The notes under the pieces: generated by a model | The model's database searches: none | The model's input: only the letters and a program-made list of their open reading frames with translations | Told to the model about the DNA's origin: nothing | Position numbers and translations under genes: made by a program | From: Lama guanicoe | Taxonomy: Eukaryota | Length of the DNA stretch: 64,000 nt | Direction of reading: 5' to 3' | Assembly (NCBI GenBank): GCA_013239625.1 | Contig: MU056898.1 | Location: forward strand, 1,765,717 to 1,829,716 | Shown here: piece by piece, positions 1-64,000 of the stretch | How the letters are laid out: each line of letters starts with the position of its first letter | How positions within the stretch are numbered: position 1 is the stretch's first letter

Positions 1-2872
1 TTAAGTGGAGTGGCAAGTGAAAAGGAGGGCTTCATGCTGGGAAGCTGGGCTCCGTCCTCTGGCAGTTTCACCCAGCGCCTGAGGGCACAGGGAGGTGATC
101 TGGGCGACTCCAGCCCCACCAGCACAGCCCGTGCAGGCGGCCACGTCTTCTGTGACTGCCACCCACACCCGATAGCTGGGCTTCCTTCTCTCTGGATAAA
201 CGCAGTGGAGTCTGTGGTTCTCCGAGAGGCGCAGTCAGCGATTTTCCACTGTCGGTGTTCCGGCCTCTGTCCTTGCCCTGAGAGAAACCTGGCACCCGGA
301 GGCTGGCGGACGTGGATTGGGCCAGGCCGGGCCTGGCATGCGGTGGGTGGGCTCCGTGCGGCCCCTCTGCCCCTCCAGCTGCTCGGAAGAGGGTCACAGA
401 GCAGCGTGTGGGGCTTCGCATTGTGCCCCTGAGGGCGTGCATGGGGTCCCCAAGGGTGGGCTCCACACTGGCCGCTGAGACGTGGATGGCTCTCGGGGAG
501 CGTGAGTGTGTGTGCAGGTCTGAGCGCGGAGGTACAGACACACGGGGGCCAGTGCGCCCCACTCCATGCGCCGGGTCCCGGGTGGAAGTCGGTCCCTCGG
601 CCAGGGGGCCCGCAGTTCCCGCGGAGCAGCCTGTGTTCTGGGCGGGCTGCTGGGACCGGACACGTGAGCCTCCTGGCGCACTCGTGGCCTGAAGCGTAAG
701 CTTGGAACGGGCAAGGTTCCCGTGTCCTCATGCATGGAGCCGAGTGCCCGCAATCTGTGAGGAAGAAGTGCACATGTGTGCTGTCTTCTGTCCTGCTGGC
801 GGCCCACGCTCTTTCCCACACGGCTCCCGCGCTCCAGTCCCTCCGAATATGGGGCCTGATGATCAGGACTGCCGGGGCTTGCGCGGCCTCGTGGAACTGG
901 TTTTAAAAGGAAAGCAGAACTTAAGAAGCACCACCGAGGGGGTGCGGACTGGGGAGGCCCCGCCGTCGGCTTGGAGCAGGGAGCTGGACCCCTCCAGGAG
1001 GCAGGGGTTGTCTCCACAGGCAGCTCCTTCCTGAGGGTAAGTTACTTGTGGAAAATTCAGTCCTGATTTTTGTCTTGGTTTGCTTGTGTTCGTTACTGGT
1101 GGATTAAACTGGACTTGAGAGTTTAAAGGCAGAGACGCACACTCCTGCGTGGTGGGGGCGAACAGCCAAACCATGTCGAGGTGTTTGTGGAGGGTGAACC
1201 CCCCTAAACGTGATGGGGAGGCTGGCGGGGAGAGGCCGGTTCCTGAGTGACCACTCGTGGAAGTGGCCCCATGGGGCTCTGGGATCCTCCCAGAGCCCGA
1301 GGACCGTAGGCAGGAACCAGGGGACTCGGGGGTGGGGGGCGTCCGCTGTGGGGGCTGCTTCTCCCCCCACCAAGGCCGTCTTCCGCCCCGTCTTCCCGGT
1401 GGCTGTGTGCCTTTTCCTCTGCAGGCTTGCACGTCTGGGGCGAATGGCTCTCCTCAGACTCCGTTCTGAGGCCGGGAAGAATCGCTGACCTTTCCCCCCT
1501 GACCTTTCTGCGTCTGGGTCTGGTGTTAGGCCCAGGGTGTCACTACTGGTGTCTCGCCTTTACTTGAGCTGACTTTAAAAACAGGTGCATGGAGTTGGGG
1601 GAGCAGGCTTGAATACACCTTTGGTTTTGCAGAAGGGCTCTGTCCCTGGGAAATGGTGGTGGCTTTCGGTTTAAATTCAAGTTGGAGCCTAGAGTTAAAC
1701 TGAGCCGCTGTGACTTGAGTGGGGAGTTTCACTTGTGGCCACAGACGGGCACAGTCTGCTGGGTGTCTCTCCTTCCTGCCTCTCCCGCGCTTTGTTGTTA
1801 AATGTGTAGACAGGAGGGAGGCACGGACAGCGTACAGGAAGCCACACCCGGCTCGGGGGGGCGGGCGCTCTGCCGCCACCTCCGTGCTCATCTTTGGACC
1901 TGAGCTCCGCACGTGTGCACCCTGAATGGTCGTTTGGTTTGTCTGTGTTTGAGCTCTGTGTGGTTGGAATTGCTTTTTTTTTTTGTATTTTGCTTTTTTG
2001 ACTGAACTAAGTATCATCCATGCTGCTGTCGTCCCCAGCCGGTGCCCCGGGGGACGGCCACCCGAGTGGCTGTGGACTTGGCGGTTGTAAGCGATGTGCG
2101 GTGAGCGCTCCCACGTGTGGGCAGTTTCTCTGGGGGGGAGTCGCTGGGGCTTGGGGTTCGCAAATCTTCGTCTCTGCTGGACGAGCTGCCGTGTCACCTG
2201 CTGCTGTGTGGCAACAGATGACTACAAATGTGGGGGCTTCGGGGAGCCGGCCTCGTGTGGCTTAGGGGCCGGGCCGGCCGGGCCGCGGCCTCACCCGAAG
2301 GTCCGCGCTGGCCATCATGTGAGGCCACGGATCCCTGCCCTCGCTGTGGCGCCTGCCCCATGCACATGGGGAAGGGCCAGGCCTGGCCTCTGCGACCTCG
2401 CTGTGGGAGGACTGCCCAGCCCCCGCCACCTCCGGGTTCTGGTCCCGCCTGCACACAGTCCGCCCACCAACACGAGCTGCGGCTCCCGACATGGCTGCTG
2501 CTTGGCGGCCTCGTCTCAGCCTGTGAGTTGGGGTAGCGTCTTACCTGGGCTTTCAGTGCTGGCTGGCCCTGGGTTGGGAGGTGACCCCGATGGAGCAGAG
2601 GAAGGAGGCGTCCGCGTCCGGGCTCCAGGTGCTTCGACAGGCGAGGGACAGGCGCCCCTCTGCCGGGGGCCGTCGTCCCTGACGTGGGCCCCCTGGCCTT
2701 CCGTCTGCTCTCCACACCCGAGGCCCCATCCTCAGCCCTGCTGCACGTCTGCGAACCCAGAACTCAGCTTCCTGAGTCCCCGTCCTTTTTTCCCCTCGCA
2801 GCCGCTGCCTCCCCTCCCATGGGAGTGACAGCGGCAGCTGTGCTTGGACACAGATCCTCGTTTGTTCCTTCT

Positions 2873-3960
2873 TGTTTTATTGTAGTAAAGTGCACTTCTG
2901 AGCTGTACACTTACAAGGGCTGAGATGGTAAATTTTCTGTTAAGTTCATTCACATCGTTGTGCAACTATCACCAGAAATGTTTTGTCTTCCCACCTGAGA
3001 CCCCTTCCCCATTAAGCACTGCCTCCCCCTCGCCGGACCTCCCCCGCCCCCGCCGTCCACTCTGTGAACCTGACTTTCCAGGGGCCCCATGGAGGTGGGA
3101 GCCACAGCATTCGTCCTCTGTCTCTCACATCCCGTGTCCATTCTAACCTGAGACATCCCGGCCCCAGCCCCAACCTAGTCACTGCAGAAGCCTCGTCTCC
3201 GCTCTGCTCTGCCCCTCCAGTTGGCCATCGGCGCCTGATCGGGTCACCCCCCTCCCCGGGTGTTCTGGCACCTCCCAAGCTCAATCTCGTGTTGATGCTG
3301 AGAATCCAGGGTCAGACCTGTGGGCGTTCCCTCACATCTTCTGTCTTGTGTGTCCCCAGTCTTCCACCCCGAGTCACATTCTCTGTCAAGCTGAGGGACC
3401 TGCCTGTCCCCAGCATCCTGCTCGCCTGTGTCATGAAGGGTGTTGCGTTCCATCAAGTGCTGTCTCTGTCAGCTGTTCTGACCACGTGGCCTTCCCCCCC
3501 TTCCCTGTCACATGTGGCGTACTACAGTGACGGAGGACTGAGCCAGCCTGGCGTCCCCGGGGGTCAGCCTTCCGTGGTGCTGGGACGCAGTCCCTTCCAC
3601 GTGGTGCAGAAGTCTGCTCGCCAGCATTTGGTGAAGGGTTTTTGCATCGAGATTCACGAGGGGCATTGGTCTGGGTTTTTCTTGTCGTTGAGCTGACCTA
3701 GCCGGGTTTAAGTCAGCGTACTCAGTGTTAATTATTCCTTTAGTGTTCGGTGGGATCCGCCGGTGCAACCCTCTGGGCCTGGAGAGTTAGTTTTCAGGGG
3801 TCTGGATCTCCTTCCTAAGTTTCTCTTAGTAGTTCTCTGTTCCCTGCAGACGCTTTCGGGTTCAACGTCTGTTTCTTTAAACGGGTGAGGGCTTGGCTGT
3901 TCCAGAGCTGCGCTTCACGGGCTGTCCCGAAGTCCCTGTGAGCCCTTCGTGCCGCCTCCT
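2873..3960 (-). mobile_element. Ancient L1M fragments (3' end plus ORF2 relic)
   Basis: ttcattcacatcgttgtgcaactatcacc resembles an L1M 3'UTR, and 3430-3785 aligns by eye with the L1 ORF2 relic at 52510-52920. Boundaries approximate. Confidence 0.7.
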
Positions 3961-4021
3961 TGCGCTGGTCCCCTGGCCAACAGACGGCGTCGCTGCGCTT
4001 GTTCTGTGTTTTCATCTTCAT

Positions 4022-4330
4022 TTACTTCTTCCAGTTCTGATGAGAAATAGTTGACACACAGCACCGTGTAGGTTTAAGGCGTAGAGCGTGACGATTTGAT
4101 TACATACGTCATGAAATGAAGACCACAGTAAGTTTAGCGAGCAGCTGTCGTCTCATGTGGATGCAAAATGGAAGAAGTATTCTTTTCTTGTGATGAGAAA
4201 TTTCAGGGTTTAACTCCAACTTTCACGTGAAACACACGGCAGTGCTGACGTGCAACACACGTGACATAATTGCGTTCCTTCTCCCTGTGTGTCTTACAAC
4301 TGGGAGTTTGCGCGTTTTGACGCCTCATCC
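4022..4330 (-). mobile_element. L1 3' end fragment (L1MA-like)
   Basis: gagaaatagttgacacacagcaccgtgtaggtttaaggcgtagagcgtg ... cttgtgatgagaa is typical of a laurasiatherian L1 3' terminus. Confidence 0.6.
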
Positions 4331-5934
4331 GGCCCCCGGCCCTGTTAGCAGGCAGCGCCCAGCGAGGGCGTTGGTGAGGGCATTGGTGGCTTCACGGCCC
4401 CTTACTTCCCACCCTGATTTCAAGCTTTCTTCCAGAGATCGGTCTGGGGAACCCTCCACTTTCAGAATTTCCATGATTTTAAGGTCTTGACTTCTACAAA
4501 TGTTGTCACGGTTGTCAGGGTGGGGGCTTGTGTCCCGCGGCGCCCTGTCCGGGCACCATGGGGACTGACGACCTGGCACCGCCTGCCTTCCCGGAGCTCA
4601 GGTGGCGGGAGGTGGGCTGTCCAGTCCGGGGGGGAGCCGAGGGGCGTGGACTTCATCACTCTGCTTCTCCCCTTGTCACAGGACTGGCCCCTGAAGGGGC
4701 GAGACGGGGACGGTGCCTGTTCTAGGAACAACTGTGGACTCTCTGCAGGACCCCCCACAGCTGATTTCTCGTGATAAGTTTTAATTGATCCTCCCACCAT
4801 GAAGGCTTAGAATTACAGTCTGGTGTTGGTGCTCTTTTGTTCTGTGTTCCTTTGGCTTTTAAAACCCTTTTCCCGGACGAGATCCCCCACCCACTAGACA
4901 ATGGCAAAAATCAGATTGCCTCAGAGCAGCTGGCTCCTTCTGCAACACTGGACTGGGCGTGTGGCAGCTAGGGCTGCGGCGGAGCCGGTGTGGTCCGTGG
5001 ACTGTGGTGGGGGAAGGGCCTTTCCTGGGGCTCCCCGGCCTCGTGGCGCCATGTCCGCCTCTGGCCTGTGTGGGTGCTGCTCTGCCGGCTGGTGCCCCTG
5101 CGTCCCTGAGACCCCATCTTGTGGCCCTACAGCACCTGTGGAGGGCTTGCTGGTAGGCCGGCGGGCAAGAGGGTCAGTGGCCTCTCTTCTTCCCACTCCC
5201 TGTCCTGGGGCCAGCCTGGTTGGCTGGCCCCCCCCCCGCCGGTCTCAGTGGGGGACTGTGACCAGAAGACGTGTGGGCATCTCTGCTTCTGCTGCTGCCC
5301 TGCCCAGCAGTGTCCCAGACGACTGTGTCACAAGCACAGCATCGCAGTGGGCCCGTGAGCAAGCACGCGGAGCAGCAGAGCCCTGGGTTCCTGGAGCTCC
5401 GAGCGGACGCCCAGTGACGGCGTCCCAGACCACGGGGAGCGGGTGCCTGGCTGGGGTGCTGACCTCGGCGCCCAGCCGGAACCTTCACAGGGCGTAACTG
5501 GCCTTCCTGGCCTCACGAGGTGCCGAGGGTAGTTTAGTAAGTTCGGCTGTAGTTTTGCTGAAGATCTTTTCCTCCATTTTTAATTTAAAAGCACATCGAA
5601 AGATACCCCAGCTTATTCGTTTCCCTCTGGGAAAGAAAATAAAGCTTGGATTGCTAGGCAGTTAAGTAAGAAGAGAAAACCTCAATTAGAAGATTGTAAT
5701 AAACGTCAGAGGAAGTGTCTAGGATTCCAGGCGGCTTAAACAGGAACATTTTCAGGAAATGCTTGCAGGGTGCTGGGCTGTCTCCCCTTCGTGGGCAGAA
5801 ACGGAGGTGCTGGCGGCGTCTGCTGCGAAGGCATCGTTGTCTGCAGGGACCAGCATCCAGGCAGGGAAGGCGGCCTCGGGAGAAGGAGGCCCAGGGCCCA
5901 GTCCTGCTCTTCCACACGCCAGCTTTCCTGAGAC

Positions 5935-6560
5935 ATGGCGTGCACTCTGCACGCTCACCCTTGAGGTCTGCACTTCAGTGGTTTTTAATGGGTTCACAGA
6001 GTTGTGTAACCATCACTGCTGATTTTAGAGCATTTTTTCCACCAACTCCCCCAAAAGAAACCCCATCCCCACTAGCATCCCTCCCTTCCCTCCCCTCCAC
6101 ACCCCTCCCCATCCCTCCCAGCCCCGGCACCGACGTCCTGTCTCTGTCTCTGGCTTTGCCCACCTGGGTGGTTCGTGCCAACTGGCTCCTGCATCATGGT
6201 CGTGGTATCTGACTTCCCCCCGAGCATCGTGCGATCAGAGTTCCTCCGAGTCACCGCTGGCGTCAGTGCCTCCTTCCCCGGCCAAACCGCTGTCCGTGGT
6301 GCAGACGGACCACAGCTTGTTTGCCGAGCAGCTGCCGACTGATGGCCGTTGCTTCCCCCGCTGGCCGTTGTGCCCGGACGTCCGTGCACAAGGGCTTGTC
6401 TGAGCGCCTGCTCCCGTCCCTTCGAGTCTGAGGCTGAGTGTGGAGCTGACCCTCCGCACGGCACTTTGACGCTTACAGCACTCGCACCCCTCTTTCCGTG
6501 CGTCTCCCCGGCCACAGGGGCTGACGTGTTCCCTAGAGGGGGGATCACCTCTCGTCCCCA
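5935..6560 (-). mobile_element. Ancient L1MB-like 3' fragment
   Basis: ttcagtggtttttaatgggttcacagagttgtgtaaccatcac ... ccccaaaagaaacccc, followed by degenerate L1 3'UTR sequence. Confidence 0.65.
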
Positions 6561-8167
6561 AGGCAGCTCGGCCCAGGCAGGTGCGTGTGGGTGTGACACT
6601 TTGATCCTCGGGCTCCACGGCCCCCAAGCACCCCTGCTTGGAGCATCCTTCCTTGCAGCAGACCATTCTCCCCGGGGTCACATCCCTGCTGTGGGGCCCT
6701 CCTCTGCCTTGTCTTCGCGACACGATGCGGAGGAGTGCTGGCTCCTCCTGTCACCGCTTTGGATTTTCTGATGCTTCCCCCCAACTAGATTCAGGTTTTG
6801 ATTCCAGATTCAGACATGGAGACACAGTGCCCTCCTCGGGGACATGTCTGGTCTGCCTATGGGTGGGCCCCTTGTGAGCATTAAGAGCTGTTAGTTACTG
6901 CTCCCTGTGCTAAGTTGGCCGGAGGGGACAGCCCTGCTCCTCGTCCATCAGGTGTCCCTGGCTCAGCTGCATTCGGGGGTCTCCACCACGACAGTCATAG
7001 GTGACGACCCCCTCCAGCCCCCACCCCATCCCAGGTAGTCGGCATTTTGTTCTGAGCAAGACCAGCCCGCGTCCCCCCCGTCCACTCCTCCCTCCCTTCC
7101 CTCCCAGGTTACTGCATCTATTTCATTGTTTGTTTAAGTTAAAGTCGGTTTATTACTGGATGGACTCGTGGATTGTTGTTTTTTAATAGTTTGTTTACTT
7201 TTCGTAATTAGCCTGGTGGTCAGATAGCCTAGACTGGTCCAGTGGGAGCCCCTGATGTGGGTCCCTGCGTCCTTTTGGTGTGATCCTGCCGTGTTCATAC
7301 CTGCTGGCAGGACACCATGTTCAGCCTTGCCTTGGCCCTGCTTCCCTGCCTGAGGAGCCTGTTCCCGTGAGGGTGAGGGTGCTGGGAACCCCGGTCGGGC
7401 AGGGTGGGCCCGCAGGTGCTCTGTGAGCAGACGGAGCGGGGAGCACGTAACTGCGCGTCCGTCTGTCTGTGCGCACGCCCCGTCCACGCCTGTGCCCGCC
7501 GGGCACACATACACACCATGCGCCTGTGCATGCTCTCTCCCAGACGGGAGCCCAGTCCCCGCCCCGGTGCCCGGGCCCTGCTGCCGGCCCTCCGCCCTCG
7601 CACTTGCCTCCACGCTGGCGGCCCTGGTCCAGGAGTCAACACAGGCTGCTATAATCGGTCCATAGTGATTTCAGGTAGTTTCGGAGTAGCTTCAGCCACA
7701 CCCTGGAAAACGAGCCTTCCGTTGGAGGTTCGTCTGCCTCCCCCAGCCTTCTCATGACGGGGAGCCCAGCCAAGGTCTTAGGGAGCCGACAGCCTCCACT
7801 CCCACCAAGGGCACGCGAGCCATGGGACAGGGGAGGCTCCCAGCTGGGGGTACTGAGCACAGACGACAGTGGGAAGTAAAGTCGGTGCTCACGTCGGCAG
7901 CTGTCGCGGGCGGCTGTCATGTGCTTACAGCTCTGCACTTCTGGGCTCTTGGTGGGATTTAAAGAGACTTGCTGTGTGGGGGAGCGGGGTTTCCAGGAAA
8001 CAACCAAGCAATCAAATGCCTTGATTTTATCTTCTGGTGCCCCTGCCAGATAATTAAGTCAGCCTCCCTCAGACAAATGCTTCTGAGAAGGGCATGTGCT
8101 TGAAGGGGCAGGCGGGCTGTGCCTAGAGCCCGCAGGGGTGCAGACCTTGGCTCTGCGCCTCGGGAAT

Positions 8168-8385
8168 GGGGCCGCAGGGCCTTGGGGGATCTGGGCCGCA
8201 GGGCCTGTTGTGATCAGGTCGCAGTGCCTGGGGGGGATGGGGCCGCAGGGCCTGGGGGAGGTGGATCTGGCCGCAGGGCCTGGGGAGGATTGGGTCTCAC
8301 GGCCTGGGGGTGGATCAGGGCCTGGGGGTGGATCAAGGCCGCAGGGCCGGGCAAGGGGTGGATCTGGGCCTCAGGGCCTGAGGGG
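8168..8385. repeat. Degenerate G-rich minisatellite
   Basis: Recurrent ggccgcagggcc and ggggtggatc modules. Confidence 0.7.
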
Positions 8386-10099
8386 AACGGGACTCCCGAG
8401 GCACCTGGCCCAGCTTCCACCTTGTCCTTGGCCTCCCTGCAGCCCTGCTGCCTGCCCTCCACGGAGGGGCCCTCGGAGCAGCTGTGCAGCCACTTCTACA
8501 GATGAGGAGACGGGCTCCTGGGGCTCCGAGCAGGCACTGTGTCCAGCCCTGTGCCCCCTGGGCCCAGGCGGGGCTTCCTGGCAGGGCACTCGTAGTCTGG
8601 GAGTGTGACTGTCAGGTGCCAGAGAGGCAGGCTGCTCTGTGGCCTCGGGCGGACCAGGGACCCCTGGGTGGAAGCTGCTGCCCCAGGAGGCCCACGTCGG
8701 GGAGGCTGCCTGTCCTGGATCAGCACTTTGCGGCTTTTAGTTGGTCGGTTCCCACACAGAGATCCTTGCGGGGGGGGGTCTCTATTCTGCCCTCGCCCCT
8801 CAGGCGTCCCCTCTGAAAGGATGGGACCTGCCACCTCGATGGGCTTGCATGGCCTCCACGTGGCTTGCTCCCTGTGGCCCGGGGAAGGCAGAGCCACGGG
8901 GCAGGAGATGGGCTCGGTGCCGGGTGAGGTCTTCGGCGGTCAGGTCACAGCCCCCGTGGCATCAACACATGTACCTGCTGGGCTTGTCGGAGGGCCCAGG
9001 ACGAGGCCTCATTCCCCACCCCCGTCTCCCCTCCGCGCCCGCCACCACCTTCCCAGCTGGGGCAGGAGCGCACCTGCTTGAGAACCCCTGGTGTCGGGCG
9101 TGCTCAGCGCGGGGGCTCCTGCGATTTGGAGTTGCCAGGTCGGAAGGGGGTCTTACGGACAGCGCCTGTCTAGTGAGATGCTCCTGTCCTGGCCTGCAGG
9201 CCACAGTGCTTGGGCCAGGCCAGCAGGTCTCTCGGGGCCCTGTGCTGGGGCAGAGCCGCCCGAGGAGCAACGCTCAGGAGGGGGGGCCGTGTCACGGGGC
9301 GCCGGGTGCAGAGGGGAGGGCGTCTCTGACCCCCCAGAAGACGGGGTGTCTGTCTGTGTGCTTGGTGACGCGCGGGGGCTCCGGGGGACAGAGGCACGCT
9401 GGCCCTCAGCCCTGCTGCAGGGAGGGGCGTGTTGCGGGGGCCGCCGGCAGGCCTGTTAGTTTTCCTCTGAGAGTTGGGAGTTTCCGTCTGAAGTGGGACT
9501 TGAACCACTGGAGGCGGCACTTGGTAAAGGCAAATATTTACTTGGGGCAGATACTGTTTCTTGGAGATTTGCGCCCGTAAAAAACTATTCAAACTAAAAA
9601 TGGCTCATTTCCTGTCACTTAACGCGTTGCCTGGTGTCGTCCCCAGGGAGGCCCTGCCGTGTGGAGACCCAGGCAGCTGGGCCCTGTTTTGCTTGTGGTT
9701 CTGGGGAGGTGGGTTCCCTGAGCAGAGCCGGTGGGCGGGAGGAGTGTCAGCGCTGGAATCGGGAGCCCCCAGCCCGCCCCTGCGGCGCAGGGAGCGCCCT
9801 GAGCTCCTGCACGCGCCATGGATGAAGCTGGCGCCGCTGAGCCTCCGGGAGAAGTGAGGGCGTATAGTGCGCCTGGGATGAAGCTTATCTGGTGCCCGAA
9901 GATGGTGCAGCACAAACCCTGGTGTCTCCTGGTGCCCGGAGCACCCGGGGCTCGGACAGGAGCTGTTGGCTGGTGAGGGGCCTTGTTTTCTCTTTGTGAG
10001 GAGGGGGCAGTGCTGCTGCAGGGCCCTGTGAGCTCCCCCCGCCCTTGCCCCACTGGGGAGCAGTGCAGAGAACGCAGAAGACTCAGCACACGACTCCAT

Positions 10100-10105
10100 T
10101 TTATT
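10100..10105 (-). terminator. Probable GPER1 polyadenylation signal (AATAAA)
   Basis: tttatt on the + strand; the first canonical hexamer I found downstream of the stop codon (~550 nt away). Confidence 0.6.
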
Positions 10106-10651
10106 GATAGAGGCTGAATGTTCCCAGAGTCCTCACTGTTCCCTCCTTTTTACGCTGTGACGGGGCATTTCCCATTGGTCACCGTTGTCCTGCTGTGTCT
10201 GTAGAGGCGACTCCTCGCCCCCCCGCCCCCCGCCCGTGTGCTTTGTCCATGTTCGGCGGGGCCCCCACTTGTAAGTGGGGCAGAGACATCGTCAACGAAG
10301 GTGTCCTCCTCCTCGGATCAGGTCTGCGTGTGGCCGGATCCAGCTCAGAGCAGTGGAGCGTGTCTCGTCTCCAGGCTGCTTTTTCCCTGAAATGGCAGAT
10401 TTATGGGAAATCTACCTTGAAACTATGACATTTCACCTTGGTGCCCCCTCCTCTCTTCTTGTTGCCCGGCAGGCGGCAGAAATCTCTTCCACGGGATGGG
10501 CGTGTGCGGCGTGCAGGCTGGTGACCCCGCAGTGTGACCGGGGCAGGCGGGGCTCTTCTGGGAGCCGAGCAAAGTCGGGGCAGCTGGGCTGGGGTCCTGG
10601 GAGCGCGCTTGGGGGCAGTGTCCGCCTGGCCATCCTGCAGCCCTGCCCGCT

Positions 10652-11716
10652 CTAGACGGTGCTGCTGAACTTGACCTCTGACTGCTCGGTGCTGTCCGGG
10701 ACAACCGCCTTCAGGGCAGCGTGACAGACGCGGCTCAGCGCCGACACGCTGGTTTTCTGCTCGACGTACAGCCTCAGTTTGTCCCTGAAGGTCTCCCCGA
10801 GAAAGCCATAGATGAGGGGGTTCAGGCAGCTGTTGGAGAAGGCCGCCAGGTTGACGATGTGGCCAGTCAGCGGGTAGGCGTGGCGGAAGGACTGCTGGCA
10901 GGGGGCGGCCCCTGGCTGCGGGCGCTGCAGCAGGTGGACGCTGATGAAGACGTTCTCAGGCAGCCAGCAGATGAAGAAGACCAGGACCACGGCGAAGATC
11001 ATGCGGAGGGCCTTCTGCCTGCGAGGACGCAGGTCCCGGTGCCCCTGCGCCGAGACCAGCACCCGCGCGATGAGTGAGTAGCACAGCCCGATGACGGCGA
11101 AGGGGACGACAAAGCCCAGCGTGACCTCCAGCCACTGGACCTCCCTGACGTCCGCAAAGCAGAAGCAGGCCTCCTCTGTGTGCTGCAGCTGCACGGCGGT
11201 GAAGGGCACCAGCGTGGCAGACACGGAGGCCATCCAGATGAGGCCGCAGCTCAGCCGCGCGCGGGGCTTGGTGCGGAACAGGCTGCAGCGCATGGCCTTG
11301 GCCAGGGCCAGGTAGCGGTCGAAGCTCATCCAGGTGAGGAAGAAGACGCTGCTGTACATGTTGATCTGCAGGAAGAGCGACATGAAGGTGCAGAGCACGG
11401 TGAGGTCGTAGTACTGCTCGTCCAGGTTGAACACTTCGATGAGCGAGTCCGCCACCAGGATGAGGTCGGCCGCTGCCAGGTTGATGAAGTACAGGTCGGG
11501 GACGGTCATCCGCTCCCGGAAGCGGATGTTGACCACCAGGATCAGGATGTTCCCCACGAAGCCGATGGGGAAGAGGAAGACCGTGTAGAGGCAGGAGAGG
11601 AAGAGCCCGATGGCATACTGCTGCTGCTCCCAGAGCACGCCCGAGCCGTTGGCCAGCGCGCGGGGCAGGTCGAGGCCCGCGGGGCTGCCGTTGTAGGCGC
11701 CCAGCTGCGTCTCCAT
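10652..11716 (-). CDS. GPER1: G protein-coupled estrogen receptor 1 (GPR30), 354 aa, intronless CDS
   Basis: The translation matches GPER1 throughout: [48 protein letters not shown] and C-terminal PDZ ligand FSSTV. The track ORF starts at a GTG (11773). The first in-frame ATG is at 11716, in strong Kozak context (ggcATGg). Confidence 0.97.
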
Positions 11717-12016
11717 GCCGCGGGCGCGGGGCTCGCGCCTCGTCCCCTCGCGCGGGGCCCTAGGATTTGCCACAGGGCTCCCAGAAGCCCTTGTTCAGTG
11801 GTGAGTCCATCCTGAGGAGGAAAGGTGGGGCTCTTTGACGTGAGCTAGACACGTGAGGTCGCAGCTGCTCACAGGTGGCACTTGTGCAATTTGAGTTTGA
11901 TTTGCAGAAAGTTGAGCAAATGGAGGAGGTGACAGTGTCTGCGTGGGGGGGCACGTGTGTCCGCCTGGCCTCTGGGGCGTGGCTGCTATGTCCTCGGGGC
12001 TCCTAACGCTGGGCAC
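11717..12016 (-). other. GPER1: GPER1 5'UTR portion of the coding exon (acceptor at 12017/12018; possible alternative acceptor at 11812/11813)
   Basis: Minus strand reads tgccctctgctctcgctcccccAG|gtgccc. A second candidate reads cctttcctcctcAG|gatgg. Confidence 0.55.
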
Positions 12017-12630
12017 CTGGGGGAGCGAGAGCAGAGGGCACAGGCTACGTGTCACTAAGGCTTCCAGCGAGGCGGGGTAGCTGCAGGGCTACGAGGCAGT
12101 GCAGGGCGCGGGGAAGGCAGGACCTCGTCCGCTCTGCTCAGACAGGTGGCTGTTGCCCAGCCAAAGCAGGAGGATCAGAAAACACCCCCTTCTCCCCCCT
12201 GAGGGCTCCGGGCCGTTCGTCTAAGTGGAGGCCGATGTGACTCCTCATGCGCAGCGGGTGCAGGCTGGTGGAGGATGTGGACGTGGCGTGGAGGCCCTGG
12301 GAAACCTGTCGGGATTGGTCAGGAGAGGAGGTGAGCTGGTCTCGGCCACCGTTGGAAAGAGAAGGCGGATGGCGGGGGGAAGGCTGGCTTCTGCGAGAGT
12401 GCGCGAGTGCGCAAAATGAACGCTTTGTGGGAACGGGAGCAGAGCCTCTTCCTGACAATCAAATGGATCAGAAAGGGAGCTTTTTTGCTAATCCTAAGTT
12501 TGGGTGCTGAAAGTGAAACTTTTTTCATAATATGAAACGAAAAAGAGGACGTAAGGAATAAAAATAGTAATTACTTTAGAAAATAATATTAAAATTTTTT
12601 CCATGTTTTGACAAATTATTGTAAAATCAT

Positions 12631-12656
12631 TTCCTTTTCCTTTTCTTTTTCTTTTT

Positions 12657-12692
<36 letters not shown>
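12631..12692. repeat. Poly(T)/pyrimidine tract
   Basis: (TTTTC)n grading into more than 30 consecutive T. Confidence 0.95.
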
Positions 12693-12696
<4 letters not shown>

Positions 12697-13956
12697 ATTT
12701 GTATTAATAGAAACTGGGACCTGGAGGCAGGTGAAGAAATCCTCCTGGACCTTTGCTTCTGATGGGCTGGTGCCCTGGCCCTTCACGGGCTTGGCCGGAC
12801 CGCGAGGCCGGGAGCTGGCCGTCTGCATCCCCTCCCCAGCGGTGACCCACGGAGTCGACCGGCACCTGGGGAGGGGCTGCTGCCGGCCCCCCATGGGCTC
12901 TGCTGGTCTGAGGAGCCCTGGCGACCCCACTGGGAAGGCATCACCTCTCCTGTGAGGTCGTTAGGGGTCGTGGCCAAGGTGTTGCTGACGCAGACCAGAC
13001 ACTCACCTATTGCTTGAAAGTGCCGCTTTGGGGGAAAAGGGAAGGAAAAGAAAAATGATAAAGCACGAGCGTGGTATCAGTTATTACTTTAAAAAGATTC
13101 CGCAACCTTTGCTTTGCTGGGGTCGATAAGTTGGATTTTATTGGTGGTTTTGTGTTCTTCATCTTTCGTAGGTGATACCGATTTGAACCACACAAATGCT
13201 GCTGTTCTCAGGTTCTCCCTGTAATGTTTAAAGCCTCTGTGTTTTAATTTCTTCGGGGAAACTACGCAGAGGATCTGTTTCACTCTTTAAGCGGGGGCAC
13301 TCTGGAAAGTTTCAGACTTCCTGGCGGAACGCTCACAGGTGGGCAGACCCTCGGCGCACCTGCTCCCTCCCCTGTGCTGGGCAGACACGGGCTCCTCCTC
13401 CCCGTGGGGATGCGTCTGTTGATCCTTGACAAACACTGTTTTCATGATGGTCTGAAAAGATAAGGACCTGGTATAACCCTCACTGCTGACACTTCCCTCA
13501 TGGAAGCTGGCCCTGAACTCACTGTGAAGGTGAACACTGAAGCGCTGGCGGTCATCTTGTTTCAGAGAGCCGCCGCTGTCAGCGCCACCAGGTGCGTGTC
13601 TCTGTGACGGAGTGGTAACTACCTGCCACCCTCCAGGCCGGGCGGGCGTCTAGGCTGGGGCAGTGAGTGGAGTCGGGCCGTCGGGCAGGGCCCAGCGGCC
13701 TCACGCACCCGAAGTGAGACAGGCCCTGCTTGAGCAACCCTGACAGAAAAGCCGGATGGTGTTATTTTGGGCCTGCATTATAAACGGGGCCTTCACACGA
13801 GCCGCCCTCCCTGAAGTCACGCTGAGGGTGCCCGTGTTGGTCCACGTCTGCTCCGCCTGCCGCCACCTTGTGCTGCGCCCCGGCCAGACTGTCCCCACCC
13901 CCACCTCCATCCCGGCACCGACCCAGACGCGAACCCCGAACCTGGGACGTGCTCAC

Positions 13957-14155
13957 CTGTGTCCCTCTGCGCAGACCTTCTCGGCCAGCCTCAGGGGTGT
14001 GCTCCCGGCCGGCGGGGGCCTGAGTTCTGGACCTGGGGTGGAGTGGGGCCCTTCGAGGGATGCCGGAGAAGAGGGCAGAGACTGGTGAGCAGGGCCCTGC
14101 CGGCGCCCTCAGCCCTCAGCCCTCAGCCCTGGGCCATCGGGAGAGGAGAGGAGAG
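13957..14155 (-). other. GPER1: Probable non-coding first exon of GPER1
   Basis: Begins about 25-30 nt downstream of a TATA box and ends at a consensus donor, CAG|GTGAGC (13957/13956). The 5' end is approximate. Confidence 0.55.
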
Positions 14156-14178
14156 GCCAGCCCCCGGTGGCGGCAGCC

Positions 14179-14196
14179 TTTATAGGCACTGGGCGG
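14179..14196 (-). promoter_or_regulatory. GPER1 core promoter: TATA box with adjacent GC box
   Basis: Minus strand ccTATAAAgg (14184-14179), with gggcgg at 14191-14196. Confidence 0.55.
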
Positions 14197-15135
14197 CCTC
14201 CCTGAAGGCCTGCGTTAACCGCTTTTTTGCCGGCTGTTTTTCTCCCGTGCCGTGGCAGGGAGCTCAGCCCACTGAGTGTTTTCCTGGAGGCTCCAGTTTA
14301 ACTGCTGTGCTTCATCCACTGGTAGGAACCTTTTTTTAAGTTTGAAGGGATGGTAAACAGATCTTGTTTTATCTTTTGGATAGTAGCCTATCATCCTTTG
14401 TTGAAACTTAAATATTCTTGCTTGTTTTAGCCGTGGACCACCTTTGAGACTAAACACGGAAAGTCAGAAGTTCAGACAGGAGCTGTGTGAATTATATGTA
14501 GAGAACTTAACCTAGAAATTTCACAAGAACTTTGTAGAAGGAAGTTGAACCCCAGAATTGCAGGCACTTGGGCAGGTGAGTTAGGAGTCGGTGGTTACCC
14601 TGCTCCCCGGCTTGCCTGTCTCAGCTCCCTGGCCCTTTGCTCCTGAAACCACCTGAGTGCCCGGGCTGGCGAGTGCTGACCAAGAGGCCCTGTCCCTGCC
14701 CGGCCGCCGCCCTTCTGCTCTCTGCCTGCCTGTGTGCTGTGCCGTCAGGATAAGCCAGTCCCTTGGTCCCCAGTGCTGACTGACCAAGCACCCCCCCTGC
14801 TGGTGGTTGGAAGTTTACCATCGGCTTGGAGAGGCTGGTGGGCCGGCCCCGCCCCAAGGGCCCAGGTGTCCCAGCCGCGTGCAGTGCGGGGCTGTGAGGC
14901 CAGCGGGCCTGCGGTGCCCCGGCAGCTGCCACAAGACGTGTGGTTTTCCTAAACGTTGCATTTTAATCCACCTCGTATTTTCCTCTTGGTGTCTTTCTAC
15001 CTTTCGGAGTTTTTTGAAGCTGTGAGACTGAGCTCTGAGTGGTCTTTGGATGACGGAACGTGAATGAAGCAGGTTGCTGCTGAGTGAGCTCCACAAGGCC
15101 AGCCGGTGCCCTTCCGGGGGGTGGGGGGTGGCACA

Positions 15136-15352
15136 GAGCTGGGCCACCTGTGCCCCTCCTGGGCTGGGGGGAGCTGGGCTGGCCTGTGCCCCTCCTGGGG
15201 GATTGGGGGGAGCTGGGCTGGCCTGTGCCCCTCCTGGGTTAGGGGGAGCTGAGACACCAGTGCCCCTCCTGGGTGGGGGGGAGCTGGGCTGGCCTGTGCC
15301 CCTCCGGGGGAATTGGGGGGAGCAGGGCTGGCCTGTGCCCCTCCTGGGGGGA
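15136..15352. repeat. Minisatellite, 6 units of 35-39 bp
   Basis: Core gagctgggctggcctgtgcccctcctggg, with units starting at 15136, 15171, 15210, 15246, 15281 and 15320. Confidence 0.92.
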
Positions 15353-18300
15353 GGGGCTGGGGGTGGCAAGAGACCCCACAGCTGCTGGATGCTGGGACAG
15401 GCCGTCAGGCACAGTTCAGTCCCTGGGCCCCTCAGCTCCGCCATGAGCGAGTGCCAGTGGGCTAGGAGGCCTTCTGAGTGCTGGTGATTTGACAGTGCTG
15501 GGTGCGCTTTCTGGGAGACGTACACATGTTTTAACAGAGAATACTGTGTTGAATTTTTTATGGAAAAATATTAATTCTCTTGGTTTTTTCCAGCTGTGAT
15601 TCTACTCTGTTCACTTTTTAAACATTTGAATGACATAAATGAGGCTGATTTGATTTTAGACCTACTTTTGGCCAGCTCCAAAATTCAAGATGATTTGAGC
15701 ATTAAAAATGCTGGAGACACCATTTTGAGAGACATGAGTCATGAGAAAGTACAGCTTCCTCTCTAGTTAAATAAATAAATAGGCAAAACAAAAATTCAGA
15801 CCTGAAATATCCAAGTCCCGTCACTTGAAGAACAGCTGCCCACCCCGGATAGGAGCCCAACCTGTGGCTGTGCCACTGGCCCTGCGTGTCCGCTGGCGAC
15901 TCCCGTGTTCCCTGCTGATTCGCCTTGGGGCCCGTGGTCCTGTGTCTGGAACCCTGGTTTTCGTGCTTGAAGCTCAGAATTGGAGCTGAGCTGGGGCTGC
16001 GAGCTCATGGGGCCCCCCTTTTTCCCAGAGCACCAGATGGTTGAGGAGATCGACCCCATGTGGCTGCTTGGTGTGAGGGCCGGGACCCCGATTTGGGGGC
16101 TTGTCCACTGAACCCTGGTTGGTGCTGCAGGGAGAGGGGTGAGAGGACTCTTGGAGGTTTGGGTAGAGCATGAAGACCTCCTAGCAAGTGCTCACCCCGA
16201 GCTGGGCACTGTGGTGGGTGTGTGATGTCCACCACCTCGGGGATCCTCGGGAAGCTCCCAAGAGCTAGAGGCTGCTGCTGTTCCCACTTAGCCAGGAAAA
16301 CGGAGCCCAGAGAAATGGCTTAACCAGGACCTCAGAGCTGGGACTTGGCCCACCTGCCCAGACTCTGAGCCGGAGGTCTCATCTCCACACCAGCACTTGC
16401 CACGTCGGCCCAACCATCCCGAGTAGGCACCTCCATGGAGCGCGGTGCCTGGGTTCCTCACAGGGAACCCTAGATGATCAGCCTCCACGTGTTTAAATTT
16501 GCAAACGCAGCCCAGCCCCTCCCCGAGTACGGCTGAGGCTCCGGGCCTGTGTTGTGCCCTCCCCTCCAGGAGTGGGAATCCCCCCGTGGGTCACAGTGCA
16601 GTGGGGACGCTCAGAACTGACGCCATGTGGCCCTGGGCCTCATCCCCTCTTCCTGCGCCCCTGTGTTCATCATGACGCGGGTGATGTGAGCAGAGTGAAG
16701 CACAGCTGTCAGATCTTCCTCAGTCCCGTGCTGCCCATCAGCTGTGAGCAGAGTCGGTCCCAGGAGCTGCTTCTCTGTCTTCCCTGGGCACTCGTGTCAG
16801 TCCAGTGTGCGAGGAGCATTGGCGAGATTTGGTTTACTTGTGAGGCTCCAGCTGTGGGAGCCAGGAGCCTGCGCAGCTGCATGGCAGGGGCAGGGCCGGC
16901 GCCCTCAGAGAAGCTGCTTCTGCAGCGGTGACCCCTCACGCACGGTGTCTGTGCCTTCTCTCCGATGTCCAGAGTCGGGGGAGCAGGGTGCACCCTCCTG
17001 TGCCTGGAGGAGGGTGCTGTTTCCGTGTGAGGCTGACCAAGTGCCCCGGCGGTCCTGGGCCAGAGCTCTGGCCCCTTGCGCATGCCCTGGCCGAGGGCTG
17101 TGCTCCATCGGGGCCTTTTGCCAGGGGGTGTCTGCGTGCGGGGCCTGGCAGCCCTGTAGGGGGAGGGCGGCTCCTGGAGTGTCCCTCACTGAGCTTGTCT
17201 GGACGCCACCTGGGCCTGTGCTGTGGGCTCCGTCCCGGTCCTGTGCGTGTGCAGGCGTGGGCACAGCCTGTGGGTCCTGGGCGGGTTCGGTGCCCCAGGT
17301 CTCCCGCCTGCAGCTTCGCTGGTGTTGACGTTCGGCAGCTGGGCCCTCTTGGCTGTTGCCGGGTTCCTCAAACCCTCCGAGCAGGATGTGCCGGCGGCCA
17401 CCAGAACACGGGGCTGCCTGGGGGGGCTGCCCAGCACTGGGGGTTTATGGGTGGAATGTTCCAGGATGCCAGCAGTCTTTGTCCCAGCCCCACCTTGGTG
17501 GCCCCCAACGGTGTCCTTGGGGAAAGGTGAGGGGCCCTGGGAAGTGGCTTCACCCGACCGGGTCAGTTCTGATCTGTCTTTAGGCCCGGGGGTCATGCAG
17601 GCTTCCTCCTGGAGTGCACGCCCTCCTGCTGCCAGGAAGCCTGCATGTTCCCATGGCTCCCTGAGGTCCCGTGGTCACGGATGCCTGGGGGAGTGGACCA
17701 GGCCAGTGGGCCGGGGGGTGGGGTCTGGGTGCCCCCTCTACCTCTCTGTGGTCTGTCTCTTCACCCTCCCCTCCAGCCAGAGCAGCCCATTTTCTTTGTT
17801 TATTGTTTTTTGTTGAAGTATTGTTGCCTTAAGAGCAGCCCTGTTTCCCTCTGGGCTTGCTTGAAGTGAGGCTCCCGCTGCTGAAAGGAGGTGTGAGACC
17901 CACCCACCTACCTTCCTGGGGCATTCCCCTTGCAAGGGGGCGGGGTGGGGGCGGGCACGAGAGGGCTTTCTGGGAGGCTGCGGGCAGTCCTGGAGGGAGG
18001 CAGCCATGCTGACAAGGAGCTCCCAGACCTCGGTCTGGGTGGCCGCCCCTGGAACCTCAGGCCAGTCCTGTGCCTACAGAGCACAGGTGTCCCCCCGCTG
18101 AGCTGGGGGCGGCTCTGAGGAGCCCACGGTGGGCTGGGCACTGCCCTCACCCATCCTCACGGAACTCACCGTGACAGGTGGGCCCCGGACAGGACCTGAG
18201 TGTTACAGCAACCCCAGACCCCGGCTGACAAGGCTCAAACACAGCTCTGCAAAGAATGCCGCCGGCCTGCTCATCGAAACCCACGCACCCGAGCCAACTT

Positions 18301-18653
18301 CAGTGCTCCTTAAAGTTCTCAGCAAGAAACTCAGGGCCTGCGTCTAGCCGTCAGTGACTGTCCGTGAAGAAGCGGCCTTCCCACGCGGCCCCGGGCTTGG
18401 CCCAGGTGGGCGGGGACACGCCAGGCCCTCCTCTGGGCGTGCTGCACAGAGGCCACAGGAAGGTTTTATGAACGTGCGAGTAAACGAAGAAGTCGTAGAA
18501 GGGGGTTCTCTGTAAAAAGCATTGAGTGTTTTAATGGCGTATTACAGAAGCCGCCTGACTGTTAAGGTCCAAATCGCTTTCCTTCCAAATAAGGAATGCG
18601 AATACATCAGTACTGAGAAGTACTCAGTACTGAGAACACTCAAAAGCTGTGTT

Positions 18654-18659
18654 TTTATT
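18654..18659 (-). terminator. Candidate polyadenylation signal of the orphan 7TM gene
   Basis: AATAAA on the - strand in an AT-rich patch ~1.25 kb past the stop codon; another candidate lies at 17799-17804. Confidence 0.35.
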
Positions 18660-19914
18660 CTTTGGGTTGCAGATTAACATTAAAATATTCACTACAATAG
18701 AAGCTATCGCAACAACGGAGTATCGCTCAGCGTTAGAGAGAAGCGAGCTTCCAAGCTGCACCTTAGTGTGTGGCCTCAGCCCGCCTGACCAGGCTCCGCT
18801 CTGTGATTCTAGTACGTGGCCTGGAGACGGCAGACCTGTGGAGACAGCGAGAGGCTCGGCGGGCGCCGGGGAGGGTCAGGGTCAAGCTGCAGGCGGAGGG
18901 CTGGGGGTTTTAGGGCAGCGAAACTCTCCCATTTGATTGGACAGTGAAGGACGCACGCCGTTGTACCTCTGTCCAAACCACAGGATGGGCGGCACCCAGG
19001 GTGGACCCTGATCTACCCGAGGCCTTGGGCGACGGTGACGTGTCCACGTACTCATGGGCTGTCGCACCCCCTTGAGAGGGTGGCTGTGCATGTTTCGGGG
19101 CAGGAGGCAAACAGGCAATTTCCTAATTTTGCTGCGTCTGAAAAATGCTCTAAAAAAGTAAGGTCCTAGCTTCTTTTTTTTTTTTTTAACTATTAAAGGT
19201 GTAGGTCTTATGCAGCCAGAGAGATGCCATTCTTTGCATGTCTCTGTGCTCTAGTCAACCAAGAGAATCTTAACATAAAGCCAGCGACAACAATGGAATG
19301 AGACTGATCACCATGCTCTGCATCCTGATGTTTCACTTTCTGCAGATAACATCAAACAGAACAGCTGAGACTTTGGAAACCACTTTCACTGATCACCCCG
19401 GGACGGCCACCTCCTGTCCACCAGGTCATGGGGACCAGACCGCAGACCTCCAGGGGTGGTACATTTGAGGACAAAACAAGCCTTTGGAGACGTCTGCACT
19501 GCCCCCACTTGCTGGCGGTGCTGGAAGTTAACCAGCCTGGCCATTCAGGGCCAGAGTATAGTGTGGCCATCAAGTTACCTAAATAACGTCTCTATTTTCA
19601 GGGTTCCCTCTTTGCCCTTCGCTGGCGCGGGGGAGAGGTGCCGGCTTGCAGACGAGGTAGAACCTCCCGCCTGGGTCAGGTGTGTTGCCAGCACCTGCCC
19701 CCTCCAGACTCATTCCATCAGGTGTGAGTGTTGGTTTGGGCTGAGCTGTCTCGCTTTTGCAGAAACTGAGTTGCCCATCAAGCTGATTTCTAAGTGCCTC
19801 CTAGACAGACCGTCATCCCTGCTGACTCTGAGCAAGTCGCTCTGAGTCTTGGCAGAGCCAGGAAGAGGCCCTCACTGGCCTGTGTGGCTTGTGTTGGGAG
19901 GTAGGGGCTCCGAC

Positions 19915-20904
19915 TTAACTCCCCACTCTATTCAGGGAGAAGTTGTTGCTGGCCTCTCTCCTCCGGCACCTTTGGGTGAGCCGCTCCGGGAGGCTCAGCA
20001 GGGCCTGCCTGCATGGCCGGTGGAGGAGGAGGGTGGCCAGGGCAATTGCACAGCTCTCCCCAAACAGGGCCAGCTCCGCCAGGTTCATGAGCAGCTCGTC
20101 CCGGGGGGCACCGATGTCCCTCCGCAGCTTCAGCCGGGCCCGCTGGACAAGCGCGGTGTTGTAGAGGAGGCGGCAGGCGAATGAGGCCAGGGTGATGGCC
20201 AGAACCACCCAGCAGTGAGCTGAGCCCGCGTCCCCCTGGGGCAGAGCCGCCCAGCCAGCCCGCTGGATGCCAAGCAGGGTGAGGAGCACAAGCTTCAGGA
20301 CGAGGGCCAGCCCGAGGCCCAGGCTGACCTTCACGATCTCGTACTCGGGCCAGGCGGTCAGTGGGTCCACCTGGCACAGAGTGGGTTCGTAAAGCTCCCC
20401 GGACGTGCCCAGGAGGGCCACCACTCCCAGGGAGCTGCAGATGGCACAGCCCCCAACGGCGGCCAGGCTGGCTGCGGGCCTCTGGGCCCCTTGGGGGGCC
20501 GCGCGCAGGCAGGACGGGCACTGCAGCAGGAACGCGGAGAGCATGGCCACCTGCACGTACTGCGCGTTGAAGTAGCAGATGTTGAACACGAGGGACAGAA
20601 CGGCACAGCCCAGGTGGGTCGTGGCCAGGTAGTCTGGCCGGCCAATCGCTGTGAGCGAGAGCAGTGTCACCAGCAGACCAGTGGCAGTGAGGTCCGCCAG
20701 GCAGGCATCCAGGCCCTGCAGCCTGGCGCGGCCTCGGACAAAGGTGGTCAAGTTGAAGAGCCCGGCCGCCAGGCTCAGCGGTAGGAACAGTGCCGTGTAG
20801 ACAAGCGTGCACCTGGACACGAGGCTCTGCGCGGCTATGACCTCTTCCACAGCCGTGGAGACGCGGCTTGGATACCGGATCCAGGACATGTTGTGGGTGC
20901 TCAT
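19915..20904 (-). CDS. Divergent orphan class A (rhodopsin-like) 7TM receptor, 329 aa, related to GPER1/GPR146
   Basis: Intact ATG-to-TAA ORF with seven hydrophobic segments that align by eye to the neighbouring GPER1 and GPR146. It has an N-terminal sequon (N5-M-S), Cys100 at the top of TM3 and Cys177 in ECL2. A splice acceptor (gctgcttctgttccAG|) lies 16 nt before the ATG, which has a purine at -3. Confidence 0.85.
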   Translation of the reverse strand: MSTHNMSWIRYPSRVSTAVEEVIAAQSLVSRCTLVYTALFLPLSLAAGLFNLTTFVRGRARLQGLDACLADLTATGLLVTLLSLTAIGRPDYLATTHLGCAVLSLVFNICYFNAQYVQVAMLSAFLLQCPSCLRAAPQGAQRPAASLAAVGGCAICSSLGVVALLGTSGELYEPTLCQVDPLTAWPEYEIVKVSLGLGLALVLKLVLLTLLGIQRAGWAALPQGDAGSAHCWVVLAITLASFACRLLYNTALVQRARLKLRRDIGAPRDELLMNLAELALFGESCAIALATLLLHRPCRQALLSLPERLTQRCRRREASNNFSLNRVGS

Positions 20905-23900
20905 CTCGGCCGGGTCCCACCTGGAACAGAAGCAGCGGGGGACGTGGGCCTAGCGTCAGGCTGCCCCCTGGGTTCGGGACAGTCTGGGACCTCGTTAAAG
21001 ATATTTCTGGGTCTTGCCCCCTTTCCCGCGGAGGGTGAGGGCATGGGGCGTGGTATTAACAGCCATCTTCCCTGCGGGGTGGATCCTGGGGAGACTCCTC
21101 ACCCCACCCCTCTAGCACCCCCTCCCCTCATTGCTGACAAACCGCTTTCCCCGTCCCGCCCCTAGAGCAGATGTGTGCCGGGCCCCTGTCTCCCAAACAG
21201 GGTTCCGTGGGGGGTGTCCAGGCAGGAGGGCTAGGGCTTCCGTTTTGAGCCCATTGTCCTGCTTTCCACACCCAGGCCCCTGCCCTCCAGGGGAGCGGCT
21301 AGTGCCCGCACTGCAGGTGTCACCAGCTCTGGCCCACTTGTGGGGACTCTGCTCAGAGCTGGAGTCCAGGAGCGAGGGCTCAGCCCTCCTGGCCTGGCCT
21401 TGCCACGGGAAAAACCTCGTTTCTGTGTACATGTCGCCCCCTCCTTAGATTTCAGCCAAACAGCAGGCGAGGCTGGCAGACCACACTGCTGTTTGTTCAA
21501 AGCCATTGCGAGCAGGAAAAACTGGGGACGGACCCAATGAAACGCTGAAAGGCGGGCGTGGCTCCCCCTGCTGGGGACGGGCCCCCAGCCTACGGCGGGT
21601 GTGCCAAGGCTCGTCCTCACTCTGCGCCAGGCCGGCTCCATTGCATGGTGACCACGGGCAGTGGGCGGGGGTCTGTGCAGACGTGGGTCCACCGTGGCTC
21701 CTCTGGCTGGCTGTCTCAGCACACGTGTGTGTGGCAGGCTCGTGTGCCACATGAACACTGACTAACCTGTGTCTGCCGCGACATGGCTGCTTGCTTGCTT
21801 TCCTGGAGAGCCGTGCCCGTGTGCACCCTGCTCTCGTCCCGCCAGCCTGTGGGGGTGGCGGGGCCCGTGTGCTGCAGGGGGTCATGACGTCTTCCACCTG
21901 CCAGGGCTCAGGGGTCAGTGACTCCCTGAGTGACGTCACACCTAGGACTGGTGGCCAGACCGAGAGGAAGTGACTTGGAGTGTTTCCTTGATGAAGGCAA
22001 ATTGGAAAGAAGATGCTGTGAACCACTGACCCTGGTGCAGGAAACAGCCTCAGGCTGGCCAGCATTTCAGGCCTTCTGGAGCAAACGCCCTTGTCCTTGC
22101 TGGTGGCATTTGGGGCATTCTTTATCAGGGGCCACCCAGTTGTGGGTGTGACCTAATGTGCTGGCGGGCCCCGCGTCCCATGTCGCCCAGCCAGGCGGAG
22201 GGAGGGCGCGAGTCCAAGCTGGGCCCGGAGTGCGTCCCGGACTCTGCCGACCGGAAGCCCTCGCCTGCTCCTCGCCGAGTTGAGTGCTTCTCTCCAGGCC
22301 AGGCCTGCCTTGGGGCGAAAGGGGCTCCAGCTTCACGGGGTCATCCTCCCCCACGGTGTGAGCTGTCCGGTGGGAGACCGTGGACTTGGGGGTCCTCAGA
22401 GGAGAGAGCAGACGGGCTCCCAGGAGTTGGGGCCATGGTGGACAAACTGTCTCCACGCGTGGGGTGTCCCCACGTGCACAGGTCGGAGCACCTTCTGTGT
22501 GAAGGTTTGCTCAGACCTTGGTTTTCCGCACGAAGCAGGTACACGTGTGAAACCACTTTCCAGCTGAGGTGAGAGTCATGGAGCGATGTCCAGGCCAGTG
22601 TCCAGACCTGCTCCTAGACCATGGGGGCCGTGGGCCTGGACATCCAGCCCCACAAGCCCCCCTGCACGCAGGGCACCCCAGAACCCCGGTGCCTGTCCTG
22701 GTGGTCCCTTTCCACCCCTGCGGACGTCCAGGGCGTGTGAGCCACCTGTTCTTGGCACCTGCTGTGATGCTGCCCTGGCAGAGGGCTGGCCCCTCACCTC
22801 TGAGCAGGACTTGCTGTGTGGACGGCCACTCCGTTTGAGTAACGTTGGGGTTTTGACTCTATGAATAAAGCTGCTTTTTAGAATTTGAATGTAGTTTTCA
22901 CTTGAGCACTTTCTTTTCTTGGGTGAGCACGCAGAGCAGGTCTGCCAGTTCTCAGGGTAAGTGTTTAACTTCACATGAAACTGCTTGCATTTTCCCGCAC
23001 GGCCGTCTGTCCTGCCTTCCAGCCGGGAGCTCTGATGCCTGCGCTGCTCCAGCAGAAACGGCGGTTCTTACCTGAGGCTCAGGGTTTCCTGGGAGGACAG
23101 GCCTCCATCTTGTTCTGGTGCCAGTTTCAGGCCAAGGACCAGGGCTTCTGGGGCCCTTCCTCAACTACACAAAAGGGCTGCCAAGGTCCAGCCTCCCAGG
23201 GGACTCCCAGGGCCAGAGCCTCGAGAACATTGTGTTCTCTGCTGCAGCTCCTTAAATAGTTTTCAGAGTGGCTCTAGGAAGCGGGTTCTGCCTCACCGGA
23301 GTTAGAAGGGCCGGTCCCCGTGGCCCCAGGGGTCCACAGTGGGTGTGGGTGGTCCTTGCAGCCCCTCCCAGCCCCGGCGTCCAGACCTGGCTGCGTCCCG
23401 CCGTCTCGTGGCCGCCCTCCCCTGCACTCGGTGCTCTCTGGTCAGACCTGTATTGTTGTGAGCGAGCTCCAGGTCCAGCGGGGCCACTCGCTCCATTTCG
23501 CATTTCCCCGCTTCCACACGGATGCGTCATTGCCATAATTACCGTAGTGCCACTGACACCCCCCGCCCGCCCCGCACCCTGCACGTTTAACAGCACGTGT
23601 ACACTGTCTTGATGGGGGTGCGGGCAGGCCATGCTGCCCTCCTGTGCCAGCCAGGGGACCGTGTCTGACAGCGGCGTCCTAGAGTGTGTGCTTCAGGTTG
23701 TGGTCTCGCCTGAGGGGCCCAGCCTTGGCCACTGTGGTCAGTGCCTCCCGGCAGGGCCGCCACATGTTCCCTGGCCCTCCCAGCACCACCTCGAGTCCCG
23801 TCTGGCTCTGCTGCTGGGAACTCCTCCGCCCTGCGGTCACCACTCGGGCCTCTCCCGAGCTGACGGGGCAGCCGACGGGAGGCCCCAGGCCTTAAATCAA

Positions 23901-26900
23901 GGTCCATGCGGACTGGGTGAGCCGCCGCCCAGGCCCAGCCCGACCCGAGTTGCTGAAGGCCTGGCTGCGAGGGGACGCCCAGGGCCTCACTTCCCGGTCT
24001 GTGACAGCAGGTGCCCGGACGGGCTGTTTACCACCCAGCAGCTTCATGACAAGGTGAGCCTGGCACGTGGGGCGTGGGTCAGCTCCCTCCCGCCCTCCTC
24101 ACACTGAGTGCCCGTCCCCGGCACACGGAGCAGCCCCGCCGCCGCCGGGAAGGGGCCTCCCTGTGCAGGGCTCATGCCCGGTCCTCTGCGTGGAAGGAAA
24201 ACCCAACACCCAGTCAGCGCTGGCTGCTTGCTGACAGCTTCCTCCCTCGTCTACAGGACACAGAGCTGCGGCCTCTGCTCGCCTGCCCTCAGGGACAGGG
24301 ATGAGAAGTCTGCTCGCTTCAGATTGTTTTCTTTGCCACTGGGACCCACTTCGAGCAGAGACAGACTTTCGTTTTCAGAGAAGCTGGCTCCAGTCTACCG
24401 GCTCACTCTGAACGCTGAGAGCCAGGGCTTGGAAAGCAGACAGGCGACCAGAGGGGGGGGGGTGGCTCCCCTGCCGGGGTACCCAGCTCCCGCTCCTCTG
24501 AGGCCGCACCGTCCAGCACCGTCTTCCCGCCCCTGGGCTCACCCTGCCTTCCGGGCTCTGTGCTTACTGGAAGGAAAACAGGAATTCACTCTTAAGTCAT
24601 TCAAACCACACGCTGCATTTTAAGCAAACTTGGTTTGGCCACGTGACCCAGAAAAACCCAAATTGACCTAGAAGGGAGCTGGCTTCAAGTTGCAGACAGA
24701 AAAAGTAGTGTGTGTGCCTGGGCCAGTGGTTTCCTGCACGCTCCACACGCTGGCTCGTCCACAGGACAGCCCCTCCCAGAAAGCTGGCAACGTCTGCAGC
24801 TTAAAACGGGACCCAAAGCCCCACACCCAGCACAGGGGACTGTGCTCGCCACCTGTCTGCCCTTCCCCTCAGGGTGCCCAGGGTCTCCCTCTGCCCTGTG
24901 ACAGCCAGTGGACGCCAGGTAATGGGGGTCCTGAACGTGGAGCCCGGGACCCCTCCCTGCCGCCCTGCGGGCCTGGCCTGGCCCAGATGGGCGCTGTTTC
25001 AGGGGGCGGGGGAGGGGGCTGTTCCAAAGCACCCTTCTTTCTGCGTGGGGTCCTCCTCGCCCCACCTCCCCGAGTGGGCTGGGCAGCTGGCAGGGAAGAG
25101 TTTTGGAGGGAGTAACCAAGGACAGGGTAACCCAACCCCCAAGAGTGGGCCCCCAACTCTGAGGGTCTTCCTGTGCGGTACCCAGTTTGTCTGGGGTCCC
25201 TGACAGCATGCATGTCCCATGGGAGCACCGTGGGAAGCCCACGGAGGCCCCAGGGCGGTGAAGGACGCCCCCAGGGCCTCAGGTGGGCTTTGCTGGGGGC
25301 CCTGGTGTTTGAACGTCTCTTACAGCTGTGCTGCCCACGCTGTCCTGTGATGTGTGATGATGAGACCGGGGACCCCGTTCCCAGAGCCCCGGGTCCAAGC
25401 ACGGCTTTGGAGCGTGCTTGCAGGGGTAAGCCTCGCAGACGTTTGAGGACCACTGGGTGTGGGGAGGCGGGGGAGGCACGCAGCGCTTGGTGAGGAGCTG
25501 GGCCTCTGCCTGTGTCGTCATCCTGGGTCTCCTCGGGCTTTCGGGCGACGAGGTGCTATGCTGTGAGACCCCGTGGCCAGCCACCCGCCACTGGCGTCCC
25601 GAGCCTGCAAGCCCAGGGAAGGACCCAGTCCTGACAGCGAGTGTGGGCTGCGCGGGAGGAGAGCTGGCGAGCAGGTCGCTTGTCACCCGGAGCCCCGTGC
25701 AGGACCCTGAGCCGCCAAGCGCAGAGCGGGAGAGGCTCACGGGCCCCTGCCCCGGTCATTTCAGAGTGGGCTCCGCCGCCGCCTCCTCAGATGGGCCAAC
25801 AGCCGTTCAGAAAGCCCTCCCTCCGCCCGTTTTGCTTCCCTCCATGGCCCACCCCACCCCTGCCGTGGCCCCGCGTTCTTTCCAAACTTCAAACCAACCA
25901 AAAAGTGAAAGTAGTTTTGTACCTCATATGACAAGGTACTTACGCATCATAAAGGGTTTTTTTTGTGTGTGCGTGTGCAGTTGATTATTGAAGAGACCTG
26001 CCCACCCTGTCAGGTAAGTTTACCGTTGAGTTTGAGGCATGAAGAGGAAGAGGGTTTCCGTTCTCCAGCAGTGAGCCTTAGCGGCGGCCGTGAGTTTAAG
26101 AAAAATGAAGGAAAAGTTGTGCATCTTTTTTGTTCCATGAGCATGTCAGCGCTTTGCCTTTGGCTGCAGCTGTGGCTGTCTTGCCGTTTCCAGACATGGG
26201 AGACAAGGTGGCTGTTGTAGTCGCTGATCCCGTGAGAATGTGAAACTGGGTAACATATGAAATGCAAAAAAAAAGAAAAAAAAAAGGCGCGCTGGGTCTG
26301 AGCCAGGTCCCGCAGCTCTGGGCCTTGCTCTGCGCTGGAAGCTGGTGGCCGTGGGCCTCCACCCTGTGCCTCCTGTCGGGAGCAGGTGACGGAGCTGCTC
26401 ACTGTTGTAAGGCCCCTCGAAGTGGCGGAGCAGGCGGGCTGCAGGGGGAGGGCCCGGTCCCCTGGCCGCTGCTGCTCCCCAGGAGGAAGGACAGGCCCCC
26501 AGGAGGAGCAGCCCCGCCTTGCACTTTGGGGGCTGGCCTGCCTTCCACGCCTGCGAGCTCAGCCCCTGGGGTTTTTCCATCCAAGAGGCCTGACTTAGCA
26601 AAACTGGCTTCCCTGTGAACCCTTCCAGCCTTGCGGGGAAGTTTCTGAGCACCTGGAAGAGCCACAGGCCCATCTCCCCGGAACCTCCAGTCTCCCACAG
26701 GGTCGGGAGGCCCTAGGGCAAGTCTCTGGTTCCAGGGGGCAGCGGCCGCCCCCTGCAGGATGGCGGTGACGGCGCCCGTGTTCAGAGCAGCTGTTTAAGC
26801 AGTAAATGAGCTGACGGCTCCGAGTGTGAGGACAGAAGGTCAGGGGCTTTTTGGTGGACAAGGTGACCTCCCGCCCATAGAAGGCCTGCCCTTGTCCGTT

Positions 26901-27627
26901 CCCGGGGCCTGCCTGGAGCCCCTCGGCGCACCGTCCGTTTACTGCTGGGGCTCCTTCTGTGAGCACCAGGCCACCCACCCATCCCACCGGGCGCTGGCGT
27001 CTTCTGTGTCCACAGGTCTGACCTGCCTCCCCACTTGGGTCGTCTGTGCCCCGAGGCCGCCTGCTCTGGGCTGGGTTGGGGGCAGGAAGCAGGGCTCCCT
27101 GGACGGAAAGCCACGTCTCCTCCCTCCTGGCCTGCAGCGTCCGCCCTCCCCAACACACAGCGGCCCAACCGCCTCGGCACACATGTGGGAGCTGGTGAAG
27201 TCACCAGCCGGGAGGCGGGAGCAGGGGGTGCTCTGTGCACCTGACGCCTGGAGTGTCACACCCCCCTCCCACCCACGAAGCACAGGACACCTGACCCCCC
27301 CACCTCCCGACCTGTCCGCCTGGGGGGTGGGCCGTCCGACCAGCGTTGGTCGTCATGTCAGTCGTGCCCCAGATCACTGCCCACTGCCTTGCTTCTCTGT
27401 GTGTCCCCAGCCTCATGCTGAGGAGGCCAGGAGACTGGTGACAGCTGGATCGAGGGGAGTGGCTCCCCCCCACTGCCCCTTTCCGGGACGCACTGTCCTT
27501 CTGGTGAGCCCAGCGGTCAGACTTCCTGTTCAAACCCACAGACAGGGCAGGGGAGCGGACGCCAGGGCGGGGGTGGTGCTGTCATTTCCTGCCTTGACAC
27601 CAAGACGCCTCTGCGTGTAGAGGAGCC

Positions 27628-28000
27628 GCTTTATTCAGAGTGTGTGTTTTATACCACATCACTCACCTGTCTTAAAGTACAGTTCAGTGTTGCTTAGGAA
27701 ACTCACGGGCTTGGGCAGCCATCACCACAAGGCACTTTAGGGACATCCTGAAGGGGGCGGGTGCCAGGACCCCAGGGCAGCACCGTGGAGACTGGCGGTT
27801 TTCCCGAGCATTATTCAGTCTTGGGACCGTGACGCGCCTGTAGAAGTTTCCTCGTCTGATCGTGAGACCCGAGGGGCGTTGGGGACTGCAGTGGCAGGTG
27901 GCTGCGGGTTCCTGAGGGGCTGGTTTTGTGACAGCGGTTCCTGTACAGTCCTCCAAGGCCTGTACCTGTTCGGGGGCCCCGACTGTATGATCACCCAGTT
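27628..28000 (-). mobile_element. Degenerate L1M 3' fragment
   Basis: cttaaagtacagttcagtg ... gcagccatcaccac resembles the L1M 3' terminal consensus. Confidence 0.5.
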
Positions 28001-31000
28001 CAGAAAGTCAGAGGACATTTAGCCAAACGTGAGGCGGCGGCAGAGGCCTGCCTGAGGCTGGGAGGGCGGAAGAAGTGTGGGCCGCAGGGGCAGGGCCTCC
28101 CAGTTGTGCCGGGAAGGAGGGCTGCGGTGCAGGGGCTGCTGGGGATGAGGGGCTCGAGGTTTGGAGGGCAAAGGCCTTGCATGGGTCTGCGAGTGTCCTT
28201 GGCCATGTCAGCTGTGGGGCCTGTCTGTTTGGGGCTCCCCACCTCTCCGGGCAGGGGGTCCGGGGCTCTCCAGGCCCTGGGCGCCGGCCTGAGCGCACAG
28301 GCGCACGGTGGCCGCTGGAGGGAGCCCCGCGTGCGCCTGCTCCCGAGGCTGGACGGCCCCGCTGAGTCGCCCGTTATCCTGCTTAGAGCCTAGACGCGCA
28401 CAGCCACTTGTCTGCCAGCGTCTTATTTCACAGGGTCAGTGACAGCAGTGGCAGGCGGTTTCGAAGCAGCCCTGCCCCCTTGCCTAGGAAACAGCTAAGC
28501 TGTCCACACACCGGGAGGAAGTGCCCGGTTCTAAGTGGCCACTGCAGGTGGCCGCTGTGCAGGCGGCCCCGACTGAGAGGGAAGCTCCCCCTGGCTGCTC
28601 CCTGTTCCACCCCACGCCGCCTCCGTTCTGCACAGTGCCTGAGCCTTGGCCTGGAAACGTGCGGCCCCAAGTGAGCACCAGGGTGTCGGCTCTGCCCCAG
28701 CGGGGCTGGGGCCCCAGACTCCTCCCATCCTGCGCTATAGTGTCGCTCAGACTCGTGCCGTAAGGAGCCTGAGGTGCTGCGCTGAAGGCTCCCTGGTTAA
28801 GTAAGGCAGGGAAGGGCTGTGGACGCCCCTCCTCGGGTGTGACCTGGATGAGGAGCCCTGCGCCTCCGGTCGCCGCTCGCCAGCCCTCTCCTGCTCCCCT
28901 GGTCCTCAGCCCCCACCCCGCACCCCGTGACCTGTGCTGGGAGGGGCTGCGGCCTCACCACTCAGGACCCTTGGCCGGCGTCCCCCGGGGCTTCGGCTCA
29001 CCCGCATCCCCGAGTCCTGCAGAACTCAGTCGCATCCACACGCCAGCCAAGGCCGAGCCGGGTCCTGGGCTGGGCCCTACACTTTGAACTCCGTTCTGTG
29101 AAAAGGGGCGCCCTCCCCTCACGTCTCAGGGTGGCAGGGTGCTGGGTCTGGGGTGCAGTGCTAGAACCTCGTGGACATGACCCTCCCCACCTCCCTCCCT
29201 TGAGCTCCAGCCTCTGCACGGCTCGGCCTGGGGCTAGTTCCTGACGCACGGGGTGTCTCATCACCCAAAAGCCAGTGTTGATTCCCTTGTCCTAGAGGGT
29301 CCTCTCCGCTCACCCGCCTGCCCTTCGCAGGTCAGCTCTGTGATCACATCTCTTCCGCCAATGGCTGAGTCCTTCTGCGCCTGGAGGTCGCTCAGGCCGC
29401 GTCTGTTTCCCATGGCAGCTCGGGCGCCCCTCCCCCAGGTGCCCTCGTGTGGAGCAGGGACCCTCGTGGGGTCCACGCAGGGAGGCCTGGTGAGAAACGC
29501 AACTATTGCTCAGGCGTGTCAGCACCTCCAGGGGCTGATGCTCGGCCTCCTGCTCCCCCGTCTCCAGGGGGGCAGGGGCACAGACAGGCTCAGAACCCCC
29601 CCGGTCACACAGCAGGTGGCAGCTGTACCCCGAGCCAGGCAAGGGGTTTCTCTTCGAAACTGGGACACGTAATCAGCCCCTCAGTTCCCAGAGCCCTGAT
29701 GCTCCATGTCCTCTGGGGATGAGGGTGCAGTTTCTGGGCGCCCCCTACTCTCTGGCCAACACAGGCACGTTCTCCTCCTGGGACTTAATCCCGTGCTCGA
29801 ACAAAGCCACATGCACATCGGGGCTGCTGCAGGCAGAAGGTCTGGGGGTCTGTGAGGGCAAGTCCGCCCACCAAGGCATTGGCCTGTCCTCAGAGGGAGG
29901 GAGGGAGTCGAGGGGTCACCTCCCGGCGTCCAGAACAGCCTGGAATCAGTTCAGTCCTGGGCCGAGCACCTGAAGAGGACGCAGGGTCAGAGGAGCCCAG
30001 GGAGGAGGAGGGGGCTTGGGCGGGCTCTCCAGCCGGGCAGGCCTGGGTTTCTCCTCGGCTCTGGCTCTCCACGCATCAGCCAGGTCACCTGGGGGTGCTG
30101 GTGCTGTCCATTCCACATCTGCTCGTGGCAGGGAGACCAAGGGTTTGAACACACTTGGTGCTGAGTGTGTCTGGTTTAAGTGCTGGATGAACGGGGGGCT
30201 CACGTGGTTGGTCGTGTCTTTGGGTCTGTAAAGGGCCAGCCAGCACAGGGAAGGGGGTCATTCAGAGGCAGACGCAGCACCACCAGTGGGGTTACCAGGG
30301 GGCGGGTCTGGCTCCAGGTGGTGGAGACCAGGGGGCTGGGACCCTGTGGCTGAAGACAGTGGCCTCAGGCAGGCCTCCAGAGGGCCCCCGGCCTGGCGAG
30401 GAGCAGGCTCCCAGGGAAGTTACGTCACAGGTCCAGTTCCCAGTGGGGTCGGGGTGGTGCTGTTGCAGGTGTGCCGGTAACTGGGTGACACGGGGGCTCC
30501 TCTTACTGGTCTCCACTTCTGTTTGCAGTAAGTGGTTCCTTGGAAAATAACCTCACCTATGTTGACAGGCAGCTGGGGTTTGGGTCTAAGTCTTGGGCTC
30601 TGTCCCCGAAGTGGGGTCTGCTCAGGGAGGGAGGCTGAGGAGGGGAACATGAACGCAAGCTGCTCAGACCCGCCTTCCATGCGCGCGCTTCGCGCAGTCT
30701 GGCGGAGTGCTTGCCATGCAGGGCTGAGTGGCCGGGACCACCGGACACCCTCGGCCCTGTCCTCCCCGGAGCCCTGAGTGTGGCCAGGCAGTGTCCGTCC
30801 TCTTGGAGGGTCATGTGCCCGTGACAGACTCTGACAGAGCTGCAGCGACGAAGGGGAATGGGGCTCGGGGGGGGCAGGGGGGACTCCACGTGTGACGAGC
30901 CGGCCCAGCCCAGGATCCGCCCACTGGCGTGGCTCCTGCATGGCTGCTGCTGGAAGTGCCCGCCGTCCGGGGACCCCGCCATCCAGCCCATTGACATTTG

Positions 31001-33448
31001 GGGCCAGCTGTACCGAGTGCAGGGGTCCCCCAGAGAAGTAGCCAAGATGCTGGGGTTTAAGTCACGAGGGGAGGGGCCATCTTGTGGTACTTTTTGTGCC
31101 GGTTTCTGGTACACGTCACACACCCTGCAGATCACACGTGATGGTTCAGAGATCCGACAGTGAGGCTCAGACGACTTCCTGGCCTTCCAGTGTGGGTTTT
31201 TCTTCAGTGTCTCCCTCAGATGCATGTGTAGGACTTCAGGCCACCCGGGCCGATGTAACGGATTAGAAATAAGAAAGCCCCCAAAAATCCTGACGGATTT
31301 TAAATTCAAGAACTTGACTTGTAATTTAACCTCTTGATGACTTACTCCTGTTGGTCCTTTGTCCGGAGGTTCTTACAAAGGAACAAATGTTTGACTTCTT
31401 GATGTGTCTGCCAGTTAGCAGATCCAGGATCCTGCAGTGACCTTTGTAGCCTTCATGAAGGAAACTCAAGGTTAAAGGCACCTTTTGGGATCTTAAATAA
31501 CGAAGTGTAGTGAAGTAGGTGAGCTTTTGTTTATCAACAAAAATAAGAGCATTGATATTAGAATTATAGTGAAGTGTCAATAGCAAAACTAAGGACCTTG
31601 GGACTGTACTGAAAAGCTTATATTCTGGTATCTTGCAAACACATTTGAAGAAATACAGGATTGTTCAAATGAAAACAAAAACAGGGCTGAGTTCACAGTC
31701 CACCTCAGCTCTTTCCAAAGAGCTCCTCAGTCTCTTCTGAACAGCCCAAGATCCGTCCACGGCTGAAGTGCTGGCTGTGGGGCATAACAGAGTGGCCGGG
31801 AAAGGATGGAGGCGAATGCCACACAAGAACGTTGGGCAACAAAAACACTCAAGAAAAAAAATAAAAACAGAATGGGCAGACGCGGACTGAGAGGAGGTTC
31901 TGTGTAGGGGAGCTTGAACCTCCCACGGTGCGGGGTTCTGCACCGGGGACCCCGATCCAGCGGCAGGAAGTGCTGTCCATGGGGCCTGCTGCCCCCAGAG
32001 GTGGACACTGCCACGGGGGAGGAACAGAAACATGTAGCTGCCTGGGCGGGACCCCACCCCACCCCTGGAGGCCCCAGAGACCAGCCAGCTTGTAACCAAG
32101 GCCACTGAAACGGAAAAGGAAAAAAAAGTGATTTGAGGCCCCTTTGGCTCTTCGGGCAAGATAGGCTGGGCCGGGGGCCAGGGACCAAGGGCCCAGGTGG
32201 ACCCCACCCCAGGCACTCTCTGTACTGGAGCGGAGACTGGAAAGGATGAAGAAGGGGAGGGTCTTTTATTTTAAACCTGAGGCACCCTCCCCTAGTGACA
32301 GTGCTGTGCCAGGGACCCTGCAGGGTGGCCCTGTCACCCCCTTAGCCAACTCCAGGGCATCCGAGGGGAGTCACAGGCGCGGACCGGCCCTGGTGTGGCT
32401 CCTCCAAGACACACGGCCCTCGGGGCAGGTCTGAGTGGGGGCGGTCAGGCCTGAGACTGTCAGGGTTGAAGAGTCGTGCCCCCAGCCGCTCTGGGGACCT
32501 GGAGCGGCAGAGAGGTGGCTGTGCTCTTGAGCATAAAGAGCCCTTCACCGACCGGCACGACGCAGAAACCTCTTCAGGGTCTGCGCCCCGCGTGGACTGC
32601 AAGGGGCCAGCCCGGCGCCTGGTGTGTTTCTGGGATTCTGAGCCGGCAGCCTCTGCAGAAAAGTAACTGACCCTCCCGGGAGGCCAGGCCCCAGTAGAAG
32701 CCTCAGAAGTGGGGCTGCACTCATCCCCGGCCGATGGGTCAGAATGCACGAGTTTTCAGGTTGTCGGAGGTACAGGTGCTGCGGGAACTGCGATCACGGA
32801 GCACGGAGCGGGTGGGGGGCACGGAGGGAGGGGAGGGAGCGCCGCCTGCAGGCTCCGGGCAGGGCTTGCTGCCAAAGGAGTCTGCTATGAACTTGAGAAA
32901 ACTGTTTTTAGAGCTTTTAAGGGTTTCAGAACTGAGGATTAGAAGGTCGTGGGCCGTAATTTCATCAACACTTGGGGTGGAGGAAGCGTCTCTTTGGTGT
33001 TTTTAAAGGAGGGAGCGGGGTGGGCGGGACCCCTATGCTGGGCTGGGACCGTGGGAGGAAGGGTTGCGTGTTCCCGCACCGCACCTGTGCGCACCTGGCT
33101 GGTGCCAGAGCAGCTGCATCCAGTCCAGGAGTGTCCTCATGTCCCCGAGCGCAGAGCAACCGAGACCTGGTGGCTGCACACCAGTCTCCGTCCGTTCTTA
33201 CCACCTGTGGGCCCCGTCTACAGACCCTCTGTCCTGAGGGCGGGCCCTTCCAGCTTTGGCGTCAGGTTAAAACCCTCGCAGACCTGTACTCAGAGCCCTG
33301 GGAGGTGCTCTGAGGGCGCACCTGGGGGTAGTAGGGGCCGGGCACCGCCTCCCGCTTCCCTATCTGACCCTCCCCTTACCACTACCTCTGCAGGGCCCAC
33401 CAGCTCCAGCCCCCCCACCCCCAGGTGTGCATGTATTGTTTCCTTCAT

Positions 33449-33454
33449 TTTAAT
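33449..33454 (-). terminator. Candidate GPR146 polyadenylation signal (ATTAAA)
   Basis: tttaat on the + strand within an AT-rich segment ~400 nt past the stop codon; an AATAAA alternative lies at 32265-32270. Confidence 0.4.
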
Positions 33455-33853
33455 ACCTTGTGATTTTCCCACCAGACGTCAATTTTCATAAACAAGAAGA
33501 TAAGAGGGAGGAATCAAATATTTGAACAATGCAATGTATAAATACTGACTTTAGATATTCATCACTTCATTGGAAAGCCCTGCGTAAGGCTGAGGGCGAG
33601 CAGGTTGTCGAGGGCGCCGACCCGAGCCGTGTGTGTCAGGAGGAAAACACACCCCAGGAGCAGCGGGGCGTCCTGGACGCTGCTCACCCCCACCCAAGGG
33701 CCATGGCCTTCTGTGGGAAAACAGAAAACTTCAAGGAACACGCCCCCTGCTGTTCTTGGTTCTCTCTCAGCGCGTCTCCTGGGGGTCTCCTGAGACGGGT
33801 GGTGCGCTCCCCGCACTGAGTCTCCAGCTGTGCGCAGGCCTTGGACAGGCCGT

Positions 33854-34855
33854 CTACGCCATCGCCTGCTGCGGCCCCGCCTGGTCTAGGGCGCAGCCCT
33901 GCTGCCCACGGTGCACCTTCTTCAGCAGCCGCCGGAGCTTGCCGGGGAAGTTTCTGTTGATGTAGCGGTAAAGCAGCGGCACCACTGAGCTGCTGGCGAA
34001 GGCCAGGGACCGTGACAGGTCCTTGGCAAAGCGCAGCATCCGCAGGTGGTGCCCATCCAGGGGCTTGCCCCGCGCAGCCAGGATCGTGTGCCCCAGGAGG
34101 GTCAGGTAGTGAGGCGTCCAGAGCCCAAACTGCACACACACAGTGGCCACCAGGAGCCTGTGCACCGAGGGGTCCAGCCACCCCGCGTCCTGGTCAAGCG
34201 GCGTGTCCGCCTTCCGGACTCGTGAGAGGAGCACGAGTGCATAGAGCACGGCCAGGCCGGGCACCAGGTACCCGGTGAGCACCAGGATGGCGTCGGCGGC
34301 CTCGGTGTCCTGCATCCTGGCGCATTCCGCGAGCCTGGCTGCCACGTGGCCGCAGATGTAGAAGAGCAGGGAGGAGAAGCTGGTGAGCAGCGCCCCGCCC
34401 CAGACGAAGCCACACACGTGCCTGCTGTTGTAGACACTGGACATATAGGTGCGCGGCAGGGCCCGCTCAATGTAGCAGTCCAGGCTGAGCAGGGCAGTGG
34501 AGTACAGGGTCACCAGTGAGGACACATTGAACAGCACGAGCAGCGTGATGTGGACCGCGCTGCCCAGGTCCCACAGGGCCCACCCGGAGGCACCAGGGCC
34601 CAGCAGGTGCACGGGCGCCAGAGCGCTGAGGACCAGGCCCGCCACGGCCATGTTGGCGAAGTAGACATCAGGCATGGTCATGCTGCCCTGGTCCTGCAGG
34701 TTGACCGCGAGCAGCAGCGCGTTGTAGCCCAGGCCCACCGGGACACCGACCACCAGGTGGAGCAGGGACAGGGCGGACAGGGCCCGCTGGACGTGCGGGC
34801 ACAGGAGCTGGTCCTCACCCCCGCCCGTGCCGTTGAGAGGGCCGCAGCTCCACAT
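33854..34855 (-). CDS. GPR146: G protein-coupled receptor 146, 333 aa, intronless CDS
   Basis: The translation from [10 protein letters not shown] contains [42 protein letters not shown] and PLLYRY. An acceptor (ctctgcgctctccccacAG|cccgccATG) lies 6 nt upstream, so the first 63 aa of the track ORF are probably not coding. Confidence 0.96.
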
Positions 34856-37800
34856 GGCGGGCTGTGGGGAGAGCGCAGAGTGAGTGCCTTCCCTCCAGCC
34901 CACCGCTGTGGCCTCACCCAGCTCTGAGGGTGTCCATGGGCCCTGGGGTCTGCCCTGGACGTTCCCCCCCATTCTCATTTCAAAGCCCCTCCATGGGCAG
35001 AGGGCGTGGGAGCTGCAGCCTGAGGAGGGTCCCGCCCCATCCACATGACCTTACGCTCCCGAGCATCTCCCGTCCTAGCCTGGCTTTCAGGGCCTCCGCT
35101 TCCCCTGCCTCACTCTGTGCCCCACAACTGGTGCCAAGAAGGAGCCCGGCAGCTGAGCCACCCCTGGCCTCCCCGTCTGTCTGCAGCCAGCCAGTGTGCG
35201 CGCGTGCGGGTGGGAGCCTCACGACATCCCCCTCACCCCCTGCCCAGCCCCTCCCTCTCTGCTCACAGCCAGTTTTGGGCAGTAACGGTTGAGTCTGAAA
35301 GGGCTGGCACACAGGGTGGATGGCCCCACCCACTGGTGGCAAGAAGGCAGGTCCCCTGCTGCCCCTGCCCCTCCCTGGGGTCCAGACCCATCCTGGTGGA
35401 CCACAGGTTCAGCTTGGAGGACTCCTACTGCGCAGGTGTCTGCAGGAACTAGGAACTGTTGGCCCTCCGCGGTAGAGAGGGGCGCACACGCAGCTGAGGT
35501 GGAGGAGGGAGCAGAGCGGCCACAAGGGGTTGCCTGCCCTGGGCAAAGAATGGCTTGATTCTTGGGAAAGCGTCACACGGAGTAAATCTGCTCAGAATTT
35601 TCCTTCATGGGCCCACGTGCTTGTGCAGCGGCTCGCCAGGCCCAAGGGGGCTGTGAGGGTCTGAGCTGTCGGCTGCGCTGGGCTTTAGGTTAAAAACCTG
35701 CCTGAGTTTTTGTTCACGGGCAGATCACAGCCACAGAACTGACACACTTTGCTTCATGAGCTACTAGTAGCTCTTACGTGTCAACTACCAGTCACGTGCT
35801 GGGCTTCAAGTGCTGGGCGTGAGCTCAGAGGCCCCACTTTTCCTCCACTTTCGGTCATTCTCTTGCACAGTGCAGACAAAGCAGAGCAGAGGCTGCACCC
35901 ACTGGCACCCCGAGAACTGCAGAGCAGCACTGGGTCTGGCAGGAGAGGCGGTCACGTCGGGAAGTGTCCACCTGCCCAGGTGGCAGGGCAGCTGGTGTTC
36001 TGGGGACGGCGGCGGGGGCTCCTGCCCTGTCCAGGGACTGGGAGACTCCTGCAGGATGCTCCTACCTGTCATCCTGCACCTGTGACCCCAGAGACACTCC
36101 TGAGCCCCAAGCCTGCCCCAAGGCTGCAGAGACCAGCCCTGCCTCTCCCCATCTTGTTTCCCAGTGGTTGCTACCCCACTTCTCTTCCGCACTCTGGTTT
36201 TGCAAGTGCAGGAATCTGGGAACAAGACTCCTCCCCCGGCCCCAGCTGTCTGGGGAGGGGGCCTGAGGACAATGGCTTGGCTGCCACCCTCCACATGGTC
36301 TGAGCTGGGCTGTCTTTCAAGTCACCAGGTTCTCTGTTCACTTCCTTCCTGAGAAAGAGGAACTTGGACTCCAGCCAGCGCAAAGACCAGAATTCCAGGA
36401 AGGGCCCTCTGCGTTTCTGTCCCTCTCAGAGGCAGGAGAGAAGGGACAAGGTGGCCCCTGCCTCGTGGGGCTGGATGCTCCATGTTCTGCAGTTCTCAGT
36501 CTGAAGGCGGCCATGCTCTCCCCAAATGGCAGAGTTAACAGTCCAGCCTCTGGCGACCCCATCACCTGCTGCATCCCCTCAGCTCAAGGGGTCAGGGTCA
36601 GCAAGGACCCCAATGGCCTCTCCTCCAGGCTGGCCCTGTCACCACACCCCGTCCCTGGGTCCCTCGCTATACCTCCCAGGCAGAGCTGCCCACCCCTGCC
36701 TCACTGCACTGCCCACTGGGCTCTTCTAGGCCCCTCTGGGCCCTGCATCGCCCTCTTCCGTGCTCCCTCTCCCCCCACTGCCCCCCTCTGGGCTGCCGGA
36801 CCTGGCTACCCCTCATCTGCCTCCTGTCTCTGCCAGGCCGGCCTCCAGACTCTCACTGGCTGGTCTGGCCGCCTCCCACCCTCCCCACCCTTCCCTGTGC
36901 TGCTCTCAGCACCAGCACCCATAGAAGGTGCCTGCGCCAGTCCTACCTGCCGTCCTGCCTCTCCCACAGGACTGCACCCCAGGGTTCCTCCATTGGACCC
37001 CCACTCCTGCCACCCGGCTGTCTCAGCCAAACCCAGTTCTGTCCCTGAACCTCTTCCTTCTGCCCAGTCAGGGTCCTAGCCTCCCCCCCTCCCCCAAGAT
37101 GGCTTCTGCGAGCCACAGCCCCTCCCTTCCCTCACTGCACAGGGACCGGGACCACACCAAGGCGCACACCCAGCCACTGGGGTGCACACGACCTGCTCAC
37201 TCTCGGGACCCTGGCCTCCGCAGTGATGTGCTGTGCATGGCCTCTCTGAGCCAGGACTGCCACCTGCCTCGGTCCGCAGAGCAGGGGCACGCCGAGCACG
37301 GGCAGGTCCACAGTGATGCCACGGCAGGACTGCCGGGCCCCGGTCTGGCTTGGCCAGGGAGGGGCCGCAGGAGGCCTGCCCACTGTGAGGCTGGAGCCTG
37401 GAGGTGGCTCTGTGGGCTGGGCCCTGGCACATGCCGGGGGTTGTCTAAGGTGGTCTGGTGGTCACTGGGTCCTGCTATCCTGTAAGGAGAGTAACGTGAT
37501 GTGAAGGGGACTGGCACCCCGTCTTTCTGAGGGTTTTGTTTTGTTTTCTGATTCTGCTGGTGGGACAGCTGTCTCAGCGCTGCGAGCACAGGTGGCTCCC
37601 CAGCGCCCGCTCCCCTCCAGCTCCCCGCTGGTCCCAGGGGGCAGAGAGGTCTTCACAGCTCCAGGGCAGGGTGATCCCGGGCTGGGGGCCAGCAGGCCAG
37701 CCTGGCGGAGCAGAGACTGACTCAGTGCAGGCCGGCTCAGGGCCCTGGGCCAGGTCCCCGAAGTACCGCTCACCTGAGGCTCACAAGCAGGGGTCAGCGC

Positions 37801-40800
37801 CCCACCCAGGGAGCCCTCAGCCACCCCAGAACATTGCCCTTGATGCTTCAGTGCCTGCCCAGGGTCTCCCTCTGAGTTTAGCCACGTGTGCATCACAGAG
37901 AGGGCAACCTGGGGGGGGGGGCGGAGCTCAAAGACCACACTTAATACAGAAAACGTGAGAGGACCGGGAAGTCAGGCCAGCATCTCGATGCCCAGGCTGG
38001 CCTGCACGTGGCTTGGAGGGGCTGCTGTCCAGTGAGGGTAGGGGTGATGCTCTCAGCTCGCTGCTTACGCAGCTCGCAGGGTGCTGGGGCTGCGGGAAGG
38101 AAGCTTTTATGGGAACGAAGCTGAGGTCACCACTCCTGCAACACAGAGGGTCATCTCTCGGACCCAGTGGCCTCTCCTCTAGAGGAAAGCTAGGCGAGGC
38201 ACTCAAGGCCAGGGGTTCGTGGTCGGAAAGGCTGCGTCCACTGGTGGCGCTGAGGGCTGTGGCCCTGCCATGCAGCATCTCTGCAAGCTGCTGGTGGACC
38301 TCGGGCTTGCCCACGTGGACAACACAGTGATCTGACAGAGCAGCTGCCTCTGACAGGGTGGGCAGGGCGAGGTCAGTACGCATGGAGGTGGCGGTTTTGT
38401 CTCTGAGGGTCCACGGGAGGCCCAGGGAAGGGAGCCCTTTTGGGGCATTCTGTCTCATCGAAGCTTCTAAGGACTAGCTGTTTCCAGAGCCCTCTCTTCC
38501 GGATCCTACACTCGAGTGACATTCGTCATAAATGTCAAAGTATTTTCTTCCAAGACCTCTCTCAGCTCTAGTAGTTACCTTCCAAGGAGATGCTCTCCCA
38601 GACCTGCCAACGTCCAGCCCTGGGAAGGCCTGGCCACCCCCGGCCACACTGTGCGAGCCCCTCGGGGGGTGGGGGTGGCTCCCTGGCGGGGCTGTCAGCT
38701 GGGCTCGAGGCACTGAGGTGCAGCTGCTCCAGGCTCAGGCAGGGAGAAGCTGGAGACGCTGAGGCTGCCGAGTCCAAGGCGGCCCCTGACGTGAGCGCAG
38801 GACTGGGTGGCCCTGGCCTGAGCTCCCCTGGGCAGCGCTCCTTGCTGGCTCGGAAATCGTGGAAGATGGTTCCTTGCTTTGAGCCCTGAGCAAGTCCTTC
38901 CAGGACATCTGGTTTCTTCCTTTTCGGTGCTTGCCGCTGGGCCAGGAGCCCCCCAGCAGCCGGCCCTGAGGCCTGGGTGGGGGCCGGACCCATGCTGACG
39001 GGCGAGGCAGCACAGCACACTAGGCAGAAAGGGCCTCGCGGGACGTGGGCCAGGAGTGGGGCTGGAGGGGGAAGCAGGCCACAGAGAGGATGAGCTGACA
39101 GACCACGCCTCTGCCGAGGTCCGAGGAGTCCTGAAACCCGGGAGGGGCCGGGGCTTCCCCAGTGGGACAGCAGCTCTCCCCTATTATGGGCCGGGGGCCC
39201 AGGCAATGGAGTGGAACAGACGGGGCAGGGCCACCCTCCCCCTCCCAGCAGTGCCCCACCTGGGAACACCTGGGCCCAGGAGCGGGAATCCAGGCCCTCC
39301 TGCAACCAGGGCTCCTGTCCTGGGTTTCTGCACTCTGAGAAAGCAGCTCAGGCGCTCCCCCCCGGCCTGACTCATCCCACCCCGTACTAGGGACCTGCAG
39401 GTGGCCAGGAGAACTCTGGTGACAGTGTGAAGTGCAGAGGGCCCTGGGACCAGGACTTGACACGGTTGGGTCGGGCTCGGGGCTCCCCGGGCCCCCTGCT
39501 CCCAGCTGTGTGGCTGTGGTTGGGCGGGGACTGAGTAGCTCTGTCCGCCAGTTCAGGGAAGCCCTTGAGGCTGTTGGGAGGATGCATGAAACAGAGGGCG
39601 AGCCCTGGTGACCCCCTGGGGCTGGGGCAGCACAGACCTCCTCCCTCCTCCTGGATTCCCTTCTGTGCAGAGGAAGCCATCCTGTGAACTTTCATTTGGA
39701 ATCTCTGTCAACTGACACATGGAGAGAGGAAACTGGGAGGGAGGACGGAGGACCAGAGCAAGGTCACAACCAAGTGTGAGTTCTCATGGGACTCAGGTCC
39801 CCGTGGGGCCGCAAGGGCTTTACCAAGCTCCGTCCCCTCACCCACTCCAGGGCCACGTGCTCCACCCCAAGGGGTCGGCTCTCTCCACCCAGATGCAGGA
39901 CAGAGTCTGAGGCTCCTCTCCCCAACGAGGCCCCTGTCTGCATGCGCCCCGTGGTCCCTGCTCTTTCACTGCTGGCAAGGCCTGCCTTCCAGCCAGGCCA
40001 GCTGCTGGAAGCGTTTTGAGGCCAGACGTCAGTGTCCTTCCTAGGCCTCTTGAAAAAAGAGCCCAGAACGGTGGAAACCAACCCTTCAAAAGTGACTGTT
40101 TGCAGGCAACTAAAAAGCTTGCTAAAATTCAAGGCTGAAGGACTCAGTGCTCTCCATGGAAACAGGATGTCACAAATGGGTCAGAGCAGCAGCCTGGGCG
40201 GGGGTGGCATGGCGCATGGTGGCAGGGGACTCCTGCATGTGCATGTGTGTGCACATGCACAGAGCTGGCAGAAATGGAAGGCCAGGTCACCTCCTGGGAG
40301 AAGGGCTGTGCTAGTTCTGCCCTCCCCCTTCCCCCATTCCCACCTGCTGCCAGCTCCCGGAAGTGGGGCCTTCTTAATGTGTGCGAGGCCTGGCTGGCTC
40401 CTTGGGGGTGGGGGGTGGGGGAGAGAGATGCAGGAGATGGCGTCAAGGCTTTTCTTCCCACTGCGTAGAGGGCAGAGCAGAGCCCAGGAGGCCTCTTGTC
40501 GCGAGGACAGTCGTGTCCCCTTTGACGCTTCAGAGGCCCAGGCAGTGCTTCCTGGTTGGACAGACAGTTCGGCCTGGCCAACTGTCCTCTAGACCTGCTG
40601 TGCACTGTGCCTGGACTTCAGATGAACGTTCTGGAGCCATCAAAATGCTTTGAAAATGACTCCTGAATGTTTATTTCCTTTTGTAACAACGGGCAGACGC
40701 TTTAGCTACAATTAACATCCAGCTGGCTGGAGCCAGACGCTCCGGAAAGGCTGGTGTTTTCGTAGGTTTTCAGTGTGGAGAGCTTGCGCACACTGATTCC

Positions 40801-43129
40801 TATCACAGACGCTGGGCCTTCCTGGGCTGCGATAAGAAACAGTTCATCATATAGATGGGTGGTTTTGATTTTTGTAGCCTTTTGCTTTTTGCGGTTCTAA
40901 ACTGCAGAGTAGTGAGAGTGAAAACCCAGCCTGGCTCAGATGCACAAACTAAGCTGCCTCCCAGCCTGCATGGATGAGAAGCAAGGGCTGTGGGGAACCA
41001 GGCCGGCTGGCCGCTGGCTGGGCCAGCAGGGCGCCTGCCCCGGCCCCAGGCTTCCTCTCCCTGGAGGAGGATGGGACACGTGTTCTCTGTTTCCGGAGCA
41101 CTAGGTACTTGGCTTTTTTGTTCCCTGACTTGGTTTGAGGCTACTGCTCCCCCCAGGTACCCTGGGCCGGGAAAAAGAGGAACAAAAAGAAATTCAAGGG
41201 CCAGGCTGAGGACGGCTCCAGGCTCCGTTTCAGACTCCAGGCAGGCCTGGCACTCTACTGACTCCCCCAGCTCGCCCAGCTTTTGACTGGTGTGCTGTTA
41301 CCTGGGGGAGGTGCTCAGAGCCCCAGATCTTATCACCACCTGTGGTTCTGTCCAAGGGAGGAACCAGCCGTTATTTTTACTTATTATATTTGGTCTAAGA
41401 GTAACAGTTGCTTCCTTGGTTCTAATTGAAACTAGGAAACTTACTCCAGGGTGCGTCCTGCCCTCTTGCCGGCATGTGTGGGAGGAAAGGGACCCAGGGC
41501 GATTTGCTGAGGAAGCATGGGACACCCGGCCCACTTCACCCTGTCCCTCTGCTGCTTGAAGGGTGTTCTGTTTGCAGGTCCTGGGGGACCAAACTCTGTT
41601 CCTTGGCAGGATCACATTTTGGCCTCTCAAATTAGAGGGCAAATTCACTTTTACTCTCCACACTGAGTCCCCCCTGCTCTTTGATGCCTGAGTAGTGTTT
41701 AGGGGTCCTGGGCGTAGACCTTGTGGACAGATGCAGCCTGGTGCTGCCCAGTCGTGCAGGTGGCTTTATCCTTAGAGAGCTGAGCAGCAGCGGTGAGGGG
41801 AAAGCTGGACGCTCTGACACCACAGCCCCACCCCCGAGACACGGCCCTGGTGTGTCGCCGGGTCAGGAAAGGCCAGGTGGCAGGCTGTTTTCTCAGGAAT
41901 CCAGATGACACCCTAGGGCCTGGGAGGTGGATGCAGCTTCCCCAAGGAGCTCCGTCCTCTCCCCGCCCCAGAACACAGCCCCGACCAGTCACACACGCGT
42001 GTTTCCTGGCAGGGGTCTTTGCAGTTAAGTCACTTTTTCACTACGTAATAGATACAACCAGTTCCACATCGAACCTCACCCCCCACCCTGCTCCGTCAGG
42101 TGGAGGTCTGTGCCTTTCTCCCCGAGTCCCGGGGTCCCCCAAGTCAACACTGTGCGCCTCCTTCCTCAGGAGGTTTCCATACCCACCAGGGAGGCAGCAG
42201 AGCAGTGGCCATGGGCAGGGCCCTGGCCAGATGCCCCTTGCGTATGTGGCCCTGGGGCAGGAGCACCCCTGCTCCAGCCCCAGCTTCCTGTCCGTGACTT
42301 GGCAGGGCGAGCACTCCCCAGATAGAAGCCGCGGCTTTTCAAAGCCTATTATCTCTAGAGGCCTTCTGCGTTTGGGAAGATACTTGAGGTTCTGGTTCGG
42401 AGAGCTGGACCTACAGCACTTCCTTAAGGAGCTCAGCAGCCATACCCTTGCCGCGGTCATTACTAGTGCCTCTTGTCACCCAGAGGTGCCCCGGCTAGCA
42501 CCCAGGCACGATGCTCCCCGTTACGCGTGAGCAGCCTGGGACCCTGGTCAGGCCATCTTACTCACACTCCCATATCTGCCGAGGCCTGTGAAGCAAGCTT
42601 CTGGCCACCGTTACTGAACGCTAGCCCCTGCTAGATGTGCCCTGCTGGCCCCTTAAGATAAGGAGCTGGTTATGTACAGGTGGAGGAGCTGCGGAGGGAG
42701 TGCACGTCCAGCAATGAGGGGAGATCAGAGGACAAGTGCAGCTCTGGGCCGTCTATCAGATACAGACTTACGTCGGTCCGCGCGCTACAAAGACTGGTCA
42801 GACCGCTGCACTCCGACCAGCGGCCAGCTTAAGAGAACCGCGCTGACATGTTTGCGTCCCTAACTCGGTGCTGGGTTTCTTGCTGCCGGTAGGATAGGTG
42901 TTCAGAGCCTGGGGAGCACCAATGCCTTAGGTTTTGAAGGCTTTGCGTGCCCAGGGGAGTCTATATTCTCATCAAATGCCCAAGACCATTAACGACACTT
43001 GATGTCTCCATTTAGAGATTGTTCCAGAACTTACCAAAATTTTACAATCAATTTTCATCAAAAAGGGACGAAAGCTATAACCATGGCGACCCAGGAGGAC
43101 GCAGTCAGTCCCCCGCAGGGCATGTGCGG

Positions 43130-43770
43130 AACCTCCTAGGCGGCCAGCAGATCTCAGCTGCCGCTGGACAGGTGAATGACCGCAGGGCAGCGGCCCCGGC
43201 TTCGCTGCGCTGGGCTCGGCGCGGCTGGAGGGCAGCCACGGATGGGGACAGCGCCCCCACCCTCAAGGGGACAGCGCCAGGGCGGGGCCGGGGGACCCGA
43301 GAGTCCGAGCGGAGCACTGGCCGCGCGGGGCCGCCGCGTCCCCGGGCTGCCCCCGTGCAGGCCGAGACCCTAATGTGGCCGACCGCCCCCGACCCCGCGT
43401 TCGGCGCCCACTCACCGGCTTGCTGGGCCGCTGGCCACGCAGTGGCCGCCGGGCGGGCAGCTACGGGCTCCGAGGAGGCGGCAGGACTCACGGCGCGCAC
43501 GCCGCGCGGGCCTGTGTACACACGTGACCGCGCCTGCCCGCTGGCCACGCCCTCCAGGCCACGCCCCCGGGAGCTCGCCGGGCTTGGCCACGCCCCGGTG
43601 AGCCCCGCCCCTGGGCCTGGGTTCCCGGCGCTCAGACCCAGTGGCCCGGCCGGGGTCGGGTGGCCAAACGCGCTCTAAGCTGCAGGGGACAGACGCCCCC
43701 TCCCTCCGAAGGTCGGAATGGGTCCTGCCGGGTGCACCTGCTCCTCTTCCGTGAAGCGTGCTCGGCGGCT
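43130..43770 (-). promoter_or_regulatory. CpG island; probable GPR146 promoter and non-coding exon 1
   Basis: Dense CpG. Minus-strand donor CCG|GTGAGT at 43416/43415. Upstream are GTCACGTG (43521-43528), three GGCCACGCCC KLF/SP motifs (43543, 43557, 43586) and a GC box near 43603. Confidence 0.7.
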
Positions 43771-44451
43771 CCAAACTCACCGTTTACTTCCTGGCTTTAG
43801 GAATTTCTTTGTAAACTGAACTGGCCGCAGGAAAACCATTTAAAGAGACAGTGCCTTGTTCGTAGTGGATTAATTCTGTACCTGCTTCTATAGTTAGGTG
43901 TTGGGGAAGCTGAGAGTGAGGTCACCGGCTCTCTGATCCCTGTGCTGGGGCAGGACTCCTGGCAGCACGTTCTGGCTCAGTTTCTCAGAACGTTTCTTTG
44001 TGAAATCCAAGTATGCAGGTTGTGGCATTCATCCAGATTTGCTGTGTGACCAGGGGCTGAAGGGAACAGCCGCCAAGACTGGCCCTGAGCGTTGTGGTCC
44101 TGCCGGCCAGGCCCAGGGCTCCACCTTGGGCCATCCTGCTTGACAGGACAGCTTCCTGACCATGGATCGAGAGGGAAGTCGGGGGTCAGCTGGGGGACCA
44201 CACTCCCTCTGGTTGAAGGGCAGGGCCAGATCTCACTCTCTGTCAAGGCCACTTGTAGACCCCTGGGGCCCCTACCTCCACCCTGTCGTCATGACAGTAA
44301 CTTGCTCCTCACCCCAGCACTGGACTTTTGTGACAGCGGGCATCCGACAGCGGGGCAGGACTGGCCACTGCCAGCCAGCGCCGATGCCCAGCTTAGCCTG
44401 TGCCGCTCCTGCTCTGGGCCCAGAGCAGCCTTTCGAGGGATATACTCCCGG

Positions 44452-44532
44452 TTTTTTTTAATAGACTTTATTTTTTAGAGCAGTTTCAGGCTCACAGCAG
44501 AGTTGAGCATAAAATACAGAGTACACTCCCAC
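44452..44532 (-). mobile_element. Short L1MC-like 3' terminus
   Basis: aatagactttattttttagagcagtttcaggctcacagca is nearly identical to 50694-50733 in this window. Confidence 0.65.
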
Positions 44533-44717
44533 ATTTCATCAAATTTGAGACTCCATTTGTGCTCCGTAGATCATCACTTCATGGACCACTACAAGAAAAC
44601 AGTCTGCCGGTTAAGTTCTGACACGGTCGGCTACAGAGAGAACCCTGATTTCAGAGATGCTGAAATGGGGAGATGTGCCTTACCACCCAGAAAACGCAGT
44701 ACTTTCCTCACGTTCAA

Positions 44718-44815
44718 TTGTATGGAGACTCAGGAACCTCAAGCAGTTTGCTCAAGGTCACACAGCAGAGAGTGGCACCAGAATTGGCACCTAGGTAGTC
44801 TTCAACTTCTAACCT
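44718..44815. mobile_element. MIR SINE fragment
   Basis: atggagactcagg ... tttgctcaaggtcacacagc matches the MIR core. Confidence 0.6.
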
Positions 44816-47800
44816 AGGGCTGGGGATTTGGGGTCATCCCCGCAGTCTTAAAAAGTGTTGTTACCTCCTTTTTTATGAAAGGCCCTGGGCCCCAGGATTC
44901 CTGGTCAGAGTCCCCTGAAGGCCAGGCTTAACGAGTCTGCCCATGGGCTCGCGCTTGGTCAAGCTGCCGATCGTAAGTGGGGAAGTGCAGCTCCCTTCAA
45001 GCCCCTCAGCCCTCAGGTCATCTGGCTGCCTCATCCGCAGGGAAAGACTTCCCCTGCCAAGCAGGCACCCAGGCCAGACGGCAGAGTCTGCGTATGCGGG
45101 GAGCCTTCAAAGTGAGCCCCCTCTGCTGAGCCGGGGAGTGTAAACTCCCCGGAGGGCTGCAGCTCTGCAGTCTGCACCAGCTGCTCCCAGAGCGCATGCC
45201 GACTCCTGTGCAAGACCCAGCCGTCTGTCTGTCTGTCTGCAGGGACCGTTGTGCCTGGGCAGGCACGCACTGGGGCGGGGAGGAGGCCCGTGTTCACAGG
45301 GCCAGCTCCCCTACCTCGCAGGACGAGGGCGGCCCGGCAGTGGGTGCCCCGCTGAGCTGCCCCCGAGCTGCCCCCCAACCCCGTGGGCTGCGGGCTCGGT
45401 GAGGCCCCCTGCTGGTCGTGCCGCTACCGCGTTTCCCCCCCCGCCCCAGTCGGGGCCCTGGGCTGCTGGCCGAGCCTGTGTCTGGTCTTTCTCTTGCGAG
45501 CTGGGAGGGTGACAGAGGGTCACCACTGCCCCGCCAAAAGGCAGGCTGGTTTCCTTCCTTCCTTCCAAAGGTGCAGCCTCTTTTTAGTAATGATGCACCT
45601 ACAGGGAGGTGTGACTTTACATGAGAGGTCGACCAAGGGCGAGGAACGTTTACGGTTCACATGTTCGTTCCCAGGAGTGTGGCTTGTGTTCTGACGTCTC
45701 TGTGGCCCGGTTCCTGTACTTGGTGTTGCTCAGGGCCCAGGAGCGTGGGGAGCCCCTCCTGGGAAGGGCCGGTGAGATGGGCAGCAGCGGTGAGCTGGGC
45801 CAGCGGCTTCTGTGTGGTCGTCACAGGCCGTCATTTATCGGTGCGGTTGCCTCCCTGCCTCCGTCTGCACCTGCCTCTTCGCTCCACCAAATCCTGTCCC
45901 GCATGGCTTCTGCCAGTGGCTCTTCTGTCCCCTGGGGAAGCAGATCTTCCTGTTTTTAACACGGGACGCACCAGGATGGGTGTCTGATGGTGCATGAAGT
46001 CTTCTGGCCTGATGACCATACCAAGTGTCGTTCTTAGCTGGCAGCCATCCCTGCAGCCCTCCGTGTGCAGGGCCTGGGGGCTACCCCACTCAGGCGTCCA
46101 GTGCAGCGCTGCCTGAGCTGTGCCTTTCTCGGGCATGGGTAAGCTGGAGCCCGTGGGAGACTGGTGGCTCTGACAGGGCAGCGTGCTGAGGGGCTGGCCA
46201 AGGCAGGCAGTGAGCCGATGCACAGGTCCTCTGCAGGGGGCACCGGGGACCCCTGGAGTTGGCCTGAGGGTGCGGTTGGGCCAGCCCAGAGGAGGGCCAC
46301 TGGGGCCGAGAGAGACCATGCCGAGCCCCAAGCCACGGCTTCAGCCATGCCCGGAGCCCTGGCCCCTCCACCTGCCCCAGTGCCCTGTCTAGCCTGAGGC
46401 GGACAGGCGCACCCCACGCCTGGCAGCCCAGGCATAGCCTTGGTGGTGCCTCTGAGGTCTGGAAAATGTGGCCCCTCCCAAGAGCCCCTGGAACAGCCAA
46501 CGGCAGCTGGGTAGGGGGAGCCAGGGGAGGGCGCCAGGACACCGGGTGGGTGCATGAGGACCCCACTGAAGCAGGGAAGACATTCTGCGAGGAGGAGTCC
46601 AGCTGTCCACTCGGGACCTGGGGCACTCTGATTCTAGGTGCAGTCCTGCCGGGACAGCGGCTGCCCACCAGCCGAACTCAGCCCTTTTTCTAGACCCCTC
46701 GTGAGCCCATCTTCCCCAGCTGCCCCAGCTCTCCCATAGCCCCTCCAGCAGAGGATCGTGGAGGGAAGGACAGTTCACTGCCCATGGGGGCCCAGCAGAT
46801 GCTAGTGAGGAGCACGCGGGGCCTGGGGCTGGGGGCGGGCTGTCTGCTCCGCGCAGGCACGGGGAGAAGAGCACGGGGAGAAGAGCCCGGGCCTCGGCGG
46901 CCGCGTCTCTGTAGGACTGGGAGCAGTGCCCCCGACCGCTGTCTGCAGGCAAGGGGAGGATGCAGGCGTGCGGGGCTCTAGCCTTTGTTCCTCCCTCACC
47001 TCGAAGCGGCAAGGGTATCTCAGAGTTGGCCCCACGACCTTTTTAACTGAGCTTTATTGCAACGCAGCTATTCAGCCACGTTGGCTGTTGCATCGGAGAG
47101 ACCTGCTTGTTCTCTGGGGAACACAAAGGTTCAGGTGAGCCGGGTGTCCCAGAGGAAGCCCGTGGGGCCTGGGTGGGGCCCCTGGCACCGGCCTTGAGCC
47201 GCTTTCTCTGAAGCAGACCTGGGCAGTCTGGACGGAGTGATTTCTTGCATTTAGGAATCCTGGTGGAGGCACCGTTTAGAGAGGCCAGGCTGGCTCTTGA
47301 CCAGAGCAGACAGCTCGGCTCAGTGCAGGGCCCCTGGCAGCCTCGTCGCAGGGGACGCGGCGTTGCTCTGTTTTGTGCGTGGGGGGGCTCAGGCCCCGAG
47401 GGGAGCTGCCCCACGCAGCCCTGCAGCGTCTCGCATGGAGCCGGGTTAGTCCTGAGTCAAGGGCTCTGGCAAAATCCCCTGACGCTCCCGGCTCCGGGGG
47501 AGGGACCAGACCCTCATCCGCAGTGGACACCTTGCTTCTGCGTCTGTGCTGCCCCTGCCCGTGGACCCGGGGCGCTCCCCCAGCCTTCACAAGGGGCAGG
47601 TTCCCCGTGGCCGGTGAGTGGTCGTGGGCAGGAAGGGCGGGCGTGGCTGCAGGGGCACGCTCTGCAGCTTGTTTCTGGATGTTCCTCAGAGCTGGGGACG
47701 TGGAGGAAGTCTGCGCGTGGGAGCCCGGGAGACGTCGAGCCCTGTGCGACTCGGGGCAGCCGCCGTGCAGCCGAGGTAACATGCCCCGAGGTCGGGGCAC

Positions 47801-49134
47801 GACTTGGTGTTTCACCCTGATCAAACCTGTCTGCTGCACTCTTGGCCAAGAAGAACTCACGGTCTGGTTTCCAAACGGTACAATCAGCAGTGATACTCCG
47901 TTACTTAGAGAACGCTATCCTGCTGTAGTTACGCGTGTGCTTATTTGTTCGTGTTGGGTGTGTGGACGTACCTGAGTGTCTGCGGGGTGTGGGAAGCGCT
48001 GACGGGAGGTCTGGGGGCACGGGGAGGAGGGAAGACACACCGCAGGCAGCGGGAGTCGGCACACTCTCCTCCTTGTGCGTGTGTTTGGATTCTTCCATAA
48101 TGTCAGACAGAGATGGCGAGGGAGAGTGGGGCAGTCGAAAGCCAGGTGGTGCTGAGTGTGTCCCGGTGCCGCCTGGGCCTCCCCCTGCACCCCAGAGCCG
48201 CAGTGGGGACTCTGCTGCAGGGCAGCGCCCGGCTCCTGCTGGGGGACCTACGTCTTCACCTCGGATGTGCACACCCTCATTCCTCCTGTTTTCCCTGTTT
48301 TGCTCCTTCACAAAGCCGGTGCTCAGCCCTCTGGTTGGTGGTTGGTGGGAACCTCCCCATCAGCACCCTGGTCCTCCTTGCGCCTTGCAGACGCCCGCCA
48401 GTCAGCTTCCAGATTTGGCACGGCTGCCGTCGGTTAAGACCTCACACATGTGTGCACCGAAGCTGTGGTCAGGAGGGGAGAGAACTCAAGTCTTTATTCT
48501 GGGAGTTTATTTTCTCTCTTCCCAAACCTTTAATCAATGTTAAAAATAGTGTGTGTGAAGGCGCCTCCTCGAGGGGGAGTGAGATCCCAGGAGGAGCGTG
48601 TGTCCCGGAGGTCTCGCTCTCAGCAGCCTGTGCTGGCGCCACCCCCCCCACCTGCCACGTCCGGGGGCCCGCAGCCACCTGCCATTCAGAGGTGGCCCAG
48701 GAGGCCGGGGCCCTGAGGCTGCAAGCACACCGTTTCCACGGCAGATCTGGCCGAGTCATGGGGGGCAGGCTGTCCACCCTGTGCCAGTGTCCTGACCGAG
48801 GCCCCAGAGGACACTGGTGGGGTCTTGTTTTTTTTTCACCCAGTGAGACTTCTCGATGAGAAGGTGGCAAGGCGAGAGGTTCCCCTACAGAGAAAAACGT
48901 GGGCTCAGGACTGGGACTGGATGCTGGGCGTTTGTCCAGGCTGGTCCCCACCGGTGGCCTCGCTCCTTCTGCCTTGCATGGGGGGCTGTCCCCAAGATGT
49001 GCCGCTCCTGTGGGGGACCAGCCTCTGAGCCACTCCCCCTCCCTGCTCCCCGAGCCTGGAGGCACAGACGCTCCTTCTTAGGTTGGATGCCTCATCATTT
49101 TTTTTCTTTTAATTTTTATTTTAAAATAATTACA

Positions 49135-49290
49135 GGGGTGGTAGAGTATAGCTCAGTGGTAGAGCACATGCTTAGCTTGCACAAGGTCCTGGGTCTAATC
49201 CCCAGCCCCTCCTCCAAATACAAACAAATACAATTACCTCCCCCTCGTAAAAAAGAGAGAAATTATTTTAAAAAAACATTAAATTAAAAA
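49135..49290 (+). mobile_element. tRNA-derived SINE (camelid type) inserted in an L1 relic
   Basis: gtatagctcagtggtagagcacatgcttagcttgcacaaggtcctgggtctaatccccag carries A and B boxes, followed by an A-rich tail. aaaataatt on both sides is a possible target-site duplication. Confidence 0.8.
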
Positions 49291-51103
49291 AATAATTGTA
49301 AGTTCCCAGGAAGTTGCAAAAATAGCAGAGAGAGGTCCCTTGTACCCTTCGCACACTTGCCCCTGGCGGTTTCTTTGATGCTGGTATGACGTCAAAACCA
49401 GGGGCTTGTCGCCGTGCAGAGCGGTGTGGGTCCGTGTGGGCTTGTCGCCCCGTGGGTTCTGGGACACCGCGGCCCCGCACAGCCCTCCTGGGCCTCTGGT
49501 CCGGTTCCAGGGGCTCTGAACGTGGAACCTGCGGCGAGGGCTCGGGGGTGAGCCCTTCCCCGCACCCCAGTCCTCCCGCGTGCGGGTGTCCGAGCCTCTC
49601 GACTGCCGAGCGGCTTTCCACGGTGAGGGTATGCCAGCCCCAGCTGGGGGCTGTTTCCGCGGTGTCCAGTTTGGGGGCTATTCCTACAGGCAAAGCTGCT
49701 CGCGAGGCTGCACAGGCTTCTGTGTGGACAGAAGCTTCCCTTGCTTCCATGACCGTGCCCCCTCCGGCGGTGTGTGCGGGCCACCTCTCAGCCCCTCCGG
49801 GGCGTGGTGGCACCGCCAGCGATGTCCAGCGCCTTTCCACGTGCTCGCTTGCCGCCCCTGTGTCTTCGCTGGTGAGACGTCTTGTGTCTCTTCCCTACTT
49901 CCTAGTTGGGTGGTGGTTTTCTACTGTTGATTTTGAGGTTTCTTTATAGGGTCTAGATAACAGGTTTTGTTACACGTGGGGTTGTAAATACTTTGTCCCA
50001 GTCAGAGCCTGTCTCTACATCCTCTTAATGAGATCTTTCAAGGGATCAAAGGTTTTTCTTTTAATTTTGGTGAAGTCCAGTTGTCCACTTCATTTGATTT
50101 TTTTAACTTGTATAATGGATTCACGGTGTTCGTTTTCGGTGTGCAACATAGTGGTCCGACGTTTCTATAGATCACACCCCAGCAAAGGCACTGCAAGGCA
50201 CCGGCTCTGCTCCTTGTGCCACACACCTTCCTGCCTGGTAGCTTGGACAAACAACTATAACGTTGGGCATAGAATTCACATAGAAGTGAAAGCATGGAGT
50301 ATCTGTCCTCTGTCTGACTTACCTCACTCAGCACAGTGCCCTCCAGCTTCACCTACGATTTTGCACAGGGAAAGTCTTATTCTAACGGCTGGGCAGTAGA
50401 TACTTCATTGTGCGTGTGTGCGTGAAGCAGCACGCCTTGGCCGCTCGCCCGTGGGCGGGCGCTCACGCGGCCTCTGTGTCTTGGCTGCTGCGTGCTGGTT
50501 TTTTTCAGGGCTCTATTTCGAGTGTCATGTCGCGAACTCTTCGCTCTTCCTAGGTCCCAAAGATTTTTCTCCTGTGTTTTCTTCAAACGGTTTTATGGCT
50601 TTACATTTGACATTTAAGTCTATGATCCATTTGAGTTACTTTTTCTATGTTAATTTTTGTGAGGTTTGGCTTGAGGTTTTTTCCTGTGTTTTCAATAGAC
50701 TTTAGTTTTTAGAGCAGTTTTAGGCTCACAGCAAACTTGAGGGGAAGGTGCAGAGATGTGCCATATACCCTCTCACACACGTGCAGCCTGCCCTGTTGTT
50801 AACGCCCCCACCTGACTGGTACATTGGTTACAGCTGGTGAGCCTACATGGACACATCATTGTCACCCCGAGTCCACACTTTACATCAGGCTCGCCCTTGG
50901 TGTTTACATTCTATGGGTCTGGACAAATGTGTGGCACGCAACCACCACTGACGTGTCATGCAGGCCAGTTTCACCACCCTGAACACCCCCTGGGCTCTGC
51001 CTGCTCACGCCTCCCTCCCCCCAGTCTCTTCACTGTGCATAGTTTTGCCTTCTCCAGAAGGTCACAGAGTTGGAATCATACAGTATGCAGCCTGTTCAGG
51101 CTG

Positions 51104-51288
51104 NNNNNNNNNNNNNNNNNNNNNNNNNNNNNNNNNNNNNNNNNNNNNNNNNNNNNNNNNNNNNNNNNNNNNNNNNNNNNNNNNNNNNNNNNNNNNNNNN
51201 NNNNNNNNNNNNNNNNNNNNNNNNNNNNNNNNNNNNNNNNNNNNNNNNNNNNNNNNNNNNNNNNNNNNNNNNNNNNNNNNNNNNNNNN
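51104..51288. other. Assembly gap (185 N)
   Basis: Run of n characters. Confidence 1.
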
Positions 51289-53589
51289 TGTGTGCAGGTT
51301 TTCATGTGGACCTTTGGGTAAGTACCAAGGAGCACAATTGCTGTACCACATGGTAAGAGTCTGTTTAGTTTTGAAAGAAACCGCCAAACTGTCTTACAAA
51401 ATGGGCTGTACCATTTTGCATTCCCACCGAAAATGGATAAGACTTCCTATTGCTCCATATCCTTGACAGAATTTGGTGTTGTCAGTGTCCCCAGTTTTGT
51501 CCATTCGTTCGGGAGTGGGTGGTGTCTCCTCGCTGTTTTAATCTGCATTTCCCTGGTGACGTGTGAGGCGGGGCATCTTCCTGTGCATATCTGCCATCTG
51601 TGTGTCTTCTTTGATGCAGGGTTCATTTTCCCCGTGGATGTCCTGCGGTTCCAGCACCATTTGTTGAAAAGACTCTCTTGCTTCCATTGAATTGCTTGTA
51701 CACCTTTGTCAGAAATCAGATTGCTAATGTGGGACAGCTTCTGGAGTCTCTGTTCTTTTCTGTTCATTTATGTGTGTCTCCTCCATCAACACCACACTGT
51801 CTTGATGACTGTGGATATATAGTCAGTCCTGAAATCGGGTAGAATGATTCTTTCCACTTCATTCTTTTTCAAAATTCTTCTGTTCTAGTTCCTTTTCCAT
51901 ATAAATTTTGGAAAAATCTTGCTGGGGTTTTGGCAGGAATTGCATCAAACTTGAATCTCAAGTTGGGCAGAATTGACTCTTTCCTGTGTTGTTTTCCAGT
52001 CCGTGAACTCGGCGTGTCTCTCCAATTATTTAGATTTTTTAAAAATATTTTTCAATTTCTGTCTGTTTTCAGCATACAAATCCCGTACATGCTTTATCAG
52101 ATCTACAACTAAGTATTCATTTCTTTGAGCAGTTGTGAATGGAGTTATATTTTAAATTTTAGCTTCCAAGCAGTCATTGCTAATGCATAGAAATACAGTT
52201 GATTTTGGTATGTTGATCTTGTGTCCTAAATCTTGCCAAATTCACTTACGAGTTCTGGGTGTTATTTTGTAGATTCCTCAGAATCTTCATGGTGTTGACA
52301 ATCATGCCGTCTGTTCATATAGGCAGTTTTACATCTTCCTTTCCAATCCAAATGCCTTTGATTTCATTTTCTTGCTTTATTGCACTGGCTAGAACTTCTA
52401 GTGCTACACTGAACAGCCTGGTGGGTGGATCTCCCCGTCTCGTTCCCAGTCTTATGTTACCACCAAGCTGAGGAACCTCTCCTCTATTACTGGTTTTCTG
52501 AGAACGTATATCATGAATGAATCTTGAATGATGTAAAATGCTTTTTCTGCATCAGCTGACATGGGCACGTGATGTTTCTTCTTCAGCCTGTTGACATGAT
52601 GGATTTTACAGATTGACACTTGAATACTGAACCAGCCCTGCCTCTCTGCGGTGAACTCCACCTGGGCTTCATTATAATTCTTTTTATATGTTGCTGAGGG
52701 GGATTTTTGCACTTATATTTATGAGAGATTTTGTTCCGTACCTTCCTTCCTTCTTTCTCTCCTTCCCTCCTTCCTGTTTTGGTATCTAGGTAACACTCGC
52801 CTCATAGAGTGAACTGGGAAATGATCCCTCCGCTTCCATTTTCTGGAAGAGACTGTATAAAATTGGTGTTAATTCTTCTTTAAGTGTTTACTAGAATTCC
52901 AGCGAAACCATCTGGGCTTGGACGTAAGATTCTGGAGTCGGGGATGTTGGGGCCTCCATCTCTTTAGTGATAGTGAGGCCCTGCAGAGGCCGTCTCTGAA
53001 GGGACTGGTGGGCCGGCTGCACCAAGGCCTCCAACAGCTTCCTCTTGCTTGGGGCCGACAGTGGACCCTCCTCCCCTGAGGCTGGGGCTCCCCACCCCCA
53101 GCCTACAACACACACTCTCTCTCACAGTATCCGTTGCCAAACCCTTCCTTCCAAGCAGGGCCTGTCCTGGTGGCGGGGCTGAGTGGGAGGGAAGTGGTTT
53201 GTGCAGGAGCTCTGTAGGCTGTGAGCAGAGGTCTGAAGGCCGGTGTTCCAAACCCCTGCAGTGTTTACTGCGGGTTTCACCAAGGATCAGTTCTCTGGGA
53301 GGTGGCCTGCCCTGGAAACGGGGCACGCTGGTCAGCCAGACATTCTGGTTAATAACGTCTGTGTCTGACGTATTTACTCTTCCCTTAATGGCTCAGAGTG
53401 ATCCACATGATCTTGGGGTGCCGGCCCCTGGTTTTGAAAGCATATTCTCACTGCCTCTGGGTGAAGGCTTGGGGGAAGTTCCATGCCTGGCAGAGCCGCT
53501 CTACCCACCCCTCGCCCCCAGCCATCCAGGCTTCTCCTCTGCCTCATGTAGGCCCCTGTGCCGCCTCCCCAGGACTTGAGTGCTGGGGG

Positions 53590-53720
53590 TGTTCAGCAGG
53601 TGAAGCAGGGAAGGCTTCCCTGACACCGAGGGTTGATAGGGGAGCTGAAGTGAGGACGAGCTGTGAGCATTCCCGCCCCAGGGAAGAGCGTGTGCAAAGG
53701 TCCTGGGGAGACGACAGCGA
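53590..53720. mobile_element. L2 fragment
   Basis: cagggaaggcttccctg ... agggaagagcgtgtgcaaaggtcctgggg is a typical L2 3' motif. Confidence 0.5.
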
Positions 53721-53929
53721 GCCGGTTCAGCCCTGCTGCAGCTGGTGGGGATGTGGGGTGCGGACTGGGAGCAGCCGGGGGCCCTGCACCGCGTGGGTCT
53801 CCTGCCTCCCCTGTGGGGACCGCCAGCGCCCTGGTCCACTGCAGGCCTAGGTGTTGGTGGAGGCAGGGCCTGCCTGTCGCCAGGCCCTGGGAGAGGGCTC
53901 GTCTGCCACTTGGCGGCCGAGCTGTGGGC

Positions 53930-54790
53930 TGAGAAGAGGCTGCGAGCCTCCGTCCGGCCTTCACGTGGCGCGGCGAGCGTGGGCCCGCGCCCACCACGGT
54001 CCAGCTCTGCCCATCGCGGCGGACGGGGCGCCAGGCGCAGGGTCTCTCCGGCAGGGAGCCCCGCCCACACGCCGGAAGCCCCGCCCAAGCGCCGGGCCGG
54101 CGCGCTTGCGTCACCGTCCAGCCGGCTGGATCTGGTTCCAGCCGAGTCGGGCCGGCCTGACATGCGCAGTGCGCGGGGGCCGGGGCTGTGGCCGGGCGGG
54201 AGCCGCGGGCCCGGGCGCACCTGGCGGCCGGGGAGGCGGAGGTCAGTGCGTCGACCCCGGGAGCGGGGCCCGGTGGGGGCGTGGGGGGTCCGTTCTGCAC
54301 GCGCGGGGCGCGGGCGGGCTCCGGCGGCGCCCTGGAGCCCGAGACCCCGGGAAGAGGGCCCCGGGCCCAGCGTCCTCACCGAGGGGGGCTGGGCCGGCGG
54401 GGGGCTTGGGTTGCCACGCGCCGCCGACCTCGGGCGGCGGCTGCAGCCCTGCGACCCGGGCGGGCCCCCTGGGCTCTCCGGGCCGCGGCCTGCGCCGCTT
54501 CCCCGCCTCCTGCCGCCTCCCCCGGGCCCGGCTGCCAGCGCGCGGCCCGGGACCGACGCGGGGTCTCCCGGGGCCTTAGCCCTGCGGGGCCCGCCCCAGC
54601 CCCGCAGGGCGCAGTAGCGAACGCCCACGAGGGTGTGCGCTGGCCTGCTGGCGTAGGACCTGGCTGTGCTCGCTGCTCGGCGACGCGACTGCTCTCGGGG
54701 CGTTACGCGCGCTCAGGAGTCGCCGCGCAGGGAGAAGCCTGGCCCGGCAGCACGGTCCTAGCGCGAGGTTGCCTCCAACAGCGGACGACG
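53930..54790. promoter_or_regulatory. CpG island; probable internal or alternative promoter
   Basis: Extremely GC- and CpG-rich, with GC boxes and an NRF1-like catgcgcagtgcgc near 54161. Donor-like sites occur on both strands: GAG|GTCAGT on + at 54241 and CAG|GTGCGC on - at 54221. Confidence 0.7.
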
Positions 54791-57700
54791 GAGGCTGGGA
54801 GGTGCCTGGTACACGTTTGGTGAAGCTTTTGGGTTTCGCTGCTTCCTTCCTTGTCTTGGGGCAGTAACACGTTTTGTTTTGTTTTTCCCCCAAAGCTCGT
54901 ACTTCTGGCGGGCCCTGGAGCCTTGGACGCCGTGCCTGCTGGGCCGAGCGGCAGCGGGGCCCGGTTAGGACGGGCCCGGTCGTGCAGCTTCCTCTCCTGA
55001 GGAGGAGTTCAGACCAGGGGCTGCTAGGCTGTCGCGGGGCGAAAACGTCACTGACAGTCTTGTGCCAAATGGGGCGCTTTTTTTCGCTTTGGGGGAGCCA
55101 CGCCAGGGGTAGCTGCGGCGTAGCTGGAGGCCCACCTCGAAGGAGCAGGAGGGACGGCTTTGTGGTTTTCAAACAGTAAGGATCTGATTTTCATAAAGGG
55201 CAAGATCGGAACTGCCAAATTAGAACAACTGTTGGCTAATGTGGGGAAGCTGTTGAGAAGTGTGCTCTCTGTGTATTTAGTGCTGCTTCTAGACTCAATT
55301 CGGACACTGAATACTCCACTCAGCTCCGCCGTGCTGTCTGCCTCCTGCCGGGACGGCATGTTCAGGTTAAGAACAAAACGCAGCCTGAACCCGTCACGAG
55401 CCACAGGTTCCCGCAGATGAGAACAGATTCACAGTAGGAGGGAGATGGGCATGGCCGGGGCCCGGGGAGCACAGTGGCCTGCTGTGAACACAGGCCGGAC
55501 CGAGTGTGTGACCTTTGCCTTCTGGTAACTGGGACGTCCCACGTGAGGCTGTTGACTGCGCTGAGTGCAGCCGGCCGAGCTGGGTCGGCCTTCAGCAGTG
55601 AGAGAGATGGGGTGGGGGGTCATAAGTCCTCCCCGTGCCTAAAACCAAAGGGGGCCCGCTGGGTGGTCCTACGCGTTAGTATTGCAGCTCTTGTGGAGGA
55701 GGCCCAACTGGGGTCTCTTTGCTCCTTGGATATAGGCGGAATCAACCCGGAGGCTTAGCCAAGACCCTGGGAGGCAGTGAGGGCTGGCGAGGGGTGGGGA
55801 GAAGGGCAGGGCAGCCCTTGGTACCTGGGCTTGGGAAGACTGACCTTGGAGTCAGGAGACCCTCACCTGTGCCCTCTGCAGTTGGCAGGTGTGTGCGGTC
55901 CTGGGCCAGGGCCGTGTCTGTGCCTGGCGGGCGGGAGGCCTCCGGGCTGAGGCTCCAGGAGGCAGTGAGGGGGCCCGGCCAGCCTCCCCAGACTCTGCCT
56001 GTCGCGTGTCCAGAAACGGAAAGCCGACCTGATGCGAGTAGATCGCGTGGCACTCTGAACAGCTTCACTCCTGGTGGGAGTTTTCCTGGTGAAATGACTG
56101 TGTCTCCTCTGTCCTCCTGCCCCCCGCCTCTGTGTGCTGTGCACGTCAGGAGGACGACCCCCATTTCTCAGCAGCACGTGAACACATCTCCTGGTGTGCT
56201 TGGGGGCCGGGTCCGCAGCCTGCAGGGCCCCCCACCCACCACATCCCATCTCCACGTCTGGTCACGGCTCTCCGCCCATGGGCCTGCGTCAGCTCGGCCC
56301 CTGTCCTGCTCCACGTCCACCAGCTTAGGGGCGGGGCCTCGCTTGCAGCTCGCAGGGACCTGGTCCCTGACGCACCAGGTCCAGGCTGGCCCTGGACAGC
56401 TGTCCCATCCCACACGGCACTCTGGTTGGGGACTGCTGGGTGGACCAGATTCCGTGCATCCATGCCCTGGGCCTTCAGTGACTGCTGGGCCACCCATGCA
56501 CCTGCTGGGAGGGGGGTGTGCAATGGGCTGCTGGTGTCCGGCTGGTCCCGCGGGCTGAGGAGGTGGGGCAGGGGCGCATTTGCATTTCTGCCACGTCTGC
56601 GTCTGCGTCTGGTCTGTGTCTGCCATTTGGCTCTGCCTTTGGCCACAAATCCCCGGGGCCTCTGCCTTCACCCCCTTCCCTGTCAGACAGCAACCTGGGG
56701 GAGTTCCACCCCCCGAAGACCTAGTCTAGCTTTGCCTGTTCTGTCCGTCCAAGGGCGGGAGTGGACAGACGGCCTCAGAAGTAGAACGTGTGCTGAGTGG
56801 AACAGCAACCTGTGGTGTCTCAGGGCCGTTTCCAAAACCTCATCTGATCTTTGTAAAGAGGGTTTGTGTCCCAGGGCAGTGACGCCAGGGCCTGCTGTTC
56901 GCAGCCGAAGGGTCCAGCCCCTGGCCCTCATCTTGTATGTGTGGGGTTTGCAGAGAGGCTGTCCTTGCTGGCTGGGACCACCAGATGCGGAGGACTTGAG
57001 AAGTCGGTCACCCACAGCCTTGGGGAGGCCGTGGAGTCCCGACGCCGTCCCAGGGTGAAGCTTGGTGGGCCTTGAGAAGAGTTTTGTGGGGCTGGTCACC
57101 TCCCACCCGGCTTCGGCACCCAGATGCGGGAGTCATGTGTCCTCCAGCTTTTGTAGCGCTGTTGGCATGTAACAGGCTTTCAGTTCAACCCTTGGTCCTT
57201 GGGTCAGAAGAGAAGCAGGATAGAGTTGAGTCTCTGGTGTCTTCCTGAGATTCAGCTCTGGCTGCAGAAGGGGCTGGTACCCCAGCCTGCAAAGCGTGCA
57301 GCCTGCGCAAAGCCTTGTTCTGAGGCTGGTCTCTGGCAGAGGCCCGTGTCTCCAGCTCATACGGGCAGGTTCCACTGTCAGCCGAGCCCACAGCGTGTGA
57401 AAAGGTTGCTGTGGAAGATCCTGCCCAGAGCACTGAGCTGTTCGTAAGGGCCACTGTCCCAGCCGCCTTCGCCTGGTGCTGTTGGGGTAATGGGACCCCA
57501 CCCCTCAACAGCCTCACCTCCTCCCCTGTAACCTCGGGATTCCAGGTCTGATTCCTGTGCATTTGTGTGTGTGTTTCTGGGAAGAGGGTCCTGTGATTTC
57601 GTCATAGCATCCAAGGCCCAGACGGAATGAGGGCAGTAGGTTTGGGTGAGGAGAACCGTCGGCTGGAAGGGAACTTGCTTCCTGGGAAGAGGCGGCATTG

Positions 57701-58097
57701 GGGTGCGTCCCACCGGAGAGCCCAGCCTTTCCGGGGCTTGGGGGGCAGGGCTCTGGTTGGAGTTCTTGTGAGAGCATTCCATCTCCCAAACTCTGGGAGT
57801 TTGGACCTGAATGAGAAAAAATAACTCTTACCTGCACTGCCTTCAACTAAAATCGAGCATTTCCTTCTGCTGTGAATGTTGGCAGAAGATCAGAGCAGGC
57901 CTGGCAGGGCCATGGTGGGCACGTCAGGGGACACCTCGCCCTGTTGCCCAGATCTGCCACGGTGCATGAATGAAGCACGAGGGTTCCCCGTACATCCTGG
58001 TACCTGTCTCATCTGCGCCCATGTCTGTCCCCGGGTTCACACATTTGGAAACCTCAGGCCTGCTGCAGTGTCCGGATGGAGGAGCCGTGGTCCGCCC

Positions 58098-58178
58098 GGG
58101 GCTGCCGCTGTCCCTGTCCTCCAGGAGCTCACCTGTCTCTGGCCGTGAGCCCCTCGAGGCCAGAGCCTGCGTCTGCCT
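58098..58178 (+). ncRNA. MIR339: microRNA-339 precursor
   Basis: The 5p arm TCCCTGTCCTCCAGGAGCTCAC at 58111-58132 matches miR-339-5p. The 3p arm TGAGCCCCTCGAGGCCAGAGCC at 58146-58167 pairs with it. The position in the C7orf50 intron is as expected from synteny. Confidence 0.93.
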
Positions 58179-61100
58179 CAGCACCAGCGCCAGCGCCACG
58201 GCTCCAGAGGGACCCCGCCGCCCCACGCACGGCTCCCGTGACCCAAGTGTGGTTGATCAGGGCAGCTTCCTGCTTTGTCAGCGTGCACACTTTCTGAAAC
58301 TGTTTAGAATTGTTCTAGTTTTAACCAGGGTATTGCAAACCAAATGGAGAGGGGAAACATTACTCCTCCATGATCCTGAATTAGCAGAAGTAACTCAGCA
58401 TAACTCAGGTGTTGGGGGAATCGGCCTTAAAAGAACTTGACAGTTTGGACTTGCGTGCCTAGTTAAGTCTAACAAACCTGAGTGTTTAGGGTCTGGTTCT
58501 GCTGGGAGGTTGGGGTAGGTGCTCTGTGTTGCCTCCCAAGTTGCATCTGGTTGTTTCAGGATAAAAAGTTTCATTAAAATACTGTGGGAAACACTCCCTT
58601 TTTTGTTCTTCATTTTTTATTAAAGGAGAAAGTGGTTTGCTGCTACTAGGTCCCCTTTTGAATTTTAGTAATTGTGGTAGTGGGTCCAGTCAGGGTTGAG
58701 TTTTCACACTGGAGCAGCATCTCTGCAGGAGCTGCCTTCGAGCACAGGACTTCATGCTGCCAACACCCGGGTTCGGAACCAAAAGGAAGAGGGGGCTTCG
58801 TGTTCTGGGGCCAGCTTCCTTGTAGGGACACACGCTTCTGCTTCTCCACGCTGGACCCCGGTCTCCGGAGCCCTGTCTGCGCCCGAGCTCTGGTTGGCAG
58901 CCGGGCACCCAGACCCAGGGAGTGAGCCAGCACCAGTGACTCTGAAGGAGCAGCCAGCCCAGAAGACCGTGCCTGCAGACAGACCCATGGTTAAGGACCG
59001 CTCTGCTAGGGGTCCTCGAGGACACAACGGGGAGGAGTGGCACCTGGAGGCACCCTAGGCTCTGACCAGCTCTGGAGGGCACTGTGCCCTTTGGGACACC
59101 GTCTGACCTGTACGCAGTGAGGTGAGCAGCTGTGTCCCAGCCATGGCCTGGGGGTGGCAGTGCCCCTGCTTCCTCCCAGTCCTGATCTGCTCGTTCTGTA
59201 GGGTTGTTGGCTGGTGGATTTGTCTGGACAGATGGAGCGGGTTAGGGAGGTGGTGGGTGGGATGCTGGCCGACTGCTGCAAGACCGTCCCGGTCCCCACC
59301 TGACAGCAGCCAGCACGCTGCAGCCCCACCAGGTCCCACTCCACACGCCTCCGCGACCACTGCCTGCAGGCACTTGCTCAGTGGCAGGAGGTAAGCTGGA
59401 CCCCACGTGCCAAGTCTGATGCTGTTTAAACCATTTTTGGTGAAGTTTCGCTCTGTCATCTCAAACCAAAGGCTTCTGGGGACTCTGTCGGTGATGCATT
59501 CCTGGTCAGCCCTTCCTCCCAGCCTGTGCCCCCAGCTCCACCCAGCAGAGCAAGGCCCGCCTTCTTGGAGGGGGGGCCCTGTCATCAGAGGTGAAGGGGG
59601 ACTGTGTGGAGCACGGCGAGCTACCCGGGAGTGGCTCAGAAGCGCACCTGTTTCATGGCGGTTCTGCCTGTTTCCAGGGGAGTCCGGGCCATGTCTGCAG
59701 GGGAGGGGAGAACCCCCCAGGAGGGTGGGACAGGCTGAGAGCACAAGGCCCACCCTGCACTCGAGAGGTTCAGCAAGACCCGTCTGAACAGTCGGGGCTC
59801 CAGCTGGGGTGGGAGGTGGGGCGGAGCACCTTCCACGCACAGCCGGCGGCCTTGGTGAGAGCGTGGGGGCTTGTCTGTGCTGGGCCAGGACGCCGCTCAG
59901 AGGGCAGCATGGACGGGGCCCCGTGGAGGTGGCGCCGTGGTTCTGCCGTGTATGGATTCACTCTGGTGAGCTCGCCTTCTGGGGTGGACGGAGCACCAGA
60001 GCCCTGGCTCAGGGCCCTTTCAGCCTGGCTTCAGTGAAGAGAAGTGGTGGCTGAGGCTGGGCACCTCCGGACCACCAGCCACTCACCTGGCAGAAGCCAG
60101 GACTGCTAGCTGCGGTGGGGCTGTGGGGAGGAAGGAGGAGGGGTGGGACTGGGGGTGTCCAGCTTCTGTCACTGGCCTGCTGGGCCACCTGAGGCCTTCC
60201 CGCCACTTCCTTCGCCTTCCCACCTGTCACCAGGTAGAGACAGTGTCCATCACAGGCCACATCTGGGTGATGTGTCCCCTGCAAGGAGGCAGGCTGGACT
60301 CCAGCACGCACGGCCCGCCATCTCGGTGCTGAGTGCTGTCAGCGCCCAGCGTCCCAGGAGAGGCAGGGGTCCCTGCGCTGCAGACAGGCTGTGCTGCTCC
60401 GTGTCGCAGAGCCAGCCCCAGCCAGCCCCCAGCCCCATCTCCTCCTTGCACCTGTGCCTCTGGCCAGCCTGCAGAGCCCCTGGCAGGAGTGGGGACAGTC
60501 CTGGAGGTCAAGGGGGTCCCCCTTCCTCGTGCCCCCCAGCCTTTCCTGTCAGGAAATCGGGGGACCCTGTGGACTGTCCCAGCACCCTCTCCTCTGCAGC
60601 TGGTAGCGGGGCTGGTCATCTGCCAAGTCACTCCAGAAACCCCCGGGGCCGCTGCCCCTCTGCCCACTGGACCGGCATGGGGCATCGCGGGGCGCTGGTG
60701 GCTCCCTTTCCCTCCAGCTCTCTGTGCCGGGTTGGGGGGGTGCACTTTATCTTGGCTCTGGGAGCTCCGGGAAGACAATGGACCCTTTCTCTGGGACACA
60801 AGAGAGCCGCTGTTGACCCTCCCGGGGCCCGAGCTCAGGCTGGGTGATGGCTGGACGCCTGGGGTCTGGGGCGCTCGGAGCTCTGGGGCGTCTCGGCCGG
60901 GGCAGCTGACCCAGTGGGAGGTGTGAGGAACGAGGCGGTGCACAGACAGGGCCTCCTCTCATCCCAGCGCTGCCCTATGTATGTCCAAGGGTGGTGGTGG
61001 GCGGTTGAGACCCCTCCCCAGAATAAACGTGCGAGAAGTCCCTCGTTTGACAGAGAGCCCGAAGTGGACGGGCTGGCTCAGGACCAGACGGGAGTGCTGG

Positions 61101-63875
61101 GTGGGGTTTTGTCTGGATGGGTCACACCAGCTGGAGGACCTGAGTTTCCCAGGAGGCAGGGTGATGGGGGGTCCCCCGCTCCAGCACACTCTGTTGTGCC
61201 AAGTGGCCGCACGTCTGTGTCCAGTTCAGTCTGGGTGGGTGGTCCTCACGATGCCCTCAGGGCTGATCCTCAGCTGCTCCCATGTCACCCCCCATCTCCA
61301 GCCCCCCGCTGCAGGATGAGGACTCCTGGGCTGCCTGCCCCACCACAGACTGGGACAGAGGGCCCTCAGGACTACCCACCCCTAGATGCACACGGAGCAG
61401 GGGAAAACCTCACCCTGAAGGCCTGGCACCGTGGTTGAGCTGCCGGGGGCCCCAGAGAAGGGAAACTGGCACCACGATGACCACACAGACCTCGTGAGTC
61501 CTTCCTGGGTCTACACGGGCCCCTCCCCGCCCTCCGGGGTCAGCCCCCTTTCTTAGAGACTCCGATCCCTGGAGGGAAGGGGAGGAGTGGCTGGATTGGG
61601 GTGGGGCTGGGGGCCCTGCAGCCCAGCAGCCGGAGTGTTGGCAGCCTCCTGGGATCTCCTGGTGGCCCCAAAACCACAGTCTGGGAACCAAGACCCTAGT
61701 GTTAATCCCTGAGTGTTGGCGTCGGCCCCCAAAGGCGGTGTCCCCTGCAGGAACAGGCTGTGCCGCCAGCAGCGCTCGTACCCGCTGGCTGTTTCCACCA
61801 GTTCAGCGGGACGGGGCCTCAGAGGCCACTGACCAAATTGGGAATGATTTAAAGAAGACTTTTCTGTAGTTTTCAGATTCTGTGCCTAACCCGAGACTTA
61901 GGCCCTTAATGCTGGGCATTCTGGAAGCCGCAAGAGAAGTGGCTGGGCCCTTGGGGGATCCTCCCCGAGGGACCCGCCTGGCCCACGTCCTCCTCCACCT
62001 GGGCCCACGCTAGTTCAAGTTCCTGCTGCCAGCCCTGCAGCCCGGGCCGTGCCTCCTTCCTGTGTCCGTCCTTGGTGACTGCTGTACCTCACGGGCTTTC
62101 GCTGGGCCCACAGAGCACCCCAGGAGCCCTCAGGAGTGGGACAGGGCTCCCCTGTCTAGTGACCAGGGTCCTCTGGCCTTGGGGCAGCAGCCAGCACCCT
62201 GTAGGGTCAGAGTAGGGGGATGGCAGGGGCCAGGCCCTGGGTTTGAGGGCACTGCCATGCCCAGCGACACCTGGAGCCGTGGAGGGTGTGGCCACCACAC
62301 GGGCAGATGCTTTCCACCCTCCCTGTCCCTTCCCAGACCTGCCCAACCTACGGGCCTCCCTCCAGGATCAGCGTTGACAGACCCCCCAGGCCCACCCACC
62401 ACTGCCGCAGCCCTGACCCTTCACTGGGACTCGGCCTGGTGGCCTGTGTGATGCCCCCGATGTGGCTCAGAGGGCAGGGCCTGGCCTGCAGGGCTGGGGG
62501 GTTGCCTGCTTTTCTGGGAGCCAGCGGGTGTGTCTCCTAGACCCCAGCAGATCCCACTTAAGGTTGGATGGACCCAGAGGTCACTGTGCGAGTGAAGTAA
62601 GACTAGTGTCAGTTCACTCACGTGGAATCTACACCATGTACAAGGAGGCAAACAGGAAGACATGGAGACTGGGAGGGTGCGGGCTGGGGGCGTGCTGGGC
62701 CAGAGGGTGGACCCCACGGTGACAGAGGAGACCGCAGCTTTGGTGGCGGGCACGCTGGAGGGCACACAAGCGTGAAAACTCGCGTGACGTAAACCAGTGT
62801 CCCCCAGTAAAAAGAACGTTAAAACTCACCCCCGTCCGTGGGAGCCTGCGGCTGGCGGGGGTGTTCTAGGCGTGAGTGTAGGTGAGAGCACACCCACCCC
62901 CGACCACCCCTGTGGTCAGAGCTGCTGCTGCCCTGTCCTTCGGGCGCCCGGCTGTCCCCCAGCTCGCTGGCCCGGCTGCGGTGCAGTGCACGTGTGCACG
63001 CGAGGCATGTGCTCAGCGGGTCCCCGGCCCCCCCAAGGAGAGCCTGGGGCCCCGTCTGGAAGCATCTCCTGTGCGGGTGGTCTGAGTTACCCAGTGCGGC
63101 TCCGAAGCGCCACCGTGGGTGCATCCAGCTGGTTCTAAGGAGGGAGAGGGAGGGGCTGGGGAGAGCTGATCTATTGTTGTAGACGATTCCAGAAGGAGCG
63201 GGCGTTGAGGGGGAACACAGGTTGTGGGCGGTTGGCATTTGTTCAGGGCCTACTGGGGTGTGTGGGAAGGGCCCCTTGCCTTGCTCACTGGGGCGGGGGC
63301 TCTGAATGCTGGCGTGTGGTGGGGCAGCGGCCTGAGCCCTCCCTGGAAGCGCTGGGGCCATGGCCAGCCCCTGGGGCCAGCCTGAATCGCAGTGAACTCT
63401 CGGTGTCCCCGAGGCTCAGGGTGTGTGGATAGCTGCTGGAGTCCTTGGACTCCGCTCTTGTTTGGTTTGTTGGTCAGGGTGGGGGAGGGGCGTGCTTTCC
63501 AGGCAGAGGTGGCAGGAAGATTGCGTCACAGACCCCAGTCCCCCCACCCCGCCCCCAGGGCTCAGCCCAAGGAGAGACAGCTCCGCGCAGGCACCTCCTG
63601 CTTCCCCCAGAGCCGAGGGGCCCAGTGGGTATGGCTCCCCTGCACGTGCATGGTTTGCAGCAGGAGCCAGTGGGGGTGCCCGGGACACATGCCGGCCATC
63701 CCACAGGGCTTCCCCCAGGCACTGGGTCCCCGCGGATGCAGGGGTTTGAGGAGCCCCTTCCTCCTTCCCAGCAGAGTGTGTGGAGCTCTGCGCCGGGACG
63801 CACCGCCCGGAGAGCGTCTGAGCTCCGGGCAGCGGGGTCCAGGGACCCTGACCGCCGGTTCCCTTTGCCTTTCAG

Positions 63876-64000
63876 GGAGCAGCAGTGCTCGGGACCCTGT
63901 CCCCAGAGGAGCGGAGGGTCCTGGAGAGGAAGCTGAAGAAGGAACGGAAGAAGGAGGAGCGGAAGCGGCTGCGGGAGGCGGGCGTTGCCACGGCCCAGAG
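63876..64000 (+). CDS. CHLSN: Internal coding exon of cholesin / C7orf50 ortholog (truncated by window end)
   Basis: Acceptor ttccctttgcctttcAG| followed by [41 protein letters not shown], matching recalled human C7orf50 [29 protein letters not shown]. Absent from the ORF track. Confidence 0.92.

Follow-up and report, generated by a model that had tools for sequence, protein, structure and literature searches.

Does the cholesin gene, C7orf50/CHLSN, enclose its own receptor together with two related ones as a signalling cassette, and what is the receptor that lies between GPR146 and GPER1? These questions are raised by the guanaco locus analysed here, a stretch of 64,000 nucleotides which we call the window. 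A sequence-only reading had proposed such a cassette, in which the orphan receptor would be a second cholesin binder or a modulator of GPR146, and antisense nesting with MIR339 would couple or separate the expression of ligand and receptor. The cholesin-GPR146 pairing is said to go back to one primary report. We consider another account fairly probable, namely a conserved tandem array with GPER1-derived duplicates, one of which, the orphan, would be an atypical binding receptor, in the intron of a housekeeping gene.

The minus strand of the window contains three intact 7TM ORFs, which according to their translations lie head-to-tail as GPER1, the orphan and GPR146, with 8.2 kb between GPER1 and the orphan and 13.0 kb between the orphan and GPR146, Table 1. 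MIR339 and a CHLSN-like exon are on the plus strand, i.e. the trio does lie opposite the CHLSN strand and MIR339 in sense with it, as had been claimed. The mir-339 model (RF00763) scores 97 bits over model positions 1-92 of 92, with the gathering threshold at 60. The hairpin folds at -39.4 kcal/mol, with a z-score of only -0.81 in its G+C-rich context. Using tblastn with 10 family proteins, no further loci of these families were identified in the window beyond the three. If started at GTG, the GPER1-like ORF would cover 10652-11773 (373 aa) and the GPR146-like ORF 33854-35044 (396 aa). Both are mechanical extensions and were rejected; the ATG starts give the coding exons in Table 1, and residues 1-354 of Bos GPER1 align to positions 11716-10655 at 86% identity.

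Table 1. Position, strand and evidence for each feature of the window.
Feature	Positions	Strand	Evidence
GPER1 coding exon, 354 aa + stop	10652..11716	-	Pfam 7tm_1 E 1.4e-49; solved GPER1 665 bits; Bos GPER1 alignment
Orphan 7TM coding exon, 329 aa + stop	19915..20904	-	ORF; relatives; AF2 model with predicted class A fold
Orphan 5' side: leader of 16 nt + probable 3' splice site	20905..20940	-	sequence reading
GPR146 coding exon, 333 aa + stop	33854..34855	-	Pfam 7tm_1 E 7.3e-14; 99% identity to Camelus bactrianus GPR146
CpG island, G+C 0.67, CpG observed/expected 0.84	43001..43900		composition
Assembly gap, 185 N, non-coding, in the GPR146-MIR339 interval	51104..51288		N-run count
CpG island, G+C 0.74, CpG observed/expected 0.84	53801..55100		composition
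MIR339 precursor hairpin	58097..58188	+	Rfam RF00763
Partial K/E/R-rich coding exon, taken as internal CHLSN/C7orf50 exon	63876..64000	+	translation; acceptor upstream

The plus-strand exon starts after a pyrimidine tract and CAG (...ctttcag) and runs past the end of the window. It has no usable Atlas match and no relevant Pfam family; the K/E/R-rich stretch that it encodes is putatively C7orf50/CHLSN, and the exons coding for its WKF domain (formerly DUF2373) would lie beyond 64000. Two scans of the plus strand of the window found no N-terminal CHLSN exon. The claim that all these genes lie inside one CHLSN intron can therefore not be closed within the window, because the upstream CHLSN exon, and with it the 5' boundary of the intron, falls outside; the part that stands is the CHLSN-like exon at the window end. 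The nesting in one intron is taken from annotation outside the window: a table row for primates reads 'intron 2 (C7orf50)/intron 1 (GPR146)' (PMC5545731), and another table gives C7orf50 as the host gene of miR-339 (PMC3105101). The guanaco locus has the same arrangement as the primate C7orf50 with its nested GPR146, GPER1 and MIR339, but it contains an additional intact receptor between GPR146 and GPER1.

In ten species (Tupaia, Galeopterus, Thomomys, Dipodomys ordii, Sorex fumeus, Monodelphis, Sciurus, Ictidomys, Gekko kuhli and Paroedura) the orphan and GPER1 are on scaffolds of identical length, in three cases together with GPR146; scaffold sharing is judged by this length match only. Two public gene models are chimeric, with GPR146 fused to the orphan in Myotis and the orphan fused to GPER1 in Cricetulus, which suggests that order and strand are maintained in bat and hamster. 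The window may well represent a conserved tandem array in its camelid version, in the order GPR146, orphan, GPER1, whose transcription runs opposite to that of a long CHLSN/C7orf50 intron, the host of MIR339 as well.

Judged by sequence, the orphan is an orthologue of mouse C130050O18Rik and rat LOC102546864, and the gene is thus already known. The identity to the rodent proteins is 62-63% over 100% of the window ORF, they belong to the same length class and there is no structural difference; the camelid gene is another orthologue. The identity to Camelus ferus LOC102511494 is 95%. C130050O18Rik has been described as GPCR-like, CSF1R-dependent, expressed in microglia and macrophages and missing from primates, with orthologues in 'most vertebrate species' (PMC7941205), and it is present on a RAW264.7 macrophage array (PMC3716731). 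The papers found to mention these identifiers give no function for them.

A protein search identified 46 relatives of the orphan at E<=1e-3, 45 full-length and one partial chimeric model, from placentals, marsupials and platypus. A profile search (58 matches) adds turtles, tuatara, lizards, geckos and crocodilians, with 39-43% identity and E-values of 1e-101 to 1e-117. Neither the 46 nor the 58 matches include a primate protein, and no bird, amphibian or fish orphan was found; the search was filtered and needs shared 5-residue words. In a FastTree phylogeny of 85 sequences, which holds only the three families (39 orphans, 21 GPR146, 25 GPER1) and is unrooted without outgroup, each family forms one clade with support of 1.0, 0.987 and 1.0, and within the orphan clade reptiles, mammals and marsupials each form one clade. 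The orphan evolves at about four times the rate of GPER1: its camelid-alligator distance is 1.65 substitutions per site versus 0.40 for GPER1 between camelid and gavial, and the camelid-opossum distances are 1.23 and 0.28, in family alignments that differ in the taxa sampled. From these sequence data, the orphan appears to have been vertically inherited since the amniote ancestor at least. Its 16-nt leader (20905-20920) is preceded by AG at 20921-20922 and a pyrimidine tract. This AG is probably a 3' splice site, and one or more 5' UTR exons should therefore be located further upstream.

The three receptors had been called related, and a local duplication had been proposed from a likeness of GPER1 and GPR146 in TM1-TM2. 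This likeness is present in the translations, and an alignment of the whole proteins covers 293 aa with 25% identity (E 2e-16). We compared the family profiles with the sequences of PDB chains, a ranking that covers only receptors with solved structures. The best match of the GPR146 family is GPER1 with 86.3 bits, followed by CCR6 with 53.9 (a margin of 32), and the best match of the orphan family is also GPER1, with 52.7 bits (E 2.9e-13), followed by CXCR1 with 31.5 (a margin of 21). The hhalign probabilities are 99.4 (E 1.5e-21) for GPR146-GPER1 and 95.5 (E 1.6e-8) for orphan-GPER1, and by BLASTP the Hipposideros orphan matches the window GPER1 with 24.9% identity over 277 aa (E 4e-6). Between the orphan and GPR146 similarity is barely detectable by hhalign (probability 3.4, E 0.013) and not significant by BLASTP. 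Kinship is thus found for GPR146-GPER1 and orphan-GPER1, and the orphan-GPR146 pair falls out of the claim. The local duplication is supported, and on firmer ground than the TM1-TM2 likeness, as GPER1 is the best solved relative of both. The sequences support an ancient origin of GPR146 and the orphan by local duplication from a GPER1-like class A ancestor, which would have been chemokine-receptor-like, followed by strong divergence; we infer the order of the duplications.

The AF2 model of the orphan, built with 39 sequences, has a pLDDT of 77.9, a pTM of 0.78 and seven long helices plus H8. Foldseek finds at least 500 matches at E<=1e-3, and all of those listed are GPCRs, including ACKR3; GPR30 is ranked second and has the lowest rmsd (3.9, TMt 0.80). 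With VIA-align, class A receptors obtain Z-scores of 24-25 at an rmsd of about 3 over ~260-270 aligned residues. According to the model, the orphan has a class A fold. None of the 39 orphan members matches Pfam 7tm_1 (PF00001) even at E<=1, and the window orphan matches no Pfam family at E<=0.1.

The orphan is on the same strand as the adjoining GPER1 and shares its fold and the TM3-ECL2 cysteines (C100 and C177 in 39/39, the Cys3.25 pair), but the identity is only ~15%, and N1.50, D2.50, DRY, W4.50, W6.48/P6.50 and NPxxY, which show little or no variation across 25 GPER1 sequences, are absent. DRY is found in 25/25 GPER1; in the 39 orphans the 3.49-3.51 columns (four commonest residues shown) are A11/T10/L8/V4, F25/V4/T3/S3 and L34/F3. 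TM6 reads C37-R37-L39-F32 of 39, with R for W6.48 and F or L for P6.50. In TM7, position 7.49 is N17/S15, P7.50 is replaced by S/L/N/A and Y7.53 by I/T/V, and there is a conserved 'ESC' block. An N-terminal glycosylation sequon is retained. GPR146, the neighbour on the other side, is also on the same strand, is likewise a diverged relative of GPER1 and likewise lacks R3.50 and D2.50: in 21 sequences D-[Y/C]-Y replaces DRY, 2.50 is G and N7.49 is missing. Unlike the orphan it keeps W6.48, P6.50, P7.50 and Y7.53, matches 7tm_1, is found in primates by protein search, and evolves slowly (64% identity between camelid and axolotl).

The conservation pattern of the orphan is inverted compared with GPER1. 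Using inside and outside as assigned from the AF2 model, which is of moderate confidence, 37 invariant columns are in the extracellular half and two in the intracellular half, with none in ICL2, ICL3 or H8. Columns conserved to at least 90% make up 62/165 of the outer and 17/163 of the inner half (odds ratio 5.2, p 7e-9), whereas the controls are inverted (0.62 for GPR146, 0.78 for GPER1). This also applies to the TM helices only (37/102 outer versus 15/100 inner, odds ratio 3.2, p 7e-4; controls 0.57 and 0.63). The conserved outer regions are the N-terminus, ECL1, upper TM3, ECL2 and upper TM7; on this outer face five acidic positions (D180, E187, E189, E270, E277) are invariant. The cytoplasmic face is poorly conserved. 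The ranking of GPER1 as nearest solved relative, the missing 7tm_1 match, the loss of DRY, CWxP and NPxxY, and the outer-half conservation are new here.

This pattern would suit a receptor with a conserved ligand or partner on the extracellular side but without canonical G-protein activation, i.e. a decoy or scavenger, an arrestin-only receptor, or an accessory subunit. By analogy it resembles the atypical chemokine receptors (ACKRs) and other DRY-less class A receptors, a class with a shared chemokine-receptor-like fold, an altered or absent DRY and presumed binding without G-protein activation. In ACKRs most of the other microswitches are intact and 7tm_1 is matched, whereas the orphan shows neither. 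Going by the rodent literature, the orphan would act in cells of the macrophage lineage, presumably in camelids too.

Motif loss alone is no proof that the orphan is dead for signalling, since GPR146, without R3.50 and D2.50, is reported to signal through PKA/ERK. The orphan could likewise couple to G proteins through non-canonical residues; its modelled 7TM bundle is complete and includes helix 8, the C6.47-R-L residues and the 'ESC' block are conserved, but more has been lost than in GPR146, where the inner half is conserved, and only 2/39 invariant positions are found in the inner half. We regard a still signalling orphan as rather unlikely. It is most improbable that GPR146 and the orphan are independent chemokine-like class A members which are neighbours of GPER1 by coincidence. 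GPER1 is indeed closer to CX3CR1, CXCR1 and CCR1 (~120 bits) than to GPR146 (~66 bits) or the orphan, structure comparison does not separate it from other class A receptors (orphan-GPER1 Z 25.2, rmsd 3.0 over 261 residues, tied with many at Z 24-25), and, the tree being without outgroups, kinship is read from score margins against solved chains only. However, both divergent families independently choose the neighbouring GPER1 among all solved chains, order and strand seem, from the chimeric models, to be maintained in bat and hamster, and the apparently shared scaffolds extend as far as geckos.

For the cholesin cassette we found no support, and we hold it to be very unlikely. GPR146 and the orphan are physically nested opposite CHLSN, the conserved acidic outer face could suit the basic, K/R-rich CHLSN product, and GPR146 has been reported in macrophages (PMC13493280), where co-expression with the orphan would be possible in non-primates. 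Against it, the cholesin-GPR146 axis has been described in humans too, yet no primate orphan was found among the 46 and 58 matches; the reported expression of the orphan is in the macrophage/microglia lineage, its similarity to GPR146 is not detectable, and IUPHAR grades the pairing as preliminary (PMC13494238). C7orf50 is described as a nucleolar WKF RNA-binding protein, likely the orthologue of yeast Rbp95 (PMC9508819; PMC13178565), and because it is ancient, host and nested genes are not of joint origin. Seed sites of miR-339-5p (7-mer) are not enriched in the 3' flanks of the three receptors, with one in 6 kb versus ~2.2 expected (23 per 64 kb). Three cholesin papers make no mention of an intron, locus or nested arrangement. 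The idea that the orphan also binds cholesin or modulates GPR146 is left without positive evidence, and the nesting would be that of a tandem array of receptor genes housed in a large intron of a housekeeping gene of ancient origin.

The assembly gap is the sole N run in the window; the GPR146 CDS is 16.2 kb away, a CpG island 2.5 kb and MIR339 6.8 kb. Distances spanning it are uncertain; no feature relies on continuity or frame across it. An ORF spanning the gap (50837-51466) is mechanical and was rejected; its flanks match no Pfam family at E<=10 and contain no tandem repeats. The CpG island closer to GPR146 is a candidate for the upstream promoter or 5' exon region of that gene, and the other gives rise to the numerous spurious ORFs that overlap one another at 53.5-54.8 kb.

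The minus strand of the window carries three long intact ORFs amid many spurious, G+C-driven ones in the ORF listing. The gene layout described by the sequence-only reading is therefore real: three 7TM ORFs lie on the minus strand, with MIR339 on the plus strand. The gene order itself is ordinary and already known from annotation. It is the middle gene, an unnamed 7TM gene between GPER1 and GPR146 (hereafter the orphan; mouse C130050O18Rik, rat LOC102546864), that deserves attention.

Features located in the window. In the columns: the feature, the position, the strand and the evidence or remark.
Feature	Position	Strand	Evidence or remark
GPER1	10652-11716 from ATG (354 aa); 10652-11773 from GTG	-	Pfam 7tm_1 E 1.4e-49
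Orphan	19915-20904 (329 aa)	-	ORF between GPER1 and GPR146
GPR146	33854-34855 from ATG (333 aa); 33854-35044 from GTG	-	Pfam 7tm_1 E 7.3e-14
CpG island	43001-43900		G+C 0.67, CpG observed/expected 0.84
Assembly gap	51104-51288		only N run; low-G+C non-coding DNA, far from every feature
CpG island	53801-55100		G+C 0.74, CpG observed/expected 0.84
mir-339 (MIR339)	58097-58188	+	Rfam 97 bits vs gathering score 60
Partial coding exon	63876 to window end	+	preceded by pyrimidine tract and CAG; runs off end

Solved GPER1 chains match the GPER1 ORF with 665 bits, and this ORF aligns end to end with Bos GPER1 (86%); Camelus bactrianus GPR146 is 99% identical to the GPR146 ORF. No extra receptor copies or pseudogenes were found beyond the three loci by tblastn of ten family proteins against the window. 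For the MIR339 hairpin the folding energy is -39.4 kcal/mol (z -0.81) and 41 of 200 shuffles are equally or more stable, i.e. energy alone is insufficient to flag it in this G+C-rich setting; the covariance model did. Among the 120 matches listed of 347, GPER1 is 354 aa long in the camelid, Bos, Physeter and Hippopotamus entries and 375 aa in most other mammals, which points to a probably shorter N-terminus in artiodactyls. A 330-aa ORF at 19928-20920, in another frame of the same strand, overlaps the orphan ORF. It is rich in proline, glycine and arginine, as alternative frames of G+C-rich coding sequence typically are, and is taken as a likely artefact.

The receptors and MIR339 had also been placed in a single intron of CHLSN (C7orf50, the cholesin gene). 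The exon at 63876 encodes a K/E/R-rich product, which we take to be C7orf50/CHLSN; as a single exon piece it gave no usable Atlas match, and Pfam returned only an irrelevant zf-HC2 (E 0.31). The plus strand was scanned twice for segments rich in K/E or K/R; this recovered the window-end exon and unrelated short stretches, but no N-terminal CHLSN exon in the window, and the intron can therefore not be closed within it. The placement does agree with outside annotation: an excerpt of PMC5545731 has a table row reading "intron 2 (C7orf50)/intron 1 (GPR146)", and C7orf50 is given as the host gene of miR-339 in an excerpt of PMC3105101.

A protein search with the orphan returned 46 relatives at E<=1e-3, all but one full-length, headed by Camelus ferus (95%). 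Orthologues are present in horse, rhino, seals, dog, bats, moles, shrews, colugo, tree shrew and many rodents, and further in lagomorphs, afrotherians, marsupials and platypus. A profile built from 28 mammalian sequences extended the range to turtles, tuatara, lizards, geckos and crocodilians, with identities of 39-43% and E-values of 1e-101 to 1e-117. The resulting alignment of 39 sequences has 39 invariant columns, and such conservation rules out a pseudogene or a chance ORF. The orphan is a real and old gene, already annotated and unstudied, of a 7TM family conserved in amniotes for more than 300 million years. Some public models carry N-terminal extensions that vary by lineage, one being common to a muroid set; since all models keep the same internal start, we place the start at the ATG at 20904. 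A probable splice acceptor lies just upstream of it, at 20921-20922.

According to an excerpt of PMC7941205, rat LOC102546864 is a predicted 334-aa GPCR-like membrane protein within a CSF1R-dependent microglial transcript set, and expression of the mouse orthologue extends over microglia and the majority of tissue macrophages. The same excerpt reports 1:1 orthologues in most vertebrates, primates excepted. In agreement with this exception, primates are found neither among the 46 proteins of the protein search nor among the 58 of the profile search. Primate GPER1 and GPR146 are both among the 120 matches listed of 347, and in Carlito the two lie on one 237,610-base contig. Among the matches listed, the orphan was not found in non-camelid artiodactyls (cattle, pig, hippo, whales), feliform carnivores, birds, amphibians or fish, groups that nonetheless have GPER1 and/or GPR146 there; these gaps may reflect repeated loss or only the limits of the search.

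Public annotation of the orphan is often wrong or chimeric (P0046, P0035, P0008, P0014, P0039). Two rodent entries are named "RIKEN cDNA C130050O18 gene". A Myotis "probable GPR146" model is GPR146 fused to a piece of the orphan, a Cricetulus "G-protein coupled estrogen receptor" model is the orphan fused to the GPER1 C-terminus, and plain orphans are labelled "GPER1 isoform X2" in Hipposideros, "GPR146" in Sciurus and "CXCR1-like" in Petaurus. An Atlas cluster named "OPSD protein (Fragment)" (55 members, Chordata, score 0.98) may consist of unrecognised orthologues. Main-text literature under the C130050O18Rik and LOC identifiers is sparse and assigns no function; supplementary tables may hold more expression data.

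The sequence-only reading derived GPER1 and GPR146 from a local duplication on the strength of a TM1-TM2 motif, and the support now extends well beyond that motif. The two proteins share 25% identity over 293 aa in BLASTP (E 2e-16) and align in hhalign with a probability of 99.4 (E 1.5e-21). When the GPR146 profile is run against all PDB chain sequences, GPER1 reaches 86.3 bits and the next family 53.9. The orphan profile also ranks GPER1 highest, at 52.7 bits (E 2.9e-13) against 31.5 for CXCR1, and a mammal-only version gives 37.2 bits against 26.9. The orphan aligns with GPER1 in hhalign (probability 95.5, E 1.6e-8), and one bat orphan matches the window GPER1 in plain BLASTP (E 4e-6). The orphan and GPR146 thus independently pick the adjoining GPER1 as their nearest solved relative, as would be expected of ancient tandem duplicates that then diverged fast. 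We found nothing relevant on GPR146-GPER paralogy in the literature.

The description of three related receptors is supported for GPER1 with GPR146 and for GPER1 with the orphan. It does not hold throughout, as the orphan and GPR146 show no significant similarity to each other and GPER1 matches chemokine receptors better (about 120 bits) than it does either neighbour. In a third protein search, only GPER1 and GPR146 appear among the 120 matches listed of 347. Structural ranking is uninformative on kinship, because VIA-align gives GPR30 a Z of 25.2, level with many class A receptors. In a FastTree phylogeny of 85 sequences, which holds only the three families with no outgroup and cannot test a three-receptor clade, the orphans of reptiles, mammals and marsupials form one clade each, consistent with vertical descent. 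For the same species splits, the orphan shows 1.65 substitutions per site against 0.40 in GPER1, and 1.23 against 0.28, i.e. it evolves about four times faster. In ten species, two geckos among them, the orphan and GPER1 are found on scaffolds of identical length; in Tupaia, Galeopterus and Thomomys this extends to all three genes. Together with the Myotis and Cricetulus chimeric models, this is indirect evidence that the array is kept in other species.

The AF2 model of the orphan, built from the 39-sequence alignment, has seven helices and helix 8 (pLDDT 77.9, pTM 0.78). Among the Foldseek matches listed for it all are GPCRs, with GPR30 second and at the lowest rmsd. Pfam recognises none of this: the window protein matches no family at E<=0.1, and 7tm_1 matches none of the 39 members even at E<=1. 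To compare the motifs, 39 orphan, 21 GPR146 and 25 GPER1 sequences were merged into one alignment. The TM3 and ECL2 cysteines are present in 39/39 orphans. Position 1.50 is G or S and 2.50 is N, S, G or H, DRY is replaced by hydrophobic-F-L, W4.50 is lost, CWxP has become C-R-L-F, and both P7.50 and Y7.53 are gone. GPR146 has lost fewer landmarks (D2.50, C3.25, R3.50, N7.49) and, unlike the orphan, retains W6.48, P6.50, P7.50 and Y7.53. In the GPR146 family alignment (A4, n=21), 2.50 is G in 21/21 and the disulfide cysteine at 3.25 is H in 18/21, while in all or most members DRY reads D-[Y/C]-Y, CWxP reads LWTP and NPxxY reads [T/M/V]PLLY. Despite these losses GPR146 is highly conserved, with 64% identity between camelid and axolotl.

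The most telling result on the orphan is the conservation of its outer half. The AF2 helices were used to label positions as inside or outside; by these labels the extracellular half holds 37 of the 39 invariant positions and the intracellular half two. Positions conserved at >=90% number 62/165 outside against 17/163 inside (odds ratio 5.2, p 7e-9), and 37/102 against 15/100 when only TM helices are counted (odds ratio 3.2, p 7e-4). When the labels are transferred to GPR146 and GPER1 the tendency is reversed, with odds ratios of 0.62 and 0.78 overall and 0.57 and 0.63 in the TM helices. The invariant residues of the orphan are mostly in the N-terminus (including an N-x-S/T sequon), ECL1, upper TM3, ECL2 and upper TM7; ICL1, ICL2, ICL3 and helix 8 with the tail contain none.

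Because of the motif loss and the conservation asymmetry, we infer that the orphan probably binds outside the cell and has no canonical coupling inside. Its selected function would be recognition at the outer face, of a ligand or of a partner protein's ectodomain, without canonical G-protein activation. The orphan would thus be an atypical receptor, decoy, scavenger or accessory subunit, acting by the rodent reports in macrophage-lineage cells. A non-canonical signalling receptor is an unlikely but serious rival, since GPR146 has lost R3.50 and signalling is still reported for it; loss of this residue alone does not abolish reported signalling. The orphan has lost W6.48, P6.50, P7.50 and Y7.53 as well.

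The sequence-only reading went further and proposed a cholesin cassette, with the orphan as a second cholesin binder or GPR146 modulator. Beyond the position of the orphan and GPR146 with CHLSN, all that we found in its favour is that macrophage GPR146 is also reported (excerpt of PMC13493280) and that five acidic residues among the invariant outer residues of the orphan could suit a basic ligand. Against it, the host C7orf50 is described as nucleolar in two papers: PMC9508819 has it as an RNA-binding protein with a WKF domain that is probably orthologous to yeast Rbp95, and PMC13178565 as a regulator of ribosome biogenesis. The latter paper contains no occurrence of cholesin, GPR146 or "secreted". 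Such a host is far older than its intronic receptors, and the nesting of GPR146 in it is therefore not evidence of a ligand-receptor module. In an excerpt of IUPHAR's 2026 review (PMC13494238), cholesin-GPR146 is among the preliminary pairings needing independent study, and no primate orphan protein was found. The 2-kb 3' flanks of the receptors hold 0, 0 and 1 miR-339-5p seed 7-mers, i.e. one in 6 kb against about 2.2 expected from 23 per 64 kb, and with no enrichment we reject targeting of the nested receptors by MIR339. The orphan-cholesin link is thus unsupported and a cassette very improbable, and the result counsels caution over the cholesin story. The fullest form of the decoy or accessory reading is a long shot too. 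In it, a GPER1-born, ligand-binding and transducer-silent 7TM protein would serve its neighbours' signalling in macrophage-lineage cells of non-primate amniotes, either by trapping a ligand, such as basic cholesin, or as a partner of GPR146 or GPER1.

What is new here is a pedigree for the orphan, as a duplicate of GPER1, and the testable prediction that it binds without canonical coupling. The Pfam class A model does not see the gene and primates lack it, which to our knowledge has kept it out of human-centred receptor lists. It adjoins two receptors of disputed pharmacology, and if the decoy or accessory reading is true, rodent GPR146/cholesin or GPER1 pharmacology includes a component absent in humans. 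As rodent microglia and tissue macrophages express it, mouse and human differ here concretely in a cell type that is in wide use for modelling disease.

No conclusion rests on continuity or frame across the assembly gap; the ORF spanning it was rejected as mechanical, and its flanks gave no Pfam families at E<=10 and no tandem repeats. No CpG island is found near the orphan in the window, which would fit a tissue-restricted promoter. Read on the minus strand, both CpG islands precede the GPR146 coding exon, and the one at 53801-55100 accounts for the many overlapping spurious ORFs that crowd 53.5-54.8 kb. A G-rich minisatellite at 15136-15350, between GPER1 and the orphan (period about 37-39, also 75 or 110; about 5.8 copies, 81% matches), likewise explains the repetitive proline/glycine-rich spurious ORF at 14815-15525. 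Directly upstream of the GPER1 coding exon, again in the minus-strand sense, lies a T-rich low-complexity run at 12630-12692.

Follow-up and report, generated by a model that had tools for sequence, protein, structure and literature searches.

A guanaco ortholog of mouse C130050O18Rik beside GPER1: an orphan protein with a predicted class A fold and without the class A signature residues

Results

An intact orphan gene lies between GPER1 and GPR146

We analysed a stretch of 64,000 nucleotides of guanaco (Lama guanicoe) DNA, hereafter the window. On its minus strand we observed a single-exon, intact open reading frame (ORF) of 329 amino acids with an ATG start, which sits between GPER1 and GPR146, 8.2 kb upstream of GPER1 and on the same strand. 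The three coding sequences are as follows:

19915..20904, minus strand: coding sequence of the orphan gene, 329 codons plus the stop at 19915-19917 (ORF list, orthologs and AF2 model)
10652..11716, minus strand: coding sequence of GPER1, 354 aa, the downstream neighbour on the same strand (ORF list; 82-86% identity to named mammalian GPER1)
33854..34855, minus strand: coding sequence of GPR146, 333 aa, the upstream neighbour on the same strand (ORF list)

The initial annotation of this DNA had described a clean 329-aa ORF on the strand of its neighbours, and it is present exactly so. It had also proposed that the three genes have the same architecture; this holds for GPR146, whose ATG follows an acceptor-like AG at a distance of 6 nt, but not for GPER1, where none was found within 70 nt.

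The length of the ORF is no evidence for a gene by itself, since the window holds 12 ORFs of at least 250 aa, including a competing one of 330 aa on the same strand in a second frame (19928..20920). Such ORFs are numerous because of the base composition, the orphan ORF having a GC3 of 0.85 versus a GC2 of 0.50. Instead, the gene status of 19915..20904 is settled by homology: a protein search returned 63 full-length relatives with E-values down to 1e-195, all of them members of the orphan family or fused gene models.

Around the coding sequence we located the following signals:

20921..20936, minus strand: candidate 3' splice acceptor, a pyrimidine-rich tract plus an AG ending at 20921 (sequence and simple tract/AG scan)
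20950..20952, minus strand: in-frame TAG, 15 codons upstream of the ATG (upstream in-frame translation)
18654..18659, minus strand: candidate polyadenylation signal, the first AATAAA after the stop, 1256 nt downstream (hexamer scan)

Because of the in-frame TAG, the reading frame is closed upstream in the genomic sequence. The candidate acceptor, as judged from the letters of the DNA, would start an exon at 20920, 16 nt upstream of the ATG. The hexamer scan gave further candidate AATAAA hexamers at 18535 and 17804, and an Rfam scan of window positions 19201-36000 gave no match.

The gene is the ortholog of mouse C130050O18Rik

The best of these matches is 95% identical to the guanaco protein and is encoded by LOC102511494 of Camelus ferus. 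Matches bearing the name 'RIKEN cDNA C130050O18 gene', from Nannospalax and Cricetulus, were obtained with E-values of 1e-115 or better at 98-100% coverage, the identity to rodent orthologs being 59-66%. The platypus ortholog is 53% identical over 98% of the length. Full-length orthologs were found in placentals (pig and mustelids also among them), marsupials, platypus, birds, lizard, newt, sturgeon, bichir, bowfin, gar, shark and teleosts, and all of them are intact; the bird ortholog, one locus from a metagenome scan, has 39% identity and a single-exon coding sequence. Some gene models fuse the orphan gene with GPER1 or GPR146. The exact guanaco protein sequence had no entry in the protein collection searched.

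The guanaco gene is thus the same gene as mouse C130050O18Rik, rat LOC102546864 and Camelus ferus LOC102511494 in another species, and nothing essential differs between them. The mouse gene had been put forward as a possible ortholog at the outset, which is confirmed by the full-length protein matches and by the literature (PMC7941205). The initial annotation had called the gene hidden, and in this it was mistaken: the gene is already known, being carried as an uncharacterised LOC gene in the annotations of well over 100 species, and it was flagged in 2021 as GPCR-like, macrophage-specific and without a primate ortholog. In rat and mouse it was reported as GPCR-like, CSF1R-dependent and expressed in microglia and most tissue macrophages, its product being a membrane protein some 334 aa long; most vertebrates, though not primates, were said to have a 1:1 ortholog (PMC7941205). 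The mouse gene was also found to be regulated in RAW264.7 macrophages (PMC3716731). We found no functional data on any ortholog in the literature searched.

The gene has been intact since before the split between sharks and bony vertebrates. The guanaco copy has all of the family invariants (Y36, C100, N108, C177, D180, Y188, E277 and others) and deviates at 2 of the columns conserved at 90% or more, the mammalian median being 3. Decay specific to camelids is rejected on this count.

The protein is predicted to have a class A fold

The guanaco protein has seven hydropathy peaks. An AF2 model built from an alignment of 105 sequences reached a pLDDT of 88.0 and a pTM of 0.86, and has seven transmembrane helices followed by helix 8; an alignment of the 29 mammalian sequences alone gave a pLDDT of 58.5. 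In this model the predicted helices span the following protein residues:

TM1, 19-57
TM2, 64-86
TM3, 97-127
TM4, 143-163
TM5, 186-217
TM6, 225-260
TM7, 267-294
helix 8, 296-319

The model was matched by Foldseek, with a probability of 1.00, to CCR5, CXCR2, GPR30 and ACKR3 (query-normalised TM-score 0.64-0.68). The VIA matches were all class A receptors, with Z from 24.6 to 25.8 over 255-288 aligned residues; GPR30 gave a Z of 25.4 and an rmsd of 3.0 over 261 residues. In a Pfam search no family was assigned to the guanaco protein at E up to 10, 7tm_1 (PF00001) included, and of 105 members of the orphan family only 4 gave a match to 7tm_1. An NCBIfam match to FtsL (E 0.013) lies far below the cut-off and is meaningless. 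The intact seven-helix protein of class A fold that had been read from the letters is thus borne out by hydropathy, AF2, Foldseek and VIA: as modelled, it is a class A GPCR fold with seven transmembrane helices, helix 8 and the two cysteines of the TM3-ECL2 disulfide.

The orphan family is related to GPER1 and not detectably to GPR146

When the protein was compared with the PDB by a profile search, GPER1 was the best match (E 1.4e-13), followed by CCR6 (E 2e-10). By hhalign, the family profile matched the GPER1 of the window with a probability of 95.9% (E 6e-9), at about 20% identity over 264 aligned columns. The six transmembrane alignments to GPER1 that had been made by eye were all reproduced by HMMER and hhalign. 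The same comparison with the GPR146 of the window gave probabilities of 1.7% (mammal profile) and 0.2% (vertebrate profile), i.e. no detectable specific relation, and a kinship with GPR146 is rejected. Consequently, the proposal of an old tandem paralog at this locus is retained for GPER1 specifically, and no relation to GPR146 goes with it. That the orphan gene might itself be the ortholog of GPER1 is also rejected: the true GPER1 is at 10652..11716 and, given an identity of only about 20%, the orphan gene is a paralog.

According to matching scaffold sizes, one scaffold apparently carries both the orphan gene and GPER1 in Tupaia, Galeopterus, Dipodomys, Sorex, Anolis, Lissotriton, bichir and sturgeon, and in sturgeon the locus tags of the two genes are two apart. 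In several teleosts they are apparently on different chromosomes. A scaffold shared with GPER1 thus appears to be the rule in most of the non-teleost lineages examined, and the best reading of these comparisons is that the orphan family would be an ancient GPER1 paralog still beside GPER1.

Human GPER1 proteins that came up among the GPER1 matches were left out of our alignments. When the orphan protein is aligned with GPER1, the two have in common P1.44 (in mammals), the cysteine pair of C3.25 and ECL2, C6.47, an Asp that follows the ECL2 Cys at a distance of three residues (D210 in GPER1) and the pattern F7.43-x-x-S7.46-C7.47. Position 3.33 is polar in both, with N in the orphan protein and Q138 in GPER1, and an Arg in ECL3 of the orphan protein aligns with GPER1 R299. 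However, GPER1 retains N1.50, D2.50, DRY, W4.50, P5.50, CWLP and NPLIY, none of which is found in the orphan protein. It also evolves far more slowly: the window GPER1 is 80% identical to that of Anolis and 71% to that of sturgeon, versus 36% and 32% for the orphan protein. Three residues of GPER1, E2.60/2.61 (E115), Q3.33 and H7.36 (H307), were reported to be essential to its response to bicarbonate (PMC13476069). They align to A86, N108 and N274 in the orphan protein, so that only the polar character of 3.33 is kept; since they are mostly unconserved, we do not propose bicarbonate sensing by the orphan protein.

DRY, W6.48 and P7.50 are missing throughout the family

The x.50 positions of helices 1 to 7 in the guanaco protein are G48, G76, F125, G151, A200, L247 and A288, so that none of the seven signature residues (N1.50, D2.50, R3.50, W4.50, P5.50, P6.50, P7.50) is present. 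DRY is replaced by A124-F125-L126, CWxP by C244-R245-L-L and NPxxY by I287-A-L-A-T291. The replacements listed in the initial annotation, including those of 1.50 and 2.50, were all correct; C100, C177 and an N-glycosylation sequon, which it had described as retained, are present as well, the sequon being N5-M-S. It was also right that the GPR146 of the window has G at 2.50, as its translation shows.

DRY, W6.48 and P7.50 are absent in 196 of 196 family members, and R3.50, Y7.53 and P6.50 are likewise absent in every one. P5.50 is present in all 135 non-mammalian members, and an acidic residue (D/E) at 2.50 is confined to non-teleost fishes, early-branching teleosts and amphibians. The guanaco protein differs from most mammalian orthologs in some features: it has G at 2.50 and I-A at 7.49-7.50 where they have N or S and N-S, respectively, and it carries a one-residue insertion before TM6. 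The motif loss is family-wide, from shark to mammals, and is not recent decay. As a general point, the absence of such motifs does not prove that coupling is absent.

Conservation in placentals is biased towards the extracellular side

The cysteines C100 (3.25) and C177 (ECL2) are both present in 196/196 family sequences, as is N3.33 (N108); the ECL2 Asp (D180) is found in 195 and E7.39 (E277) in 194 of them. R245 (6.48) and E283 (7.45) are invariant in mammals (61/61). Conservation is strongest in the N-terminus, ECL2, the outer ends of TM5 and TM7 and positions 3.33 and 7.39, and is weakest in ICL2 and ICL3, which also contain indels. Among placental orthologs the majority frequency is 0.82 in the outer half versus 0.69 in the inner half (p 2e-8). 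When GPER1 was analysed in the same way, values of 0.86 (outer) and 0.91 (inner) were obtained, i.e. no extracellular bias. The bias of the orphan protein fits, indirectly, a ligand-binding protein whose transducer face would be unconstrained. Some parts of the inner side are conserved, namely helix 8, an 'LHxPCR' stretch, a Cys near the end of helix 8, ICL1 and the inner end of TM7. On account of these parts, an intracellular partner is possible.

Discussion

The gene of the window is, almost certainly, a functional single-exon camelid ortholog of mouse C130050O18Rik and belongs to an orphan family of jawed vertebrates with a class A fold. As for its role, the explanation that we favour, and that we consider fairly probable, is that of a conserved GPER1 paralog acting as an atypical, ligand-binding receptor; for the part of it that concerns signalling, judged from sequence, the chances that this would be atypical and non-canonical seem evenly balanced. 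The protein would bind an extracellular partner, probably in a pocket with a lid formed by N108 (3.33), E277 (7.39), D180 (ECL2), the conserved N-terminus and ECL2. It would not activate G proteins by the DRY/CWxP/NPxxY route. Because a partner would be bound while this route was not used, the protein might act as an atypical receptor, that is, as a sink, a presenter or a co-receptor. If the rat and mouse literature applies, it would do so in the macrophage and microglia lineage.

The family might instead be a conventional signalling GPCR with a macrophage ligand, coupled to G proteins and/or arrestin through replacement switches, R6.48 with E7.45 for example. The intact class A fold, helix 8 and the conserved Cys near its end agree with this, as do solved complexes (PDB 8xof and others) in which GPER1, the closest relative, is coupled to Gq, and the mammalian invariance of R245 and E283 suggests that the core is functional and not dead. 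We nevertheless hold it to be rather unlikely: R3.50, Y7.53, P7.50, P6.50 and W6.48 are missing family-wide, the loops that usually contact transducers (ICL2 and ICL3) are precisely those that vary most, and GPER1 does not share the outer-over-inner bias. Clearly less likely still is a seven-helix protein that is not a receptor and has no ligand of its own, serving as a structural partner, a chaperone or a heterodimer subunit, possibly of GPER1 or GPR146. The loss of every activation motif and the apparently very long linkage to GPER1, as judged from scaffold sizes, would suit such a role, and so would the fused gene models, but the latter are most easily explained as artefacts of annotating adjacent genes; moreover, conservation peaks at ligand-binding regions and not at the usual class A dimer contacts, and several teleosts have retained the gene with GPER1 apparently on another chromosome. 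Finally, a chance ORF in GC-rich DNA, or a pseudogene decaying in the camelid lineage, has a negligible probability: the equally long ORF in the other frame, the number of long ORFs, the lack of a Pfam match and the absence of the exact protein from the collection could be invoked for it, but it is refuted in practice by intact full-length orthologs from shark to mammals, by the difference between GC3 and GC2, by a confident structure model and by the lack of excess changes at conserved columns.

Returning to an atypical ligand-binding receptor, its core could be locked. In this proposal, which we regard as doubtful, the sodium-site and toggle region would be permanently filled by the protein's own side chain, giving a non-switching ligand-binding receptor of macrophages that primates have lost. 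R6.48 would pair with a buried acid whose position has shifted: non-teleost fishes, early-branching teleosts and amphibians have it at 2.50, amniotes at 7.45. In most teleosts the Arg and the acid have disappeared together, and the pattern fits 195 of 196 sequences (the exception is a shark), although this reflects very few independent events. By MI-APC, the three pairs ranked in the top 3.5%, 30% and 14% of column pairs, which gives no support beyond the clade structure.

The family is a deeply conserved relative of GPER1 with no known function, probably because humans do not have the gene. The missing signatures, the conserved pocket residues and the extracellular bias provide testable entry points, as they point to mutants worth making and to the face of the protein that should be probed. 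In addition, rodent macrophage or microglia biology in which the gene takes part may not transfer to humans.

Among known systems, the closest fold is that of the chemokine, apelin and GPER1 branch of class A, with CCR5, CXCR2, CX3CR1 and ACKR3 among the top Foldseek matches. In CCR10 and CXCR6, R at 7.45 and Q at 6.48 place a tethered positive charge in the sodium-site region beside D2.50 (PMC6037435). The orphan family differs in that its Arg is at 6.48 and not at 7.45, with the acid at 2.50 (fishes, amphibians) or 7.45 (amniotes); moreover, CCR10 and CXCR6 retain the other microswitches and signal via G proteins. In teleost members of the orphan family position 6.48 is a Q, which CCR6, CCR9, CCR10 and ACKR4 also carry there (table in PMC6037435). 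With the chemokine receptors and ACKRs, the relation in sequence is to the whole branch and not to one ACKR. The DRY region is altered or missing in ACKRs, as in the orphan protein, and Glu at 7.39 is typical of chemokine receptors; we know of no ACKR that lacks all of NPxxY, CWxP, N1.50 and W4.50 together. As a further difference, the short N-terminus of the orphan protein, of about 18 residues, shows neither an obvious sulfotyrosine nor an acidic stretch. Expression in the leukocyte lineage is a further point of likeness between the orphan gene and the chemokine and atypical chemokine receptors.

An intact gene between GPER1 and GPR146

The initial annotation described an intact 329-codon ORF lying between GPER1 (GPR30) and GPR146, and the ORF listing agrees with it; all three coding sequences are on the minus strand. 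The features considered here are the following.

10652..11716, minus strand: GPER1 CDS (ORF listing)
19915..20904, minus strand: subject CDS, an intact 329-codon ORF that starts with ATG
19928..20920, minus strand: second-frame ORF of 330 aa, Pro/Gly/Arg-rich, overlapping the whole subject gene
20921, minus strand: end of an AG preceded by a pyrimidine tract, 16 nt before the subject ATG (sequence)
20950-20952, minus strand: in-frame TAG, 15 codons upstream of the subject ATG
33854..34855, minus strand: GPR146 CDS (ORF listing)

The window contains 12 ORFs of at least 250 aa, long ORFs being plentiful because of a GC3 that reaches 0.85 in the subject CDS. In such DNA ORF length alone is weak evidence, and the case for a gene therefore rests on homology. 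The 330-aa second-frame ORF, for which a Pfam search gave no match, is explained most simply as a side effect of the very high GC3 in the true frame. Elsewhere in the window, positions 53501-54628 are very GC-rich (0.68) and carry ORFs of 375 and 290 aa, on both strands, whose translations are of low complexity and rich in Gly, Pro and Arg; this looks like a CpG-island type region, not a coding one. Positions 51104-51288 consist of 185 N, an assembly gap or masked sequence. Fourteen small sequencing runs of one organism, from six studies and only presumed to be RNA, each match exactly 0.28 of the words sampled across positions 19700-21200; for runs of a second organism the share is about 0.9.

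Conservation and distribution of the family

When 5.8 billion proteins were searched, the subject protein returned 63 relatives, nearly all of full length, the best being Camelus ferus LOC102511494 with 95% identity. The others include proteins of horse, rhinoceros, seals, dog, bats, moles, shrews, colugo and tree shrew, of many rodents, lagomorphs and afrotherians and of seven marsupials; the platypus relative aligns over 98% of the length with 53% identity. The mouse ortholog suggested in the initial annotation, C130050O18Rik, was the right one, since two of the 63 are named 'RIKEN cDNA C130050O18 gene'. The gene is not "hidden", as was first supposed, but already annotated, for example as the Camelus ferus locus. 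The collection contains no exact copy of the subject protein; the window's GPER1 is present there.

Searched with a family profile, 1.84 billion representatives yielded only 41 proteins at E ≤0.001, all of them members or fragments of the family, with members in lizard, newt, sturgeon, bichir, bowfin, gar, arapaima, a shark and teleosts. Another 112 fish proteins, almost all 'uncharacterized', came from a second word search; the gene is carried, too, by pig and warthog, by mustelids, by an elephantfish and by many birds. A 9.6-kb JGI metagenome contig (L001) carries at 3001-4020, plus strand, an intact single-exon ortholog, an uninterrupted ORF of 339 codons that clusters with raptor, owl and falcon proteins; the contig is probably bird host DNA within an environmental sample.

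Several annotation pipelines have fused the gene with a neighbour or mislabelled it: it appears as 'GPER1 isoform X2/X3' in Hipposideros and Falco, as 'GPR146' in Sciurus, in a 438-aa GPR146 model in Myotis brandtii and within a 792-aa 'GP146' model in alligator gar, other labels being 'C3a anaphylatoxin chemotactic receptor', 'C-X-C chemokine receptor type 1-like' and 'OPSD'. In ray-finned fish members and one shark member, helix 8 is followed by a C-terminal motif, R-N-I-x-x-P-x-I-E-I, which is missing from those of mammals, lizard and newt.

Sharks and mammals diverged, by our own estimate, about 450 million years ago. Intact orthologs from shark to mammal, together with few camelid departures, lead us to infer purifying selection on the gene. 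For 61 mammalian sequences, the median number of departures from residues that at least 90% of the others have in common is 3, and the camelid copy has only 2, which rules out camelid decay. Judged by these sequence comparisons, the gene is real, conserved and already annotated in databases.

No primate protein was among the relatives returned by the 5.8 billion-protein search, in agreement with a report of 1:1 orthologs in most vertebrates, primates excepted (PMC7941205). Ruminants, cetaceans and hippopotamus gave none either in that search, and the same tool found GPER1 of cattle (Bos), sperm whale (Physeter), Hippopotamus and several primates. Within Cetartiodactyla, where camelids and pigs have the gene, this pattern hints that further lineages have lost it or that annotation has missed it.

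A class A fold and a GPER1 relative

A 7tm_1 search had been proposed initially; with the threshold relaxed to E 10 Pfam still gave no match for the subject protein, and of 105 family members only 4 are matched by 7tm_1. Structure modelling recovered the predicted 7TM GPCR fold. With 29 mammalian sequences as input the model was poor (pLDDT 58.5); with 105 vertebrate sequences it was confident (pLDDT 88.0, pTM 0.86), showing seven long helices, in agreement with seven hydropathy peaks, a helix 8 and a short ECL2 hairpin. At probability 1.00 Foldseek returned class A receptors only, among them CCR5, CXCR2, RXFP3, GPR30, CX3CR1, the apelin receptor and ACKR3. VIA-align gave Z values of 24.6-25.8 (25.4 for GPR30, with an rmsd of 3.0 Å over 261/265 GPR30 residues), and the ESM Atlas neighbours were the family's own 272-member chordate cluster, then 7tm_1 clusters.

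Against PDB sequences, the mammalian profile placed GPER1 first (E 1.5e-8, residues 26-309 against 54-342), as did the vertebrate profile (E 1.4e-13), followed by CCR6, GPR68, SSTR2, CCR5 and CXCR2. Aligned by hhalign with the window's own GPER1, the family gave a probability of 95.9% (E 6e-9, 264 columns); with the window's GPR146 it gave 0.2-1.7%, leaving no detectable specific relation to the latter. The subject gene is therefore a paralog of GPER1, the neighbour downstream of it, and not of GPR146; the old tandem paralog first proposed stands for GPER1. The window's GPR146 is itself non-canonical, with the G at 2.50 (A-V-A-G) that had been read initially and D-C-Y replacing DRY.

Both genes occur in a shark and in bony fishes, so the duplication is old. 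Matching scaffold lengths, an indirect sign of a shared scaffold, for the two genes in Tupaia, Galeopterus, Dipodomys ordii, Sorex fumeus, Anolis sagrei, Lissotriton, Erpetoichthys and Acipenser sinensis make their linkage look old as well; in A. sinensis their locus tags, on a 226-kb contig, differ by two, and in several teleosts the genes are on differing scaffolds. GPER1 evolves far more slowly than the family: identity to the window copy is 80% against 36% in Anolis, 71% against 32% in sturgeon and 83% against 66% in Tupaia (human GPER1 proteins were left out of our analyses).

Loss of the activation motifs

HMMER and hhalign reproduced all the alignments to GPER1 and residue calls initially made by eye. 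At the x.50 positions the subject protein has G48, G76, F125, G151, A200, L247 and A288, keeping none of the GPER1 residues N, D, R, W, P, P and P. In an alignment of 196 family sequences (61 mammals, 135 non-mammals) both disulfide cysteines are invariant, and Arg at 3.50, Trp at 6.48 and Pro at 7.50 occur in 0/196. The loss of motifs is graded. D/E at 2.50 is kept in non-teleost fishes, early-branching teleosts and amphibians, and P5.50 is kept in 135/135 non-mammals and 0/61 mammals (A200 in the window), which from the alignment looks like a single clean event at the mammalian base. Being family-wide and graded, the absence of the switches is thus an ancient and stable state of the family, not a recent erosion.

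The class A sodium site is lined by positions 2.50, 6.48 and 7.45 (PMC6037435). Among family sequences with R6.48, 88/89 have an acid at 2.50 or 7.45, the exception being a shark; of those without R6.48, all teleosts, 107/107 lack an acid at both. More speculatively, this suggests a buried ion pair of R6.48 with one of the two acids, the pattern representing perhaps one joint loss and one relocation. MI-APC did not single out the R6.48/acid column pairs (top 3.5%, 30% and 14%).

A conserved outer half

N108 (3.33) is found in 196/196 family sequences, E277 (7.39) in 194/196 and D180, three residues past the ECL2 cysteine, in 195/196. Mammals show almost no variation in the N-terminal sequon region, in ECL2 or at the outer ends of TM5 and TM7. 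Conservation is lowest in ICL2 (majority frequency 0.49) and is poor, too, in ICL3 and in the inner half of TM5; indels fall in ICL2 and in the stretch before TM6. With placental orthologs split into halves by the model helices, majority frequency is 0.82 in the outer half and 0.69 in the inner one, and entropy 0.68 and 1.12 (Mann-Whitney p 2e-8). Placental GPER1, split at the equivalent positions, has no such bias (outer 0.86, inner 0.91).

A possible atypical receptor

These data show that the protein is conserved and intact, that it has a class A fold and lacks the canonical activation residues, and that selection is concentrated on its extracellular side. We infer that it would bind something at the conserved pocket and lid, without the usual DRY, NPxxY and CWxP rearrangement to drive G proteins; such a protein would thus be an atypical receptor, acting as a sink, presenter or co-receptor. 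Non-canonical coupling is possible, helix 8 and the inner end of TM7 being conserved. The protein would presumably act in macrophage-lineage cells, on the basis of rodent literature only: rat LOC102546864, described as a predicted 334-aa GPCR-like membrane protein, is among 105 transcripts lost from the Csf1r-knockout rat brain, microglia and most tissue macrophages express mouse C130050O18Rik (PMC7941205), and this mouse gene is down-regulated in RAW264.7 macrophages after Brucella infection (PMC3716731). We found no functional characterisation of the mouse gene in the literature searched.

The initial observation holds, and its interpretation is supported in part. The gene is a known and annotated, functionally uncharacterised orphan paralog of GPER1, of moderate interest for encoding a protein without any class A signature residue and for being reported missing from primates. 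Compared with GPER1, only the polar 3.33 is matched among the bicarbonate-response residues, E115 and H307 aligning to Ala and Asn; D180 and R268 of the subject protein align with GPER1 D210 and R299, which have been described as interacting (PMC13476069).
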